Assembly: GCA_904502185.1 (NCBI GenBank)
Contig: CAJGDX010000001.1
Span: 1-60,796, forward strand
Direction of reading: 5' to 3'
Source of the DNA: an uncultured Bacteroidaceae bacterium
Lineage (GTDB): Bacteria > Bacteroidota > Bacteroidia > Bacteroidales > Bacteroidaceae
DNA length: 60,796 nt
Under the pieces are notes generated by a model that saw only the letters and a list, made by a program, of their open reading frames with translations, was not told the DNA's origin and did not search any database. A program made the translations under genes and the position numbers. Positions 1 through 60,796 of the stretch are shown here, piece by piece (position 1 is the stretch's first letter; the number at the start of each line of letters is the position of its first letter).

Positions 1-349
1 AAACGTTACAGTTGTTGATGATTGAGTAGTAATCCTTAACATCGAGATATTTGTTCTCTGAGTTTGCATCTACTGCAAAACGAGCGAGCTCCTGAATCTC
101 TGTTGTAGCACTCTTTTCATTAACCACCATGAGGTCGCCACGCAACTCACCGAACAATACCTGACGGTCGGCTACCTGCTGAACACTTTTCAGAATACCC
201 AGTACAGAGTAAACTGTGTCGTTAAGTGTCAAATCGGTCATGTCGTAGTCGACACGGTCTGACTCAACTTCAAGCATATCCTCGCACGAGCTCATGAAGA
301 GGGCGCCGCAGAGTAATATGCAAAGACTATAAATAAAATTCTTTTTCAT
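1..349 (-). CDS. SusD/RagB-family lipoprotein, N-terminal 116 codons only (gene runs off the left edge)
   Basis: Not in the ORF track because it is truncated. Manual minus-strand translation from the ATG at 349-347 gives MKKNFIYSLCILLCGALFMSSCEDMLEVESDRVDYDM...LFGELRGDLMVV...YYSIINNCNV. It has a lipoprotein signal plus Cys. The GELRxD ... Y..IN.CN pattern parallels the complete SusD-like ORF 9951-11747 (IWGELRADNM...YQTINYCNMLL). It lies 28 nt downstream of a SusC-like gene. Confidence 0.8.
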   Translation of the reverse strand, partial: MKKNFIYSLCILLCGALFMSSCEDMLEVESDRVDYDMTDLTLNDTVYSVLGILKSVQQVADRQVLFGELRGDLMVVNEKSATTEIQELARFAVDANSENKYLDVKDYYSIINNCNV

Positions 350-377
350 CATTTTAGAAATTTATGTTTTCCAAGTT

Positions 378-3300
378 TTATGAACCCCTCCGGCCTTTAC
401 CGACCGGCAAAGGCCGGAGGAAATTCATTGTATTACTTAGGTTATTGTTACATGAGAGGTTAATCTTAACACCCAAGTGGAAGCTGCGGCTCTGGGGAAG
501 CAGACCTGCATCTACACCTTGGTACAATACGTTGTTGCTAACCGAGAATTCGGGATCGCTACCCAAGTATTTGGTGAAAGTGAGAAGGTTCTCAGCTGCA
601 CCCCAAACGGTAACACCCTGAATCCATGTCAATGCAAGAGGCAAGTTGTAAGAGAGCTGTACCTTCTTGAGACGGAGGTAAGAAGCGTCCTCAATCCAAC
701 GGTCAGAGAAGCGGCTGTTGCCCATGGGGTCGCCGTAAGCTACGCGAGGCATGTTTGTCTCCTGACCATCGTAAGACCAACGGTTCAACACCGCCTTAGT
801 CTGGTTGAAGAAGTTGCTGCCACCCTCAAGCTGCTGACGGTAGTAGTTGTATGCGTCGTTACCCAATGAGTAGTTGAAGAGGATATCCAACTGCCAGTTC
901 TTGTAGTTCATCTTAGAGAAGATGTTACCATAGAGGTCGGGATGTGCATCACCAAGAACAACCTTGTCGGCTGAGTTGATTTCGCCATCACCTGTCATGT
1001 CAACGAATTTCACGTCACCTGCCTTGAAGTATGACTTGTTACCTGCTGCATCTCTCTGGTAGAGACCAAGTTCCTGAGCCTCTTTTGCAGATGCGATAAC
1101 ACCGTCAGTCTTGTAGCCGTAGAATGAACCTACTGCATCGCCTACGCGTGTGATAACCTCACCACCGTAAACGCTTACGGGGTCGAGTGTCTCGTCAAGA
1201 GCAGTTACCTCGTTCTTGTAGTGACCTGCAGAAGCGCCAAGTTCCCAAGTGAAGTTCTTGCTGTTGATAACCTTAGCATTGATTGATGCCTCGAAACCTG
1301 TATTCTCCATTTCGCCACCATTGCTCCAGTATGTACCCATACCTGTTACGTACTGGAATTTCTTTGCAACGAGAAGGTCTTTTGTCTGAGCTTTGTACCA
1401 GTCGAAAGAAACTGCTACACGGTCGTTGAAGAGAAGAGCGTCAACACCTACGTTTACACGGCTTGTTGTCTCCCATTTAACACCGTCGTTCTTAACGTTA
1501 CCGAGCTGAACACCCATCTGGCTGTCGGCATACTTGATAGCCTCGAGGTAGCTGCGTGCAGCGTAGAAGTTGATAGCGTCGTTACCTGCCATGTCGTAAC
1601 CTGCACGCAACTTCAGTGAGTTGATGCCGGGAACATTGAACCATGACTCAGAAGAGAGCAACCAACCTGCCTGTACTGAGGGGAATACTGCCCAGTTAAC
1701 ACCTGCAAAGTCAACACCGCCGTCAGCCTCCATACCGAAGCGTGAAGAAGACTCCATAGAAACGGTTCCCTGCAAGAAGTAACGTGTGAAGAGGCTGTAG
1801 TCTGCGTTCAAGTACCATGCCATGTTCTTCCACTGGTTGTTGTCACCATTGTCGGTAAGGTTGTTCTGGCTCTTATCGATGTTGGTAGAGTTGTCGTTAC
1901 CTGAGTTCACAGCTGAAAGGTAGTTACCGTCCATCTGGAAGTTAGTGTAACGGAATCCGCCGAACACGTTGAACTGGTGAGCGCCGAATGCCTTCTTCCA
2001 AGATACACGTGTATCGCTGGTGATAGAAGCCTCTTTACCGAAGTATGAAGCAAGCTTGTTACCTACGCTACCGTAGTTCTCGCGATAGAAGTGATACTGT
2101 GTATCAGCGGGAGAAGCGCCATAGGGGAGGTAATATTTCTCGCTCATGCGGTGGAGTGAGTAGTTGAAGAGCTCAGTAATCTTGAAGTTGCCAAGTGTGA
2201 ACTCGGGAGCTACTGTCAATGTGAACTGTGTGTACTCCTGGAAGTTCTTGTTCTCACCGTCACCAGCCTTGATGATTGTAACGGGGTTGTAGTATGAGCT
2301 TCTGCGAGCCTCAGGTGCACCTGCCTTTGACAATACGTCGTAAACAAATGTATCTGATGAATCGAAGATTGAAGTAATCTGGCTCTGACCTGTCTCCATA
2401 GAGAACTTATAGGGGCTGAGGAAAGGAGCCTTGATTCTTGAGAGGAAGCCGATAGAAGAGATAGGAGCTGACTCATACTCTTCGGGGGCACCATCGTCGA
2501 GCAACGCACGCTGAACACGGCTGTAACCGATGTCGAAACGTGTCTTGAAGTTCTTGGCAAGTTCGATGTCAGTGTTGAAGCGGATGTTCAAACGGTTGAA
2601 GTCGTTAGCCTCGTATGTGCTCTGTGAACCAGTGTAACCGAGTGAGAAGTTGTACATAGCAATCTCATCACCACCCTCTACGCCGATTTTGTAGTTCTGT
2701 GTAAATGCCTCACGGTATACATAGTCTGCCCAATCGGTTTCGTTGTGGTACATGTTGTAGTAAGGATAGTCGGGGTTGCTCTGGAGGAAAGAGTGTTTGA
2801 ACATTCTGTCGCTGTCGAGAGTACCTACCAACTCGTTGGCGTATGTACGATACTGCTCTGCACCCATCATTTCGGGGAGGTTGGGTGTAAGTGTCACACC
2901 ACCGTAGATGTTTGCAGTAATACGTGTAGCCATGCTCTTACCACGTTTTGTAGAGATAAGGAGCACACCGTTTGCTGCACGTGAACCATAGAGTGCTGTT
3001 GCATTCTTGAGAACCTGTACATCTTCGATATCCTCGATGTCGATAGCTGAAAGGATGTTGTTGTATGCACCCAAGTGAAGTGCGCCTGCATCCTCCTGCA
3101 AGTCGTAGATTACTCCGTCAACAACAACCAAGGGCTGTGTGTTGGCGTTGAGTGAGTTGATACCACGGATGAACATTGCAGCACCGATACCGGGAGTTGC
3201 CGAACGTGTGATTGTACGTACGTCAGCACCAAGGTTGTTTGCAATCTCAGCGTCTACTGTGATAGCGGGACCAACACCGATTTTAGTTGTGTTGGTTGCT

Positions 3301-3740
3301 GTGATAGCAATATCCTCGTTGTACTTTGTGCTGAAGTTATCTGTGTAGAGGTACACGTCAACTACCTCCTCGTTGCGTACGGGACGCTGAACGAATGCAT
3401 AACCGGGGGTAGAGAAGTTGAGCAATGTAACGTATGAGGGGATACCCAATTTATAAGCACCCTCTGCGTTGGTCATTGCGGTAACATTTTCGTATCCTGT
3501 TGCCTGAACGCGAACACCGGGGATAGGCTCTTTGGTAGCCGCGTCATAAACGACACCGGTGATTGTGCGTGCCACGACTATCTCAGAAGCCTTTTCGGCT
3601 TTCGCCGAAACGGTATCGTTCGCTTCATAACCGCCTGAGACCATAGCGGAAACAGTAACGGTAGATGACATAAGCACTGCCAATGCCACCATTGCTTGCA
3701 TAATTTGTCGCATATACATAATTGATTTATTATTTTTCAT
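378..3740 (-). CDS. SusC/RagA-type TonB-dependent outer-membrane transporter (copy 2) with an unusual 25-aa C-terminal tail
   Basis: 1120 aa. Signal peptide, then a carboxypeptidase-regulatory-like N-domain (ITGVVYDAATKEPIPGVRVQATG). Plug motifs are present (NTQPLVVVDGVIYD; VQVLKNATALYGSRAANGVLLISTKRG). A long barrel ends in the SusC-type last strand SFHLGVKINL, followed by extra residues SCNNNLSNTMNFLRPLPVGKGRRGS. A SusD-like gene follows. Confidence 0.93.
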   Translation of the reverse strand: MKNNKSIMYMRQIMQAMVALAVLMSSTVTVSAMVSGGYEANDTVSAKAEKASEIVVARTITGVVYDAATKEPIPGVRVQATGYENVTAMTNAEGAYKLGIPSYVTLLNFSTPGYAFVQRPVRNEEVVDVYLYTDNFSTKYNEDIAITATNTTKIGVGPAITVDAEIANNLGADVRTITRSATPGIGAAMFIRGINSLNANTQPLVVVDGVIYDLQEDAGALHLGAYNNILSAIDIEDIEDVQVLKNATALYGSRAANGVLLISTKRGKSMATRITANIYGGVTLTPNLPEMMGAEQYRTYANELVGTLDSDRMFKHSFLQSNPDYPYYNMYHNETDWADYVYREAFTQNYKIGVEGGDEIAMYNFSLGYTGSQSTYEANDFNRLNIRFNTDIELAKNFKTRFDIGYSRVQRALLDDGAPEEYESAPISSIGFLSRIKAPFLSPYKFSMETGQSQITSIFDSSDTFVYDVLSKAGAPEARRSSYYNPVTIIKAGDGENKNFQEYTQFTLTVAPEFTLGNFKITELFNYSLHRMSEKYYLPYGASPADTQYHFYRENYGSVGNKLASYFGKEASITSDTRVSWKKAFGAHQFNVFGGFRYTNFQMDGNYLSAVNSGNDNSTNIDKSQNNLTDNGDNNQWKNMAWYLNADYSLFTRYFLQGTVSMESSSRFGMEADGGVDFAGVNWAVFPSVQAGWLLSSESWFNVPGINSLKLRAGYDMAGNDAINFYAARSYLEAIKYADSQMGVQLGNVKNDGVKWETTSRVNVGVDALLFNDRVAVSFDWYKAQTKDLLVAKKFQYVTGMGTYWSNGGEMENTGFEASINAKVINSKNFTWELGASAGHYKNEVTALDETLDPVSVYGGEVITRVGDAVGSFYGYKTDGVIASAKEAQELGLYQRDAAGNKSYFKAGDVKFVDMTGDGEINSADKVVLGDAHPDLYGNIFSKMNYKNWQLDILFNYSLGNDAYNYYRQQLEGGSNFFNQTKAVLNRWSYDGQETNMPRVAYGDPMGNSRFSDRWIEDASYLRLKKVQLSYNLPLALTWIQGVTVWGAAENLLTFTKYLGSDPEFSVSNNVLYQGVDAGLLPQSRSFHLGVKINLSCNNNLSNTMNFLRPLPVGKGRRGS
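387..420 (-). other. GC-rich stem-loop at the SusC/SusD junction (12-bp perfect stem CCTCCGGCCTTT / AAAGGCCGGAGG, 10-nt loop)
   Basis: Read directly from the sequence. It lies inside the last 14 codons of ORF 378-3740 and about 37 nt upstream of the SusD-like ATG at 349. Confidence 0.6.
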
Positions 3741-3749
3741 ACTCAGGGA

Positions 3750-5531
3750 TTATTCTCCGTCTGCCTCTACGGGTTCAAGAATTACGAAGTCTACGCGGAA
3801 CTTCTTGTTGTAATTCTTCTCCTGACGGCCTACGTTTGAAGCAACCTTAACTGTAACGTTGGTTTTCAGTTTGTCGATACCGAACTCGCTGTAGGGGAAG
3901 TTAACTTTGATGCGCTCACCTGTTTTGTCAGCAACCCAAAGTGTATCGATGCGAGTGGGGTCGTTGAACAAGTCAACTGATTTCTCAAGGTTCTTGGGAG
4001 CACCTGAACCGGTGTTAGCCTGTACTGTGATGACAACCTTGCTGGGGAGATACTCAGCGAGTTTCTCTGCTGAAAGGCTATCGGGGTTGTCATAGAATTC
4101 GGGTACAATTACCGCACCTACATAGTAGCTGCCTGAAAGTACCTCGGGGATTGTCCAAAGGAGTGAAGGTTTAGCACCTGATGAGCTACCTACAGCCTCT
4201 ACGTAAGTAAGGTTACGTTTGTCACCTTCGGGAACCTCGGGTGATACGTTGCTCTTGGCTACGTAACGTGTATAAGCCTCACCTGACTCAACGAACTTAA
4301 CCTTTGAGTTAGCTCTTGTCTCGCCCTGGTAGTCTACTCGCTCAGCCTCTACCTTGATGGTATCGTGCCAGAGATAGAAGGGTGAGAAGTTGAATTTGCT
4401 CTTTGTGTAGAAGATACCGTTTGAACACTCAACACCTTCGTCAGCACCATCCATAAGGTCTGCCATTGCAAACATACGGCGTTTGCCATTATATGCAGAG
4501 TATGTTGAAATCAATGAGTCGCGCTGGCCGTCACCATCCTCGTCGAGGTTACCGTTAGAGTCTGATGAGATAGCGGGCTGATCTTTGGGGCTGAATACCA
4601 TGTGGTTCAACAACATTCTGCGAGCATAGTACTTGCGGAGTGAATCGTTCTCGGCAAGAACAGATGCATCAGCCTTTGAATCGGCATAGTAGTTGAAGAG
4701 TTTCTCGATCTGGGGTACCATCTCTGTCCAAACATCGTTGGTGGGAACGAACATATAGAATGTTGAGTCCTCAGCTGTGATTCGGCCAAGACCAGCAGTA
4801 TATTTGTCGCCGCCTGTGTAGAACCAGATGTTAGAGTTTGTGAACTGTGAATCGAGGTAAGTCTGCTGACCCTTGATGGTGGGACCCTGGATACTTGAGA
4901 ACTCGTCGAACTCCATTACGTTGAATGAGTAGAGGAATTCTGCTACTGAGTCAACGTTCTCGGCGATTTCGAGGTACTCCCAAAGGTTGAGAGCGTAGCT
5001 TACTGAACCACTGATTTTGTGAATCAAACCGTTTGATACACGGATGTTGTAGTTTTCGGGAACTACCTCAAGGTTATCAAATGTATAACCATTCTCATAG
5101 TCACCTGCAAAGACAACCATCTTTTCGTTGAGAAGGAGGATGAAGTTGTTCTCATCCATTGCTTCTGAAGCAGGCTTCAGATAGTCAGCCATGTGTGACT
5201 TAACGAAGCGCTGAAGAACCCATTCGCGTTTACCATTCTCAATGTTATCCATCAGTTCCTGTTTGTTGAAAGAACCGTTAACAGGTGCCCACAGAGTGTA
5301 GGCGCGCGACTGGTTGAGCAGAGAGTCGGCACAACCGAGAGCATCTACTACTTCGTAAAAATCTGACAAGCTGGCGTCTGTCTTGATGTACTCAAGAATT
5401 GTACCATTCTTGGTGTTTGCGCCGTTGTCGCTGTAATGGTCGTCCCACTCCTCGGTACATGATGTTCCTACGAACATTGCACTCAGGAAGGCAACTGCCA
5501 TTAACATTCCATTTTTAAATTTTCTGTTCAT
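3750..5531 (-). CDS. Fasciclin (FAS1)-domain surface lipoprotein, 2 FAS1 modules plus a C-terminal beta-rich domain
   Basis: 593 aa. Lipobox ...GTSC is followed by acidic TEEWDD. FAS1 H1/H2-like motif pairs are YTLWAPVNGSF / SNGLIHKISG and YMFVPTNDVW / SNGIFYTKS. Confidence 0.75.
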   Translation of the reverse strand: MNRKFKNGMLMAVAFLSAMFVGTSCTEEWDDHYSDNGANTKNGTILEYIKTDASLSDFYEVVDALGCADSLLNQSRAYTLWAPVNGSFNKQELMDNIENGKREWVLQRFVKSHMADYLKPASEAMDENNFILLLNEKMVVFAGDYENGYTFDNLEVVPENYNIRVSNGLIHKISGSVSYALNLWEYLEIAENVDSVAEFLYSFNVMEFDEFSSIQGPTIKGQQTYLDSQFTNSNIWFYTGGDKYTAGLGRITAEDSTFYMFVPTNDVWTEMVPQIEKLFNYYADSKADASVLAENDSLRKYYARRMLLNHMVFSPKDQPAISSDSNGNLDEDGDGQRDSLISTYSAYNGKRRMFAMADLMDGADEGVECSNGIFYTKSKFNFSPFYLWHDTIKVEAERVDYQGETRANSKVKFVESGEAYTRYVAKSNVSPEVPEGDKRNLTYVEAVGSSSGAKPSLLWTIPEVLSGSYYVGAVIVPEFYDNPDSLSAEKLAEYLPSKVVITVQANTGSGAPKNLEKSVDLFNDPTRIDTLWVADKTGERIKVNFPYSEFGIDKLKTNVTVKVASNVGRQEKNYNKKFRVDFVILEPVEADGE

Positions 5532-5562
5532 ATTGTTTATTATTAAATTTATTTCTATTTAA

Positions 5563-7674
5563 TCAATAGCGGTCTTCGGGTTGTGAGGGGTCGGTTACGA
5601 TTGCCTTGGGAACAATCTCGAAGTAGTCGTGATGTCCTTGTGAATCGGTAGCCTGGTCCTCGCGTACGTTTTTCATACGGAACCAATGGTCACCCTCTGA
5701 AAGGTAGAACATACCGAGCACATATCGCATGGGATAGCTTGTCTCGCGTGTGTCTTTACCATTCTCAACCATAAACGAGGCAGGTGCTTTCATCCAGTTA
5801 CGGTTGTGCATCTCCTTGTCGTTTTCGGCTATCTCCAGTTCGTCGGCAAGTTCCGAGTCTTTGACGAAACCGATGAACTGCTCGGTAAGGTCATTTCTGC
5901 GGAGGTCTACAGGGATTCCTGTAGGTTTGCCGTCGATGTAGAACTGTACAACGCTACGGTTGGGGTAACGTGCATATCCTACACGAAGCTCGTATGTACC
6001 TGCGGGCACGTAAGGCATACGGTACTCGAAGTCGAAGAGGTTAGACGAGAGAAGCTCGTCACCCTGATAGTTGTTCCAGCCACTGGTACCACAAAGGTAG
6101 TAGAGCTCGCTGACTTCAGAGTTCATCTTGATGCGACTGCAATATCCGTCAGGTATGAAGAATACTTTCGCTTTGCTTGAACGGGTAGCCCAACGTACGT
6201 TGTTGTTGGTCATTTCGGGGAACCACGATGCAAAGTCCCAACGCATACGCTCGCGCAAAACATTACCTACCATTTCGTCCTCGTTGTAGATGAGCAGACG
6301 GTCGATGATGTGGATGCGGCCGTTAAGCGCATCGTCCTTGAGGTTGGGCATGTATGCCGTAGCCTTGCTAGGAGGAAGAACAATGACATTCAGGTGGTTG
6401 CGCATTCCTTCGTTTTTGAATGTTTTTCCACCATTCTGTGCATAGTTTATTACAACCTCCTGTCCATACACTTCGCTTGTCAAGGGACGTGTCACCTTGA
6501 TAAGTGTGTAGGGGAGCTTTGTTTCGAAGTAGTCGTAACGGTCGAACTGAGCGCCGTACATCATAGCCTCCGAGTTATAGTTGTCGGAGTAGTTTTCCAT
6601 TATGAAGCCGCCGGGGCCTGTACCGCTCGCATAGAGCAACTGACGGTCGAGTATGTGATATGCCACGAACTTGTAGAGTGCGTTGCGGGGACTTGAAGGA
6701 TCTTCGCGGTCCTCTGTTCCGTACCACTGTTCGCAATATTCACGTAACTGGTCGACAGTCTCTATTCCGTTCACTTTGAATACCGAGTCGGGCTCAAGGA
6801 ATATACTGTATTTATATTTCTTTGCCGAGGGGAAGAATGTAGAACCGGGATAGTTTGCGTTTACGTAAGCAGAACTATATGATTCGCCGCCGCGTGTGTA
6901 GGTGAGATCCTCTGTGTGACGCATCACTGAGTCGAGCATAGTCATTCTGAGAAGCTGTGCCCAGATGGCGAAATACTCTCTCTGAGAATCTACGAGGTCG
7001 GGGAGAAGAGCTGTAGAGGGGTTAAGCACAGCATCGAGTGTGTGTATAACTCCGTTCTCAACCTCCATGTCGCTCTCGATGATTCGTGAGTTGCTGTTCA
7101 ACAGGGGATAGACCATTGAGGTCTCCTCGTCAACTGTCCACACGATTGTGATGAAGCGGTCGTTCATATTGGGGCTGGGGAATGCACCCTCGGAAAGGTC
7201 TACCGTCAGGTAGCCCTTTTCCAAGAGGTGATTCTTCGCTATTTCGGTACATTTTTCCACTGAAAGAGAGTCGAGGTAGGGAGAATGAACGCCCGTGTCA
7301 CGAAAATCTTTCTCGGTAATCTCACCATTGGCCAATTTTTCTACCTGGTCCCAATAGATTGAGTCCTGTTCGATGAGGAAACGCTCTATCGCATCGTTTG
7401 TAGGAGCGAAACAGGTATATGTGCCGTATGTTGAAAGCAGGTGTCGCACGTTGCCGCCCTTACCTACCGTAGCCTTATCCAATATGTAAATAAAGCTGCT
7501 GTAGATATCGGAACGGTTCTCGAGGTAATCGACAACTGTTTCACCGGTGAAAGTGTAGCGGTTTGATTCATCTATGTCTTCAGAACAACCGGTAGCGCCA
7601 AGCACGACGCATAGGGACAAAACTTTAAGGGCTTTGTCAACGATTCTTCCTAATATGTTATTTCTGTATGACAT
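5563..7674 (-). CDS. Fasciclin (FAS1)-domain surface lipoprotein, 2 FAS1 modules plus a conserved C-terminal domain (paralogue of 7690-9867)
   Basis: 703 aa. Lipobox ATGC is followed by SEDIDE. FAS1 motifs are YTCFAPTNDAIERF / ENGVIHTLDAVLNPS and YSIFLEPDSVF / LNGRIHIIDRLLIY. The C-terminal block is ...VPAGTYELRVGY...QFYIDGKPTGIPVDLR...EGDHWFRMKNV...YFEIVPKAIVTDPSQPEDRY. Confidence 0.8.
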   Translation of the reverse strand: MSYRNNILGRIVDKALKVLSLCVVLGATGCSEDIDESNRYTFTGETVVDYLENRSDIYSSFIYILDKATVGKGGNVRHLLSTYGTYTCFAPTNDAIERFLIEQDSIYWDQVEKLANGEITEKDFRDTGVHSPYLDSLSVEKCTEIAKNHLLEKGYLTVDLSEGAFPSPNMNDRFITIVWTVDEETSMVYPLLNSNSRIIESDMEVENGVIHTLDAVLNPSTALLPDLVDSQREYFAIWAQLLRMTMLDSVMRHTEDLTYTRGGESYSSAYVNANYPGSTFFPSAKKYKYSIFLEPDSVFKVNGIETVDQLREYCEQWYGTEDREDPSSPRNALYKFVAYHILDRQLLYASGTGPGGFIMENYSDNYNSEAMMYGAQFDRYDYFETKLPYTLIKVTRPLTSEVYGQEVVINYAQNGGKTFKNEGMRNHLNVIVLPPSKATAYMPNLKDDALNGRIHIIDRLLIYNEDEMVGNVLRERMRWDFASWFPEMTNNNVRWATRSSKAKVFFIPDGYCSRIKMNSEVSELYYLCGTSGWNNYQGDELLSSNLFDFEYRMPYVPAGTYELRVGYARYPNRSVVQFYIDGKPTGIPVDLRRNDLTEQFIGFVKDSELADELEIAENDKEMHNRNWMKAPASFMVENGKDTRETSYPMRYVLGMFYLSEGDHWFRMKNVREDQATDSQGHHDYFEIVPKAIVTDPSQPEDRY

Positions 7675-7689
7675 AATGAGTTCAGGCTA

Positions 7690-9867
7690 TTAGTATTTGT
7701 CCTCGGGTTTAGCGGGGTCAGTGATTATACCACGGGGTACAATCTCAAAGTAGTTGTGCATGAACTCGGCTGCGGGGTTCTCCATCACACTCTTGAAGCG
7801 AATCCAGTGGTCGCCTTCTGTGAGCTGGAATGTACCGAGAATGATACGTGCCGAGTTTAAACCATCGCGCAAAGAGCCGTCACTTACGAACCATGAGGCC
7901 GGTCCCTTCATGAAGCCACGGGCACGACGCGCCTTGTCGTCCTCCTCTACTGCCTCTTCGCCCTCTGCTTTTATGATTTCAGAGTCTTTCACAAAAGCGA
8001 AGCGCTGTGCAACAAGCACACTACCGCTCTCTGTGCGGAGGTCAACGGGAATACCTGCAACCTTGCCGTCTACGTATGCCTGAGCCACACCACGGGTGTC
8101 GCAAAGACATGTACCGAGACGAAGCTCGTATGTACCCGCGGGCACGTGGGGGATACGGTATTCGAAGTCGTAGTTCGCAGCTGTGATAATCTCGTCACCC
8201 TGGTAGTCTGCCCATGATGAACCGTTACCCCAGTGAGGATAGAGGTAATACATGTTTGACTGTGAAGAGTTGAACTTGATACGCTCACAATAACCGTCGG
8301 GGATACGGTAGTATTCCCATTTTGTGCCGTAACCCTGAGTCTGACGGATACCGTTGTTCATAAGCTCGGGGAAGAAGGCCATGAAGTTCCAACGCATACG
8401 CTCGTTCAGGATGTTACCCTTCATCTCGTCGTTGTTGTAAACGAGAATCTTGTCGATGGGGTGAATCATACCGTTAAGAGCCTCCTGCTTGAAGTCCTCT
8501 TCGAAGCCCATCATCTCCTTGAACTCTGCCACGGGGATGACGCGTACATTCATGTGCTGACGCATTTCGGGGTTGAAGAAACGGGCACCCTTATCCTGTG
8601 CATAGTTGGCAACAATCTGGTTTGTAAGTTCGGGGATTGCTGATTCTGAGTAGGGCTTTGTGACCTTGATGGGTTTACCGTTGCCGAGCAATGTTTCGTA
8701 GTACTCGTAGCGGTCGAAACCTTTATTAGCGCCACCGGCTGTCTCTGAATCGTAGCCACCAACCTTGATGTTGTCCATTACGAAGCCACCGCTGTACTGC
8801 AACTGACGGTCTACAACGTGGTAGGCCAAAAGACGGTACAAGGGGTTATCGGGGCTTGTGAAGTCGTTGTAGTTGGGTGTACCCTCGTGGTAAGTGTCAC
8901 CATACCATTTGTTGGCGAAGTCGATGAGGTCTTTCTCCTCGAAAATGCCATACTGATTGAAGACGATGTCGGGGATTGCAAGGATTGTGTATTTCACATA
9001 GTGGGTCTCGGGAATGAGGGCGGGTTTTGCACCGTCTGCCTGCCATTCACGGTTCTTCAATGCACCATATTCGATGTTGGGGTCGTCGATTTTCACCTTG
9101 CGGATGCGTGACTCGATACCGGTCTTGAAAAGTGCGCCAGTGAAGAGTGAGAAACCTTTATCCTGATAGGTCTTCAAAAGGTCGGGAAGAAGTGCGTTTG
9201 AGGGGCTGAGCACGCGGTCAATAACCTGGATAACACCGTTCTCTACCTCATTGTCGGAGTTAACGATGAATGAGCTGTCGTTGAGCTTGATGCGTACTGT
9301 ACCTGCAACAGAGTCTGTTACCACCCAGTAGAGTGTGATGTAACGGTCGTTGAGGTTGGGCTCGGGGAATGCACCCTCAGAGAGGTCAACTGTCAGATAG
9401 CCTTTCTCAATTACGTGGTTCTTGGCAATCTCTGAACATTTCTCGTCGGTAAGATCGGTAAGCTCGGGTGAGTGGATACCTGTATCGTGGAAGTCAACAG
9501 AATCCATTGTACCATTTGCAAGAGCTTCGCAATCGGCTACCCATTTTTCGTACTGCTCCTTTACGTACTGCTCTACGGCAGCGTTCATGGGAGCAAAACA
9601 GGTATATGCACCGTATGTTGAGAGCAAGTGTTTGATGTTACCCTGACCATTTCTGCCAATGGTTGCTCTGTCGAGGATGTAGAGGAAGTTTGAGAATGAG
9701 TCGGAACGGTTCTCAAGGTAATCGACCACAGTCTCACCGGTAAAGGTGTATCGGCTTGACTTGTCGATTTCATCCGTACAGCTCTGTGCAACGAATCCTG
9801 AAAGACAGAATGTCAAGGCAGCGAAAGCTCCCAATATATTTTTGAAAATATTTCTATTAAATGACAT
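7690..9867 (-). CDS. Fasciclin (FAS1)-domain surface lipoprotein, 2 FAS1 modules plus a conserved C-terminal domain (paralogue of 5563-7674)
   Basis: 725 aa. Lipobox AQSC is followed by TDEID. FAS1 motifs are YTCFAPMNAAVEQY / ENGVIQVIDRVLSPS and YTILAIPDIVF / LNGMIHPIDKILVY. The C-terminal block is ...VPAGTYELRLGT...QAYVDGKVAGIPVDLR...EGDHWIRFKSV...YFEIVPRGIITDPAKPEDKY. Confidence 0.8.
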   Translation of the reverse strand: MSFNRNIFKNILGAFAALTFCLSGFVAQSCTDEIDKSSRYTFTGETVVDYLENRSDSFSNFLYILDRATIGRNGQGNIKHLLSTYGAYTCFAPMNAAVEQYVKEQYEKWVADCEALANGTMDSVDFHDTGIHSPELTDLTDEKCSEIAKNHVIEKGYLTVDLSEGAFPEPNLNDRYITLYWVVTDSVAGTVRIKLNDSSFIVNSDNEVENGVIQVIDRVLSPSNALLPDLLKTYQDKGFSLFTGALFKTGIESRIRKVKIDDPNIEYGALKNREWQADGAKPALIPETHYVKYTILAIPDIVFNQYGIFEEKDLIDFANKWYGDTYHEGTPNYNDFTSPDNPLYRLLAYHVVDRQLQYSGGFVMDNIKVGGYDSETAGGANKGFDRYEYYETLLGNGKPIKVTKPYSESAIPELTNQIVANYAQDKGARFFNPEMRQHMNVRVIPVAEFKEMMGFEEDFKQEALNGMIHPIDKILVYNNDEMKGNILNERMRWNFMAFFPELMNNGIRQTQGYGTKWEYYRIPDGYCERIKFNSSQSNMYYLYPHWGNGSSWADYQGDEIITAANYDFEYRIPHVPAGTYELRLGTCLCDTRGVAQAYVDGKVAGIPVDLRTESGSVLVAQRFAFVKDSEIIKAEGEEAVEEDDKARRARGFMKGPASWFVSDGSLRDGLNSARIILGTFQLTEGDHWIRFKSVMENPAAEFMHNYFEIVPRGIITDPAKPEDKY

Positions 9868-9907
9868 GAATTTTAAATTTTTGCGTTTAAAATTTATTTG
9901 TAACAGT

Positions 9908-9949
9908 CCTTTCTGCCCGCCGGGCTTTCACCCGGCGGAGGTAGAAAGG
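9908..9949 (-). other. Compound GC-rich stem-loop immediately after the SusD stop codon (possible partial terminator or RNA-stability element)
   Basis: Outer stem CCTTTCT/AGAAAGG (9908-9914 / 9943-9949). Inner stem CGCCGGG/CCCGGCG (9918-9924 / 9931-9937). Loop CTTTCA. It sits in the only long (83-nt) intergenic gap of the operon and has no clear U-tract. Confidence 0.5.
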
Positions 9950-9950
9950 C

Positions 9951-11747
9951 TTAATTGCGTTCAATAGAGCTGCTCTTTTCAAATGCAGGGTTCTGCTTGA
10001 GAGCGGGGTTCAACTTAAGCTCATCCTCGTGAATGGGGCAGAAGAGTGAGTTGATAGATGCCATCTTACTCTGTACCGCACCGGCATTGCTGTCGAGTTT
10101 CTTGATTACAAGGTCGAGTACATTCTTTGTAGTACGCTCGCAGAGAGCTTTCTGTACAAGGTCGTACCAACGTTTGCCTTCGTATGTAAGCTCGCGGAGA
10201 CGCTCGTCGAAAACAAGTGCCTTCATAGATGCCTGAGTTGTGTACTCCTCGGGAAGCAATGAGTCACGTTTCTCGATGATTGAACGTCTGTTGACTGCCT
10301 GAACAAGCTCGAATGACTTAGCAAGGTCATCAGCAGCTTCGCTGCGGCTTGCAAGCGCAAGAGCCTTCATCAACATAACGTCAGTCTTACGATAGATAAT
10401 CCAGTCTGCGGGACATTTGATATCACCATACCAGCAATCTGCGTTAGCACCACCGTTGAGGGTAGATGACTTTGTTGCATATTTTGCAATAGTGTACTCA
10501 GCCTTGTCGTCACCGCTACCGCTAATGGGGTATGATGTAAAGCTGTAACGACGGATGTCAGATGATTTGTAGAGGTCGCCTACGATAGCAGACTTACCGG
10601 GAACCATGAATGAACCTGATGTCTTGTTGTAACCGTAGAAGTCCTTAACTGCACCATTGGCGTTTGTGCTACCATCGTAAACGAGTTTGAAGATTACCTC
10701 GTCTGTAGGAAGTGAACGTCCACCTATTACCACTGCGCCGGTTGCACCAAAGATAGCATTGTATGCAGGAGAAATCATTGAGTTACGGTTAACACCCTCG
10801 TTAGCTGTCAAGTAGTAGGGGTTGTCTGTACCGGGACCCATGTCGTTTACTGTGATGCTGTATTTCTCCTTAGCCTCGTCGATGGCTGCGTGCATTGCGT
10901 TGATTACTTCGTCGCAGTATGTAACAGCGTCGTTGTAGAACTCGATAGCCTGAGCCGAGGGAGTGTCGCTGTTATCTTTATACTGTGTGAATGCAGCACG
11001 CCACAAGCTTACGTCTGCCATCATTGCATTCACAGCGTTGCGTGTGATGCGGCATGTGTTAAAGTCGTATACCTTTGTTGTCTGTGCAGATGTAGTAACC
11101 ATTGTACGACCGGTGAAACCACCGCTGCGCATTACAAGGGTTGATGCACGCTGCAAGTCAGACATGATGCTGTCGAGTGCCACGAGGGGATCAACCTGGG
11201 GATATTCGGGCTTCAACTGCTCGTCTGCGTCGAGTGCCTCGTATGACAAGGGGATGTCGCGGAACGAACGTACAAGGTAGAAGTGGCAAAGAGCACGGAG
11301 TGCGTAAGCCTCACCCATTACGATGTCAAGGTCACCTGTCATGAAGTCAGGGTCCTGGTTAACTACATCGGGAGCATACTTGAGAAGCATGTTACAGTAG
11401 TTGATGGTCTGGTAGAATTTATTCCATTGGAAGTAGTCGTTTGTCTCCAAAAGGTTGGCTTCTACGATGTATCTCAAGTCTGTTGAGGCACTTGTACGTG
11501 TGATCATGTTGTCGGCACGCAACTCACCCCAAATCATCATACGCTTAACAGTATTATCATCAATCATGTTTTTGTAGCATGCTGCCAACATACTGTTAAC
11601 GTCCTCGGCGCTTTTCCAATAGTTCTCCAAGATGGTGGAGTTTGTAGGATAGATGGTGAGGAAGTCCGTACATGATGTCATCATTGATGAGCATCCAAGG
11701 GCTGCCGCCATTACCGCCGAACCTATTATATTTTTAATTTTTTTCAT
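9951..11747 (-). CDS. SusD/RagB-family outer-membrane lipoprotein (copy 1)
   Basis: 598 aa. Lipoprotein signal ...MMTSC. SusD signatures are present (IWGELRADNM, YQTINYCNMLL, C-terminal ERLRELTYEGKRWYDLVQ). It lies 12 nt downstream of SusC. Confidence 0.92.
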   Translation of the reverse strand: MKKIKNIIGSAVMAAALGCSSMMTSCTDFLTIYPTNSTILENYWKSAEDVNSMLAACYKNMIDDNTVKRMMIWGELRADNMITRTSASTDLRYIVEANLLETNDYFQWNKFYQTINYCNMLLKYAPDVVNQDPDFMTGDLDIVMGEAYALRALCHFYLVRSFRDIPLSYEALDADEQLKPEYPQVDPLVALDSIMSDLQRASTLVMRSGGFTGRTMVTTSAQTTKVYDFNTCRITRNAVNAMMADVSLWRAAFTQYKDNSDTPSAQAIEFYNDAVTYCDEVINAMHAAIDEAKEKYSITVNDMGPGTDNPYYLTANEGVNRNSMISPAYNAIFGATGAVVIGGRSLPTDEVIFKLVYDGSTNANGAVKDFYGYNKTSGSFMVPGKSAIVGDLYKSSDIRRYSFTSYPISGSGDDKAEYTIAKYATKSSTLNGGANADCWYGDIKCPADWIIYRKTDVMLMKALALASRSEAADDLAKSFELVQAVNRRSIIEKRDSLLPEEYTTQASMKALVFDERLRELTYEGKRWYDLVQKALCERTTKNVLDLVIKKLDSNAGAVQSKMASINSLFCPIHEDELKLNPALKQNPAFEKSSSIERN

Positions 11748-11759
11748 ATTATGCTATTT

Positions 11760-14700
11760 TTAGAATCCTACAGAAATACCGATTGTGTATGAACGTGAAC
11801 GAGGTGTCTTTGAGTTGTCCTCGGCGCGTCCCCAGCTACCTACTGAGATTTCAGGGTCAAGACCTGTGTACTTAGACCAGAAGCAGAGGTTGTCGGCTGA
11901 TGCGTTAAGACGAAGTGTCTGCAAGCCGTAACGTTTCAGGAATGCGGGGTCGAAGTTGTAAGAGAGCTGCAAGTAAGAGAGACGCAGGTAAGAAGCATCC
12001 TCTACGTAGCGGCTGCTACCCAACCAGTTGTAACCTGTGTTGTAAAGTGCGCGGGGCATTTCAGTGATGTCACCCTCTTTACGCCAGCGCCAGTTAACTG
12101 CGATACTCTGGTTTACGTTGGTATACATGTTCTCAACTGCCATACGTGCCTGGTTCATTACGTCGATGTCGTAACGATATGTGAAGTTAGCCTTCAACTG
12201 GAAACGTTTGTAGTTGAATGTAATACCGAAACCACCCTGTGCTTTGGGGTTAGAGTTACCGAGGTAAACAAGGTCGAGCTCGTTGATGTTACCGTCGAAG
12301 TTGATATCTTCGTAGATAGCGTCACCACCCTTGAACTCGTAAGCTGATGTTCCTGCCTCTGTATCGTAGTTGTAAACCATCTGTTTGGGTGTGCCGTCAG
12401 CATTGTAAACTACATTGCCGTTAGCGTCACGTACAACGGGGCAAGAGAATGATGCATAGTTCTTGTCGATGAAGTTCTTAACGGCTCTCTGGTCGTTAAC
12501 ATCGATACCCTGCTTGCGCATCATGTCCTCTGAGATCTTGTTAGCCTTCTCCCAGTTCTTGTAGCTGTATGCGTAAACACCTTTGTAACGGAAACCGTAG
12601 ATTGAACCCAAGGGGTTACCTACCTGAATACGTCCAAGGTATGAACCGTTCTTGAAGTCGTAGTCGCCGTTAGTTGCGTCGAGTACTGTATTCTCCATAG
12701 CCTCAACTGAGTTGAAGTTCTGACCAATGTTGAAGTAAACGCTCATGTCGAGGTCTTTAGCCAACTTGATCTTAGAAGTGCTAAGGTTCAACTCCCAACC
12801 CTTGTTGCGAAGCTCACCGGTGTTTCTGTAACGGAGGCTTTCGTAACCTGTAGAAGTAGGAATCTTATAGTTGCTCATCAACTGGTCGCGTGTGTTGTTG
12901 TCGTAGTAGTTGAATGCAGCAACGATGAGGCTGTTGAACAACTCGATGTCAGAACCGATGTTGAACTCACGTTTCTGCTCCCAACGGAGTGTTGTCAAAC
13001 GCATACCACCGGGGATGAATGCAGACATACCTGCGTATGAACCGCCGGGGTTGTAGGTTGAGTACATGAGGTAGTCCTCACCGGGTGCAGAACCTGACCA
13101 ACCGTAACCGGGACGGATTGAGAACATTGAGAGCCAATCTCTAGACCACTCCATCCAGTCCTCGTCGCTGATGTTCCAACGACCTGAAACTGCGGGGAAG
13201 AAGCCCCATTTCTCGTCGGCACCGAACTTGGTGTTACCCTCTGCGCGGAGTGTGAAACCGAGTGAGTATTTTGACTTGTATGAGTAGTGGCTCTGGTAAG
13301 CCAATGACATTGAACGCCACTGACCTGTAGATGTACCTGCATCGCTGAGTTTTGAACCGAGTGTGGGTGAAGTTGTGTTACCTGAGGGAAGACCGTAGGT
13401 AGTCTCACGCTGCTCGCTGCTGCTTCCTGAGTAGAGCTCGTACTGAGCTGTCATTGTAAGGAAGTGGTCCTCGTTGTTGAAGTGAGGTGTGAAGATCAAG
13501 TTGTGACGTGTGGTGAACTGCAAAGATTTGTAGTCCTTCATGTATGACTTGTTGATCTGGTCGTTGGTCCACTGTGTTGTGGTGAGTGACGAGGGCAGAT
13601 AGCTTGTCTCGGTGAAGGTGTTCGCGTTCATGTTAACCATTGCACGATACTTCAACTGTGTTTCGTCATCCTCGAGGCCAAGGAGGTTGTACTCCAATGT
13701 CAACTGAGGTGTGATAGAGTATGTCTCTTCGTTGTTGCGAGCATATTTTGCAACTGCGATGGGGTTCTTAATGTTTTTCTGGTTGCCATCGAAGATTGCG
13801 TTGGCGTTGTTCATCATCTGCATGTAGTCGTCGGTCATTGTACCGTCTTTCTCGTAACGGTTAACTGACATGTTAGGCATGATGAGCTGTGAGTAAGCAA
13901 GGATACCCTTGTTACCGTTACCATCGTAGTCGTACTCGTAGTTCTTTCTGTTATTTGTGTATGTGAAAGAGAAGTCAGAGATAACCTTGATACGGTCTGA
14001 TACGTAGTAGTCAAGAGCCATTGTTGAGGTGAAACGGTCGAGCAACTGACGGATAATGGTACCTGTTTCGTTGTAGTAACCGCCTGAGATACGGAAGGTA
14101 GCTTTCTCACCACCACCCACGAGAGAGATGTTGTGTTCGTTGGTGTAACCGTGCTTTGAAACCTGATCAACCCAGTCTGTGTTGTTGCTGTAGTTGTAGA
14201 ATGTTTCGGGAAGCTCGATGTTGTAGTTCAACTCCTCTACTGAACCGATTGCGGGGTCCTGCTTGGGGTTGAAGTGTGACTCTTTGAGCAACATAGTGTA
14301 GTCGTCACCGTTAAGAAGGCTAAGACCGTTGGGAATCCATTTGTCCTTGAAACGGTAGCTGTACTGCAAGCGTGTCTTACCGCGAGCACCACGTTTTGTC
14401 TTAATCTTGATGACACCGTTAGCACCGCGTGAACCCCAGATAGCACAAGCAGAAGCATCCTTCAATACCTCGATTGACTCGATGTCGTCGGGGTTAACGG
14501 TAAGCAACTGTGCGAATGACTCGTTGTTTGCAGACTCGAAGTCGAAGTTCTCGCCGGTAGGCATTTCGAAGATGTTGTCGTTTACAACGATAAGGGGCTG
14601 AGCATTACCTGTGATTGATGAGGTACCACGCAGACGCATTGTTGTACCTGAACCAAGGTCACCAGAGTTGAAGGTAATGTCAAGACCGGCAATCTGTCCC

Positions 14701-15161
14701 TGAAGAGCCTCGTCAACTGATGCGAAAGAGAGACCTTCCATTTCGCTCATGCTGAACTTCTGGGTTGCCTGTGATACCTCACGTGAGAGAATGTCAAGAG
14801 CACCAGACTGTGTACGGGGCTTTGCTGTAACCTCGACAGCCTCGAGAACGTTGTCCTCTACCATCTTGACATTGAACACTGTACGAGAACCAATCTCGAG
14901 AACTACTGTCTTATATCCGATATAAGAAATTTCGAGACGGTTACTTGTATTCTTTACAACCATGGCGAAGTTACCCTCCATATCGGTCATGGTAGCCTCG
15001 ATAATACGGTTGTTCTTGTCGCGCTCGGTTACGTTAACCATGATGAGCGGACCTTCGGAGTCGCTATAGACGTTTCCGGAAATTCTCGCACCTTTCTGTG
15101 CAAATGCGGTACTTACGCAGCAGCAGAGAAGGAGAAATAATAAATGTTTTATCTTTATCAT
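11760..15161 (-). CDS. SusC/RagA-type TonB-dependent outer-membrane transporter (copy 1)
   Basis: 1133 aa. Signal peptide MIKIKHLLFLLLCCCVSTAFAQ. CarboxypepD_reg-like N-domain (ISGNVYSDSEGPLIMVNVTE). Plug motifs NAQPLIVVNDNIF and IEVLKDASACAIWGSRGANGVIKIKTKRG. Canonical aromatic C-terminus ...YTIGISVGF. No STN domain. Confidence 0.95.
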   Translation of the reverse strand: MIKIKHLLFLLLCCCVSTAFAQKGARISGNVYSDSEGPLIMVNVTERDKNNRIIEATMTDMEGNFAMVVKNTSNRLEISYIGYKTVVLEIGSRTVFNVKMVEDNVLEAVEVTAKPRTQSGALDILSREVSQATQKFSMSEMEGLSFASVDEALQGQIAGLDITFNSGDLGSGTTMRLRGTSSITGNAQPLIVVNDNIFEMPTGENFDFESANNESFAQLLTVNPDDIESIEVLKDASACAIWGSRGANGVIKIKTKRGARGKTRLQYSYRFKDKWIPNGLSLLNGDDYTMLLKESHFNPKQDPAIGSVEELNYNIELPETFYNYSNNTDWVDQVSKHGYTNEHNISLVGGGEKATFRISGGYYNETGTIIRQLLDRFTSTMALDYYVSDRIKVISDFSFTYTNNRKNYEYDYDGNGNKGILAYSQLIMPNMSVNRYEKDGTMTDDYMQMMNNANAIFDGNQKNIKNPIAVAKYARNNEETYSITPQLTLEYNLLGLEDDETQLKYRAMVNMNANTFTETSYLPSSLTTTQWTNDQINKSYMKDYKSLQFTTRHNLIFTPHFNNEDHFLTMTAQYELYSGSSSEQRETTYGLPSGNTTSPTLGSKLSDAGTSTGQWRSMSLAYQSHYSYKSKYSLGFTLRAEGNTKFGADEKWGFFPAVSGRWNISDEDWMEWSRDWLSMFSIRPGYGWSGSAPGEDYLMYSTYNPGGSYAGMSAFIPGGMRLTTLRWEQKREFNIGSDIELFNSLIVAAFNYYDNNTRDQLMSNYKIPTSTGYESLRYRNTGELRNKGWELNLSTSKIKLAKDLDMSVYFNIGQNFNSVEAMENTVLDATNGDYDFKNGSYLGRIQVGNPLGSIYGFRYKGVYAYSYKNWEKANKISEDMMRKQGIDVNDQRAVKNFIDKNYASFSCPVVRDANGNVVYNADGTPKQMVYNYDTEAGTSAYEFKGGDAIYEDINFDGNINELDLVYLGNSNPKAQGGFGITFNYKRFQLKANFTYRYDIDVMNQARMAVENMYTNVNQSIAVNWRWRKEGDITEMPRALYNTGYNWLGSSRYVEDASYLRLSYLQLSYNFDPAFLKRYGLQTLRLNASADNLCFWSKYTGLDPEISVGSWGRAEDNSKTPRSRSYTIGISVGF

Positions 15162-15178
15162 AGCTGTTATCTCTTTAC

Positions 15179-18100
15179 TTATTTAATAGGAAGACCGTCG
15201 GGACCAACCTTAACGATTGAGTCGGCGCCAATTACGTAACCGAGTGTGTCGACTGCAAGAGGACGACCATCCCAGTGGATGAACTGAGCCTCTTCGTTGA
15301 TGAGGTAGCCATCTTCTGTGATAAGTATCTTAGCTTCTGTGCCGTCTTCAGCTGTACGGGTAACGTACTCTTCGTGTGAGAGTTTTGTTTTGTTTGCGCT
15401 GGGCTTCATGATGTAACCTGTCTTCTGGTATTTCTCGCCTTCAGCTGTGTCGAAGATCAAGCTGTTGCGATAACCGATGAGATAGGGAACCTTCTCTTCG
15501 CCTACGAATATCTGGTCTACGAGCTCACCGTCTGCTGCGAAGCGGCGGAAACGTCCGTCGTAACCGAGTACGCCTGAGTTGTAGAGTGCGCTGTCAATCT
15601 GGTGTACAACAGCAAATGATGATGTTGTAATCTGTGTAGCATTTGCGGGGTCAGTACCCTTGAGATAGATGTCACGAGCAAGGATGTTCCAAGACTGGTG
15701 CTCCTCACCGGGAGTGTTGATGATTCTTGCCTTGCGACCGAGGTTGTCACGGATGGTGATTGTGTGACCACCGAACTCGTCAGCCTCTGACTTGATGATT
15801 GTCTCGAAGAAGCGACCTGTTGCATCGTCGATGGCAGCTGTCTCGTAACGTACTGTGTCGTAAGCAACACCTGCTGATACTACTGAGAAGGGTTTTGTAT
15901 CTACATACACTGCGTTATCCTGGAAGTGGTAACGAGCAAACTTGTTGATCATACGGATGATAGAAGCTGCACGGCCTTCGTTGCCTGCTGCTACCTCAAG
16001 CTCGATGTCTTCGTATGTGGGAAGACCAAGTGCGTATGCATTCTGGATAGCCTCGTTTGTAGGCACGTATACTGAATAGTGGTATGTGCTGAAGAAAGGT
16101 ACTACGAGGTCAGATACACACTCTTTTGTTGTCTTGTGCTGGTAGAAGATTGAGTATTTCTTCAAAGAGTCCTTCTCTACCTTTGTAGCATCAGCCAAGG
16201 GGAAGACCTGTTTGAGAAGGTCAGCTGATACAATGTTACATACGTTGTAGAACTCGCTGAAGTTTGCGTTTTTGCTAACGTATGAGTTAACTGATTTTGT
16301 GGGAGGTGATACAACACCTGACTTGTAACCGTGTGTATTAGCGTCGGTTGTGTGTGTACAGTATGTTACACCGTTCTTCTCTGTGAAGCGCTGTTTAACG
16401 TCAACACCGGGGAAGTCTGAACCGAGCTCAACCTGCTCACCACCGTAGAATTTAACCTCGAGTGTGTTGTCAGCTACATTACCCTTAACTGCACATTTTA
16501 CTGTACCGTAACCCTTTGTCAAGTAGTACTGGTTGCCGTCCTCGATGTTGTCTACTATAATAAGGTACTCCATGAGGTCGTGCAGACGGTTACCGATGTC
16601 TTCGGTCTCCTTTATCTTATCGCTGGCCTTGTACTGTTTCTTGGCTGCGATACCTACTGAGTCGCCCAATGCGTATGTCACGGGGTCGAACTTGTATGTG
16701 TCAGCCCAGAGGTAGTCGTCCTTGTCCTTCTCGGTGCGTTTGCCGTAACGGAACTTCCAAGCAAGGGGCTGTGTACTGCTCAAAGATACGGGATCGTAGT
16801 AGATGAAGTATTCGTCATCGGGTACGATGAAGCTGAAGTATGAGTCCATAGCAAGCAGGTATGCGTCGTAGGTAAGGTCGTTGATAACCTTGTTCATGAT
16901 ACGCATGTTCTGCATGATGAGGGGAGGTGTCATTACCGCCTGATATTTTGCAGGACCGAATACATTATTTAATATATATATAACACCGTTGTTTGCAACT
17001 ACACACTCTTCAACATCGGCAGGTGTGATACCCATGGGGTCGCGGGCGTCGTTTGTAACCTTGTCGAAGTTGCTGGGAAGTGTTCCGAGGAACGAAGCCT
17101 TCATAAGGTTGGCGATGAATGCCTGAACGATGTTCAAGGGGATGCTGTCGAGACATGCAGCGATTGACATATAGTCGCTCTCTGTCAAGTTCTGAACTGC
17201 GTCCTTACCGTAACGCTCAACGATGGCTGCACCTACAGCGTAGGGACGTTTCTCATCCTCGGGAAGAGCGTTGTTGGCTGCGATAACAGAAGCATCCTGG
17301 TACTCCTCGGGAGCGAAGAAGCGGTAGATCATCTCGTCGTTAGGAACGAGCATTGCTGCCATGTCAGCCTCTTTGCCGTTTGAACCCGCATACTGTGTGA
17401 ATCCGGGGTCGTAGGGGAGGTATACACCGTTGAAGTTCTTTTTCTCAGAAACGTTGTTCTGGAAGTCTGTATATGCGTTGAACTCGTTCTCAGTCTCAGT
17501 AGAGTACTTGATTGTGTGTACGTACTGTCTGTCGGGAGTGTTCTTGTCCTGATTGAGAACTTTGTCGTATGCATCCTGAAGGAAATCGCCTTCAGTTGTC
17601 TTCACTGACTTAGAGTCGCCACCCCAGAGAGGATATGCGAAACGGTCGAGCATGCGGCTGAAGAGCTGTGTATCGGGGTGTTTGCGAAGCTCCTGTGCCA
17701 TATCTGAGGGAGGAACAAGCACACCGTCCAGACGATACATGTAACCGTTCTTACAGATGATGGTGCGGTCGTCATCAGAGTATTCACCAAGGTCGATACC
17801 ACTGGGAACTACCTCTTTGTCGAAGATGAATGACTCGTTACCCTCGTCTGTACGGCCCTTCTGATTGTTGAAGAAGACGTCGAAGTCTGAGTTTTCAACA
17901 TGGTTGTTGCTCAAGTACTCGCCGAGGAAGTGTACCATCATGGGATCTGATGCACCTACTACAACGCGCAAACCGTTACCGAACAAGCTGTCGGGACGGA
18001 AGGGATCGAAGAATGCGTTGTGTTTGGGGAGGTGGAATCCGCCGGGAGCGTCCTCGTAGAAATAAGCCACTGTGTCCATCATAGAAGCTGATGTTGTACG

Positions 18101-18547
18101 GCGCAAGCAGCTTCCCTCGATGGGGGGGTTACCCTGACGGCTTGACAACATATCGAGAAGATATGCATTGTCGAGCATAGAGTTGTAGAGAATTACTTTC
18201 TTCTGTGCCAAAGAGAGGTCTGCGTAGCTGCTAACGCCCCATGTGTTATCAGCATAGAACTCTTCGAAGGCAACGTCATCGGCAATAAAGAGTGTTTTAC
18301 TACCGGTACGTGCAAGTACTTCCTTGAGGCCAAGGTCCTCAATGATGTTCACGTAGTTCTGATAGGTGTGGTCTCCAGTTCCCTCTTTGAGGCGATCATA
18401 GATACTGGCACCCAGCCACGTCGGTTCGCTGTCGTCATACTTGTATTCGTCCAATTCGTCAAAACAAGAATGCAGCAAGCCGCCTGTAACAAGCGCACAC
18501 ATAAAAACAAGTGCGCGGCTAAATTTACTTAAGCAGTGTTTAAACAT
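15179..18547 (-). CDS. Giant surface lipoprotein with about four fasciclin (FAS1) modules; first gene of the operon
   Basis: 1122 aa. Lipobox LLHSC is followed by FDELDEYKYDD. There are four H1/H2-like motif sets: KTLFIADDVAFEEF / KNGYMYRLDGVLVPP; AAMLVPNDEMIYRF / NNGVIYILNNVFGP; FSFIVPDDEYF; YSVYVPTNEAIQNAY / AVVHQIDSALYNS. Confidence 0.75.
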   Translation of the reverse strand: MFKHCLSKFSRALVFMCALVTGGLLHSCFDELDEYKYDDSEPTWLGASIYDRLKEGTGDHTYQNYVNIIEDLGLKEVLARTGSKTLFIADDVAFEEFYADNTWGVSSYADLSLAQKKVILYNSMLDNAYLLDMLSSRQGNPPIEGSCLRRTTSASMMDTVAYFYEDAPGGFHLPKHNAFFDPFRPDSLFGNGLRVVVGASDPMMVHFLGEYLSNNHVENSDFDVFFNNQKGRTDEGNESFIFDKEVVPSGIDLGEYSDDDRTIICKNGYMYRLDGVLVPPSDMAQELRKHPDTQLFSRMLDRFAYPLWGGDSKSVKTTEGDFLQDAYDKVLNQDKNTPDRQYVHTIKYSTETENEFNAYTDFQNNVSEKKNFNGVYLPYDPGFTQYAGSNGKEADMAAMLVPNDEMIYRFFAPEEYQDASVIAANNALPEDEKRPYAVGAAIVERYGKDAVQNLTESDYMSIAACLDSIPLNIVQAFIANLMKASFLGTLPSNFDKVTNDARDPMGITPADVEECVVANNGVIYILNNVFGPAKYQAVMTPPLIMQNMRIMNKVINDLTYDAYLLAMDSYFSFIVPDDEYFIYYDPVSLSSTQPLAWKFRYGKRTEKDKDDYLWADTYKFDPVTYALGDSVGIAAKKQYKASDKIKETEDIGNRLHDLMEYLIIVDNIEDGNQYYLTKGYGTVKCAVKGNVADNTLEVKFYGGEQVELGSDFPGVDVKQRFTEKNGVTYCTHTTDANTHGYKSGVVSPPTKSVNSYVSKNANFSEFYNVCNIVSADLLKQVFPLADATKVEKDSLKKYSIFYQHKTTKECVSDLVVPFFSTYHYSVYVPTNEAIQNAYALGLPTYEDIELEVAAGNEGRAASIIRMINKFARYHFQDNAVYVDTKPFSVVSAGVAYDTVRYETAAIDDATGRFFETIIKSEADEFGGHTITIRDNLGRKARIINTPGEEHQSWNILARDIYLKGTDPANATQITTSSFAVVHQIDSALYNSGVLGYDGRFRRFAADGELVDQIFVGEEKVPYLIGYRNSLIFDTAEGEKYQKTGYIMKPSANKTKLSHEEYVTRTAEDGTEAKILITEDGYLINEEAQFIHWDGRPLAVDTLGYVIGADSIVKVGPDGLPIK

Positions 18548-18630
18548 AAATATAAATTTTATAAATAATTAAAATTTTTCTACATACGTTTTCATTAAGC
18601 TACACTTTAGAGCATAGTCTATGTAACGTG

Positions 18631-18661
18631 CAAAAATAACTCTTTTATAGTAATGTTCAAA
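18631..18661 (-). promoter_or_regulatory. Bacteroidetes primary-sigma promoter for the FAS1/SusCD operon (-33 TTTG, 19-nt spacer, -7 TATTTTTG)
   Basis: The minus strand reads TTTG-aacattactataaaagagt-TATTTTTG, which matches the TTTG / TAnnTTTG consensus and spacing. It lies about 85 nt upstream of the ATG at 18547. Confidence 0.55.
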
Positions 18662-18768
18662 TAAATTCGAGAAAAAATCACTACGCAGGGGATATTTTCA
18701 CACTTAAATTTGATTTTTTATCAAAAAAAGCACCCTTCACCTATTAAACCTTGCATTTTAGCGTGTTT

Positions 18769-18820
18769 TTAACATTAACATTTGACTGTTAAAATTTAAC
18801 GACGATTTAACATTTAACAC
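18769..18820. promoter_or_regulatory. Array of six TTAAC/GTTAA half-sites (candidate transcription-factor binding region)
   Basis: TTAACATTAACATT (18769-18782), a perfect palindrome GTTAAA-A-TTTAAC (18788-18800), and TTAACATTTAACAC (18807-18820). The array lies about 110-160 bp upstream of the predicted -33 box. Confidence 0.4.
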
Positions 18821-18863
18821 TTTAAAAAAAAGAGGGGCAGTGAACCTTTTCCAGGTATATTTT

Positions 18864-18889
18864 GCCGAAAAAAAAGTTACATTTTCGGC
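18864..18889 (-). terminator. Secondary hairpin downstream of gene 19000-20958
   Basis: GCCGAAAA / TTTTCGGC 8-bp stem with a 10-nt loop. Confidence 0.4.
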
Positions 18890-18903
18890 TACAAAAACAG
18901 AGA

Positions 18904-18952
18904 AATTCCGCCCGTTTTTTGCTGTTTTCTCAAGCAAAAAACGGGCGGAATT
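18904..18952 (-). terminator. Strong intrinsic terminator of gene 19000-20958 (insulates it from the FAS1/SusCD operon)
   Basis: 20-bp perfect stem AATTCCGCCCGTTTTTTGCT / AGCAAAAAACGGGCGGAATT with a 9-nt loop. It is followed on the minus strand by TCTCTGTTTTTG. Confidence 0.8.
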
Positions 18953-18999
18953 CAGTCGAAAAAGGGTATAAAACCCGAGAAAATTCAGTAGTAAAAGTG

Positions 19000-20958
19000 T
19001 TATTCGGTATACGAATCAAGCACCTTCCAGTCGGAAAGTTTGCGCAGTGTTTCGAGGCGGAAAGCACCCGGCCACGCCACAAGCCAGTTGTTCATACGCG
19101 ACTTGTCGGAGTTGCCCCAGGAGTGTCCCCAGCTGCAGTTGAAGAATGCCTCATTCTGTCCGCCTACGGGACGCACAAGACCATTGACTTCGAGCGAACC
19201 ATCGGAAATCAACTGACAGCCGTTGGTCCAGACTGCAAGTGCCTTTTGACGCCATACATCGTTGCCGCTAAGCTCTGCAAGGCGCAGCCACTCGCCCACC
19301 CACAGGAGAGCGTAGACATCGAGGTGGTGGTGCTGCACAGATACCGAGGTTGCGCCAAAGGTGCTGTAACCATGCAACGTAACATCGGAGTCGGCTCCAT
19401 AGGAGGCCTTGTAGTGCCACAACCATGTTGACAGATAATAAGATATGCGTTCGGCATGGGCAATATATTTGCGGTCGCCTGTAGCGTCGTAGAACATCAG
19501 TGATGCACGCAGCATGGGCATCGAGGACTCTTTATCGATGCACCAGGTGTCGAGCGCTCCGGCTGTCGTGTAGCCCGAACATTCAAACTCGGAATAGTAG
19601 TAGTCATAGGCTTTACGGGCGGAGTGATAGTAGCTGCTGTCGCCGGTCACCTGATATGCGCGAAGCATGGGTGCCACCATAAACGCGCCAACGGTTCCAT
19701 CCCTGTAAAGACACTCGCCATCGGAGTTCCAGCCTTTGCCATAGACTCCCGAAGGCTGCTGGTCGTTCTTCACAAAATCGCAGATGCCGAGGGCAACGCT
19801 TTTCACACGTTCTATGCGATCAGGAAGGTTGCATTTTTGAAGCAACTCAATAGTTTCGAAGAAGTTATAGGCTGCTGTACCGAGGTTGCAGGCATCGGAC
19901 ACTACCTTTTCACGACCAGAGAGTATATTGTCGTAACTTATTATGTAAAAGCCATTTTCGCGCTGTGTCACAGGCGCAGTCCATGTGTCGAGGGCGGTAA
20001 GAGCCTTGTCGCGCGACGACTCGTCGCCGCACTTCAGATAGTCTGTCAGCAACGTATTGATATACGATGAGTTCTGACCGCACCACCCTATCTCGTATTT
20101 GATAAAGGGGCGCTGTTTCCAGCCACCTGCGCCATCGGGCACCAAGCCTATGCTGAATCCTTTGTAGTCGCCCTCTTCTGCCCAAAGCGACTCTTTGGCA
20201 TAGCGCACGCCATACTCCCACACCTTTTCGGCAGGAATTACGCGGGCATACTCCTTGTCGGCAAGCGACCACGCCTTATCGAGGAAAGAAACAAGAGGAG
20301 TGACTTCGCCACCCTTGGCTGCCACAAAGAGATAGGCCTCAACCACTTTAGTCTCGCCTTTACGCATGGAGAGTTTACGGGCAGCACCGTCGGCATAGCC
20401 ATTCTTGTCGATATAAACAAAGGGACGTTCCTCCTCGGGAAATATCAGAGAATGAACAACATCCGCTGTATCGGGCTGCAACGAACACGAAAAGGCATCA
20501 GCCTCGTCTGTGGGGGCAAGGCTCCACATTGCCACTGCAAAATCATTGCTTTCGGAGTATGTTGCGCCGGGAATGGGGGTGCGACGATAGGAATATGTGT
20601 GCCACACACCATCGGTGCGGAAGCCCTTAGGCTCTTTGCCGCGTCCCCAGTGGTTGCCATTGTAGCAGACAGAGGGTATCATTGCAGACACCGACCGGCA
20701 AGCAGTGCGAAAATCGAGTGTCAGACGCACCGAATCGATATCACCAAGAGCAGTAAAAGTACGGGTGATTTTCAACGTGTTAGCATCGAACTGCTCTATT
20801 TTGTCGCTGTATTCGACCGCATCGGCAGCAATCGGCTGAAAGGCGCCGATAAGGGTTTCACCATAGTAGACAGCATCGCCATCCGCGGTTAAACACTTAT
20901 CGCTGCCGCATCCGAGAAGAATTGCAAACAGCGATAGGAGTATGAGTTTGTTTTTCAT
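19000..20958 (-). CDS. Orphan lipoprotein, N-terminal beta-rich domain plus a probable (alpha/alpha)6-toroid domain (glycoside hydrolase/lyase-like; family not recognised)
   Basis: 652 aa. Lipobox LLGCGSDKC. The C-terminal two-thirds is helix-repeat sequence rich in W/Y/H (GWCGQNSSYINTLLTDYLKCGD, ACNLGTAAYNFFE, GALDTWCIDKESSMPMLRASLMFYDATGD, SVQHHHLDVYALLWVGEWL). Confidence 0.45.
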   Translation of the reverse strand: MKNKLILLSLFAILLGCGSDKCLTADGDAVYYGETLIGAFQPIAADAVEYSDKIEQFDANTLKITRTFTALGDIDSVRLTLDFRTACRSVSAMIPSVCYNGNHWGRGKEPKGFRTDGVWHTYSYRRTPIPGATYSESNDFAVAMWSLAPTDEADAFSCSLQPDTADVVHSLIFPEEERPFVYIDKNGYADGAARKLSMRKGETKVVEAYLFVAAKGGEVTPLVSFLDKAWSLADKEYARVIPAEKVWEYGVRYAKESLWAEEGDYKGFSIGLVPDGAGGWKQRPFIKYEIGWCGQNSSYINTLLTDYLKCGDESSRDKALTALDTWTAPVTQRENGFYIISYDNILSGREKVVSDACNLGTAAYNFFETIELLQKCNLPDRIERVKSVALGICDFVKNDQQPSGVYGKGWNSDGECLYRDGTVGAFMVAPMLRAYQVTGDSSYYHSARKAYDYYYSEFECSGYTTAGALDTWCIDKESSMPMLRASLMFYDATGDRKYIAHAERISYYLSTWLWHYKASYGADSDVTLHGYSTFGATSVSVQHHHLDVYALLWVGEWLRLAELSGNDVWRQKALAVWTNGCQLISDGSLEVNGLVRPVGGQNEAFFNCSWGHSWGNSDKSRMNNWLVAWPGAFRLETLRKLSDWKVLDSYTE

Positions 20959-20985
20959 AAGAATCTTACAATGTTTTTAATCGAG

Positions 20986-21915
20986 TTATTCAGAGGCACG
21001 ATACTTGCCCTCTTTCTTCTCTTCAATCATGCTGAGATACGAGGAGTAGCGCGAAAGGGCAATCTCGCCACTCTCGACGGCGGCAAGCACCGCACAACCC
21101 GGTTCGTGTATATGCGTACAGTTACCGAAACGGCACCCTTTGGAACATTCGAATATTTCAAGGAAATAGTCGGCAATCTCCTCTATTTCCATGTCGTAGG
21201 TACCAAAACCCTTCACTCCCGGGGTATCGACAAGATAGCTGCCGGGCATGAGTTCGAACATTTCGGAGTAGGTGGTGGTGTGCATACCCTTGTTGTGTAT
21301 GCGGGATATTTCGCCTATGCGCGCAGCAGTTTCGGGCGACACTGCATTGACAAGGCTCGATTTTCCCACTCCCGAGTTTCCTGCAAGCAGCGATATCTGC
21401 CCAGAGATAATCTCTTTAAGTTCGTCGATGCCCTCGCCTGTGGTTGCCGACGTACGTATGCAACGGTAGCCTATCCTGCCATAAAGTGCCTCGAGTTCGG
21501 CAACGAGCGCAAGTTCCGCCTCGGCGTAGAGGTCGACCTTGTTAAAGACAAGCACCACCGGCACGCGGTAAGCCTCGGCAGAGGCAAGGAAACGGTCGAT
21601 GAAGGTGGTGGAGGTTGCCGGATAGTTCACCGTCACCACAAGCAGACAGATGTCGACATTGGCAGCAAGGATGTGCGACTGCTTGGAGAGGTTGGACGCC
21701 TTGCGCACGATGTAGTTGCGACGAGGAAGAATATCGCTGATGTATGCGGTATTATCCTCGCGCATGGAGATTTCTACGCAGTCGCCGACAGCAACAGGGT
21801 TGGTGCTTTTGATATCTTTCAGGCGGAAATTGCCCTTCACACGACACTCCACCACCCCTGTGTCGGTCTTGACTGTGTAGATGTTGCCTGTATTTTTTAT
21901 TACTGTACCCTGCAC
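20986..21915 (-). CDS. rsgA: Ribosome small-subunit-dependent GTPase A
   Basis: 309 aa. OB-fold N-terminus, circularly permuted GTPase (NKVDL ... GNSGVGKSSLVNA), and a C-terminal zinc knuckle CRFGNCTHIHEPGCAV. Confidence 0.92.
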   Translation of the reverse strand: MQGTVIKNTGNIYTVKTDTGVVECRVKGNFRLKDIKSTNPVAVGDCVEISMREDNTAYISDILPRRNYIVRKASNLSKQSHILAANVDICLLVVTVNYPATSTTFIDRFLASAEAYRVPVVLVFNKVDLYAEAELALVAELEALYGRIGYRCIRTSATTGEGIDELKEIISGQISLLAGNSGVGKSSLVNAVSPETAARIGEISRIHNKGMHTTTYSEMFELMPGSYLVDTPGVKGFGTYDMEIEEIADYFLEIFECSKGCRFGNCTHIHEPGCAVLAAVESGEIALSRYSSYLSMIEEKKEGKYRASE

Positions 21916-21925
21916 AGAAACGGTT

Positions 21926-22486
21926 TTACACGGTCATTATCTCTTTTTCCTTTGCAGCAAAAAGCTCTTCGGCCTTCTTGATGTACTTATCGTGGATGCG
22001 CTGCAAGCTCTCCTCGCCATCTTTCTCCATATCCTCGGGCAGACCATCCTTGATACCCTTCTTGAGTGTGTCGATGCCGTCGCGACGAGCATTGCGGATG
22101 CTGATTTTTGCAGTTTCCATCTCTTTGGCGCACTGCTTTACCAACTGCTGACGGCGCTCACCTGTGAGAGGGGGAATAGCAATGATGATTACCTCGCCAT
22201 TGTTAGCGGGCATAATACCTACGGGCGAGTCGATGATTGCCTTCTCGATGGCGCTGAACATGCTCTTGTCCCAAGGCTTGATGGCAATGGTTCTCATGTC
22301 GGGAGTTGTAACTGTTGCCACGTTGTTAAGGGGCACTTCCGAACCGTATGAATGTACGCGTACACAATCGAGGATGTGAACATTGGCCTTTCCTGCACGA
22401 ATGTGTGAAAACTCCTCTTCGAGGTGCATTACTGCCATTTCCATCATCTCTTCGCAATCGTTCAAACAAGCTTTTACATCTAACAT
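21926..22486 (-). CDS. frr: Ribosome recycling factor
   Basis: 186 aa. Contains IRAGKANVHILDCVRVHSYGSEVPLNNVATVTTPD...IPPLTGERRQQLVKQCAKEMETAKISIRNARRD. Confidence 0.95.
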   Translation of the reverse strand: MLDVKACLNDCEEMMEMAVMHLEEEFSHIRAGKANVHILDCVRVHSYGSEVPLNNVATVTTPDMRTIAIKPWDKSMFSAIEKAIIDSPVGIMPANNGEVIIIAIPPLTGERRQQLVKQCAKEMETAKISIRNARRDGIDTLKKGIKDGLPEDMEKDGEESLQRIHDKYIKKAEELFAAKEKEIMTV

Positions 22487-22546
22487 AATATTACGTTTTT
22501 AGGTTTATATTTATATTTGAATGGGGTAAATTACCACCTAATACTG

Positions 22547-22554
22547 CAAAGATA
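22547..22554 (-). promoter_or_regulatory. -7 box TATCTTTG upstream of frr
   Basis: Matches TAnnTTTG on the minus strand, 60 nt upstream of the frr ATG. No good -33 TTTG at the correct spacing. Confidence 0.4.
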
Positions 22555-22780
22555 CAACAAACAAGCAAAAAAGGATAAAGCTTGCTTTATTTTTTTAAAG
22601 CAAGGGCGGACAATCTTTGGGTTATTTAGCAAAGATTGTCTAAAATATCACAAAAAAGGAGATAAAATTGGTAAAGACGCGATTATATACATATATTCGC
22701 ACAAGGCAGTCTGCTGCAATGTGTAACCTTTAACACTGCAGAGGCAACATATCGCCCTATTTATTGTTTACATCTAAGAA

Positions 22781-22788
22781 AAGGAGGT
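22781..22788 (+). promoter_or_regulatory. Perfect Shine-Dalgarno AAGGAGGT, 5 nt before the ATG at 22794
   Basis: Read directly from the sequence. No other gene start I inspected in this window has a comparable SD. Confidence 0.6.
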
Positions 22789-22793
22789 AGATT

Positions 22794-23045
22794 ATGTCAG
22801 GCAAAGGAGAGCAACACAAATTGGTAAAGGTTTTCAGCGGAAACCTGTGGCAGGCACAGATTATTCAAGGCTTGCTCGAGGCGAACCACATCGCCAGCAT
22901 GTTGGAGAACGACACCCTGTCGGCTGTAACATCGCCATACGCCACACTGGGCGGCGAGGTATTCGTTCTTGTTGATATGAAAGATAAGGATTCGGCTACA
23001 AGGTTAATATCGACAAATTCACTTTCGTCCGTACCCTATAACTAA
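22794..23045 (+). CDS. Small DUF2007-like (putative signal-transducing, PII-like fold) protein
   Basis: 83 aa. LVKVFSGNLWQAQIIQGLLEANHIASMLEND...GEVFVLVDMKDKDSA is typical of the DUF2007 family as I recall it. Confidence 0.6.
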   Translation: MSGKGEQHKLVKVFSGNLWQAQIIQGLLEANHIASMLENDTLSAVTSPYATLGGEVFVLVDMKDKDSATRLISTNSLSSVPYN

Positions 23046-23118
23046 AAAAGCAGTTTGAATTTATTGACAATAGTCCAAACAAAGCGTAGCGCAAAAAGTT
23101 CATAACTGTTTCTAACAT

Positions 23119-23148
23119 AAAAGGCTGCCCCGAAAGAGGCAGCCTTTT
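23119..23148. terminator. Bidirectional intrinsic terminator between 22794-23045 (+) and rplS (-)
   Basis: AAAAGGCTGCC-ccgaaaga-GGCAGCCTTTT, an 11-bp stem flanked by A-run and T-run. Confidence 0.8.
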
Positions 23149-23167
23149 ATGTTTTTGCGACAACAAA

Positions 23168-23518
23168 TTACTTCTTGAGCTCTTTGATACGAGCTTTCTT
23201 TCCTGTAAGTGAGCGGAGATAGTAAAGTTTTGCGCGACGAACACGACCATACTTGTTGACAGTGATGCTGTCGATAGAAGGTGAGTTCAAGGGGAAGATA
23301 CGCTCTACGCCTACTGTTCCTGACATCTTACGAACGGTGAAACGTTTCTCGTCACCGTGACCGCAGATGCGGATAACTACACCGCGGTAGAGCTGAATAC
23401 GCTCTTTTGTACCCTCGATGATCTTGTAAGCTACTGTGATTGTGTCACCGGGATGAAAATCCAACTCACGTTTAACGTCTGTTGCAAATGCTTCTTTAGC
23501 AATTTTAAGTAAATCCAT
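23168..23518 (-). CDS. rplS: 50S ribosomal protein L19
   Basis: The ORF-track frame is 23168-23560. The family-length start is [11 protein letters not shown]... at 23518 (116 aa). Contains [26 protein letters not shown]...[11 protein letters not shown]. Confidence 0.93.
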
Positions 23519-23604
23519 TGTATTGGTATTAAAAAATTGTTCACCTCTCCAGCGCAACATATCAAGTTACTCTTCCTTGACAGCGATTACGCCGAAAGCG
23601 GGTG

Positions 23605-23635
23605 CAAAGATAGATAATTTTCCTTAAATGACAAG
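23605..23635 (-). promoter_or_regulatory. Promoter for rplS (-33 CTTG, 19-nt spacer, -7 TATCTTTG)
   Basis: The minus strand reads CTTG-tcatttaaggaaaattatc-TATCTTTG. Confidence 0.5.
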
Positions 23636-23650
23636 CGCCGAAGAGGCTTT

Positions 23651-25282
23651 TTATTTTTTTATCAGCACTTTGCGATAGTTATCGGTGTTCCAAAGGCGCA
23701 TAATGGCAAGAAATTCCTTGTACTTGGAAACAGGGATTACAGGCATCTTCAGCTCCATTGTGCGCTTTACAAATATTTTGCCCGGCTCATTGACGATGGA
23801 GATATTTACGCTGCCCACAGAGTTCACGAGAGTCTTCTGCACATTCTTTGTAACAGATGTCACACCTGTCAAAGATATCACATAGTCATCGGTTTCTCTT
23901 AACTTGCAGGGAATTGCAACAGGCGCGTAACGCTCTTTACTCAACTTGTCGAGTTTTAGCCTCTGTGCTGCATTATGCATGGAAGGTTTCTCAGGCAAGG
24001 CAATCATTGCATATCCGTCGAGCCATTGTGGTTCATTCTTTACTGTAACATTATCAGCATTTGCCTTGCTTTCAGATGGAATAGTGTACTCTGTGCTACA
24101 TTCTATTTCATTTGCCGTAACATTTATTCTACTCAACGAATTACACTCTGCAATTGATTCGGGAAGTTCTATCTTGTTTCCGGCAAGGTCGTAGAGTGAA
24201 TAGTGTGCAGTCTGCTTGCCGAGCGGTGAATCGCCCAGGGTTTTCACAGAGTAGAATCTGCCATTGCACTGAACCATGTATTCAGCAACATTGCGAATGG
24301 TCTTTACCTCCTGCGTTGCAGGGAATGCCACCACGGCCTGTGCCTGCAAGCCCTCGGCACGCATCAGTTTTGCCATAGCCAGCGCCTTTTCGGCCTCGGT
24401 GCCGTAAGCAGTCTCCATCACACGACCACACTGACGCACGCTGTTACCTGTAAGGTAAGGTTGAACGGCACAACTGCCCAATCCGCTGACAACATATTTC
24501 TGAATTGCATCGGCACGCTGCTCATCATTCTGAGCCTCTGCAAGATATTCGCGCGGAGCGCGACGAAGGTCGCGTGTTTCGATGGTAAGGGGCATCAGAT
24601 TGTCGGCAAGCGTGGGAGCAGTTGTTACCGCAAGATGGGGCACGCCACCGTAGCCGTACGGGGTATTTGCCTCGCCTTTGGCACTCTGCACGTTGGTAAA
24701 TGTCCAGGTATACTTGCCGCCCTTGACTACGGGCTTCACATTGGAGTCGGTAAGACTCCAGCGAAGAGCTGTACCCTCGGGAACATTTACAATCACCTGA
24801 TATTTGTCAATATCGACACCGGCAACGCCTATAATCTCTTCTACATCAAGACTGTTGTAAACACCGGGCTGAGTGGTGACGGTGTATTCAAGATAGGTTG
24901 TTGCGCCAAGTTCAAGACCTGTATGAGAAATTACAAGCTCGGTGAGTTTGTTGTAGTCGGGAGCCTTTGCAGCCACAGAGGGAAGAACATAGTTGAAGGC
25001 GTTTTCGGGAGTACGGATTATTGTTCCGTCGGCCTGCACTGTGTACGATGTATCAATCTTCACACTCTGATACTCGGAATTATAGACCACAAATGTTTCG
25101 CCAAAAAGGGTAAAAAATGAGTAGTGTGTATTGTATTTCAGCACCTTGCTCACCTTCTGGGTAATACCTCCGTCGGGCGAGAGTGTATATTCGCTGATGA
25201 TGCTCTTGTATGTACCGTCGGCAGTGGCAAAGAGCTGCATTGCCATCATCATTGCCATTATAATGATTATATTTCTTTTCAT
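23651..25282 (-). CDS. Secreted DUF3857/DUF3858-type protein with a degenerate transglutaminase-like core
   Basis: 543 aa with a signal peptide. Its architecture parallels the upstream 652-aa protein. The core region RQCGRVMETAYGTEAEKALAMAKLMRAEGLQAQAVV lacks the downstream His/Asp. Confidence 0.55.
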   Translation of the reverse strand: MKRNIIIIMAMMMAMQLFATADGTYKSIISEYTLSPDGGITQKVSKVLKYNTHYSFFTLFGETFVVYNSEYQSVKIDTSYTVQADGTIIRTPENAFNYVLPSVAAKAPDYNKLTELVISHTGLELGATTYLEYTVTTQPGVYNSLDVEEIIGVAGVDIDKYQVIVNVPEGTALRWSLTDSNVKPVVKGGKYTWTFTNVQSAKGEANTPYGYGGVPHLAVTTAPTLADNLMPLTIETRDLRRAPREYLAEAQNDEQRADAIQKYVVSGLGSCAVQPYLTGNSVRQCGRVMETAYGTEAEKALAMAKLMRAEGLQAQAVVAFPATQEVKTIRNVAEYMVQCNGRFYSVKTLGDSPLGKQTAHYSLYDLAGNKIELPESIAECNSLSRINVTANEIECSTEYTIPSESKANADNVTVKNEPQWLDGYAMIALPEKPSMHNAAQRLKLDKLSKERYAPVAIPCKLRETDDYVISLTGVTSVTKNVQKTLVNSVGSVNISIVNEPGKIFVKRTMELKMPVIPVSKYKEFLAIMRLWNTDNYRKVLIKK

Positions 25283-25284
25283 CG

Positions 25285-27243
25285 TTACTTTTTCTCTAAT
25301 ACCAACATTGAGTTTGTCATCTCCTTGAATGCGTTCACAGCTGCGCGGAACTCACCCCACTCTGCCGCTTCGTAAACACGCTTGCCGAGCGAAATATACT
25401 GTTCGGCGCAGAGCTTGTTGCCCTTTTGTTCAAGAGTGCCGGCGGCCTTTGCCACGTTGCCCTCGACAGAAACGCTTTTGGGCTGCTGCAACATCTTGTA
25501 GCCCTTGGGCAGAGTCATAGCCTCCTTAAGCTCTACATAGCGCGAGCAGGCATCCTTGAAGGCATGTTTGCGCTCCTCGGCCTTTGTGTCGACGCGAAGG
25601 AAGCTGCATACTCCGCTATACAGACCTGAGAAGACAAGAGGCTTGCACATCATTACGCCATCGCCAACGGTAGCATACTGGGGAATGGTGAAGGTCATCT
25701 TCAGCTCAATGGGCGCCTTCTGATAGTTTTTAGGCTCTTTGCAGCTGTATGATTCGAGCGTTGCAAGAGGCGAAACTGCAAGCAACTGGCTTTCGAGTGA
25801 ACGATAGATGCGGTCGGCGTATCCTTGCAGGAAGGGCGCACGTACCGAGCCGTCGGACTGTCCCTCGGCCCTGACAACAAACGAGCCTGTGAGTGTGCCG
25901 TCTGCTGACAGTTTGCTCTCGGCACTGATTTTAAGATAGTGGTTCATAGGATCGGAAACAGGTGTCAGGCAGAGGTCTGAGCCTTCGGGGATTCCCGGGA
26001 GATAGTTCTGCTGCTGCTCGGCACTTGACCACAGTTCGCGTTTGAAGGGCACCCATGTGGGGTCGAGGGGCATATATGTACCATCCTTCAGCTTGACAAC
26101 TGTCACGCAGTGGTTGAAGTGGTCGGCGGGTATTGTCTCTATTCGCGAACCTGCCATAGTCATTGCCGGGTAGGCCTCGAAGCCTGCCATGCGCAACATT
26201 GATATAAGGAGCGCCGCCTTGTCTTTGCAGACACCGCAACGGTCGGTAAAGTTCATTTTTGTATTGTGCAGGGTGTAACCCTCGCCCTTGCCCATGGGGA
26301 TTCCCGAATAGCGCATATTGTCGGCTACCCAGTGGGTGAGGATAGAGATTTTCTGCATGTCGTCCTTGACGCCCTTGAGCAGTGCATCGACCTTTTTCTG
26401 TGCCTCGGGCAGAGGTTCGAAGCTGCCGTAATCCTCGTTTACATTGTAGAACCACAAGGATTTATCCTGCCATTTGTCTGTGGAAGAGAGCATCAGTTTG
26501 GGTGCAACGTCGTAGAGAGCCACCATATTTTTCTCGCTCTTGAAAGGCATTGCCATTGAAACGGAAAATGTCAGCAGTTTGCGTCCATCGACCTTGCGAA
26601 TTGACGAGCGGCACTCACCCTGATAAAATTCGTATTGCACGGGCTTGTTGTCGGGAACACTGACGCTGTAAACCTTCTTTACAGTGGGATAGTCAACCCA
26701 GAAAGGCACAATGTCGTAGAACTCGCCACGCATAGGCGGAACGAAACGTTCATCGTCATCGGAAGGGATGTCGGCAAGCAGCGCATAGGTGAAGCCCTTC
26801 TTGGCTATTGTATAGTCAACAATATCACCGGGTTGCAGAGCGCCAAGCTCTATCATTATCTGACGTGCGCCCCAATAGATTGCACGGGCAGGCGCAGCAT
26901 AGTCACATGTAGTAGATGGGTCAATCTGACGCACCGAGCCATCGCTGCCATAAATGGTCACATTGTCGAAACGCGCCGAGGCGGTCAGAGGGTCGTAGTC
27001 GTAGACAAGCACACGATGGGACAATGCTCCACGCTCGTTCTGTATGCGCATCACCTTGTGTATGGTGAAACTGCCCGAGCCATTATCGGTAACGCTTACA
27101 CCTGTACTATCCAGCAGTACAGCAACGGCAGCCGATGAAAAATTCTTGTCGGCGTCGGCCTTTTCGACAGCCGCAGTCCAACTTTGCGCTGCGCCGGCAA
27201 GTGTCGCCAACAGCGCAAGAACAAATAGTGAGATTTTCTTCAT
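25285..27243 (-). CDS. Secreted transglutaminase-like cysteine protease-fold protein (DUF3857 N-domain)
   Basis: 652 aa with signal peptide MKKISLFVLALLATLAGAAQS. The Cys-His-Asp core is intact: DRCGVCKDKAALLISMLRMAGFEAY ... DHFNHCVTVVKL ... PLDPTW. Confidence 0.75.
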   Translation of the reverse strand: MKKISLFVLALLATLAGAAQSWTAAVEKADADKNFSSAAVAVLLDSTGVSVTDNGSGSFTIHKVMRIQNERGALSHRVLVYDYDPLTASARFDNVTIYGSDGSVRQIDPSTTCDYAAPARAIYWGARQIMIELGALQPGDIVDYTIAKKGFTYALLADIPSDDDERFVPPMRGEFYDIVPFWVDYPTVKKVYSVSVPDNKPVQYEFYQGECRSSIRKVDGRKLLTFSVSMAMPFKSEKNMVALYDVAPKLMLSSTDKWQDKSLWFYNVNEDYGSFEPLPEAQKKVDALLKGVKDDMQKISILTHWVADNMRYSGIPMGKGEGYTLHNTKMNFTDRCGVCKDKAALLISMLRMAGFEAYPAMTMAGSRIETIPADHFNHCVTVVKLKDGTYMPLDPTWVPFKRELWSSAEQQQNYLPGIPEGSDLCLTPVSDPMNHYLKISAESKLSADGTLTGSFVVRAEGQSDGSVRAPFLQGYADRIYRSLESQLLAVSPLATLESYSCKEPKNYQKAPIELKMTFTIPQYATVGDGVMMCKPLVFSGLYSGVCSFLRVDTKAEERKHAFKDACSRYVELKEAMTLPKGYKMLQQPKSVSVEGNVAKAAGTLEQKGNKLCAEQYISLGKRVYEAAEWGEFRAAVNAFKEMTNSMLVLEKK

Positions 27244-28379
27244 TAGTATTTTCTGATTCTGATTTTCAATCCGTTATCTATGGGAGTGTCGCTTATAAGC
27301 ACCAGGTAGCCGCCACCGCCTGCTCCTGTTATTTTGTAGCCTTTTACTTTGTCTTTGTAGAGGTCGATGGTGTCGAGAACCTCTTGAGGTGCCATATTGG
27401 GGAACATTGCTATCTGCGCCCGGAACGACTCGACCGACGCCTTTCCCCATGCGTCGACGTCACATGCAAGCAGAGCCTGCCAGCAGCTGTCGGTAGCCGC
27501 CGCAAGGCGCATGGCACCCTGTTCGGTGATGTTGGTATTTTCGAGTACATTATAGCTGCTCATACGGGGCGACAGAGGTATCAGCCACAGGTTGTTCTCT
27601 ATGAATTCGAGCACCTTGGCATCAAGCACGCTCTCTATGTTTACAGGCCAGTAGTCATTGTCGTAGTCGAGACGATTGAGTCCGGGCATTACAATGCCCA
27701 GCGCATCCTGCGAACCGCTGATATATGCGCTGCCGGGAGGATTCTCGTAACGGAAGACCATCTTGGCAAGCGTTTCGCGGTCGCCCTCGGGAATGTCGAC
27801 GTGCCACATTTCGATGGCTGCGCGGCGCGAAGAGGTACTCATTCCGCTGCGGTTATTGAATTCGTAGTCGGGTTCTATGCAGATGGTTATTACCGCACCG
27901 GGACAGAAACGGTTCACACTCAACTGGTCGTGCCATCCACCGGCAAGGTCTATGCGATAGGGGATGTTACACTCCTGACGAAGAGCAGTAGTGGAACGGC
28001 GCGGAAGGCCCGCCGCCGGTTCGCGCTGGCTCACAATGAGTTCTATGGAGTTTTCTTCGCAGAAACGGCGCTTTTCGGGAGTGTAGCCGTCGCTGTTGAC
28101 AAAGAAAATGTCGGGTTTCAGACGCTTCACATCATCGGCAAAGTCCATAATGCCGCTGCCTGAATTGACAAAGGCATCCTTGACGTAGCGTATCGCCTTG
28201 ACCATGTAAAGGCGTTCGCGTTCGGTGTTGATGGTTTTTCGGTTTTTCAGGTCGCGGATGGTTCTGTCGGAACCTATGCCCACATAAAGGTCGCCATGTG
28301 TGGATGCCTCTTCGAAGAAGGCAACATGTCCCGAGTGGAGCATGTCGTAGCACCCCGAAACAAAAACTTTTTTAGCCAT
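27243..28379 (-). CDS. Bifunctional cytidylyltransferase-fold nucleotidyltransferase :: GHMP-kinase-like protein
   Basis: 378 aa. N-terminus has KVFVSGCYDMLHSGHVAFF (HxGH) and PRRSTTALR (ISTT-like motif). C-terminus has SGMSTSSRRA (GHMP motif II-like) and KITGAGGGGYLVL (motif III). Its stop overlaps the next ATG by 1 nt. Confidence 0.7.
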   Translation of the reverse strand: MAKKVFVSGCYDMLHSGHVAFFEEASTHGDLYVGIGSDRTIRDLKNRKTINTERERLYMVKAIRYVKDAFVNSGSGIMDFADDVKRLKPDIFFVNSDGYTPEKRRFCEENSIELIVSQREPAAGLPRRSTTALRQECNIPYRIDLAGGWHDQLSVNRFCPGAVITICIEPDYEFNNRSGMSTSSRRAAIEMWHVDIPEGDRETLAKMVFRYENPPGSAYISGSQDALGIVMPGLNRLDYDNDYWPVNIESVLDAKVLEFIENNLWLIPLSPRMSSYNVLENTNITEQGAMRLAAATDSCWQALLACDVDAWGKASVESFRAQIAMFPNMAPQEVLDTIDLYKDKVKGYKITGAGGGGYLVLISDTPIDNGLKIRIRKY

Positions 28380-28393
28380 ATAAATATCAGAAA

Positions 28394-29908
28394 CTATTTA
28401 CAATTTTGTGTATAGGTGGCTTTCTGAGCCTCGCCGCTTAGAACTTCGGCTGCATCGGCAGGAGCGAATTTTACAGGCTCCACCATAAATTCGGGGCGGT
28501 TGTATGACTTTCCAAACTGGTTGTAATAGTCGGGGAAACTCTGAGGCAGCAGGAAGGCCTTGGATGTACGGCCACTGTTTTCAACATGCGCCAGATATAC
28601 ACGGGTGTAGTTTGTATCGTCGCGACGGCTGGAGAACATTATCCATTTGCCATTGCTGCTCCACGAGGGGTAGCTCTCGGCATCGTTGGAGTTGGTATTT
28701 TCGAGTTTGTTCAATTTTCCGGTCTGAAGGTCGAGCATGCAGATATCCGCATCGCTGTGCCATACGTGGAAACAGCCGTATTCACCCATTGCAAAAAGAA
28801 CGTAACGTCCATCGGGTGATACGCGCGGAAGCGTGATGCTCTTGCCGAACGATGCAGCATTGACAAGCGTGTCGGGCTCGCTGAATTCGTATGTATCGGG
28901 ATTCCATCGTGCGCGCAGAAGGTTGTATTTAATATCCTTATAACGAAGGATTTCCTCTTTGGTGATGGTGTTCACAGAGTCCTTTATTTCGAAATGCGCC
29001 GAACAGAAGTAGAGAGTGCGGCCATCGGGCGACCATGTGGGGAAGACCTCAAGGTCGTTTTTCCCGTTGAAGATGTGAGAAACGGTGTTCTTCGCGGGAT
29101 TGTAGAGGATAAGGTCGCTCTCTGTGTCCTGCACCTCGACCTTGTCGGGGTGTACTGTGTGGAACACCTGTCCGGTCTTGTTCACCGAGTAGGCAACCAC
29201 GTCGTAGATGGGATTGAAGGCAGGATAAACGCCGGCAGAGATTGTTGAGTCGGTCTTCAGGTCAATCTTACGCATTTCGCCATTATGCACAAACACCGTT
29301 CCACCAAGATGCTGACGTGCATGAAACTGCATGTTGTCAGTCTTGAAGTTCTTGTAGGAGTGGCAGTTGATGCACTGTCCACTCTGGTCGTTGCTCAACA
29401 TCATATTGCTGTAGATAACCTTCTCGTCGTAAGAGGTAAGGTCGCGCTGAACAATATCGAGCTTTTCGTATGCCACATACGAAGGGGGTATCAGACGATA
29501 GGAGAGGTAGGGGTCGATGGGGTCTGATGACACGGTTATTCCAAAGGCCTTGTTACCATACCATTTACCATCCTGCTGATAGAATGTTTCTACCTGCAAG
29601 CGTCCCGTAGTTTTGAAAGTGGAGAGCAGGTCGCGCCAATCGTCGAGGTCGGGAGTAACATTCTTGCCCGACAGCAGCAGCTCCTTGCCGTTGGCGCTGA
29701 AGCGTGTAACCACCTCATCAGCCTTAGGTTCAATAATTTCGAAGGTCAGGGGAGCAATGTTGCATGGGATTGTGACCTCTTTGTAATCGGGGTATATCTT
29801 GGGAGATTTACCGGATGCTGTCGGCGAAGTGGGAACTGATGGCGTGCATGAGGCAACCATCAATATTGCAGTCAAAGCTGCAAACAGGGAATATATGCGT
29901 ATTTTCAT
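28394..29908 (-). CDS. PD40/TolB-like beta-propeller lipoprotein carrying a single CxxCH haem-binding motif
   Basis: 504 aa. Lipobox MVASC. CINCH lies at residues 179-183 (nt 29360-29374). PD40-type repeats are WSPDGRTLYF, VSPDGRYVLFA and WSSNGKWIMFSS. Confidence 0.65.
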   Translation of the reverse strand: MKIRIYSLFAALTAILMVASCTPSVPTSPTASGKSPKIYPDYKEVTIPCNIAPLTFEIIEPKADEVVTRFSANGKELLLSGKNVTPDLDDWRDLLSTFKTTGRLQVETFYQQDGKWYGNKAFGITVSSDPIDPYLSYRLIPPSYVAYEKLDIVQRDLTSYDEKVIYSNMMLSNDQSGQCINCHSYKNFKTDNMQFHARQHLGGTVFVHNGEMRKIDLKTDSTISAGVYPAFNPIYDVVAYSVNKTGQVFHTVHPDKVEVQDTESDLILYNPAKNTVSHIFNGKNDLEVFPTWSPDGRTLYFCSAHFEIKDSVNTITKEEILRYKDIKYNLLRARWNPDTYEFSEPDTLVNAASFGKSITLPRVSPDGRYVLFAMGEYGCFHVWHSDADICMLDLQTGKLNKLENTNSNDAESYPSWSSNGKWIMFSSRRDDTNYTRVYLAHVENSGRTSKAFLLPQSFPDYYNQFGKSYNRPEFMVEPVKFAPADAAEVLSGEAQKATYTQNCK

Positions 29909-29926
29909 AATCGTTCGATAGATGGG

Positions 29927-31825
29927 TTAGTTGGTTCGTATGTCGCGTACAAAGAAGTAGAAGTACCAATATGTGTCGCCAAATTCATCCTTGAAATATG
30001 GCGCCATCTGATCCTCTGACATGCCTTTGTACTTTGCACTCAATTGGCCGAATTTTCTGAAACGCTCGGTCACACGATTATCGAGTTTGAACTTGGAAAT
30101 ATCGGCGCGGCGGTCAAGGTTAGCATACAACAGCAGTGCCTCCTGATAGTGAGTAGGTATGCGCAGCTGAGCATGGTTACCGAGATATGCAACCATCGTG
30201 TTCCAGTAGAGCTGAATATCCTTGCGGATGAGTGCGAACATCAACGATGCTTCGGTACAGAGAGGCGAAGGATTGACGTAGAGGTTGGACACCATCACAT
30301 TCATCAGATAGGCCTCGACAAACGATTCGTCGACGTCGAGAGTATTCTTGTAGCAATAGAGTTGACGAGGTATTGTTATATCAGTAGCCTTTTCGACAAG
30401 CAACGGGTTTTCAATCATCTTCTCGTAACGCTCAGCCCACGACCTGTGGAAGATTGTGTGTTTGAGCATATCTGTATAGCGGTGAGCCAATTTGTATTGT
30501 CCCGAGGCTATCAACGAACGCACGGCATGTTTGATGTATTCTATTCTCCAGCCAAACTCCACTGCATCCTCCACACACCAGCGGTAGCAGAAGCTGAATC
30601 GGCCATACTGATAATACATCATCTTGCCACCTGTCTGCGACAAACGGACATTAATGCCTGACTTCATGGTAGACGAGCCATCGGGGAAGCGGAACATCTC
30701 CTCGCCTGCACGTCCCGAACGCAGCAGTCCTATATTCTTGTTTATCACAACAAGACGGGTAGGCTCGCAGCTCACTCTTCCGAGGTCGGCCACGCGGTTC
30801 CAGTCCTCTTCCCACATTGCCTTATTCTGCGCCAGTTCGGCACGGTAGTTCTCGTCAGTGAACCACGAGAGCCACAACACACAGGGCAATGCCACTATCA
30901 AGGAAATCTGTATGTGTGAGTAGTATTTTTTCACCTTTTCACCCTCTTTCATCTTGTCCGAGAGCATTGTAGCGACAAGGAGGAAAAGGAACAGAAGCGC
31001 AAAGGGCAGCCACATTGCCCACACATGAATCGCAAAATTGGCATCGCCGAACAATGACCACTGGTAGGCATGAGTTCCTGCACCGTACATCAGCGGGAAA
31101 GCCACAGAGGTGTAGAAGTTGTAGTAATAGAGAGCAGGCACAGCACCCACAAGTGCCAACGACAAGATAGGCAACAATATGCGTGAGAGAGCCTTCTCGT
31201 CAGTCGCAATGGAATATGCGCCCATCAGGATGGCACCTGCAAGAGCATATACACCGATAAGGGGATAACCTGCAATTGTCCACACAGCGACAAACAGATA
31301 TTTTGCCCATCGGGGGAGTCTCTTGTATGCAAGCATAGCCAAAAGAATGGCCATTACACCCAACAGAGCCACATAGAAATAGCCCGACAGTTTGCTGTAG
31401 AATATCCAGTAGCCCATATAGACGTTGGTCCACAGCAACAGCACAACCGGCACAAGAGCCAGCAGTGACCAGCGCTGAGGAATTGCAAACACTTTGCGCA
31501 CAAGCAGATATGCAACGTACATCAGCGCCATGTATATCGTTATACCCAATGCCGGATAGTAGAAGAACTGCATCAGGAATGTTGCCACATACGACAAGAA
31601 TCCTGCCGGAGCAGTCATCATTTCATCGAAGTACATTTCAGTGCAGAGGAATGTCGAGAGTTCCTGGATTCGCTGCAGCTGAACATTTTCGAAAAGCACG
31701 AACATCAGCCACACTACTGCAAAGAACAGCAGAACCGACTTATTCAGGAAACCTTCGGTAATGGAGAAACGCTTGGCACTCTTTTCCTTAGGCACATTTA
31801 CATTTGTCTTTTTATTGTTTTTCAT
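29927..31825 (-). CDS. Polytopic inner-membrane protein with a large C-terminal helical domain (DUF6057-like; GT-C-like architecture)
   Basis: 632 aa. About 10 hydrophobic spans. The first extracytoplasmic loop has an acidic pair (EMYFDEMM). The soluble C-terminus is about 300 aa. The family name is recalled, not verified. Confidence 0.55.
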   Translation of the reverse strand: MKNNKKTNVNVPKEKSAKRFSITEGFLNKSVLLFFAVVWLMFVLFENVQLQRIQELSTFLCTEMYFDEMMTAPAGFLSYVATFLMQFFYYPALGITIYMALMYVAYLLVRKVFAIPQRWSLLALVPVVLLLWTNVYMGYWIFYSKLSGYFYVALLGVMAILLAMLAYKRLPRWAKYLFVAVWTIAGYPLIGVYALAGAILMGAYSIATDEKALSRILLPILSLALVGAVPALYYYNFYTSVAFPLMYGAGTHAYQWSLFGDANFAIHVWAMWLPFALLFLFLLVATMLSDKMKEGEKVKKYYSHIQISLIVALPCVLWLSWFTDENYRAELAQNKAMWEEDWNRVADLGRVSCEPTRLVVINKNIGLLRSGRAGEEMFRFPDGSSTMKSGINVRLSQTGGKMMYYQYGRFSFCYRWCVEDAVEFGWRIEYIKHAVRSLIASGQYKLAHRYTDMLKHTIFHRSWAERYEKMIENPLLVEKATDITIPRQLYCYKNTLDVDESFVEAYLMNVMVSNLYVNPSPLCTEASLMFALIRKDIQLYWNTMVAYLGNHAQLRIPTHYQEALLLYANLDRRADISKFKLDNRVTERFRKFGQLSAKYKGMSEDQMAPYFKDEFGDTYWYFYFFVRDIRTN

Positions 31826-31858
31826 ATGTTAAGTATCTTTCAAAACCATTCAACACGA

Positions 31859-32086
31859 TTATCGGCCCAATCGGTCCTGCATACGCTCTTTGTAGTTACG
31901 CGAACGGGCATCGACAGGCATCAGCACCCAGAGAATCAGGTAAGCGACAGCCATTGCCGAAAATGTAACGAAAAATAAAATCACAAATATCAGACGCAAC
32001 AATTTGACATCAATACGAAAATTTTCAGCCAATCCGGCGCAGACACCTGCTATCACTTTATTGTTTGAACGAATAAGTCTTGCCAT
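31859..32086 (-). CDS. PspC-domain membrane protein
   Basis: 75 aa. KVIAGVCAGLAENFRIDVKLLRLIFVILFF followed by a TM helix. Confidence 0.75.
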   Translation of the reverse strand: MARLIRSNNKVIAGVCAGLAENFRIDVKLLRLIFVILFFVTFSAMAVAYLILWVLMPVDARSRNYKERMQDRLGR

Positions 32087-32250
32087 AGTTTTATTTGTTT
32101 GGTTTTATATTATACAACAATTTGCCGAAATATGGAGGCAAAGAGCCAATTCCGGCAGACACTGAACGGCAAAATTGCAAAAAAAACGGTTATAGACAAA
32201 ATTTTTTCGTAAAACTTCATAAAAAAGAACTATTTTCGCTATAAATAATG

Positions 32251-32258
32251 TATTTTTG
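32251..32258 (+). promoter_or_regulatory. -7 box TATTTTTG upstream of the 32310 operon
   Basis: Matches TAnnTTTG, 51 nt upstream of the ATG. Confidence 0.4.
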
Positions 32259-32309
32259 TAGCCAGTTTAGGGAAAATACGTTTAGAAACAACAAAAACCG
32301 ACCATCTCA

Positions 32310-33209
32310 ATGGCACAGATAACCCACAAGGAATGTCCTCTATGCGGAAGCACAAAGATGCAACCACAGTTCTCCTGCACAGACCGGTTCGCCACCGGCG
32401 AGGAGTTCGCAATATACAGATGCGAAGAGTGCAGCTTTACCTTCACACAGAACATCCCCGACGAAAAGGAGATTGGCCGCTACTATGAATCGCCCACATA
32501 TATTTCGCACAGCGACACCGACAAAGGATTCATAAACCGTTGCTACCACATAGTCAGGGACATCATGCTGCGTCGCAAGGCCGAGCTTGTCAACTCATTG
32601 GTAGACAAAAGCAAGACACGACTGCTGGACTACGGAGCAGGTACAGGATATTTTGCACGCGCAATGCAGAAACAGGACTGGGAGGTGACAGCAATAGAAA
32701 AAAGCCCTCAGGCACGACAATACTCCAAAGAGAAATTTGGCTTTGAAATGTATCCGGTGGAGGCACTCGACAAATACGAAAAAGGATACTTTGATGTCGT
32801 GACCATGTGGCACGTAATGGAGCACATACAGGAGTTGAACGACTTTTGGGACAAGTTGCACCACATACTCGACGACGAAGGAATAGCAGTGATAGCACTG
32901 CCCAACAGCGCTTCGTACGATGCACAGTACTACCGCGAGAACTGGGCTGCATACGACGTACCTCGCCACCTGTGGCACTTTTCGCCCACCACAATCATGA
33001 AATTCGGACGCAAACACGGATTCATTCTTGAACGTCAGTACACCATGCCCTTCGATGGATTCTACATATCTATGCTGAGCGAACGCTACAAAGGTTCGTC
33101 ATTGGCAGCACTGCGCGGAGCATGGAACGGGCTTATAGGATGGCTGTCATCGTGGAGCAGAAAAAGTGCAAGCAGTTCAATTATTTACATATTCAGAAAA
33201 GCAAAATAA
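32310..33209 (+). CDS. Class I SAM-dependent methyltransferase with an N-terminal zinc ribbon
   Basis: 299 aa. CPLCGS...CEEC, then SAM motif I LLDYGAGTGYFARAM. Confidence 0.8.
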   Translation: MAQITHKECPLCGSTKMQPQFSCTDRFATGEEFAIYRCEECSFTFTQNIPDEKEIGRYYESPTYISHSDTDKGFINRCYHIVRDIMLRRKAELVNSLVDKSKTRLLDYGAGTGYFARAMQKQDWEVTAIEKSPQARQYSKEKFGFEMYPVEALDKYEKGYFDVVTMWHVMEHIQELNDFWDKLHHILDDEGIAVIALPNSASYDAQYYRENWAAYDVPRHLWHFSPTTIMKFGRKHGFILERQYTMPFDGFYISMLSERYKGSSLAALRGAWNGLIGWLSSWSRKSASSSIIYIFRKAK

Positions 33210-33218
33210 GAGAGGGAA

Positions 33219-34079
33219 ATGAGCAAACCCAAAATAAAAATACAGACACTCAGCGTGTACATCAGCACCACACTTGTTCTGCTGTTGCTGGGGGCGATGT
33301 GTGCATTGCTCTTGTCGGCAAACTCACTCTCGGAACACATTCGCCGCAACATGACAATGTCGGTAGTGGTCAGCGGCAAGATGAGCAAACAGGATATTTT
33401 GAAATTCCAGCAACGATTGGAAAAACTGCCTTGCGTCATCAGTAGCAAATATATTTCAAGCGAAAAGATTCTTGAAGAGCAGAAGATAGAACTGGGCACA
33501 GACCCTGTTGAATTCCTGGGCTACAACCCTTACGACCCCTCAATAGACCTGACACTGAAGAGCGACTACGCACGCCCTGACAGCATGGCACTGCTTGAGA
33601 AGCAGTTGCTCAAGGACGAGCGCGTCACACAGGTGGTATACCACCGTGAAATAATAGAGAGCGTTAACGACAATATCCGCAAGATTGCAGTAGCGTTGCT
33701 GGCTTTCATGGCTGTACTGACAATAATTTCGTGGTCACTCATTGGAAATGCAGTCAGACTATCGATCTACTCTAAGCGTTTCCTGCTGCACACCATGAAA
33801 CTTGTAGGTGCAACATGGGAATTCATTCGACGCCCGTTCATCATGCACAATCTGCGCATAGGATTGTTCTCAGGAATAGTTGCCGACATTTTGCTGGGAG
33901 GAGTATTTTATCTGCTGCTGCAGGAAGAGCCGGCAATGATAACCATACTGCCTCCGACAAGCCTTGTCATAATTGGTTCAGCGGTAATACTTTTCGGCAT
34001 ACTGATGACCGTAACATGCGCCTATTTGTCGGTGACCAGATTCCTGCGCATGCGAGGCAACGACCTTTATTTCCTGTAG
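33219..34079 (+). CDS. ftsX: Cell-division protein FtsX-like permease
   Basis: 286 aa. N-terminal TM helix, a periplasmic loop, and three C-terminal TM helices. It is in the conserved Bacteroidales context ftsX-DUF3098-uppP. Confidence 0.8.
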   Translation: MSKPKIKIQTLSVYISTTLVLLLLGAMCALLLSANSLSEHIRRNMTMSVVVSGKMSKQDILKFQQRLEKLPCVISSKYISSEKILEEQKIELGTDPVEFLGYNPYDPSIDLTLKSDYARPDSMALLEKQLLKDERVTQVVYHREIIESVNDNIRKIAVALLAFMAVLTIISWSLIGNAVRLSIYSKRFLLHTMKLVGATWEFIRRPFIMHNLRIGLFSGIVADILLGGVFYLLLQEEPAMITILPPTSLVIIGSAVILFGILMTVTCAYLSVTRFLRMRGNDLYFL

Positions 34080-34112
34080 AACCCAATACACCGAACAATA
34101 AAAACATCAAAT

Positions 34113-34340
34113 ATGAACAAAGAAAAATTCGCATTCGACAAAGTCAACTACATGCTGCTTGCAGCAGGCTTTGCGATAATCGTCATCGGTTTTCTGCTGA
34201 TGACAGGCCCCGGCTCCACAGAAACAACATTCGAGCCGGACATATTCAGTTTCCGTCGCATAAAACTGGCACCCACAATCTGCTTCGCAGGGTTCCTGTT
34301 CATCATCTATGCAATAATGCGTAAGCCCAAGAAATCATGA
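34113..34340 (+). CDS. Small two-TM membrane protein (DUF3098-like)
   Basis: 75 aa with two hydrophobic helices. ATGA overlap with uppP. Confidence 0.6.
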
Positions 34341-35182
34341 ACATATTCGAAACAATCATCATAGCGATAGTAGAGGGACTTACTGAGTTTCTTCCAGTTT
34401 CCTCTACCGGTCACATGATAATAACGCAGAATTTGCTGGGCATAGAGAGTACTGAATTTGTAAAGGCCTTCACCTTCATCATACAGTTCGGCGCCATCCT
34501 CTCGGTGGTGGTACTCTACTGGAAACGTTTTTTCCAGTTCAACCGTACCCCTGCGCCCGAAGGTGCCTCTGCACTGAAACGTCTGCTGCACAAATATGAT
34601 TTCTACTGGAAACTGCTCGTTGCATTCATACCCGCAGCAGTATTGGGACTGTTGTTCAGCGACATGATAGATGCCATGCTGGAGAGCGTAACCGTGGTAG
34701 CAATCACACTTATACTCGGCGGTATCTTCATGCTTTTCTGCGACAAGATATTCAACAAAGGAAGCGATGACACACAGCTCACCGAGAAACGAGCATTCTG
34801 GATAGGTATGTTCCAGTGCATCTCCATGATACCCGGAGTATCGCGTTCGATGGCTACCATCGTCGGAGGTATGGCACAGAAGCTCACACGCAAGGCAGCC
34901 GCGGAGTTCTCATTCTTCCTGGCTGTCCCAACCATGTTCGCAGCCACACTGTACAAAATGTACAAGATTCTAAAGACCGGAGGCACCGAAATGATAATGG
35001 ACAACATGACTACGCTTATCGTAGGTAATCTTGTCGCATTCATTGTGGCAATGCTCGCTATAAAATTCTTTATAAGCTTTGTGAGCAAATATGGCTTTAA
35101 GGCATTCGGCTGGTACAGAATAATCGTAGGAGGCATAATTCTCATCATGCTGCTTACCGGACACAACCTGACAATAGTATAA
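34337..35182 (+). CDS. uppP: Undecaprenyl-diphosphate phosphatase
   Basis: 281 aa. Signature [17 protein letters not shown] and [12 protein letters not shown]. Confidence 0.93.
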
Positions 35183-35184
35183 CA

Positions 35185-35889
35185 ATGGACTTCAAAGAAG
35201 GAGAAATATTAGCCCTGTTCAAGCCCTACACATGGACATCGTTCCATCTGGTGAACAAGGTGCGCTACCATCTGTCGAAACGCTATAAAATAAAGCGTTT
35301 CAAGGTGGGACACGCCGGCACACTCGACCCATTGGCTACCGGTGTGCTTATCATCTGCACAGGCAAGGCAACCAAACGCATCGAGGAACTTCAACACCAT
35401 ACAAAAGAGTATGAAGCCGACCTGATGCTGGGAGCTACCACAGCCTCATACGACAAAGAGCACCCGGTGAATGCCACATTCCCCTACGAACACATAACAG
35501 AGGAGTTGTTCAAGGAGACACTGAAACAGTTCATCGGCACAATAGACCAACGTCCACCACTCTACTCGGCATGCAAGGTAGATGGCGAGCGCGCATACAA
35601 TCTGGCAAGGCAGGGCAGCGACATGCAGCTTGCACCCAAACAGATAACCATAGACGAGATTGAGCTGCTGGCATTCAACCCGCCACAGGCAACAATCCGC
35701 GTGGTATGCGGCAAAGGCACATACATACGTTCGTTGGCAAGGGACATTGGCGAAGCACTCGGCAGCGGCGCCTATCTGACACGGCTCACACGAACCCGCG
35801 TGGGAGAACACAGAATAGAAGAGTGCATCCACCCCGATGACTTTGCCGAATGGTTGGACAAACACATAACCCCGAATATAAACCCCTAA
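35185..35889 (+). CDS. truB: tRNA pseudouridine(55) synthase
   Basis: 234 aa. KVGHAGTLDPLATGVLIICTGKATK. Confidence 0.93.
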   Translation: MDFKEGEILALFKPYTWTSFHLVNKVRYHLSKRYKIKRFKVGHAGTLDPLATGVLIICTGKATKRIEELQHHTKEYEADLMLGATTASYDKEHPVNATFPYEHITEELFKETLKQFIGTIDQRPPLYSACKVDGERAYNLARQGSDMQLAPKQITIDEIELLAFNPPQATIRVVCGKGTYIRSLARDIGEALGSGAYLTRLTRTRVGEHRIEECIHPDDFAEWLDKHITPNINP

Positions 35890-35911
35890 AATATAGAGAA
35901 AAGTGACAGAC

Positions 35912-36970
35912 ATGAAGCTTTCCCAGTTCAAGTTCAGGCTCCCGACAGACCGCATAGCCCTCTATCCTGCGTCTTGTCGCGACGAATCGCGCCTGATGGT
36001 AGTCCATCGCAAAAGCGGCGAGATTGAGCACTGTACATTCAAAGACGTGATAAACTACTTCGACGAGAAAGACCTCTTCGTCCTGAACGACAGCAAGGTC
36101 TTCCCCGCACGTCTTTACGGAAACAAAGAAAAAACAAATGCCAAGATTGAGGTATTCCTGCTGCGCGAGCTCAACGAAGAGTTCCGTCTGTGGGACGTAC
36201 TTGTAGAACCTGCCCGTAAGATACGCATCGGCAACAAGCTCTACTTTGGCGAGGACAACTCAATGGTTGCCGAAGTTATCGACAACACCACCTCACGCGG
36301 AAGAACACTGCGATTCCTCTACGACGGTCCCCACGACGAATTCAAGAAAGCCCTCTTCTCACTGGGTGTAGCCCCACTGCCCGAGGACTTCAAGCAGTTG
36401 CGTAAAGAGGAGCCCGAGGACCTTGAAAACTTCCAGACCTATTTCGCAAAGAAAGAGGGTTCAGTGACTGCGCCCGTATCGAGCCTGCACTTTACCCGTG
36501 AGCTGATGAAGCGCATGGAAATCAAGGGCATAGACACCGCATACGTAACAATGCACATCGGTCTTGGCTGCTTCCGCGAAATTGATGTCGAGGACCTTAC
36601 CAAGCACAAGATGGCAAGCGACCTTATTAACGTCGACAGCGAAGCAGTTGCACTTATCAACAAGGCAAAGGCAGAAGGTCGCAGAATCTGCGCAGTAGGT
36701 ACATCGGTACAGCGCGTACTCGAAACAGCCACCCTCACAGGAGGCATGTTGAAAGAGTATGACGGTTGGACCAGCAAGTTCATCTTCCCCGAATACAATT
36801 TCCAGGTAGCCAACTGCATGATTGCCAACTTCTACAACCCCTACTCGACCATGCTTATGCTAACAAGCGCCTTTGGCGGATACGAGCTTATCATGAACGC
36901 ATATGACGAGGCACTGAAGAGCGGCTACCGTTTCGGTATCTACGGCGACGCAATGCTCATAATAGACTAA
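35912..36970 (+). CDS. queA: S-adenosylmethionine:tRNA ribosyltransferase-isomerase
   Basis: The ORF-track frame starts at 35903. The family-typical start is MKLSQFKFRLPTDRIALYPA...RDESRLMV at 35912. Confidence 0.92.
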   Translation: MKLSQFKFRLPTDRIALYPASCRDESRLMVVHRKSGEIEHCTFKDVINYFDEKDLFVLNDSKVFPARLYGNKEKTNAKIEVFLLRELNEEFRLWDVLVEPARKIRIGNKLYFGEDNSMVAEVIDNTTSRGRTLRFLYDGPHDEFKKALFSLGVAPLPEDFKQLRKEEPEDLENFQTYFAKKEGSVTAPVSSLHFTRELMKRMEIKGIDTAYVTMHIGLGCFREIDVEDLTKHKMASDLINVDSEAVALINKAKAEGRRICAVGTSVQRVLETATLTGGMLKEYDGWTSKFIFPEYNFQVANCMIANFYNPYSTMLMLTSAFGGYELIMNAYDEALKSGYRFGIYGDAMLIID

Positions 36971-36974
36971 ACAG

Positions 36975-37463
36975 ATGCCCGAATCCGTAGAGATATACAT
37001 CGGACTGGGCAGCAACCAAGGTAACCGGGAGCAACTGATAGAGAAAGCCATTGAGCATCTGTCAGTTGCTCTTGGCGCACCTGTACTGCAGTCAAGCATA
37101 ATAGAGACAGAACCATGGGGGTTCGAATCGGACACCCCATTCCTGAACATGGTCGTCTGCTTCAAATGCCCGCTTCAACCCACCGAACTGCTCGACCTTA
37201 CCGAAAAGACAGAGAAGGAGTTGGGACGTACAACAAAATCGTCGAGTGGAATATACAAAGACCGCCCGATAGACATTGACATTCTGCTGTACGACAACCG
37301 CGTGATTGAGAGCAAGCGCTTGACTATCCCCCACCCCCGACTGCACGAAAGGCATTTCGTCCTTGAGCCGTTGAATGAAATATCTCCGCAGCTCGTACAT
37401 CCGATTTTTCATAAAACCATTGCCGAATTGACCGAAAGCATTAAAGCAGAAGGGAAAATTTAA
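36975..37463 (+). CDS. folK: 2-amino-4-hydroxy-6-hydroxymethyldihydropteridine diphosphokinase
   Basis: 162 aa. IGLGSNQGNR...ETEPWGF...FLNMVV...RPIDIDILLYD...LTIPHPRLHERHFVLEPL. Confidence 0.9.
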   Translation: MPESVEIYIGLGSNQGNREQLIEKAIEHLSVALGAPVLQSSIIETEPWGFESDTPFLNMVVCFKCPLQPTELLDLTEKTEKELGRTTKSSSGIYKDRPIDIDILLYDNRVIESKRLTIPHPRLHERHFVLEPLNEISPQLVHPIFHKTIAELTESIKAEGKI

Positions 37464-37497
37464 AAGCAGATAGTTTACAAGCTGGACAAACAAGTAT

Positions 37498-37525
37498 CAA
37501 GAGAGTGCATCGATGCACTCTCTTG
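37498..37525 (+). terminator. Intrinsic terminator after folK
   Basis: CAAGAGAGTGCAT-CG-ATGCACTCTCTTG followed by TGTTTTC. Confidence 0.75.
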
Positions 37526-37648
37526 TGTTTTCAGGGATTGAAAGAATACAAATTGTAGAAACAAATTCCTCAATCACCCGATAAAGGAGAATCATTCTGA
37601 ATTATCGAGAGTTCCCGCAGCCAGCTAAAGTTATTTTAATACACAATA

Positions 37649-37680
37649 TTTGCTCATCTGCACACAATTAGGTAAATTTG
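37649..37680 (+). promoter_or_regulatory. Promoter of the DUF2723 gene (-33 TTTG, 20-nt spacer, -7 TAAATTTG)
   Basis: TTTG-ctcatctgcacacaattagg-TAAATTTG, about 88 nt upstream of the ATG at 37768. Confidence 0.55.
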
Positions 37681-37767
37681 CCGAAATTTTGCATAGTCTG
37701 CGCAGACTGCAAAAAAGCAAGGAGCGCAACACAAAAGCCACACAAGTAAAAATCATCAAAAAAGAAT

Positions 37768-40700
37768 ATGAACAACTACAAAAAAGTAAACAACCTTTTC
37801 GGCTGGCTCTGCTTCTTCATAGCAGCAGCAACCTACTGTCTGACAGTAGAGCCGACAGCCAGTTTCTGGGATTGTCCGGAATTCATCCTATCGGGCTACA
37901 AGTTGGAAATAGGCCACCCGCCCGGCGCACCCTTCTTCATGCTGACAGCAAACTTCTTCTCGCTGTTCGCCGACCCCGAAGATGCGGCACTCATGGTAAA
38001 CATAATGTCAGCCATCCTCAGCGCAGCAGGTATAATGTTCCTATTCTGGAGCATCACCCACCTTGTACGCAAACTGCTGGTTGGCAACACCACAGAGATG
38101 ACAACCTCGCAGATGATAACCATCATTGGTTCAGGTGTTGTCGGAGCGCTTGCATACACATGGAGCGACACATATTGGTTCAGCGCTGTCGAAGGTGAGG
38201 TTTATGGATACTCATCGCTGTTCACGGCTGTAGTTTTCTGGTTGATACTCAAATGGGAAGACAACGCAGACGACCCTCACAGCGACAGATGGCTCATACT
38301 CATTGCCTACCTTGTGGGACTCTCTATCGGAGTTCACTTGCTTAACCTGCTCTGTATCCCTGCTATTGTGCTTGTTGCATACTACCGCAAAGCCCCCAAT
38401 GCCAACCTCAAAGGTTCACTCGTGGCACTTGCGTTATCAATGGTTCTTGTAGCCGCAGTACTCTATGGTATTGTCCCCGGAGTGGTAAAAGTAGGCGGCT
38501 GGTTCGAACTGTTCTTTGTGAACACACTTGGCATGCCGTTCAACACAGGAGTTATCATATATCTTGTACTGATGCTGGCTGCACTTATATGGAGCATCTA
38601 CGAGAGCGAAACAAACAAAAGCCGTAAACGCCTGGCAATAGCATTCCTCACAACAGTGGGCCTGCTGGGTATTCCCTTCTATGGTCATGGATTCAGCAGT
38701 ATCGTCATTGGAGCTGTTGCACTCGCCGTGCTTGCTATAGTTCTGTTCTGGGAGCGCGAAAACAAATATCTTGTAAACGTACGCACCTTGAATACATCAC
38801 TTCTGTGCATGCTGCTGATAATGATCGGATACTCGTCGTATGCACTCATTGTCATACGTTCGGCTGCAAACACTCCCATGGACCAGAACTCACCCGAGGA
38901 CATCTTCACACTGGGCGAGTACCTTGGTCGTGAACAGTATGGAACACGTCCGCTCTTCTACGGCCCCGCATACTGCTCAGAGGTAAAATATGAGAAGGCC
39001 GGCAACGGCAACTGGATGGCTGTCATCAAAGAGGGCGCACCCCAGTATGGCAGAAAAGAGAAGGCAACAGCCGAGGAAAAGGATTCATACGAATTGCTTG
39101 GACACAGAAGAGAAGTTGTATATGCACAGAATATGCTCTTCCCCAGAATGTATGACCAGCGATTTGCCTCATTCGGCTACAACAATACAAATGTGTACGA
39201 GAAATGGATTGGCAGAAAAATCAAAGGTCATAAGGTTGCGTACAGTGTAGCAGGCCACGACCTGAGCGTTAATATGCCTACACAGTGGGACAACATCTGC
39301 TTCTTCCTCAACTATCAGTTGAACTACATGTACTGGAGATACTTCTTCTGGAACTTCGTAGGACGCCAGAACGACCTTCAAGGACATGGCGACCTTGACA
39401 AAGGCAACTGGATTACAGGTATCAACTTCATCGACAACATACTTGTAGGTAATCAGGATTTGCTCCCCAAAGCATTGAAAGAGAACAAGGGCCGCAACGT
39501 ATTCTTTGCCCTACCCCTGATTTTGGGAATCCTCGGCCTTTTATGGCAATGCAAAAAAGGAGACGCAGGAGTAAGACAATTCTGGGTGGTATTCTTCCTC
39601 TTCTTCATGACAGGTATAGCCATCGTGCTTTATCTGAACCAGACACCTTACCAGCCGCGCGAACGTGACTACGCATATGCAGGTTCGTTCTACGCCTTTG
39701 CCATCTGGATTGGAATGGGCGTTGCTGCCATCACAGAGTGGTTGAAGAAAAAGAACATTGCAGTAAGCATTGCTGTAAGTGTAGTGTGTCTGCTCGTACC
39801 CCTGCAAATGGTATCACAGACATGGGACGACCATAACCGCAGCGGACGCTACGCATGCCGCGACTTCGGACAGAACTATCTGAATTCGATTTCTCAGGAC
39901 AAGAACCCCATTATCTTCACCTGCGGCGACAACGACACATTCCCCTTGTGGTACAACCAGGAGGTAGAGGGAGTACGCACCGACGCACGTGTCTGCAACC
40001 TTTCTTACCTTAATACCCCCTGGTACATCGACCAGATGCGCCGTCCCGCATACGACTCGCCTTCGTTGCCTATCAACTGGGAGCGCATAGACTATGCAGG
40101 TAACACAAACGAGGCTATTGAGGTGAAACCCGAGTTCAAGGAGAAAATCAAGAACATGTATGCTCAGAACCCCGAGAAGTACAAGAAGATTCTTGGTGAG
40201 AACCCCTTCGAACTGAAAAATATCATCAAGAACTGGGTACGTTCAAAAGAGGAGTCACTGCACATAATACCCACAGACACAGTATACATCCCCATCGACC
40301 GCGAGGCTGTGTACCGTTCGGGAATGGGAATACCAACCGAATACAGTGACAGCATGCCCGAATACATGGTAATCTCGCTCAAAGGACGCAAACAGCTGAC
40401 ACGTGGCGACCTGATGATGCTGGAAATGCTTGCCGAGGCAAACTGGGAGCGTCCCATGTATATGTCACGTACAGTAGGCACCGAGAACTACCTCCCGTCA
40501 CTTTCCGACTTCTTTATCACAGAGGGACTTGCACACCGCATCACACCCTTCAACTGGAAAGAGCTTGGATACAGCAACAAGTATGAGACAATCATCGATA
40601 CCGAAAAGATGTACGACAATGTGATGAACCGCTTCAAGTTCGGTGGTCTTGCCGAGAATCCCGATTACTATCTGGACGAGACAACATCACGCATGGTCTA

Positions 40701-41163
40701 CACACACCGCGTGCTGCTTGCATCACTTGCCGAGAGCCTTGTAGACGAAGGTAAGAACCTGGCCGACGAAGGCAAGGAGAAAGAAGCGATAACAGCACTT
40801 GATAAGGCACTGAAGGTACTCGACTATGCCGAGCAGGTAATCCCCAGCAGCCTTGTTCCCCAGCAGGCTCAATTGGGTGCTCTTGTACTGGGCGAGACAT
40901 ACATAAAGCTCGGAGAGAAAGAGAAAGCAATCAAAATACTTGGCGCTGTTGGCGACGAGCTTATCGAATACCTCAGATGGTACGACAGTCTCGACAAGAA
41001 AGACTATGTTGCAATTTCAAGCGACTATTCGATTAATCTGCAGCTGCTCAAGAACATCATCGGCATTCTTGAAGATGGAGGCGAGCCCTACAAAGCAGAA
41101 ATCTCGAAATTCCAGAAGGCGTTCAACACACACTTCCAGAATCTGCGCTCACGTCACGTATAA
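37768..41163 (+). CDS. DUF2723-family polytopic membrane protein (GT-C-like, protein O-mannosyltransferase-like) with a C-terminal TPR-like domain
   Basis: 1131 aa. N-terminus VEPTASFWDCPEFILSGYKLEIGHPPGAPFFML has an acidic pair in the first loop. More than 10 TM spans. A second membrane block lies around residue 590-690. The C-terminus is helical-repeat. Confidence 0.8.
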   Translation: MNNYKKVNNLFGWLCFFIAAATYCLTVEPTASFWDCPEFILSGYKLEIGHPPGAPFFMLTANFFSLFADPEDAALMVNIMSAILSAAGIMFLFWSITHLVRKLLVGNTTEMTTSQMITIIGSGVVGALAYTWSDTYWFSAVEGEVYGYSSLFTAVVFWLILKWEDNADDPHSDRWLILIAYLVGLSIGVHLLNLLCIPAIVLVAYYRKAPNANLKGSLVALALSMVLVAAVLYGIVPGVVKVGGWFELFFVNTLGMPFNTGVIIYLVLMLAALIWSIYESETNKSRKRLAIAFLTTVGLLGIPFYGHGFSSIVIGAVALAVLAIVLFWERENKYLVNVRTLNTSLLCMLLIMIGYSSYALIVIRSAANTPMDQNSPEDIFTLGEYLGREQYGTRPLFYGPAYCSEVKYEKAGNGNWMAVIKEGAPQYGRKEKATAEEKDSYELLGHRREVVYAQNMLFPRMYDQRFASFGYNNTNVYEKWIGRKIKGHKVAYSVAGHDLSVNMPTQWDNICFFLNYQLNYMYWRYFFWNFVGRQNDLQGHGDLDKGNWITGINFIDNILVGNQDLLPKALKENKGRNVFFALPLILGILGLLWQCKKGDAGVRQFWVVFFLFFMTGIAIVLYLNQTPYQPRERDYAYAGSFYAFAIWIGMGVAAITEWLKKKNIAVSIAVSVVCLLVPLQMVSQTWDDHNRSGRYACRDFGQNYLNSISQDKNPIIFTCGDNDTFPLWYNQEVEGVRTDARVCNLSYLNTPWYIDQMRRPAYDSPSLPINWERIDYAGNTNEAIEVKPEFKEKIKNMYAQNPEKYKKILGENPFELKNIIKNWVRSKEESLHIIPTDTVYIPIDREAVYRSGMGIPTEYSDSMPEYMVISLKGRKQLTRGDLMMLEMLAEANWERPMYMSRTVGTENYLPSLSDFFITEGLAHRITPFNWKELGYSNKYETIIDTEKMYDNVMNRFKFGGLAENPDYYLDETTSRMVYTHRVLLASLAESLVDEGKNLADEGKEKEAITALDKALKVLDYAEQVIPSSLVPQQAQLGALVLGETYIKLGEKEKAIKILGAVGDELIEYLRWYDSLDKKDYVAISSDYSINLQLLKNIIGILEDGGEPYKAEISKFQKAFNTHFQNLRSRHV

Positions 41164-41175
41164 AACCAAGAGAGT

Positions 41176-41787
41176 ATGTTCATAGAACAGGTACCACCAC
41201 TATTCCGCAAGCTATACCCGAAGGCTATCTGGAGAATGAATCCGGATGAGAAAGCTGTGTACCTGACCTTTGACGATGGACCCATACCCGAGGTTACACC
41301 CTGGGTACTGGGACATCTTGAAAGATACAATATTAAAGCTACATTTTTTATGGTGGGGGACAATGTTCACAAGTTCCCCGACGAATATCGTATGGTTGTC
41401 GAGGGTGGTCACCGCATCGGCAACCATACATTCAACCATCTGCAGGGATTGTTCACAAGCACTAAAAGGTACATCGACAATGTCGACCGTGCCGATGCAT
41501 TCCTGCACAGCAATCTTTTCCGTCCGCCACACGGCATCATACGCAGCCATCAGTACTACGAACTGAGCAAGCGTTACAAAATAATAATGTGGGACCTTGT
41601 TACACGCGATTACAGTTTCCGCCTGTACGGCGAGGATGTTCTTGCAAACATAAAACGCTATGTAAGAAACGGTTCCATCATCACATTCCACGACTCACTG
41701 CGCTCCTATTCGAACCTAAAGTATGCCCTTCCCCGCTCCATCGAGTGGTTGTTGGAACAGGGATACAGTTTCAAAGTATTTGAATGA
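41176..41787 (+). CDS. Polysaccharide deacetylase (NodB homology / CE4-like)
   Basis: 203 aa. LTFDDGP ... GNHTFNH ... RPPHG motifs. Confidence 0.85.
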   Translation: MFIEQVPPLFRKLYPKAIWRMNPDEKAVYLTFDDGPIPEVTPWVLGHLERYNIKATFFMVGDNVHKFPDEYRMVVEGGHRIGNHTFNHLQGLFTSTKRYIDNVDRADAFLHSNLFRPPHGIIRSHQYYELSKRYKIIMWDLVTRDYSFRLYGEDVLANIKRYVRNGSIITFHDSLRSYSNLKYALPRSIEWLLEQGYSFKVFE

Positions 41788-42701
41788 TGGAACCGCAGGA
41801 ATTGTCAACACTTATAAAGCAACGTGCCAAGGAACTGGGCTTCACTGCCTGCGGAATAACCCGCGCAACAGCAGTGTCCGAAGAGGTTCGCCGACAGTTT
41901 GACGAGTGGATTGCATTGGGCGCACACGGCGGAATGAACTACATGACCGGCAACTTCGGGAAAAGGATGAACCCCACTATGCTGGTCGAAGGCTGCCGCA
42001 GCATAATAGTCGTTGCACAAAACTACTACACAAGCAACGCTTCGCCCTACCTGTCACGATATGCACAAGGCAAAGATTACCATAAAGTTGTAAAAGACAA
42101 ACTTTTCCTGCTGCTGCAATACATCAACCGTCTTACCCCCACAAAAGGTCGCGCCTTTTGCGACTCGGCACCTGTACTTGAACGCTATTGGGCCGTACAG
42201 GCAGGACTCGGTTGGTGCGGCAAGAACCGGCAGTTGGTGATTCCGCACGCCGGCACACACTTCTTTCTGGGAGAGCTGTTCATAGACACAGAGGTTGCAT
42301 ACGACGCGCCTTACACAGCCACACACTGTGGCCTGTGCAATGCCTGTATAGAAAACTGCCCTGCACAGGCACTCAGCGACAAAGGGCTTGATGCACGCCG
42401 ATGTCTGTCGTATCTGACAATAGAACATCGCGACACACTGCCCCGGGACATAGGAGCGAATATGGGAGAATGTTTCTACGGTTGCGACAGATGTCAGAGT
42501 GTATGTCCGCACAACAGACACGCAACACCCACGGATGAAAAGCTGTTCAACCCAAGCGAGGCACTGCTTGCAATGGAGACAGGCGACTGGGAGGGGCTCA
42601 CACAAGAGCGCTTCGATGAACTCTTCGGCGAGAGTGCTGTACAACGTTGCGGATACACCCAACTGATGCGTAACATAGAAGCCTGGAAAAAGAAGAGTTG
42701 A
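41784..42701 (+). CDS. queG: tRNA epoxyqueuosine(34) reductase
   Basis: 305 aa. Two ferredoxin-type clusters, CGLCNACIENCP and CDRCQSVCPHN. ATGA overlap with the deacetylase gene. Confidence 0.88.
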   Translation: MMEPQELSTLIKQRAKELGFTACGITRATAVSEEVRRQFDEWIALGAHGGMNYMTGNFGKRMNPTMLVEGCRSIIVVAQNYYTSNASPYLSRYAQGKDYHKVVKDKLFLLLQYINRLTPTKGRAFCDSAPVLERYWAVQAGLGWCGKNRQLVIPHAGTHFFLGELFIDTEVAYDAPYTATHCGLCNACIENCPAQALSDKGLDARRCLSYLTIEHRDTLPRDIGANMGECFYGCDRCQSVCPHNRHATPTDEKLFNPSEALLAMETGDWEGLTQERFDELFGESAVQRCGYTQLMRNIEAWKKKS

Positions 42702-42844
42702 GGCAGCCGGGATACAATTGGCGATTTTCGCCCACCGAATTTGCAGAGTGGGATTTTTTAGGTATCTTAGCACCATAAAAGAACAGCGCAACTGCATTTG
42801 AGACAATGCCGAGCAAGTTTAAAATATTTTACCAATAAACGAAA

Positions 42845-43264
42845 ATGGACAAGAATAAATACATATACTGTCTGGACATGAAAGTACGCGACTACGAATG
42901 TGACCTTCAGGGAGTAGTCAACAATGCAAACTACCAACATTATATGGAACATGCCCGCCACGAATTTCTCGAAAGTCACGGCGAAAATTTCGGCAAGCTT
43001 CACGACGAGGGCATAGACGCCATGGTGGCAAAGATAGAGATTGAGTACAAACTGCCGCTCATCAGTGGCGACAAGTTCACAGTCGGCATAAACATAAAGC
43101 GTCAAGGTGCGAAGCTGATTTTTATTCAGGACATCTACCGCATGAGCGACGGCAAATTATGCACTAAAGGACGCGTGGAAACCATCTGCCTGCAAAATGG
43201 ACGACTTACGCGAGGAGAGATATTCGACCGCATGTTTGCACAATACCTCAACAACGAACAATAA
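42845..43264 (+). CDS. Acyl-CoA thioesterase (4HBT/YbgC-type hotdog fold)
   Basis: 139 aa. VRDYECDLQGVVNNANYQHYMEHARHEFL. Confidence 0.75.
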   Translation: MDKNKYIYCLDMKVRDYECDLQGVVNNANYQHYMEHARHEFLESHGENFGKLHDEGIDAMVAKIEIEYKLPLISGDKFTVGINIKRQGAKLIFIQDIYRMSDGKLCTKGRVETICLQNGRLTRGEIFDRMFAQYLNNEQ

Positions 43265-43274
43265 AAACGAAGAG

Positions 43275-43619
43275 ATGGAAGATTTATTACCTATTCTCAT
43301 TTTCATCATCGTAATGATAATCTCGGTTGTTCGCAACATTGCAAAAACCGCGAACAAAGCAGGAGGTGACAAACAGCCTACAAGAACCTTCGGCGAAGTT
43401 TTTCCGCAAATGGAGATACTTCAGCCGGAGATACCTGAGCCTAAAACGCTGACAACACCTGCTAGAAAGAAGGTGTCGACAGTTGCTGACGTTTCAGTTG
43501 GCACCACCCCGGAAAACAATACAAGCGAGAAGCGCGGTTGCAAAGTGGCTATCAACAGCAAGTCAGATGCAAAAAAGGCATTTATCTATTCTGAAATATT
43601 CAACAAGAAGTATAATTGA
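43275..43619 (+). CDS. Small single-TM protein of unknown function
   Basis: The in-frame ATG at 43275 (MEDLLPILIFIIVMIISVV...) avoids overlap with the thioesterase. TM helix followed by a low-complexity tail. Confidence 0.5.
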   Translation: MEDLLPILIFIIVMIISVVRNIAKTANKAGGDKQPTRTFGEVFPQMEILQPEIPEPKTLTTPARKKVSTVADVSVGTTPENNTSEKRGCKVAINSKSDAKKAFIYSEIFNKKYN

Positions 43620-43639
43620 CACAAAAAATAAGCACAACA

Positions 43640-45130
43640 ATGAATTATCCCATAATAACAGCAGCCGAGGCTGCAACATACATTAAAGACGGCTATGGTG
43701 TAGGAATCAGCGGATTCACCCTTTCGGGAACCCCAAAAACCGTACTCCCCGAAGTTGCCAAGATAGCAGAAGAGGAGCATGCAGCCGGCAAGCCCTTTAA
43801 AATAAACCTCTACACAGGAGCTTCTACCGGTGATGCCATCGACGGAGCACTGACACGTGCCAATGCACTCAATTTCAGAGCGCCCTTCCTGTCGAACCCC
43901 ACTGTGAGAACAGCCGTAAACAACAAGGAGTTGACATACACCGACCTTCACCTCTCGCTCATGGCACAGGATCTGCGCTATGGTTTTATGGGCAAGGTAG
44001 ATGTTGCCATCCTCGAAGCAATAGACATCACACCCGACGGAAAGGTATATCTGACAACAGCAGGAGGTATAGGACAGACCGTTGCCAACCTCGCCGACAA
44101 AATAATAATTGAGCGCAACAGTTTCCACCACACAGAGGGACTGCACGACGTTTACGAGCCCGAGAATCCCCCCTACAGAAGAGAGATTCCCATCTACAAG
44201 GCATCGGACAGAATCGGTAAGCCCTACGTACAGGTCGACCCCAAAAAGGTTGTTGGTATTGTGGAGGTGAATCTGCCCAACGAGCCTGTAGTATTCAAGG
44301 AGCTTGACGACGTGACACGCCGTATCGGCGAGAATGTGGCGAACTTCCTGCTGGGCGACATCAAACGAGGCATTATCCCTGCATCAGGACTGCCCATACA
44401 GAGCGGTATCGGCAACGTGGCCAACGCAGTGCTTAAAGCACTTGAAACAAGCACAGAGATGCCTGCTCTTGACCTCTATTCTGAGGTATTGCAGGACACC
44501 GTGATTGACCTGATGGAGCTTGGACGCGTAAAATCGGGAAGTACCTGTTCACTCTCATTGAGCCAGGAGGGTCTGCAGCGTGTATACGACAACCTCGACT
44601 TCTTCCGCGACAAACTGGTGCTTCGTCCTTCGGAAATTTCGAACAGCCCTGAGGTTATACGCCGTCTGGGAGTTATTGCCATAAACACAGCCATCGAAGT
44701 TGACCTCTACGGTTGCGTAAACTCGTCACACATTGGCGGTACACGACTTATGAACGGTATCGGCGGTTCAGGCGACTTCGCACGCAACGCATACATTTCA
44801 ATCTTCACCTGCCCGTCGACACTGAAAGACGGCAAGATAAGCGCCATCGTACCCATGGTGGCACACCCCGACCACTCGGAACACGACGTAAGAATCGTAG
44901 TCACAGAATATGGTGTTGCCGACCTGCGCGGCAAAGGTCCCGACGAACGTGCAAAGACTCTCATTGAGAACTGCGCACACCCCGACTACCGCGAACTGTT
45001 GTGGGACTACCTGAAGATAAGCAAAAAGGCGCACATCAGCCACAATGTAGCAGCTGCACTTGCCCTGCACACTACTTTCGAGCGTGAAGGTGACATGCGC
45101 CTTACCGACTACAACAAGTTCATAGGATGA
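43640..45130 (+). CDS. Acetyl-CoA hydrolase/transferase-family CoA-transferase (succinyl-CoA:acetate/propionate type)
   Basis: The frame opens at 43616. The likely start is MNYPIITAAEAATYIKDGYGVGISGFT at 43640. Contains SGIGNVANAV and EVDLYGCVNSSHIGGTRLMNGIGGSGDFARNA. Confidence 0.85.
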   Translation: MNYPIITAAEAATYIKDGYGVGISGFTLSGTPKTVLPEVAKIAEEEHAAGKPFKINLYTGASTGDAIDGALTRANALNFRAPFLSNPTVRTAVNNKELTYTDLHLSLMAQDLRYGFMGKVDVAILEAIDITPDGKVYLTTAGGIGQTVANLADKIIIERNSFHHTEGLHDVYEPENPPYRREIPIYKASDRIGKPYVQVDPKKVVGIVEVNLPNEPVVFKELDDVTRRIGENVANFLLGDIKRGIIPASGLPIQSGIGNVANAVLKALETSTEMPALDLYSEVLQDTVIDLMELGRVKSGSTCSLSLSQEGLQRVYDNLDFFRDKLVLRPSEISNSPEVIRRLGVIAINTAIEVDLYGCVNSSHIGGTRLMNGIGGSGDFARNAYISIFTCPSTLKDGKISAIVPMVAHPDHSEHDVRIVVTEYGVADLRGKGPDERAKTLIENCAHPDYRELLWDYLKISKKAHISHNVAAALALHTTFEREGDMRLTDYNKFIG

Positions 45131-45666
45131 AAAAAAAGCTTGTAACAGAAATGGGGCGCATCTGCCGTCAGGAGTTTGTCGATGCCGACAAACTCCCTTT
45201 GACGGTAGTTGTCGATAATGTACGCAGCCTGCACAATGTTGGTTCCATTTTCCGCACCTCCGACGCTTTCCGCGTAGAACGCATAGTGTTGTGCGGAATA
45301 ACAGCAACACCCCCACATGCCGAAATACACAAGACAGCCTTGGGCGCGGAAGATGTTGTGGAGTGGATATATGAGAAAGAGACAATGGAGGCTGTCGAAA
45401 AATTGCGTTCCGACGGCTACAAGGTATATGCAATAGAACAGGTGGAAGAGAGCATTGCCCTTCAGGATTTCCCTGTGAAAGAGGGTGAAAAATATGCTGT
45501 AATTCTGGGCAATGAGGTCAAAGGGGTACAGCAGCAGGTGGTGGATGCCTGCGATGGCTCAATAGAGATTCCGCAGTTCGGCACCAAACACTCGCTGAAT
45601 GTTTCTGTGACGGCAGGAATGGTTATCTGGGAGTTTGCATGTAAAATGGGGTGGGTCAAACGATAG
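45127..45666 (+). CDS. TrmH/SpoU-family RNA 2'-O-methyltransferase
   Basis: 179 aa. NVGSIFRTSDAF...ILGNEVKGV...IPQFGTKHSLNVSVTAGMVIWE. Confidence 0.82.
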   Translation: MKKKLVTEMGRICRQEFVDADKLPLTVVVDNVRSLHNVGSIFRTSDAFRVERIVLCGITATPPHAEIHKTALGAEDVVEWIYEKETMEAVEKLRSDGYKVYAIEQVEESIALQDFPVKEGEKYAVILGNEVKGVQQQVVDACDGSIEIPQFGTKHSLNVSVTAGMVIWEFACKMGWVKR

Positions 45667-45738
45667 ACACCACCCCATTATATTTATTGCAGTTACCATT
45701 TATGATTGACTAAAAGCAATGCTATTTACTGCATCATT

Positions 45739-46668
45739 TTAGTAGTGAGCAATGGCATTATTCACTGCCATCAGATATTTCTCGGCAGTATTAGCCTTTA
45801 CTATAGCCTTTCTATCACGTTTTTCCATATCGGGCAACAGGTATTCCCAATAGGGTTTTAATTTACTCAACAACTGGGTATTTCCCTGCAGACGAGGAGA
45901 GATTGCATCGTAGAATTTACGGTGGAAGGTGGCCACCAGCGATGCCTTTTCGCCATGCGACATGGTTCTCTGCTCCTTGAATTCGACACCCAATGCAGGG
46001 TTTGCCAATAGGCCGCGACCTACCATAATACCCTCGAGGGCAGGGAAGCGCTCTGCAATATTGTCAATGGATTCACGGGTGGTGAGGTCGCCATTGTAGA
46101 CAAGCGGATGGCGGCACTCCTCGTAGAAAAGCGCAAAAGCCTCTGTATCTGCCGGTTCACGATACTGTTCGCGTCCCGTGCGTGGATGTAGTGTTATGCG
46201 TGCAAGAGATGTCTCGTTGAGTATAGGCAACACCTCGCGCCACTCATCCTTGCTATCCCATCCCAAACGCATCTTCACAGAAAAGGTTATTTCGGGGAAC
46301 TTCTCGGTAGCACGCATCAGTGCAGCAATCTTATCGGGATGAGGCAACAGCCCTGCACCGTGCATTTTACGCACCTGCAAGGCAAAGGAACAGCCCATAT
46401 TTATATCAATCTCTTTGTAACCCTCGCCGGCAATGAATTCCACTATGGGGATAAGTTCTTCGGGCGAGGCTGCTATCAGCTGTGGAATAAGATGAGCAAC
46501 ACTGTTGTTCTTCTTTTCAATGTCGCGCACATCCTTGCTGCGTATCTCACCCTTCTCTATTCTGAGAAAGGGTGTTACGTAGCTGTCGATGCCTCCGAAC
46601 ACCTGGCTGTGGATGTTGCGCCATGTCGCTTCGGTAAAGCCCTGTAAAGGTGCTGCAAATACTTTCAT
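45739..46668 (-). CDS. tRNA-dihydrouridine synthase (Dus family)
   Basis: 309 aa. APLQGFTEATWRN ... EIDINMGCS (catalytic Cys) ... VKMRLGW. Confidence 0.85.
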   Translation of the reverse strand: MKVFAAPLQGFTEATWRNIHSQVFGGIDSYVTPFLRIEKGEIRSKDVRDIEKKNNSVAHLIPQLIAASPEELIPIVEFIAGEGYKEIDINMGCSFALQVRKMHGAGLLPHPDKIAALMRATEKFPEITFSVKMRLGWDSKDEWREVLPILNETSLARITLHPRTGREQYREPADTEAFALFYEECRHPLVYNGDLTTRESIDNIAERFPALEGIMVGRGLLANPALGVEFKEQRTMSHGEKASLVATFHRKFYDAISPRLQGNTQLLSKLKPYWEYLLPDMEKRDRKAIVKANTAEKYLMAVNNAIAHY

Positions 46669-46670
46669 GG

Positions 46671-47921
46671 TTACTCCTCGTCGTATGTAGGATAGAGAAA
46701 ATCGTTATAGGGATATTTCTGTACGTGAAGTTCGCAGACACGCTTGTAGATAACATCCTTCAAGTTGTCGATATTGGTACGTTCGCGTGCCGAGATGAAC
46801 AGACAGTTGTCTGCCAGTTTTGCCATCCATGTAGACTTCAGTTCGTCGAGTGTAAGGTTCTCGCGGGTCTTGGGAGTGAGATCGTCCTCCTCTTTGGGCA
46901 CATTCTTGTATGCATCGACCTTGTTGAAGATGACCATCATAGGTTTATCGCCACAGTTAAGGTCGGCAAGTGTCTTGTTTACAACCTCTATCTGCTCTTC
47001 GAAGTCGGGGTGCGAAATATCCACCACATGCAACAGAAGGTCGGCCTCGCGAACCTCGTCGAGAGTAGACTTGAACGACTCTACAAGGTCGGTGGGCAGC
47101 TTACGTATGAATCCTACCGTGTCGGAGAGCAGGAACGGGAGGTTCTCGATTATCACCTTGCGTACAGTTGTGTCGAGTGTGGCAAAGAGCTTATTCTCGG
47201 CAAAGACCTCGCTCTTGGCAAGCAGGTTCATCAGTGTGGATTTTCCCACGTTGGTGTATCCTACAAGCGCCACACGTATCAGACGGCCGCGGTTCTTGCG
47301 CTGGGTGGCCTTCTGACGGTCAATCTGCTGCAATTGCTCCTTGAGCAGCGACATTCTGCCGAGGATTATTCGACGGTCCATTTCGAGCTGTGTTTCACCG
47401 GGACCACGAAGACCTACGCTACCGCCCTTACCGCTGCCGGAACCACCACCCTGACGTTCGAGGTGAGTCCACAGACGTTGCAGACGGGGAAGCATATATT
47501 TGTATTGTGCAAGTTCTACCTGCACCTTGGCATGTGCTGTCTGTGCGCGCATTGCAAATATATCGAGGATGAGCGAAGTTCGGTCGAGAATCTTCACCTT
47601 CAGTTCCTTCTCGATGTTGCGCAACTGCTTGGCAGAGAGTTCGTCGTCGAATATAACCATACCTACCTGCTCGTCGCTGTCCTTGCGTTCTTCGATATAT
47701 GCGCCTATTTCAACAAGTTTACCGCTACCCACGTATGTTACCGGGTGAGGACGATCTATTCTCTGGGTGAAGCGCTTGACAACAACAGCTCCGGCAGTGC
47801 TTGCCAGGAAGTCAAGTTCGTCGAGGTATTCATTGGTCTTGCGCTCGTCCTGATACGAGGTTATAAGACCTATAAGTATTGCGGTTTCCGCCTTTGACTC
47901 GGATATTATGAATTCTTTCAT
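46671..47921 (-). CDS. hflX: GTPase HflX
   Basis: 416 aa. HflX N-domain, then VALVGYTNVGKSTLMN, DTVGFI and NKVD. Confidence 0.93.
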   Translation of the reverse strand: MKEFIISESKAETAILIGLITSYQDERKTNEYLDELDFLASTAGAVVVKRFTQRIDRPHPVTYVGSGKLVEIGAYIEERKDSDEQVGMVIFDDELSAKQLRNIEKELKVKILDRTSLILDIFAMRAQTAHAKVQVELAQYKYMLPRLQRLWTHLERQGGGSGSGKGGSVGLRGPGETQLEMDRRIILGRMSLLKEQLQQIDRQKATQRKNRGRLIRVALVGYTNVGKSTLMNLLAKSEVFAENKLFATLDTTVRKVIIENLPFLLSDTVGFIRKLPTDLVESFKSTLDEVREADLLLHVVDISHPDFEEQIEVVNKTLADLNCGDKPMMVIFNKVDAYKNVPKEEDDLTPKTRENLTLDELKSTWMAKLADNCLFISARERTNIDNLKDVIYKRVCELHVQKYPYNDFLYPTYDEE

Positions 47922-47984
47922 CTCTGTTTTTCTCTATTTCTTACGCGAAGATAGTTGTTTTTGACGTCATATACAAACTATTTG

Positions 47985-49895
47985 TCAGTATCCGAAAAGT
48001 TCGTCACTCGTCAAATGTATTATCGTATGTTGTTGAGCAATGTCCAGTTTTCTGATGCTGCTCTGACGGCCTATGATGAGCTGTGGCGAGCGGCTCTCCG
48101 TCTGACGCTGATGGAACTCTTTTACATCGTAGTAGTCAAGAGAATTCAAGGCATCGTAAAGCTCGGCGGCTGTATATCCACGTTCGCATGCAGCGAGATA
48201 CTCCTCGGCAAGCGAATAACCGCCAACCTTTTGTGTGGAACATTCGTAAAGAAGATACAGTTTGGCTGCATCAAATTCCTCGCGCGTAAAGGGGAATTGC
48301 CCTGGCACTACACCCGGGAAGAGATACGCGCCTGAGGGATAATGTTTTTCAGAAGCACCGGCTAGCGATGCAGCCTTATTGAAAAGCAGGACTGACGCAT
48401 GGTCGGCAACGCTGATTGCAGCAGGAACTGCAACAATGCTTATAAATTCCTCTGTATCCATCGGCAGCAGAGAGATGGCAGCAACCGTATCGCCGGGAGC
48501 GGCACTCTGCATCGGTTTTTCGTTGGCAGGCATTCGTTTAGAGATTGCAGCAAGAATATTTTCGGTATCTCTGCCGCTGTATAGTATTTCGGAAGGTGGG
48601 GCAAGCATAGCTGCCACGCAATGCGCTGCTGCTTCGTAAGTTCCCTGCAAAGATTGACCGCCATACATATAACGGGCAAATTGTTCGGCAATATTATCCA
48701 GCGGCTTTTTTGTGGCAGCAACTGCGTCATTGTCGGCACATAGCTGCTTATACAGATTTTTGTTATTCAGTATTGTATCAAGGGCTGCGAAAAGAGTCTT
48801 TATAGAACCCTGTTGATTGCTTGCAATGCCCTCGATGTTCAGTTGCAACGCTGCACCATCGGCCTGCACAATTGCCCTGCCACCCAGTTTTTCGTCAAGC
48901 CAGACAGCAAAATGGCCGATGAACGACGGCGAGAGTTGCGGCATCGAATAGCGCAATGCAAGGGTAAAAAGAGTGTCGCCGGCTTCGCCGCAAATAAGTT
49001 TGGTGCCGTTGATGGATGATATTTCCAGCCCATCGGCATCGGGGAATATTACCGGTGCAGGCAGCGAAGGAAGCAATGTTATATTATTCTCGGCAGCGGC
49101 TGTTGCCTCGGGCATTCTGCCACAGCGATAGATGGAGGGCAGCCTGCGGCTGTCGGCAAGCTGTGCTGCGTCAAGGATTTTCAGACGCTCGCGGCGGAGA
49201 TAGACATCGTTCCACACTGCGCCACGTATCACCGCCTCGGCAATGGCAAAGGTGCGGAAGCCGTTATCTTTTTCGCCAAAAAGCAATTTTTGATTATATG
49301 CCTTAGCAAGTTCTGTGGGTGTAGCATTTGAAGGAGAGAGCAACTGCGCAACCTGCATGTCTGCCGTCGCTGCATCAATGGCAATCGCAAGCGTAGGGGT
49401 CAGTTGGGTTGCAGATATCTGTTTTTCGATAGCCGCAACAGTCGTTTCGGCCTCTACGGCACCTGATACAACAAAAAAAGCACTGTCGGGCAGCGACAGG
49501 AAACTGCCACTGAGGATGTGCGCCCAATTTTCTATTTCGTTGCAGGGAATATCGTTGCTGACAATGGTTGAACCATGAATTTCCGTCACGTCACAAACAT
49601 CTGTTCCTATTGAGGCAAAGAGCGAACGATACTTCTGCGAACGGGTAGACGGAGCAAGCAGCCTTTCGAGGGTGTCGCAAGCTACCGACGGAAGACATAA
49701 GGCAACTGTGGCGCGCGGCAGGACATCGTTGTGCGTGACAAAGACTTTCACGCCACGGGGCAGTCGATAAAGGCGCGTTGCGTAGGGGTCGCCCTCGATT
49801 GCAGTGTAGGGACGGCCATCATGCGACGAGCAGGAGAGAAGCGCCACCAGCAGCAGCGCCGGCAGAAATATAAATCGTTTGAGAAGCATCGCCAT
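47985..49895 (-). CDS. Hypothetical lipoprotein; weak resemblance to an inactive M16 (pitrilysin-like) protein
   Basis: 636 aa. Lipobox LLSC. N-terminus RLYRLPRGVKVFVTHNDVLPRATVALCLP..VACDTLERLL aligns by eye with the M16 start, but HxxEH is replaced by CDTLE. Confidence 0.4.
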   Translation of the reverse strand: MAMLLKRFIFLPALLLVALLSCSSHDGRPYTAIEGDPYATRLYRLPRGVKVFVTHNDVLPRATVALCLPSVACDTLERLLAPSTRSQKYRSLFASIGTDVCDVTEIHGSTIVSNDIPCNEIENWAHILSGSFLSLPDSAFFVVSGAVEAETTVAAIEKQISATQLTPTLAIAIDAATADMQVAQLLSPSNATPTELAKAYNQKLLFGEKDNGFRTFAIAEAVIRGAVWNDVYLRRERLKILDAAQLADSRRLPSIYRCGRMPEATAAAENNITLLPSLPAPVIFPDADGLEISSINGTKLICGEAGDTLFTLALRYSMPQLSPSFIGHFAVWLDEKLGGRAIVQADGAALQLNIEGIASNQQGSIKTLFAALDTILNNKNLYKQLCADNDAVAATKKPLDNIAEQFARYMYGGQSLQGTYEAAAHCVAAMLAPPSEILYSGRDTENILAAISKRMPANEKPMQSAAPGDTVAAISLLPMDTEEFISIVAVPAAISVADHASVLLFNKAASLAGASEKHYPSGAYLFPGVVPGQFPFTREEFDAAKLYLLYECSTQKVGGYSLAEEYLAACERGYTAAELYDALNSLDYYDVKEFHQRQTESRSPQLIIGRQSSIRKLDIAQQHTIIHLTSDELFGY

Positions 49896-49897
49896 TG

Positions 49898-51031
49898 TTA
49901 CTCGATGTTATTTGCTTTGTATCTTCCGCCTGCAAGAGTCTTTACATGCTCTTTCATTTCAAGTTCAAAGAGCAGGGGCATCAGACGGTTCACGGGAATG
50001 TTTGTCTCCACCACCAGCCTGTTTATCTGTACACCTTCGGGGAAACGGGCAAGCTGCTGCATAACAATCTCCTCTTCGGGTGTAAAATTGAAAAGTTGCA
50101 TCTGCGCCGGATTATCCTTGGGGGTTTTTCGCGAAGGCCGCCAGTTCATTGCAGAAACAAAATCTGTGGCAGAGGTAATAAGAGCCGCACGATTTCTGCT
50201 TATAAGTTCGTTGCAGCCTTTGGAATTTTCGTCATTTACACGACCCGGAAAGGCAAAGCAGTCGCGCGAATAGCTGTAAGCGATAGAGGCCGTTATCAGC
50301 GAGCCACCCTTGGACGCGGATTCAACCACCACCGTTGCATCGGACATTCCTGCCACTATGCGGTTGCGACGGACAAAGTAGGCAGGTAACGACTCTGTAC
50401 CACTCATGAATTCTGTCAACAGTCCGCCATTCTCGAGCATCTCCTTGGCTGCATTACGATGAGGTTGGGGATATATACGGTCGAGTCCGTGCGCCAGCAC
50501 TCCAACGGTGGGCAGAGATGTTGCCATTGCAGCCTTGTGGGCACAAATGTCTATTCCGTAGGCAAGACCACTGACAACAAGAGTGTCGGGTATCAGTTGC
50601 GACAGTTCCCTCACAAACTTTTCGCAGATATCTTTACCATATTCGGTTGCACGGCGGGTACCGACCACCGAAACTATGCGGCGTGCATTAAGGTTGACGT
50701 TACCTTTTTTATATAGTACGATGGGAGCGTCGTCACACTCACGCAGACGACGAGGATAGTTTTTATCGTTGTAACAGAGGATGTCGATGCCATGCGTTTC
50801 GGCAAACTCCATCTCTTTCTCGGCCTTTTCAAAAGCTTTGGGGTCGGCAAAGAGGGCTTTAAGACGAGGTGTGGCACCGGGCAGTATGTCGCCGAGCGAG
50901 GAGAGATTGTCGAAGATGGCAGAAGCACTGCCGGTCACCTCTATTATATTACGAAAGAGAGCGGCTTCCAATCCTTGCACCTGTGTAAGTGCAAGCATTG
51001 AAAGCCGTTCTTTATAGTTTTTTCCCTTCAC
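49898..51031 (-). CDS. dprA: DNA-processing protein DprA (Smf)
   Basis: 377 aa. VVSGLAYGIDICAHKAAM...TVGVLAHGLDRIYP...GGSLITA, with a C-terminal winged helix. Confidence 0.9.
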   Translation of the reverse strand: MKGKNYKERLSMLALTQVQGLEAALFRNIIEVTGSASAIFDNLSSLGDILPGATPRLKALFADPKAFEKAEKEMEFAETHGIDILCYNDKNYPRRLRECDDAPIVLYKKGNVNLNARRIVSVVGTRRATEYGKDICEKFVRELSQLIPDTLVVSGLAYGIDICAHKAAMATSLPTVGVLAHGLDRIYPQPHRNAAKEMLENGGLLTEFMSGTESLPAYFVRRNRIVAGMSDATVVVESASKGGSLITASIAYSYSRDCFAFPGRVNDENSKGCNELISRNRAALITSATDFVSAMNWRPSRKTPKDNPAQMQLFNFTPEEEIVMQQLARFPEGVQINRLVVETNIPVNRLMPLLFELEMKEHVKTLAGGRYKANNIE

Positions 51032-51049
51032 GGTTAAGCGGAGGAATTA

Positions 51050-52753
51050 TTATTTAATGATTTTCTGGAATGCTTCGTTTGTAACATACTTCGAGAACTC
51101 GAGGTCGTTAACAGCCTTAGCAGCCATTGAGGGATCGAGCTTGATAGCGTTCTTCAAACCATCGTAGATGAGTGATGCATTGTCGGTACGAGCACCGAGG
51201 ATAGCTCTGATGTAGTGTGTGTTTGCATCGGGGTTCTCAATCTTTGTAAGAGTTGTCTTTGCAAGATTGTAGTCCTTGTTGAGCAACTGTGCAAGAGCTG
51301 TGCTGTTTGTAACCTCCTTGCCAAGAAGCTCAGCTGCACGCTGGTACTGTCCCTGTGCGATGTAGAGGTTACCGAGAGCCTCGTCACCAGCCTTAGCGCT
51401 TGCGCCCTTAGCCATGTATGACTCAGCTGCTGCTACATCACCCTCGAGCAATGAAAGGTAACCGAGGTTAACGTTTACCTCAGAGGCTGTGGGGTTAGCC
51501 TTAGCTGCCTTTGCAAGGTAGCTTGCTGCAGTCTTGTAGTCACCGTTGTTGTAAGCGATAGCTGCAAGGTTGTTGTATGAACGGTAGTCGTTGGGGAAGA
51601 GGTTTGCTGCTGTTGTGAAGATCTTCTCCTGCTCCTTTGTATCCTCTGTAAGGATTGAAGAGTAAAGAATTTCCTCGAGAGAGAGCTGTTTGGGATCTTT
51701 GGCAAACTGCTCCTGGATCTCCTCGTCTGAACGACCGATAAGCTGATAGTTCAATGTGATACGTGCACGACGCAACTGGGGAAGAATCTCGTCAGCAAGA
51801 TCTTTGTATACAGAAGAGATGTTCTTGATCTGTGCCTCACGCTCTTCGGGCTCTTTGTACATAGAAAGTACGCGGAGGATAACATCTTTGTCGGGGAGGT
51901 TTGACTTAGAAACAAGTTCCTGGAAGCCTTCCCAGTCCTCAGCTGTGTAGTCTGTGTCGAGGTTACCGTTGAGCTCGGCTTTCTTCATCTGCTGCTCAAC
52001 GAATTTAGCTGTGTTCTTCTCACGGCCACCTGCAACGTCTACGTTGAGTGTCATACCACCGTCAGGTGAAGCGTATGCTGCAACCTCTACGTTGTCAAGA
52101 ACCTTGCTCTTTGTGTCAGTTGCAACGTCCTTCATTGAAGCCTGCAATTCCTTGATGCTCTCAGACTTTGTTTCGCTGTTGCGAAGGTTTGTCTGCTGGA
52201 TGAGGAACATGATGTTAGCCTGCTTAGCCTGCTTGATTACACGCTGGAAAGCATCCTCGCCAATAGCGATGTTTGACTTTGTGATTGTTGAACGGTAAAG
52301 TTCAGATGTTGCGATGCAACCGTCTGCAACCTTAACTTCGGGCAATGTGTATGACTTCTTGCCTTTTGTTACCTCAAACTTAAGGTAAAGAGCTGATTTT
52401 GCCATCTCGGGAGCATAATCATAGCTTGCCTTCATTGTGAAGTTACCACCCTCTTTGTATGCGATTGTACGGTTGTTACCCTGTACTTTCTCGCCCTGGA
52501 AGGTCATTGATTCGGCTGCAAGTTCACCACCGTCCCATTTCAATACAGGAGTTACTGTAAGTACGGCTTTCTTTGCAAAGAATTTCTCGGGGAATTTGCC
52601 GTCGATGGTTACAGGTACCTTACCACCTACAACCTCGAGAACTTGCGGAGTTACTGTGAAATACTCTGAAGAGAGACCTTTCATCTTTGAACCGCATGAT
52701 GTGCAAAGGATCACTGCTACTAAAGAGAGCAGGAATGAAATTTTTTTAATCAT
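51050..52753 (-). CDS. TPR-repeat lipoprotein (beta-rich N-domain plus C-terminal TPRs)
   Basis: 567 aa. Lipobox LCTSC. TPR-like repeats are present (YNNLAAIAYNNGDYKTAASYLAKAAKANP..., LGNLYIAQGQYQRAAELL). Codon usage is strongly optimised. Confidence 0.7.
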   Translation of the reverse strand: MIKKISFLLSLVAVILCTSCGSKMKGLSSEYFTVTPQVLEVVGGKVPVTIDGKFPEKFFAKKAVLTVTPVLKWDGGELAAESMTFQGEKVQGNNRTIAYKEGGNFTMKASYDYAPEMAKSALYLKFEVTKGKKSYTLPEVKVADGCIATSELYRSTITKSNIAIGEDAFQRVIKQAKQANIMFLIQQTNLRNSETKSESIKELQASMKDVATDTKSKVLDNVEVAAYASPDGGMTLNVDVAGGREKNTAKFVEQQMKKAELNGNLDTDYTAEDWEGFQELVSKSNLPDKDVILRVLSMYKEPEEREAQIKNISSVYKDLADEILPQLRRARITLNYQLIGRSDEEIQEQFAKDPKQLSLEEILYSSILTEDTKEQEKIFTTAANLFPNDYRSYNNLAAIAYNNGDYKTAASYLAKAAKANPTASEVNVNLGYLSLLEGDVAAAESYMAKGASAKAGDEALGNLYIAQGQYQRAAELLGKEVTNSTALAQLLNKDYNLAKTTLTKIENPDANTHYIRAILGARTDNASLIYDGLKNAIKLDPSMAAKAVNDLEFSKYVTNEAFQKIIK

Positions 52754-52913
52754 TTTTTAGGTTAAAATTAATTGTTTATAGTTTGACTTTTATATGCTGT
52801 GTAATAGTAGATGCACCATGCTTTTAGGGTATACAGCGAGGTGCTTCCGCAAAATTTTTGCAAAGATAATGCAAACGCTGTTTTTAATAAAATTATTGCA
52901 TTTATTTTTTTGC

Positions 52914-53843
52914 TTATTCTGTGGGTTTTAAGTGGTTTTTTCTGTTTCTTGGGTGGTGTTCTATTATTTCCTGCCGTAAACGGGCGCGGTCGATGTGTGT
53001 ATATATCTCGGTTGTAGATATACTCTCGTGACCCAGCATCGACTGAATGACACGCAGATTGGCACCTCCTTCGAGCAGATGGGTAGCAAACGAATGACGG
53101 AATGTGTGGGGGCTGACATTCTTCTCTATTCCCACAGCCTCGGCGAGTTCCTTGATTATGTGAAACACGGTTATGCGCGACAGAGGCTTACCACGTCTGG
53201 CACTGAGAAAAACAAAATCCTCGTACCCGGGACGGATATTTATAGTTGCACGGTCGGCCATATAAGCCTGAAGTTCGGCAATGGCACGCTGGGAAATGGG
53301 AACAAGCCTCTGCTTGCCGCCCTTGCCCTGCACCCTGACGAACTCTTCGGTGATGTATATATCGCTGAAACGAAGACCGCACAATTCCGAAACACGCAAC
53401 CCACAGCTATACATCAGTTCTATTATTGCTCTGTTGCGCTGCCCCTCCACCATCGACAGGTCTATCGCATTCATCATGGAATCTATCTCATCGAGGGTAA
53501 GCACATCGGGCAGGTGACGACCTATCTTGGGAGAGCCTATCTGCTCCGTAGGGTCGGCGCTTATATAATCGTCGAGTTTCAGGAATGAATAGTATGAACG
53601 CAACGATGACAATATACGAGCCCTTGAACGGGCATGAATACCAACGTCGGCAAGCGACACAAAAAAGCCCTGAATATCCTCTGCCGTTGCCTTCAGACTC
53701 TCTTTCTGCTCTTCGTTCAGATATTTCTCCAACTTCGCAACATCACCCATATATGCATCCAATGTATTGGCAGACAAAGATTTTTCCAGTTGCAAATACA
53801 TTCGATAGCGTTCGATGGGCGTTTTTCGTTCTTTAGCACACAT
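52914..53843 (-). CDS. xerD: Tyrosine recombinase XerD (chromosome dimer resolution)
   Basis: 309 aa. SAM-like N-domain, LMYSCGLRVSEL, HTFRHSFATHLLEGGANLRVIQSMLGHESISTTEIYTH. Confidence 0.85.
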   Translation of the reverse strand: MCAKERKTPIERYRMYLQLEKSLSANTLDAYMGDVAKLEKYLNEEQKESLKATAEDIQGFFVSLADVGIHARSRARILSSLRSYYSFLKLDDYISADPTEQIGSPKIGRHLPDVLTLDEIDSMMNAIDLSMVEGQRNRAIIELMYSCGLRVSELCGLRFSDIYITEEFVRVQGKGGKQRLVPISQRAIAELQAYMADRATINIRPGYEDFVFLSARRGKPLSRITVFHIIKELAEAVGIEKNVSPHTFRHSFATHLLEGGANLRVIQSMLGHESISTTEIYTHIDRARLRQEIIEHHPRNRKNHLKPTE

Positions 53844-53983
53844 GAATTCAGGGAGATTGGAGAATTGTGTGCAAAGTTACCCTTTTTATCACTCTTTTAT
53901 GCATCCATTGGCTACTGAATTTCCAAAATTTCAGTTTTTTGCGTATCTTCGCACGTTGAAACACACACTTTCACCGACGAGTA

Positions 53984-54622
53984 ATGAGAATTGCGACACC
54001 CATAGAGGAGTATATCATGGAACACATAAGCCCCGAAGGCGATTATCTTTATCGTCTTTTCAGGGCGACAAATGTCGAGACTGTCAACCCCCAGATGGCT
54101 TCGGGGCACATACAGGGCCGACTGCTGAAGATGCTTGTGGAGATGATGCGCCCCAGAAACATTCTCGAAATTGGGACATTCACGGGCTACTCTGCAATAT
54201 GCATGGCAGAGGGGTTGCAGGATGGCGGCAAGCTTTACACATTCGACATCGACGATGAAATGGAGGATTTTACACGAAAATGGATAGAAAACTCCCCCGT
54301 CGCCGACAAGATTGTCTACAAGATTGGCAGCGCACTGGACGAAGTTCCAAACCTGGGTGTTATGTTCGACCTGGTGTTTATCGATGGCGACAAACGCGAA
54401 TATGCCGAATATTACGAAATGGCATTGCAGCATCTGAACCCCGGCGGATGGATATTGGCAGACAACACTCTGTGGGATGGTCATGTAATTGAGGCCGACC
54501 GCAAAGATGCACAGACCGAGAGTGTGCGACGCTTCAACAAACTTGTCAAGGACGACCCACGAGTGGAGGAGGTTATTCTCCCTTTGCGTGACGGACTGAC
54601 AATTATTAGAAAAATCGAATAA
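53984..54622 (+). CDS. Class I SAM-dependent O-methyltransferase (family 3, caffeoyl-CoA-OMT/TrmR-like)
   Basis: 212 aa. ILEIGTFTGYSAICMA ... FDLVFIDGDKREY ... GGWILADNTLWDG. Confidence 0.8.
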   Translation: MRIATPIEEYIMEHISPEGDYLYRLFRATNVETVNPQMASGHIQGRLLKMLVEMMRPRNILEIGTFTGYSAICMAEGLQDGGKLYTFDIDDEMEDFTRKWIENSPVADKIVYKIGSALDEVPNLGVMFDLVFIDGDKREYAEYYEMALQHLNPGGWILADNTLWDGHVIEADRKDAQTESVRRFNKLVKDDPRVEEVILPLRDGLTIIRKIE

Positions 54623-54633
54623 AAAAACATCAA

Positions 54634-54966
54634 ATGGATAGTACAAGACAAAGCAAGATTGCCCGACTGATTCAGAAGGAACTGGGCGATATTTTTCTTA
54701 AAATGACAAAGGAGACACGCGGAGTGATGGTCTCTGTAAGCATCGTCAGAGTCAGCCCCGACCTTGGCATTGCAAAGGCCTACCTGAGTGTCTTTCCCTC
54801 GGCAAAAGGTGCAGAGGTTGTTGAAATGCTCAACAAAAACACAAAGAGCATCCGTTTCGAGCTTGGCAACCGCGTACGCCACCAGTTGCGCATAATCCCC
54901 GAACTTCGATTCTACATCGACGACTCGCTCGACTACATTGAGCACATTGACAACCTGTTGAAATAG
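54634..54966 (+). CDS. rbfA: Ribosome-binding factor A
   Basis: 110 aa. RQSKIARLIQKELGDIF...VSIVRVSPDLGIAKAYLSVF...RHQLRIIPELRFYIDDS. Confidence 0.9.
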   Translation: MDSTRQSKIARLIQKELGDIFLKMTKETRGVMVSVSIVRVSPDLGIAKAYLSVFPSAKGAEVVEMLNKNTKSIRFELGNRVRHQLRIIPELRFYIDDSLDYIEHIDNLLK

Positions 54967-54983
54967 CAGTTGCCCATAAGGCC

Positions 54984-56237
54984 ATGAACGTATCGTTCTA
55001 CATTGCCAAGCGTTACCTGTTCTCGAAAAAGAGCCATCAGGCGATAAATATAATTTCGGGAGTAGCTGTTGCCGGCGTCACGCTTGCAACAATAGCCATG
55101 GTGTGTACACTGTCGGTGTTCAATGGCTTCAGGATGTTGGTTGCGGAACAGTTCACAGCCTTCGACCCACAGATAAAAATCACCGCGCGAAAAGGAAAAA
55201 CATTCGACGCATCGGCATTGCAGATGGTAAAGGAGATGCCGGAAATTGCCGTTTCCACCGAATGTTTCGAGGACAAGGTGATGGTGCAGTACGGTGGACG
55301 TCAGGTGATGGCCACCATCAAAGGTGTAGAGGACAACTTCTCGCAACTGACCGACATAGAGAAGGTGCTTATAGGCAACGGCACATTCAAACTTCACGAC
55401 AACACAGTAGACTACGCAACGCCAGGCATAGAACTTACGGGACAGTTGAACTGTGGTCTTTACCACACTGCCCCACTGGAGATTTACGCCCCCAAACGCG
55501 GGCGCAAGGTGAGCATGGCAAACCCTGCATCGAATTTCCGCAAAGGCTATCTCTACGCATCGGGAAAGACATTTATTGTCAATCAGCCCAAATATGACGG
55601 CAACTACATACTGACCTCCATAGATTTTGCACGCGAAATATTCGGACGCGACAGCAGCGATGTAACATCCTTTGAACTTAAGACCATAGACGGCACAAAC
55701 ACAGATGCCTTGAAGAGCCGCCTGCAGACGCTCCTTGGCGAGGACTTCTGCGTGGAGGACCGCTTCGAACAACAGGCCGATATTTTCAAGATAATGACAA
55801 TTGAGAAATTCATCTCCTATCTGTTCCTGTCATTCATTTTGCTGATTGCATGCTTCAACGTCATCGGTTCCCTGTCGATGCTCATCATCGACAAGAAGAG
55901 AGATATGGAGACACTCCGCAGCCTTGGCGCAAGCGACAAACTCATTGCAAACATATTCATCATCGAAGGCTCCATAATATCCGTACTGGGCGCCTTTGCA
56001 GGTATTCTGCTGGGAGTGCTGCTCTGCTACATTCAGCAGGAATTCGGTATAATCACCTTTGGCGATGCTGCAAGCGGCTTTGTCATAGACCGTTACCCGG
56101 TAGACATTGTGGCAAGCGACATTGCAGTAGTATTTGCAACGGTCATTGCTGTCGGGCTTATTGCCATGGGGTTACCCGTAAGATACCTTACCGGCAGACT
56201 GCTTGCAGGCAGCAACGACTCCAAAGAAAACATCTGA
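54984..56237 (+). CDS. FtsX-like ABC-transporter permease (LolC/E-type)
   Basis: 417 aa. MNVSFYIAKRYLFSKKSHQAINIISGVAV, a large periplasmic loop, and a C-terminal FtsX domain. Confidence 0.82.
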   Translation: MNVSFYIAKRYLFSKKSHQAINIISGVAVAGVTLATIAMVCTLSVFNGFRMLVAEQFTAFDPQIKITARKGKTFDASALQMVKEMPEIAVSTECFEDKVMVQYGGRQVMATIKGVEDNFSQLTDIEKVLIGNGTFKLHDNTVDYATPGIELTGQLNCGLYHTAPLEIYAPKRGRKVSMANPASNFRKGYLYASGKTFIVNQPKYDGNYILTSIDFAREIFGRDSSDVTSFELKTIDGTNTDALKSRLQTLLGEDFCVEDRFEQQADIFKIMTIEKFISYLFLSFILLIACFNVIGSLSMLIIDKKRDMETLRSLGASDKLIANIFIIEGSIISVLGAFAGILLGVLLCYIQQEFGIITFGDAASGFVIDRYPVDIVASDIAVVFATVIAVGLIAMGLPVRYLTGRLLAGSNDSKENI

Positions 56238-56420
56238 CAGAGCCGAACACCCGCTCCGGGCCATCCTGAAGGGGAAGAGAGAAAAGCTGGCAATATTCTT
56301 AACCCATTTTTACGTACATTTTCGTTTCTTTGTTGTATCTTTGAGGTCAGACCTTAAAGATTGTCTGCATTCGTTGCGAAATATTCAAGCCTGCTTGATA
56401 TTATTTCGTCCGTTTCGGAA

Positions 56421-56428
56421 TATCTTTG
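56421..56428 (+). promoter_or_regulatory. -7 box TATCTTTG upstream of the esterase gene
   Basis: Matches TAnnTTTG, 19 nt before the ATG at 56448. A second copy lies at 56336-56343. Confidence 0.35.
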
Positions 56429-56447
56429 AAAAACATAAAACGAAAAT

Positions 56448-58535
56448 ATGAAACGACTACTCACATTGGCAATGGCTGTATTGTTGACAGTCATGGTTAC
56501 ATTTGCCGACAACGGCAAGAGAAAAGTGGCATGTATCGGCAACAGCGTAACATACGGATACGGACACCGTTCACCCGAAAAGAGTTCCTACCCGTCACAG
56601 CTTGCAACCATGTTGGGCGAGAGATACGAAGTTGGCAACTTCGGTAAATCGGGAGCCACATTGCTCCGTAAAGGCCATCGTCCCTACAACAAGCAGCAGG
56701 AATACACGGCTGCACTGGCTTTCGCTCCCGATATTGCAGTAATACATCTGGGGCTTAACGACACAGACCCGCGCAACTGGCCCGACCACCGCGACGAGTT
56801 TATCCCCGACTACCTTGCACTGATAGACACACTGCGTGCCATCAACCCCAAAGTAGAGATTTTCGTGTGTCGCATGACCCCCATTTTCAACCGCCATCCA
56901 CGCTTCAAGTCGGGCACACGCGACTGGCACGCACAGATACAGAACACCATTGAGGAGATAGCACAGATAGCAGATGCAGCACTCATCGACCTTTACACCC
57001 CACTCTACAACCGCCCCGACCTTTTTGCCGACGCACTACACCCCAACGAAGAGGGAGCAGGCATAATAGCAAAGAGCGTTTACAGCGCTATCACCGGCGA
57101 CTATGGAGGTCTGTCGTTGCCTGCCATCTATGGCGACAATATGGTTATACAACGCAACAAACCCTTTACGCTGAAGGGTACTGCCAATGCCGGCGACAAG
57201 GTTACAGCCCGTCTGGGAAAAGAGAAAAAAACCGCAAAGGTTAACGGCAACGGTAAATGGCAAATGGAATTCGAACCACTGAGCAGTGGCGAAGGGTTGA
57301 AGTTAGAGGTAAAATGCAAAGATAAAGAGATAACTTTCAGCAACATCGCGGTTGGCGAGGTTTGGCTCTGTTCGGGACAGTCGAACATGGCATTCATGCT
57401 GAAAGAGGGAACTTTTGCAAAAAAACACATAGCATCGTCAAAGGGACGCGGAATACGCATCTACGACATGAAACCCCGCGTAATAACAAACCCCGTAGCA
57501 TGGGACTCGGCAGCACTTGAAGGGCTTAACCGCCACGACTACTACATACCCACAGAGTGGAAAGAGCTGTCACCCGAAAATGCGGCCGACTTTTCAGCTG
57601 TAGCCTATCACTTCGGAGCAATGCTCGCCGACACACTGCAAGTACCCATCGGACTTATATGCAACGCTGTAGGAGGTGCAACTGCCGAGTCATTCATAGA
57701 CAGACGAACACTCGAATACCACCCTTACCTTGTGGATATTCTCTACAACTGGCGTTCGAACGACTTTGTACAGCCCTGGGTAAGGCAACGCTCTTCGCAG
57801 AATGTTGCCAACAGCAAAAACCCGCTGCAGCGCCACCCCTACGAACCCTGTTACCTGTTCGAAACAGGAATTGCGCCTATTTCGGGCTATCCGTTGCGAG
57901 GTGCAATATGGTACCAGGGAGAATCCAATGCCCACAACATCGAAGCCTACGAAGCACTCTTCAACGCAATGCTGAGCAGCTGGCGAAACGCATGGCAGGA
58001 CGAAAAGATGCCATTCTACTTTGTGCAGCTGTCGAGCCTTAACCGCCCATCGTGGACATACTTCCGCGATGCACAGCGCCGCCTTGCCCTCGCTGCCGAA
58101 AATTGCGCAATGGCTGTATCCTCCGACCACGGCGACCCGTACGATGTACACCCCAAAGAGAAACAGCCAATAGGAGAGCGTCTTGCACGCCAGGCGCTGA
58201 ACAACACATACGGCTACAAGAGTGTCACCCCCGAAGGACCCACCATAAAAGAGGCCGAATGTGACAAACATGGTACCGTCTGTCTTAAGTTCGACAATGC
58301 ACAGGGGCTGACCACCGGCGATGGCAAAGAGCCACGCACATTTGAACTTGCTGCAGAGACAGGACTATTCTACCCTGCCACGGCAGCCATCAGGGGCAAC
58401 TGCATTTATCTGAAGTGCAAGGAGGTAAAGAATCCGTCGCGCGTACGCTACGGCTGGCAGCCCTACACCACAGCCAACCTTATAAACAGCGACTCGCTGC
58501 CTGCAAGTACATTCCAGGAAAATATCAACAAATAA
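56448..58535 (+). CDS. Two-domain carbohydrate esterase: SGNH/GDSL hydrolase plus sialate O-acetylesterase (SASA/DUF303) domain (NanS/EstA-like)
   Basis: 695 aa with a signal peptide. SGNH block I is VACIGNSVTYGYG. The second domain has GEVWLCSGQSNM and GAIWYQGESN. Confidence 0.8.
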   Translation: MKRLLTLAMAVLLTVMVTFADNGKRKVACIGNSVTYGYGHRSPEKSSYPSQLATMLGERYEVGNFGKSGATLLRKGHRPYNKQQEYTAALAFAPDIAVIHLGLNDTDPRNWPDHRDEFIPDYLALIDTLRAINPKVEIFVCRMTPIFNRHPRFKSGTRDWHAQIQNTIEEIAQIADAALIDLYTPLYNRPDLFADALHPNEEGAGIIAKSVYSAITGDYGGLSLPAIYGDNMVIQRNKPFTLKGTANAGDKVTARLGKEKKTAKVNGNGKWQMEFEPLSSGEGLKLEVKCKDKEITFSNIAVGEVWLCSGQSNMAFMLKEGTFAKKHIASSKGRGIRIYDMKPRVITNPVAWDSAALEGLNRHDYYIPTEWKELSPENAADFSAVAYHFGAMLADTLQVPIGLICNAVGGATAESFIDRRTLEYHPYLVDILYNWRSNDFVQPWVRQRSSQNVANSKNPLQRHPYEPCYLFETGIAPISGYPLRGAIWYQGESNAHNIEAYEALFNAMLSSWRNAWQDEKMPFYFVQLSSLNRPSWTYFRDAQRRLALAAENCAMAVSSDHGDPYDVHPKEKQPIGERLARQALNNTYGYKSVTPEGPTIKEAECDKHGTVCLKFDNAQGLTTGDGKEPRTFELAAETGLFYPATAAIRGNCIYLKCKEVKNPSRVRYGWQPYTTANLINSDSLPASTFQENINK

Positions 58536-58545
58536 AACATATACC

Positions 58546-60228
58546 ATGAAAAGGAACAGACTAAGCACACTGCTGTCATTGCTGCTCATCGGCGTATCGG
58601 CGATGGCACAGGTGACAGTATCGTGGGGAACAATCAACAAACGATACCCCGTTGAGGTAACAGCAGAAATCAAGCCGGTAAAGAACCCCTCACTCACAGC
58701 CTGGAAAGGCGAAAGAGTAAACATGCAGCTGGTTGTTGCCAACACCGGAGCCGAACAGGAAATTTCAATAAACTTCGATGACCTTACCGACGGCAAAGGC
58801 AACATTATTCCTGCCGCAAACATCAGAGGAGGTATTGTTGAACCTGTCATAGCAGACACCTTCACCGGTTGCAGCCGACACGAGATAGATGCACACGGAA
58901 ACTATCCGACAGCAGACCGCATAACAATGACAGAAACTGCAAAAATTGCAGAAAAGGCTATGCGAGGATTGTGGATGACCCTTCAGGTGCCACGCGATGT
59001 AAAAGCCGGCACATACAACGGCAAAGTAACAGTAACGGCAGGCGAGAAGAAGAGCGTGCGCGAATATAAAGTAAAGGTTCTCGAATCGGCGCTTCCCGAA
59101 CCCAAAGAGTGGAATTTCCATCTCGACCTGTGGCAGAACCCCTATGCCGTAGCCCGTTACCACAATGTAACCCCATGGTCAGAGGAGCATTTTGCTGTTC
59201 TGCGCCCATATATGGAGAAGCTTGCAGCAGGCGGACAGAAAGCCATCACCGCGACACTCATCGACAAGCCCTGGAACGGTCAGACACTCGACCCCTTCGG
59301 CAGCATGGTAACATGGATAAAGCTGGCAGATGGCCGCTGGATATACGACTTTACAATCTTCGACCGTTGGGTTGAGTTTATGTACGACTGCGGAATCAGC
59401 GAAGAGATTACCTGCTTCTCGATGATACCCTGGCGCTTGTCGTTCCGCTACTATGATCAGGCGACGGACAGCCACAAAGAGATAAAATGCGCACCCGGAC
59501 AGAAAGAATACACCGAACACTGGGGTGGTATGCTGAAAGCCTTCCGCGCACACCTTGTGGAAAAAGGATGGCTCGACAAGACATTTATCTCAATGGACGA
59601 GCGCAGCATGAAACAGATGCAGGCTGCCATAAAGGTAATTCACGACTACGCCCCCGGCCTGAAAATATCACTTGCCGGAAACTATCACCCCGAAATTGAG
59701 AAAGACCTTTGGGACTACAGCGTAAACAACCATGGCGACGAAGGATTCCCCGAGGGAGTGGTTGAACGCCGCCGCAGCGAAGGCAAAAAATCGACCTACT
59801 ACACATGCTGCTCGGCACAATACCCCAACGTGTTTACATTCACCGACCCCGCCGACTGCGAATATATTGCCCTTCACAGCCTTAAGATAGACGTTGACGG
59901 CTATCTGCGCTGGGCTTACAACAGTTGGACAGCAGATCCCGAAAAGGACAGCCGCTTCATATCCTGGCCTGCCGGCGACACATATATCATCTACCCCGGA
60001 AACACAAGCTCGATACGCTGGGAGAGATTGGTAGAGGGAATAGAGTCGTTCGAAAAGTGGCACATCATGATGAACGACGCAAAGAGCCGCAACGACAGGA
60101 GCATGCAGAAGAAGTTGAACAAACTGCTTGAAATTCTGGATATTAACAAGATTGCCGACGAAAGCGAAAGAATGACAGAGGAGTTCCGCAACGGACTCAA
60201 CAAGCTGTCAGCTTCAAAGAAATACTAA
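58546..60228 (+). CDS. DUF4091 / GH123-like glycoside hydrolase (beta-N-acetylgalactosaminidase-like)
   Basis: 560 aa with a signal peptide. N-terminal beta-sandwich, TIM-like core with DLWQNPYAVARY, a candidate catalytic pair in FISMDERS, and C-terminal YLRWAYNSW...WPAGDTYIIYPG. The family assignment is from memory. Confidence 0.55.
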   Translation: MKRNRLSTLLSLLLIGVSAMAQVTVSWGTINKRYPVEVTAEIKPVKNPSLTAWKGERVNMQLVVANTGAEQEISINFDDLTDGKGNIIPAANIRGGIVEPVIADTFTGCSRHEIDAHGNYPTADRITMTETAKIAEKAMRGLWMTLQVPRDVKAGTYNGKVTVTAGEKKSVREYKVKVLESALPEPKEWNFHLDLWQNPYAVARYHNVTPWSEEHFAVLRPYMEKLAAGGQKAITATLIDKPWNGQTLDPFGSMVTWIKLADGRWIYDFTIFDRWVEFMYDCGISEEITCFSMIPWRLSFRYYDQATDSHKEIKCAPGQKEYTEHWGGMLKAFRAHLVEKGWLDKTFISMDERSMKQMQAAIKVIHDYAPGLKISLAGNYHPEIEKDLWDYSVNNHGDEGFPEGVVERRRSEGKKSTYYTCCSAQYPNVFTFTDPADCEYIALHSLKIDVDGYLRWAYNSWTADPEKDSRFISWPAGDTYIIYPGNTSSIRWERLVEGIESFEKWHIMMNDAKSRNDRSMQKKLNKLLEILDINKIADESERMTEEFRNGLNKLSASKKY

Positions 60229-60249
60229 CCCTTAAAAACAGAAACAATT

Positions 60250-60525
60250 ATGATCAGATTAAATGTATTTATCACTGTTAGCAGCGAGAACCGCGCTGCA
60301 TATCTTGAAATTGCAAAAGAGCTTGTAGCCGCATCGCAGAAGGATGCAGGATGCATCGCATATGACATATTCGAAAGCAGCACTCGCCCCGAAGTGTTGA
60401 TGTTCTGCGAAACATGGACCGACCAGGCAGCACTTGCAGCCCACGAAGCTGCACCCCACTTCACAAGCCTTGTACCAAAATTGTCAGAGCTGGGACAGAT
60501 GAAAATCGAACGCTTCGAGTTCTAA
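60250..60525 (+). CDS. Antibiotic-biosynthesis-monooxygenase (ABM) domain protein (YgiN-like)
   Basis: 91 aa. IRLNVFITV...GCIAYDIFES...LMFCETWTDQAALAAHEAAPHF. Confidence 0.8.
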   Translation: MIRLNVFITVSSENRAAYLEIAKELVAASQKDAGCIAYDIFESSTRPEVLMFCETWTDQAALAAHEAAPHFTSLVPKLSELGQMKIERFEF

Positions 60526-60534
60526 GCAAAGTAT

Positions 60535-60586
60535 TATAAGCCAAGAGGTTTCGTTGCACATTTGCAACGAAACCTCTTGGCTTATA
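60535..60586 (+). terminator. Very long perfect hairpin (24-bp stem, 4-nt loop) after the ABM gene
   Basis: TATAAGCCAAGAGGTTTCGTTGCA-catt-TGCAACGAAACCTCTTGGCTTATA. There is no T-tract afterwards. Confidence 0.5.
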
Positions 60587-60717
60587 AAGAAACATAATAT
60601 AAAGTAAGTTCTATATAAGATCCTTCTTTTATTTATTGATGGAGGAAGTAAAACCTTCAAGGTTTATTTTACCCTTAATCTTTGGTTGCAATCATTTAAG
60701 GTAATAATATCTATTCT

Positions 60718-60740
60718 CTTCTTTTGCCGGGCAAAAGAAG
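60718..60740. terminator. Hairpin CTTCTTTTGC-cgg-GCAAAAGAAG near the right edge (possibly the terminator of a gene beyond the window)
   Basis: 10-bp stem with a 3-nt loop, read directly from the sequence. Confidence 0.35.
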
Positions 60741-60796
60741 CAAAAGCCCCGGCACACGGGACGCATCAGGCGGCTCTGCCTTTGTTCAGAAGTTGC

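Follow-up and report, generated by a model that had tools for sequence, protein, structure and literature searches.

What is taken up by an outer-membrane operon that encodes two SusC/SusD pairs and four fasciclin-repeat lipoproteins, and in which no degradative enzyme is found? The question is raised by one end of a 60,796-nt stretch of DNA from an uncultured Bacteroidaceae bacterium (contig CAJGDX010000001.1; hereafter the window). It was approached through the genes present, the folds of their domains, the lipoprotein signals, the promoter and the hairpins, together with the conservation of gene order over about 47 loci.

Gene content and organization of the operon

An ORF check returned eight co-directional minus-strand genes in the order FAS_A, SusC1, SusD1, FAS_B, FAS_C, FAS_D, SusC2 and SusD2, so that the set proposed in the first-pass annotation was recovered in full, every ORF lying where it had been placed. 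The intergenic gaps (17, 12, 83, 15, 31, 9 and 28 nt, in that order from FAS_A to SusD2) are also as originally read, and RNA folding confirmed the hairpin within the 83-nt gap. The 28-nt SusC2–SusD2 gap, however, is a secondary state, because the SusC2 stop codon has been lost: the TAA of L040 (a contig 93% identical to this one) corresponds to TCA at window 455-453, giving SusC2 a 25-aa C-terminal extension that is absent from all of its relatives, which end at query residue about 1095. The ancestral gap measures about 110 nt and contains a second strong hairpin.

Family matches and gene order support the earlier claim that the locus is an outer-membrane nutrient-uptake operon of the SusC/SusD type, the accessory genes of which are FAS1 lipoproteins alone. 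Searches with Pfam and NCBIfam profiles, the two collections from which the absence of CAZymes was judged, detected no CAZyme, peptidase, sensor, sigma or anti-sigma gene in the operon, in agreement with the earlier reading. Genes for a GDSL/SASA esterase and a GH123 enzyme are present elsewhere within the window.

Two divergent SusC/SusD pairs

SusC1 (11760..15161, minus strand) and SusC2 (378..3740, minus strand) both belong to the SusC/RagA family of TonB-dependent transporters (TIGR04056, 666 and 608 bits, respectively). Pfam Plug and CarbopepD_reg_2 domains were identified in both and profile searches revealed an STN domain in neither, bearing out the original observation. Despite a mutual identity of 25%, 1:1 orthologs exist for each. 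SusD1 (9951..11747, minus strand) is a SusD-family lipoprotein lid (SusD-like_3, 8.5e-15; SusD_RagB, 1.3e-13), while SusD2 (1..349, minus strand) is a divergent SusD-like lipoprotein, truncated at the window edge after its first 116 residues, with the lipobox MSSC followed by EDMLEVE. The 116-aa fragment has no family match of its own; its full-length counterpart in L040 (661 aa) gives a weak SusD_RagB match, and the relatives encode proteins of 590-820 aa with SusC2 always directly before. The protein is highly divergent, and sequence comparison of SusD2 with the PDB gave no significant match. Among relatives, the accessory lipoproteins diverge faster than the transporters, as expected of exposed ligand-binding proteins.

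The closest solved structure to SusC1 is 8AA4, the SusC of the Bacteroides thetaiotaomicron dextran utilisome (E 2.3e-82), which SusC2 matches at E 2.9e-91, and SusD1 is closest to the dextran-utilisome SusD (9SJE_B, E 3e-17). RagA is matched by both SusC proteins at E about 1e-44 only, and since both are thus far closer to the dextran-utilisome SusC, a glycan is a likelier ligand than a peptide or a cell surface, options that the first-pass annotation had placed on an equal footing. It is quite improbable that the operon encodes a RagAB-like importer of peptides or glycoproteins, for which the FAS1 lipoproteins would be protein-binding adhesins and would trap proteins of host, plant or microbial origin. 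Such an importer would suit a fold classically associated with protein binding and cell adhesion (periostin and TGFBIp being examples), a locus free of CAZymes and the detectable homology to RagA, but neither the operon nor its flanks contain a peptidase gene, both SusCs are far nearer to glycan transporters than to RagA or BT2264, and FAS_B and FAS_C contain a CBM-like fold.

Fasciclin-repeat lipoproteins

FAS_A (15179..18547, minus strand) is a lipoprotein of 1122 aa in which four FAS1 domains follow one another in tandem (about residues 40-990). FAS_B (7690..9867, minus strand; 725 aa) and its paralog FAS_C (5563..7674, minus strand; 703 aa) are 47% identical over their full length (blastp), each consisting of two FAS1 domains (about residues 40-475 in FAS_B) and a C-terminal CBM-like beta-sandwich. 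FAS_D (3750..5531, minus strand; 593 aa) contains an N-terminal FAS1, a probable second FAS1 and a C-terminal stretch of ~200 aa without assignment. The lipobox cysteines and acidic tails first noted (CFDELDE, CTDEID, CSEDID, CTEEWDD) are all present in the translations, that of FAS_A following as FDELDE on the lipobox LHSC.

Against Pfam Fasciclin, FAS_B (52 bits, 8.9e-14), FAS_C (48 bits, 2.1e-12) and FAS_D (34.5 bits, 2.8e-8) score above the cut-off, whereas FAS_A, with 19.7 bits, falls below the PF02469 cut-off of 22. A PF02469 match is precomputed for most FAS_A orthologs, the positions of the H1/H2-type motifs are invariant across 30 of them, and the FAS_A AlphaFold (AF2) model (pLDDT 79.6) aligns with the four FAS1 domains of TGFBIp/periostin over about 975 columns (Foldseek, E about 1e-12); its beta-rich C-terminal region (about residues 990-1122) has no Foldseek match. 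The AF2 model of FAS_B (pLDDT 85.9, pTM 0.84) shows two FAS1 domains and matches periostin/TGFBIp at E 1e-12 (Foldseek). For FAS_D, 20 of the 22 orthologs match Fasciclin, and its family profile aligns with that of FAS_B/C at an hhalign probability of 97% (E 7e-11). Together, the Pfam and NCBIfam scores, the ortholog matches, the two models and the profile alignment support about ten FAS1 modules (4+2+2+2), the number originally suggested.

A CBM-like domain in FAS_B and FAS_C

The initial description of FAS_B and FAS_C as proteins of two FAS1 modules was correct for those modules and overlooked a third domain, recognized by phmmer and Foldseek: a ~245-aa beta-sandwich that ends both proteins (FAS_B residues about 480-725, window 7693-8430). 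The closest fold is MiXBM (Foldseek, E 2e-7, TM 0.68), a CBM84 xanthan-binding module (PMC10881899), with CBM6 and CBM35 next. Similarity to MiXBM is also detectable by sequence (phmmer, E 4.5e-5; profile, E 6.5e-4), over about 55 residues around a GTYELR...VDG motif. The domain has neither a Pfam model nor a Pfam CBM match, and numerous Arg, Asp, His, Trp and Tyr residues are invariant in alignments of its family. The C-terminal region of FAS_D, compared alone with the module, gave no significant match (E 0.19).

In Sus-like loci, the genes for surface glycan-binding proteins (SGBPs) usually lie directly downstream of susD. The earlier proposal of fasciclin proteins as substitutes for glycan-binding proteins is best modified: the data agree better with FAS_B and FAS_C, which occupy that position and have a CBM84/6/35-like end, as analogues of glycan-binding proteins. 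Ten members of the wider module family (about 650 clusters) were sampled; the domains joined to the module in these are of the FAS1, BspA-type LRR or FGE-sulfatase-like kind, and five of the ten have no Pfam match. As none of the ten is fused to a recognized CAZyme catalytic domain, the formal definition of a CBM does not apply and a non-carbohydrate ligand is possible.

Conservation and genomic neighborhood

The core order FAS_A-SusC1-SusD1-FAS_D-SusC2-SusD2, with zero to three B/C-type genes between SusD1 and FAS_D, is kept in 39 species-level genomes, in L040 and in L042-L049 (about 47 loci, spanning 24-86% identity). The operon is widely conserved in herbivore-gut Bacteroidaceae and mainly limited to herbivore-gut bacteria. 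FAS_D is the accessory gene directly upstream of SusC2 in every locus, while 11 of 39 loci lack a B/C-type gene and hence the CBM-like module, which is therefore not essential to the core machine. That the order with two specific SusC/D pairs is strictly maintained even where sequence identity falls to about 25% speaks for a functional complex and against fortuitous co-transcription. We therefore give very little credence to the notion that the main role of the FAS1 lipoproteins is to attach the cell to plant particles, host mucus or other cells and that they are only transcribed alongside generic SusC/D porters, even though the module is common to FAS1 and BspA-type LRR proteins, typical adhesin architectures, and L050 and L051 encode FAS_A-like together with FAS_C-like proteins but no SusC/D.

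The region left of position 1 was read through the relatives, in which, consistent with the first-pass view of an enzyme-free system, SusD2 is the last gene and is followed by housekeeping genes (Sir2, amidase/MlaD, radical SAM, GSCFA, Alr-MurF, FolP, RF3, PPDK and SecDF). No CAZyme, peptidase, sensor, sigma or anti-sigma gene was found in the flanks of the about 47 loci, and no close relative has a linked CAZyme or sugar-catabolic gene; one more distant locus, L027, encodes an MFS_2 glycoside-type permease two genes past SusD2. The locus is located in a core-gene neighborhood, not in a typical accessory PUL context, and a search of the accessible literature returned neither a description of such a system nor a substrate assigned to such a locus.

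These neighborhoods bear on whether the operon is one part of a split PUL, in which the enzymes and sensor for a common plant polysaccharide are encoded elsewhere in the genome and the FAS1 proteins are unremarkable SGBPs. That SusC/D are nearest to characterized glycan importers and that a CBM-like domain occupies the SGBP position would both be accommodated, as would the esterase and GH123 genes elsewhere in the window and a GH5 gene that several relatives carry on the other strand, about 10 kb upstream. However, the GH5 gene is set off from the operon by ETF, acyl-CoA dehydrogenase, FKBP, aroC, DUF6057 and PD40 genes, and in L047 and L048 an OEP gene takes its place. None of the loci compared has acquired a CAZyme or regulator gene beside the operon, and the promoter does not look ECF-sigma-dependent (see below); we consider a split PUL possible but unlikely.

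FAS1 domains elsewhere have proteins, hyaluronan-receptor partners or carotenoids as ligands. A hydrophobic or otherwise non-glycan plant small molecule (a carotenoid, quinone or lipid-linked compound), held in FAS1 pockets as in AstaP, would be in keeping with the herbivore-gut distribution, with the lack of enzymes and regulator and with the core-genome location, which suggests a vitamin- or cofactor-like nutrient. Carotenoid-binding FAS1 proteins of the AstaP type do appear among the weak sequence and fold matches, but at marginal values (E 0.36-0.54 by sequence, 7e-3 by fold), and the CBM-like domain points to carbohydrate. The substrates known so far for SusC-type barrels with SusD lids are oligomeric and hydrophilic, and import of a hydrophobic or other non-glycan small molecule appears highly improbable.

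Promoter, hairpins and proposed mechanism

A Bacteroidetes-type promoter (18631..18661, minus strand), consisting of TTTG (-33, 18661-18658) and TAnnTTTG (-7, 18638-18631), is located 83 nt upstream of the FAS_A ATG. The motif recurs 80-83 nt upstream in L040, L042, L044, L046, L047 and L048, and the alignment shows its core and the subsequent GCACGTTACATAG to be conserved. Judged by sequence, it looks like a Bacteroidetes primary-sigma promoter rather than an ECF-sigma-dependent one. The GC-rich stem-loop in the 83-nt gap, which directly follows the SusD1 stop codon (9905..9951, minus strand), has a dG of -33.6 kcal/mol (z -5.4), and the one located past the ancestral SusC2 stop codon and ahead of SusD2 (380..428, minus strand), also GC-rich, has a z of -5.7; 0 of 200 shuffles were as stable in either case. 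The latter region is present in L040 but indel-rich.

With moderate confidence, we favor a utilisome-like import machine in which FAS1 lipoproteins stand in the positions of SGBPs and the ligand is probably a soluble glycan or oligosaccharide. The operon would form a single transcription unit, starting at the primary-sigma-type promoter upstream of FAS_A and, we infer, expressed constitutively; the two stem-loops, behind SusD1 and behind SusC2, probably tune how abundant the mRNA segments are relative to one another. Its products would make up a complete outer-membrane capture and import apparatus with no degradative or sensory part, the import channels being two anciently diverged TonB-dependent SusC/SusD pairs and the accessory subunits four FAS1-repeat lipoproteins, presumably exported to the surface and associated with SusC/D. 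The FAS_A gene precedes the first pair and the FAS_B, FAS_C and FAS_D genes follow SusD1; among the accessory proteins, FAS_A and FAS_D would be the conserved core. The paired FAS1 domains of FAS_B and FAS_C may form an elongated stalk or scaffold that holds out the CBM84/6/35-like beta-sandwich to capture the ligand, and might also offer binding surfaces themselves. The ligand, possibly branched or anionic, would either need no surface cleavage or be cut by other members of the community or by enzymes whose genes lie elsewhere, before being passed to the SusD lids and imported via SusC1 and SusC2. These components might assemble into a utilisome, for which SusC2D2 with stably bound surface lipoproteins provides the precedent (PMC7618045).

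Comparison with known systems

The Bacteroides utilisomes for levan (BT1760-1763) and dextran (BT3087-3090) resemble the present operon in their adjacent susC and susD genes, the N-terminal CarboxypepD_reg-like and Plug domains of SusC and the lipoprotein genes directly after susD (PMC7618045, PMC13450635). The dextran utilisome is the source of the best solved matches for SusC1, SusC2 and SusD1, and its SGBP, like FAS_B and FAS_C, has putative CBM domains. In contrast, the operon described here has no glycoside hydrolase, lyase, hybrid two-component, SusR or ECF-sigma regulator gene, comprises two SusC/D pairs with mutually 25% identical SusCs, lies behind a primary-sigma-type promoter in a core-genome neighborhood and employs FAS1-repeat accessory lipoproteins, whereas the SGBPs known to us consist of Ig-like or beta-sandwich domains.

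A SusC/D-type pair without linked CAZymes likewise occurs in RagAB of Porphyromonas gingivalis and in BT2261-2264 of B. thetaiotaomicron, the latter with extra small lipoproteins. Homology to RagA and to BT2264 is detectable (E 1e-44 and 1e-17 to 1e-24, respectively, versus 1e-82 to 1e-91 for the glycan SusCs), but these systems lack FAS1 proteins and the locus here lacks a protease context. Tandem FAS1 domains with conserved H1/H2-type motifs are shared with TGFBIp, periostin and fasciclin I, FAS_A aligning along four FAS1 domains of TGFBIp/periostin and FAS_B along two; the present proteins differ in being bacterial lipoproteins linked to a TonB-dependent transporter, in their larger FAS1 modules (about 240 aa, with insertions) and in sequence (9-16% identity). 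Finally, the predicted C-terminal module has the beta-jelly-roll fold of CBM84 (MiXBM, 7EHG; Paenibacillus xanthan lyase, 6F2P) and CBM6/CBM35, and is distinguished from CBM84 by its size (about 245 versus about 135 aa) and, in the AF2 model, by a helical insertion.

Operon organization and family assignment

Eight minus-strand open reading frames were called at exactly the coordinates claimed in the first-pass annotation, in the order FAS_A (15179-18547), SusC1 (11760-15161), SusD1 (9951-11747), FAS_B (7690-9867), FAS_C (5563-7674), FAS_D (3750-5531), SusC2 (378-3740) and SusD2, whose first 116 codons (2-349) lie in the window; FAS_A to FAS_D are fasciclin (FAS1)-repeat lipoproteins. The intergenic gaps from FAS_A to SusD2 are 17, 12, 83, 15, 31, 9 and 28 nt. 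SusC1 and SusC2 belong with the SusC/RagA TonB-dependent transporters: both give full-length matches to TIGR04056 (666 and 608 bits, respectively; NCBIfam, curated cut-off 368 bits) and both contain Plug and CarbopepD_reg_2 domains (Pfam). For the SusC signature TIGR04057 (cut-off 46.2), SusC1 scores above (58.4) and SusC2 just below (43.2). Pfam finds an STN domain in neither transporter, as had been noted from the sequence. SusD1 is a SusD-family protein by its SusD-like_3 and SusD_RagB matches (Pfam), and SusD2 was placed in the family through a full-length ortholog. The adjacent susC-like and susD-like genes by which a PUL is recognized are present as two pairs. The lipobox cysteine and neighboring acidic residues quoted earlier for the FAS lipoproteins are indeed present; acidic residues immediately after the lipobox cysteine are the pattern of the Bacteroidetes lipoprotein surface-export signal.

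FAS1 domains of the lipoproteins

The FAS1 call made from sequence motifs was checked against the Pfam Fasciclin model (PF02469, gathering threshold 22 bits), which is exceeded by FAS_B (52.2 bits), FAS_C (47.8 bits) and FAS_D (34.5 bits); FAS_A, at 19.7 bits, falls just under the threshold, although its orthologs do carry the match. A profile built from 30 FAS_B/C homologs matches periostin and TGFBIp (E ~1e-20), and ~437 N-terminal residues of the FAS_B AlphaFold model (pLDDT 85.9, pTM 0.84) align with multi-FAS1 proteins (Foldseek, E ~1e-12). The FAS_A family profile gives only marginal periostin matches among PDB sequences (E 0.03) and its alignment with the FAS_B/C profile is limited to the first ~100 residues; the claim of four modules was decided by structure prediction. 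The FAS_A model (pLDDT 79.6) aligns over ~975 columns to TGFBIp and periostin, both 4xFAS1 proteins (E ~1e-12), and comparison of the AF2 models with TGFBIp, periostin and fasciclin I in Foldseek gives tandem FAS1 folds: FAS_A contains four such domains and FAS_B two. Across 30 orthologs of FAS_A, all four H1/H2-type motif pairs are invariant. The predicted structure supports a FAS_A architecture of four FAS1 modules followed by a beta-rich tail that has no structural match. FAS_D, to judge from its alignment with FAS_B/C (hhalign probability 97%), is a distant paralog of these proteins, and 20 of 22 FAS_D orthologs have a Fasciclin match. The earlier tally of about ten FAS1 modules is a fair count, the total being ten. 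A system in which FAS1 itself holds a small hydrophobic ligand, in the manner of AstaP, is an alternative that we consider very improbable.

A CBM-like C-terminal module in FAS_B and FAS_C

The description of FAS_B and FAS_C as 2xFAS1 proteins was right about their two FAS1 domains and missed a third, the C-terminal CBM-like domain (a beta-sandwich of ~245 aa) that is apparent from both Foldseek and phmmer. In the FAS_B model, the C-terminal part (~200 residues) is matched by carbohydrate-binding modules. MiXBM (PDB 7EHG, E 2e-7, TM 0.68), which is the xanthan-binding CBM84 module found in a xanthan lyase from Microbacterium (PMC10881899), is the top Foldseek match; next come the xanthan lyase 6F2P from Paenibacillus, CBM6E and a number of CBM35 modules. 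The likeness to MiXBM is visible in the sequence also (phmmer E 4.5e-5; profile E 6.5e-4), and the FAS_B C-terminus shows the feature expected of such modules, a beta-jelly-roll fold with homology to a CBM already classified. Because of the FAS1 and CBM matches of FAS_B and its 47% identity to FAS_C, both proteins are assigned the architecture FAS1-FAS1-CBM-like.

A profile of the isolated module retrieved ~650 clusters (at 50% identity) among 1.84 billion representatives, with the module C-terminal in all cases; no Pfam model covers it. Ten diverse members were sampled for their N-terminal partners, which are FAS1 in two, BspA-type LRR in two, FGE-sulfatase-like in one and without a Pfam match in five. 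A recognized CAZyme catalytic domain is fused to the module in none of the ten, and it therefore falls outside the formal definition of a CBM, which requires residence in a CAZyme. The module has, on the strength of the predicted model, a CBM fold with remote homology to CBM84, and carbohydrate binding is putative. The FAS lipoproteins encoded after susD have the position, the lipobox and the acidic export motif of surface glycan-binding lipoproteins, with the CBM-like fold in FAS_B and FAS_C, and are candidates for that role. No significant similarity to the module was detected in the C-terminal region of FAS_A or the C-terminal 200 residues of FAS_D.

Proteins P0280, P0301 and P0388 of the representative library carry the same C-terminal module behind BspA-type LRR or FGE-sulfatase-like N-termini, and the extreme C-terminus of the family, KPEDxY, is nearly invariant. 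Two Logan contigs of 52% GC (L050, positions 3262-8402, and L051) have three consecutive genes for secreted non-lipoproteins and no SusC/D genes. One product is 161 aa long, another (560 aa) is FAS_C-like and includes the CBM-like module, and a third (977 aa) is FAS_A-like; behind its signal peptide each begins with a similar short motif, VVxVxxxDGxxxxF.

Conservation of the operon across relatives

The search for the same gene order in Bacteroidales genomes that the first-pass annotation had called for recovered it, with zero to three B/C-type genes (those like FAS_B or FAS_C). A SusC2 scan of species-representative genomes returned 39 loci, all in MAGs assigned to Bacteroidaceae, to Prevotella-like lineages or to other Bacteroidales, mainly from the guts of roe deer, buffalo, goat, sheep, yak and horse. 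Wherever the available sequence is long enough, the locus has the order FAS_A-SusC1-SusD1-(0 to 3 B/C-type FAS)-FAS_D-SusC2-SusD2, and the B/C-type gene is missing from eleven. A 93%-identical contig, L040, contains the entire operon, with a SusD2 of 661 aa, and gene order is identical in a more distant organism (L049, 40% GC). SusC1 and SusC2 share 25% identity, yet each has 1:1 orthologs throughout, so the double SusC/SusD pair is old and maintained. The transporters change more slowly than the accessory lipoproteins (in one locus, L001, FAS_D is 60% and SusC1 86% identical), and the accessory families are large, with at least 1348 clusters for FAS_A and at least 550 for FAS_B/C. The fasciclin proteins might instead be adhesins, merely co-transcribed with the transporters; the conserved gene order with both transporter pairs speaks against this, and we give the reading scarcely any weight.

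L040, an independent contig, ends ~350 bp past SusD2, and the window itself begins within SusD2; assemblies seem to break just downstream of the operon, perhaps at a repeat.

Genomic context: enzymes, regulators and neighbors

Neither a linked GH, PL or CE nor a dedicated sensor/regulator, two further marks of a PUL, accompanies the operon. No GH, PL or CE was found in the eight operon proteins (Pfam and NCBIfam) or in the flanks of ~47 related loci (Pfam/NCBIfam-level annotation), and no peptidase in operon or flanks. Hybrid two-component sensors, SusR and ECF-sigma/anti-sigma genes are absent throughout the window flank and the relatives, in agreement with the earlier claim of no sensor/regulator gene; the sole nearby regulator genes, two of AraC type, occur in L049 alone, at 1.3 kb downstream. 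CAZymes plus a sensor/regulator immediately left of position 1 had been named as the finding that would overturn the enzyme-free description, and in the relatives examined SusD2 ends the unit. Downstream of it lie lineage-variable housekeeping genes (Sir2, amidase and MlaD, DnaA, ribonucleotide reductase, radical SAM, GSCFA, Alr-MurF, FolP, RF3, formyltransferase, PPDK, SecDF, Na/Pi transporter and MscS). An ordinary PUL that has been split, with its enzymes at another place, would fit the two susC-like/susD-like pairs; with enzyme-free flanks recurring across the relatives, we regard it as unlikely, though a possibility to be taken seriously.

Large proteins follow SusD2 in two loci and were considered as hybrid sensors or enzymes; this was rejected, as they have no Pfam match and are lineage-specific, secreted non-lipoproteins. 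L026 (15617-23261) has two in tandem, of 1402 aa and at least 1066 aa, whose first 783 residues are 99.9% identical, indicating that the pair arose by very recent duplication or is an artefact of assembly. In L027 (15105-20627), SusD2 is followed by a co-directional secreted protein of 1311 aa and then by an MFS_2 permease (glycoside-pentoside-hexuronide type), the only hint of sugar transport beside any locus.

Upstream of FAS_A, seven relatives (L042-L048, compared with window 18548-29908) have ETF, acyl-CoA dehydrogenase, FKBP, AroC, DUF6057 and PD40 genes and then a gap of 250-500 bp. The DUF6057-PD40 pair lies ~10 kb from FAS_A in the window, separated from it by a cytidylyltransferase, two DUF3857/transglutaminase-like genes, frr, rsgA and a 652-aa gene; this displacement indicates a lineage-specific rearrangement, and DUF6057 and PD40 were rejected as operon members and taken as conserved neighborhood. 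The ~10-kb separation is found at least partly in L040 too. The 652-aa gene (19000-20958, minus strand) encodes a probable lipoprotein (LLGC) with only faint (alpha/alpha)6-barrel likeness (C5-epim_C, a C5-epimerase C-terminus, 21 bits; GH76, E 0.0045) and no NCBIfam match. As it is followed by its own very strong terminator hairpin (~18903-18955, z -7.0) and stands beside FAS_A in none of the seven relatives, it was considered as a hidden CAZyme and rejected as part of the system.

The remainder of the window is housekeeping. Its only clear CAZymes, a GDSL/SASA-type acetylesterase followed by a GH123 glycoside hydrolase (56448-60228, plus strand), lie on the opposite strand, 38 kb away from the operon. 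At 37768-41163 (plus strand), the gene for a 1131-aa protein that contains a TMEM260-like protein O-mannosyltransferase domain is followed by one for a polysaccharide deacetylase; both are surrounded by tRNA-modification and folate genes.

Expression signals and the SusC2 stop codon

The Bacteroides primary-sigma promoter pattern is TTTG / TAnnTTTG. Such a promoter, with TTTG (-33) and TAnnTTTG (-7) at 19-nt spacing, occupies 18661-18631 on the minus strand, 83 nt upstream of the FAS_A ATG; L040, L042, L044, L046, L047 and L048 have the same motif at the same distance, followed by the conserved GCACGTTACATAG. The promoter type agrees with the operon having neither an STN domain nor an ECF sigma, and suggests, as far as sequence can indicate, that expression of the operon may be constitutive or trans-regulated. 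Scanning for the sigma-70 consensus and for simple terminators gave no useful information in a Bacteroidetes genome. The hairpin reported in the 83-nt gap proved to be a strong stem-loop (dG -33.6 kcal/mol, z -5.4), and another strong hairpin separates SusC2 from SusD2 (z -5.7); Rfam gave no known RNA elements in window 1-24000.

The SusC2 stop codon is TAA in L040 and TCA in the window (453-455, minus strand), and a stop at the TAA position is implied in all 39 relatives. Its loss adds a 25-aa tail (SCNNNLSNTMNFLRPLPVGKGRRGS; affected C-terminus 378-455) past the last barrel strand, which could impair outer-membrane insertion or else be a sequencing error. An exact-sequence look-up of SusC2 returned no identical entry; the window allele differs from the recorded ones.

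A proposed capture-and-import system and its likely cargo

The best-supported interpretation is a utilisome-like capture-and-import machine without enzymes of its own. In such a machine the FAS1-repeat lipoproteins would hold the positions of surface glycan-binding proteins, and FAS_B and FAS_C would present the CBM-like head. The ligand is most likely a soluble glycan or oligosaccharide, which would need no surface cleavage or would be cut by enzymes whose genes lie elsewhere or by other community members. Against glycan import, however, many lineages do without the CBM-like module, it was never found on a recognized CAZyme domain in the ten-member sample, and the conserved FAS_A and FAS_D offer no ligand clue. 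A bolder version is doubtful as a whole: a constitutive, core-genome, "capture-only" utilisome in which multi-FAS1 lipoproteins form an unrecognized SusC/D accessory class, the substrate class is new to SusC/D (an intact anionic microbial exopolysaccharide fragment, a glycoprotein or a hydrophobic plant-derived cofactor) and the ~245-aa module founds a new binding-module family.

CAZyme-free SusC/D loci are common in Bacteroidota; to our knowledge they are almost entirely uncharacterized, with a known substrate in almost none. The present locus is an unusually clean, well-conserved and experimentally tractable case, its eight-gene (core six-gene) order being fixed over dozens of herbivore-gut species in housekeeping surroundings with no regulator. 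Should the FAS1 proteins prove to be accessory subunits of SusC/D, surface glycan-binding proteins would gain a new structural class, and the C-terminal module without annotation would be a candidate new CBM family. For rumen and hindgut microbiology, the locus is a concrete, testable target in the study of a nutrient apparently imported by uncultured Bacteroidaceae without degradation of their own. We found no paper linking fasciclin proteins to SusC/D, and none giving a substrate for a homologous locus (subscription-only literature and PULDB lay outside the search).

Comparison with known SusC/SusD systems

The closest solved structures for SusC1, SusC2 and SusD1 come from the B. thetaiotaomicron dextran utilisome (8AA4, E 2.3e-82 to SusC1 and 2.9e-91 to SusC2; 9SJE_B, E 3e-17 to SusD1; PMC7618045, PMC13450635); SusD2 has no significant match among solved structures. 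This closeness leans the cargo toward glycans, though it is not specific. The levan SusC is next-closest to SusC1 and SusC2 (E ~1e-50 to 1e-54), and BT2264 is at E 1e-17 to 1e-24. An importer of peptides or glycoproteins like RagAB would draw on the detectable homology of RagA to both SusC proteins (E ~1e-44, in contrast to 1e-82 to 1e-91 for the dextran SusC); RagA is not the closest relative, however, and there is no proteolytic context here, making such an importer improbable. Relative to these systems, what appears new, at the level of sequence, is the accessory-protein class and the unannotated module family, with a mechanism that would so far remain within the SusC/D paradigm.
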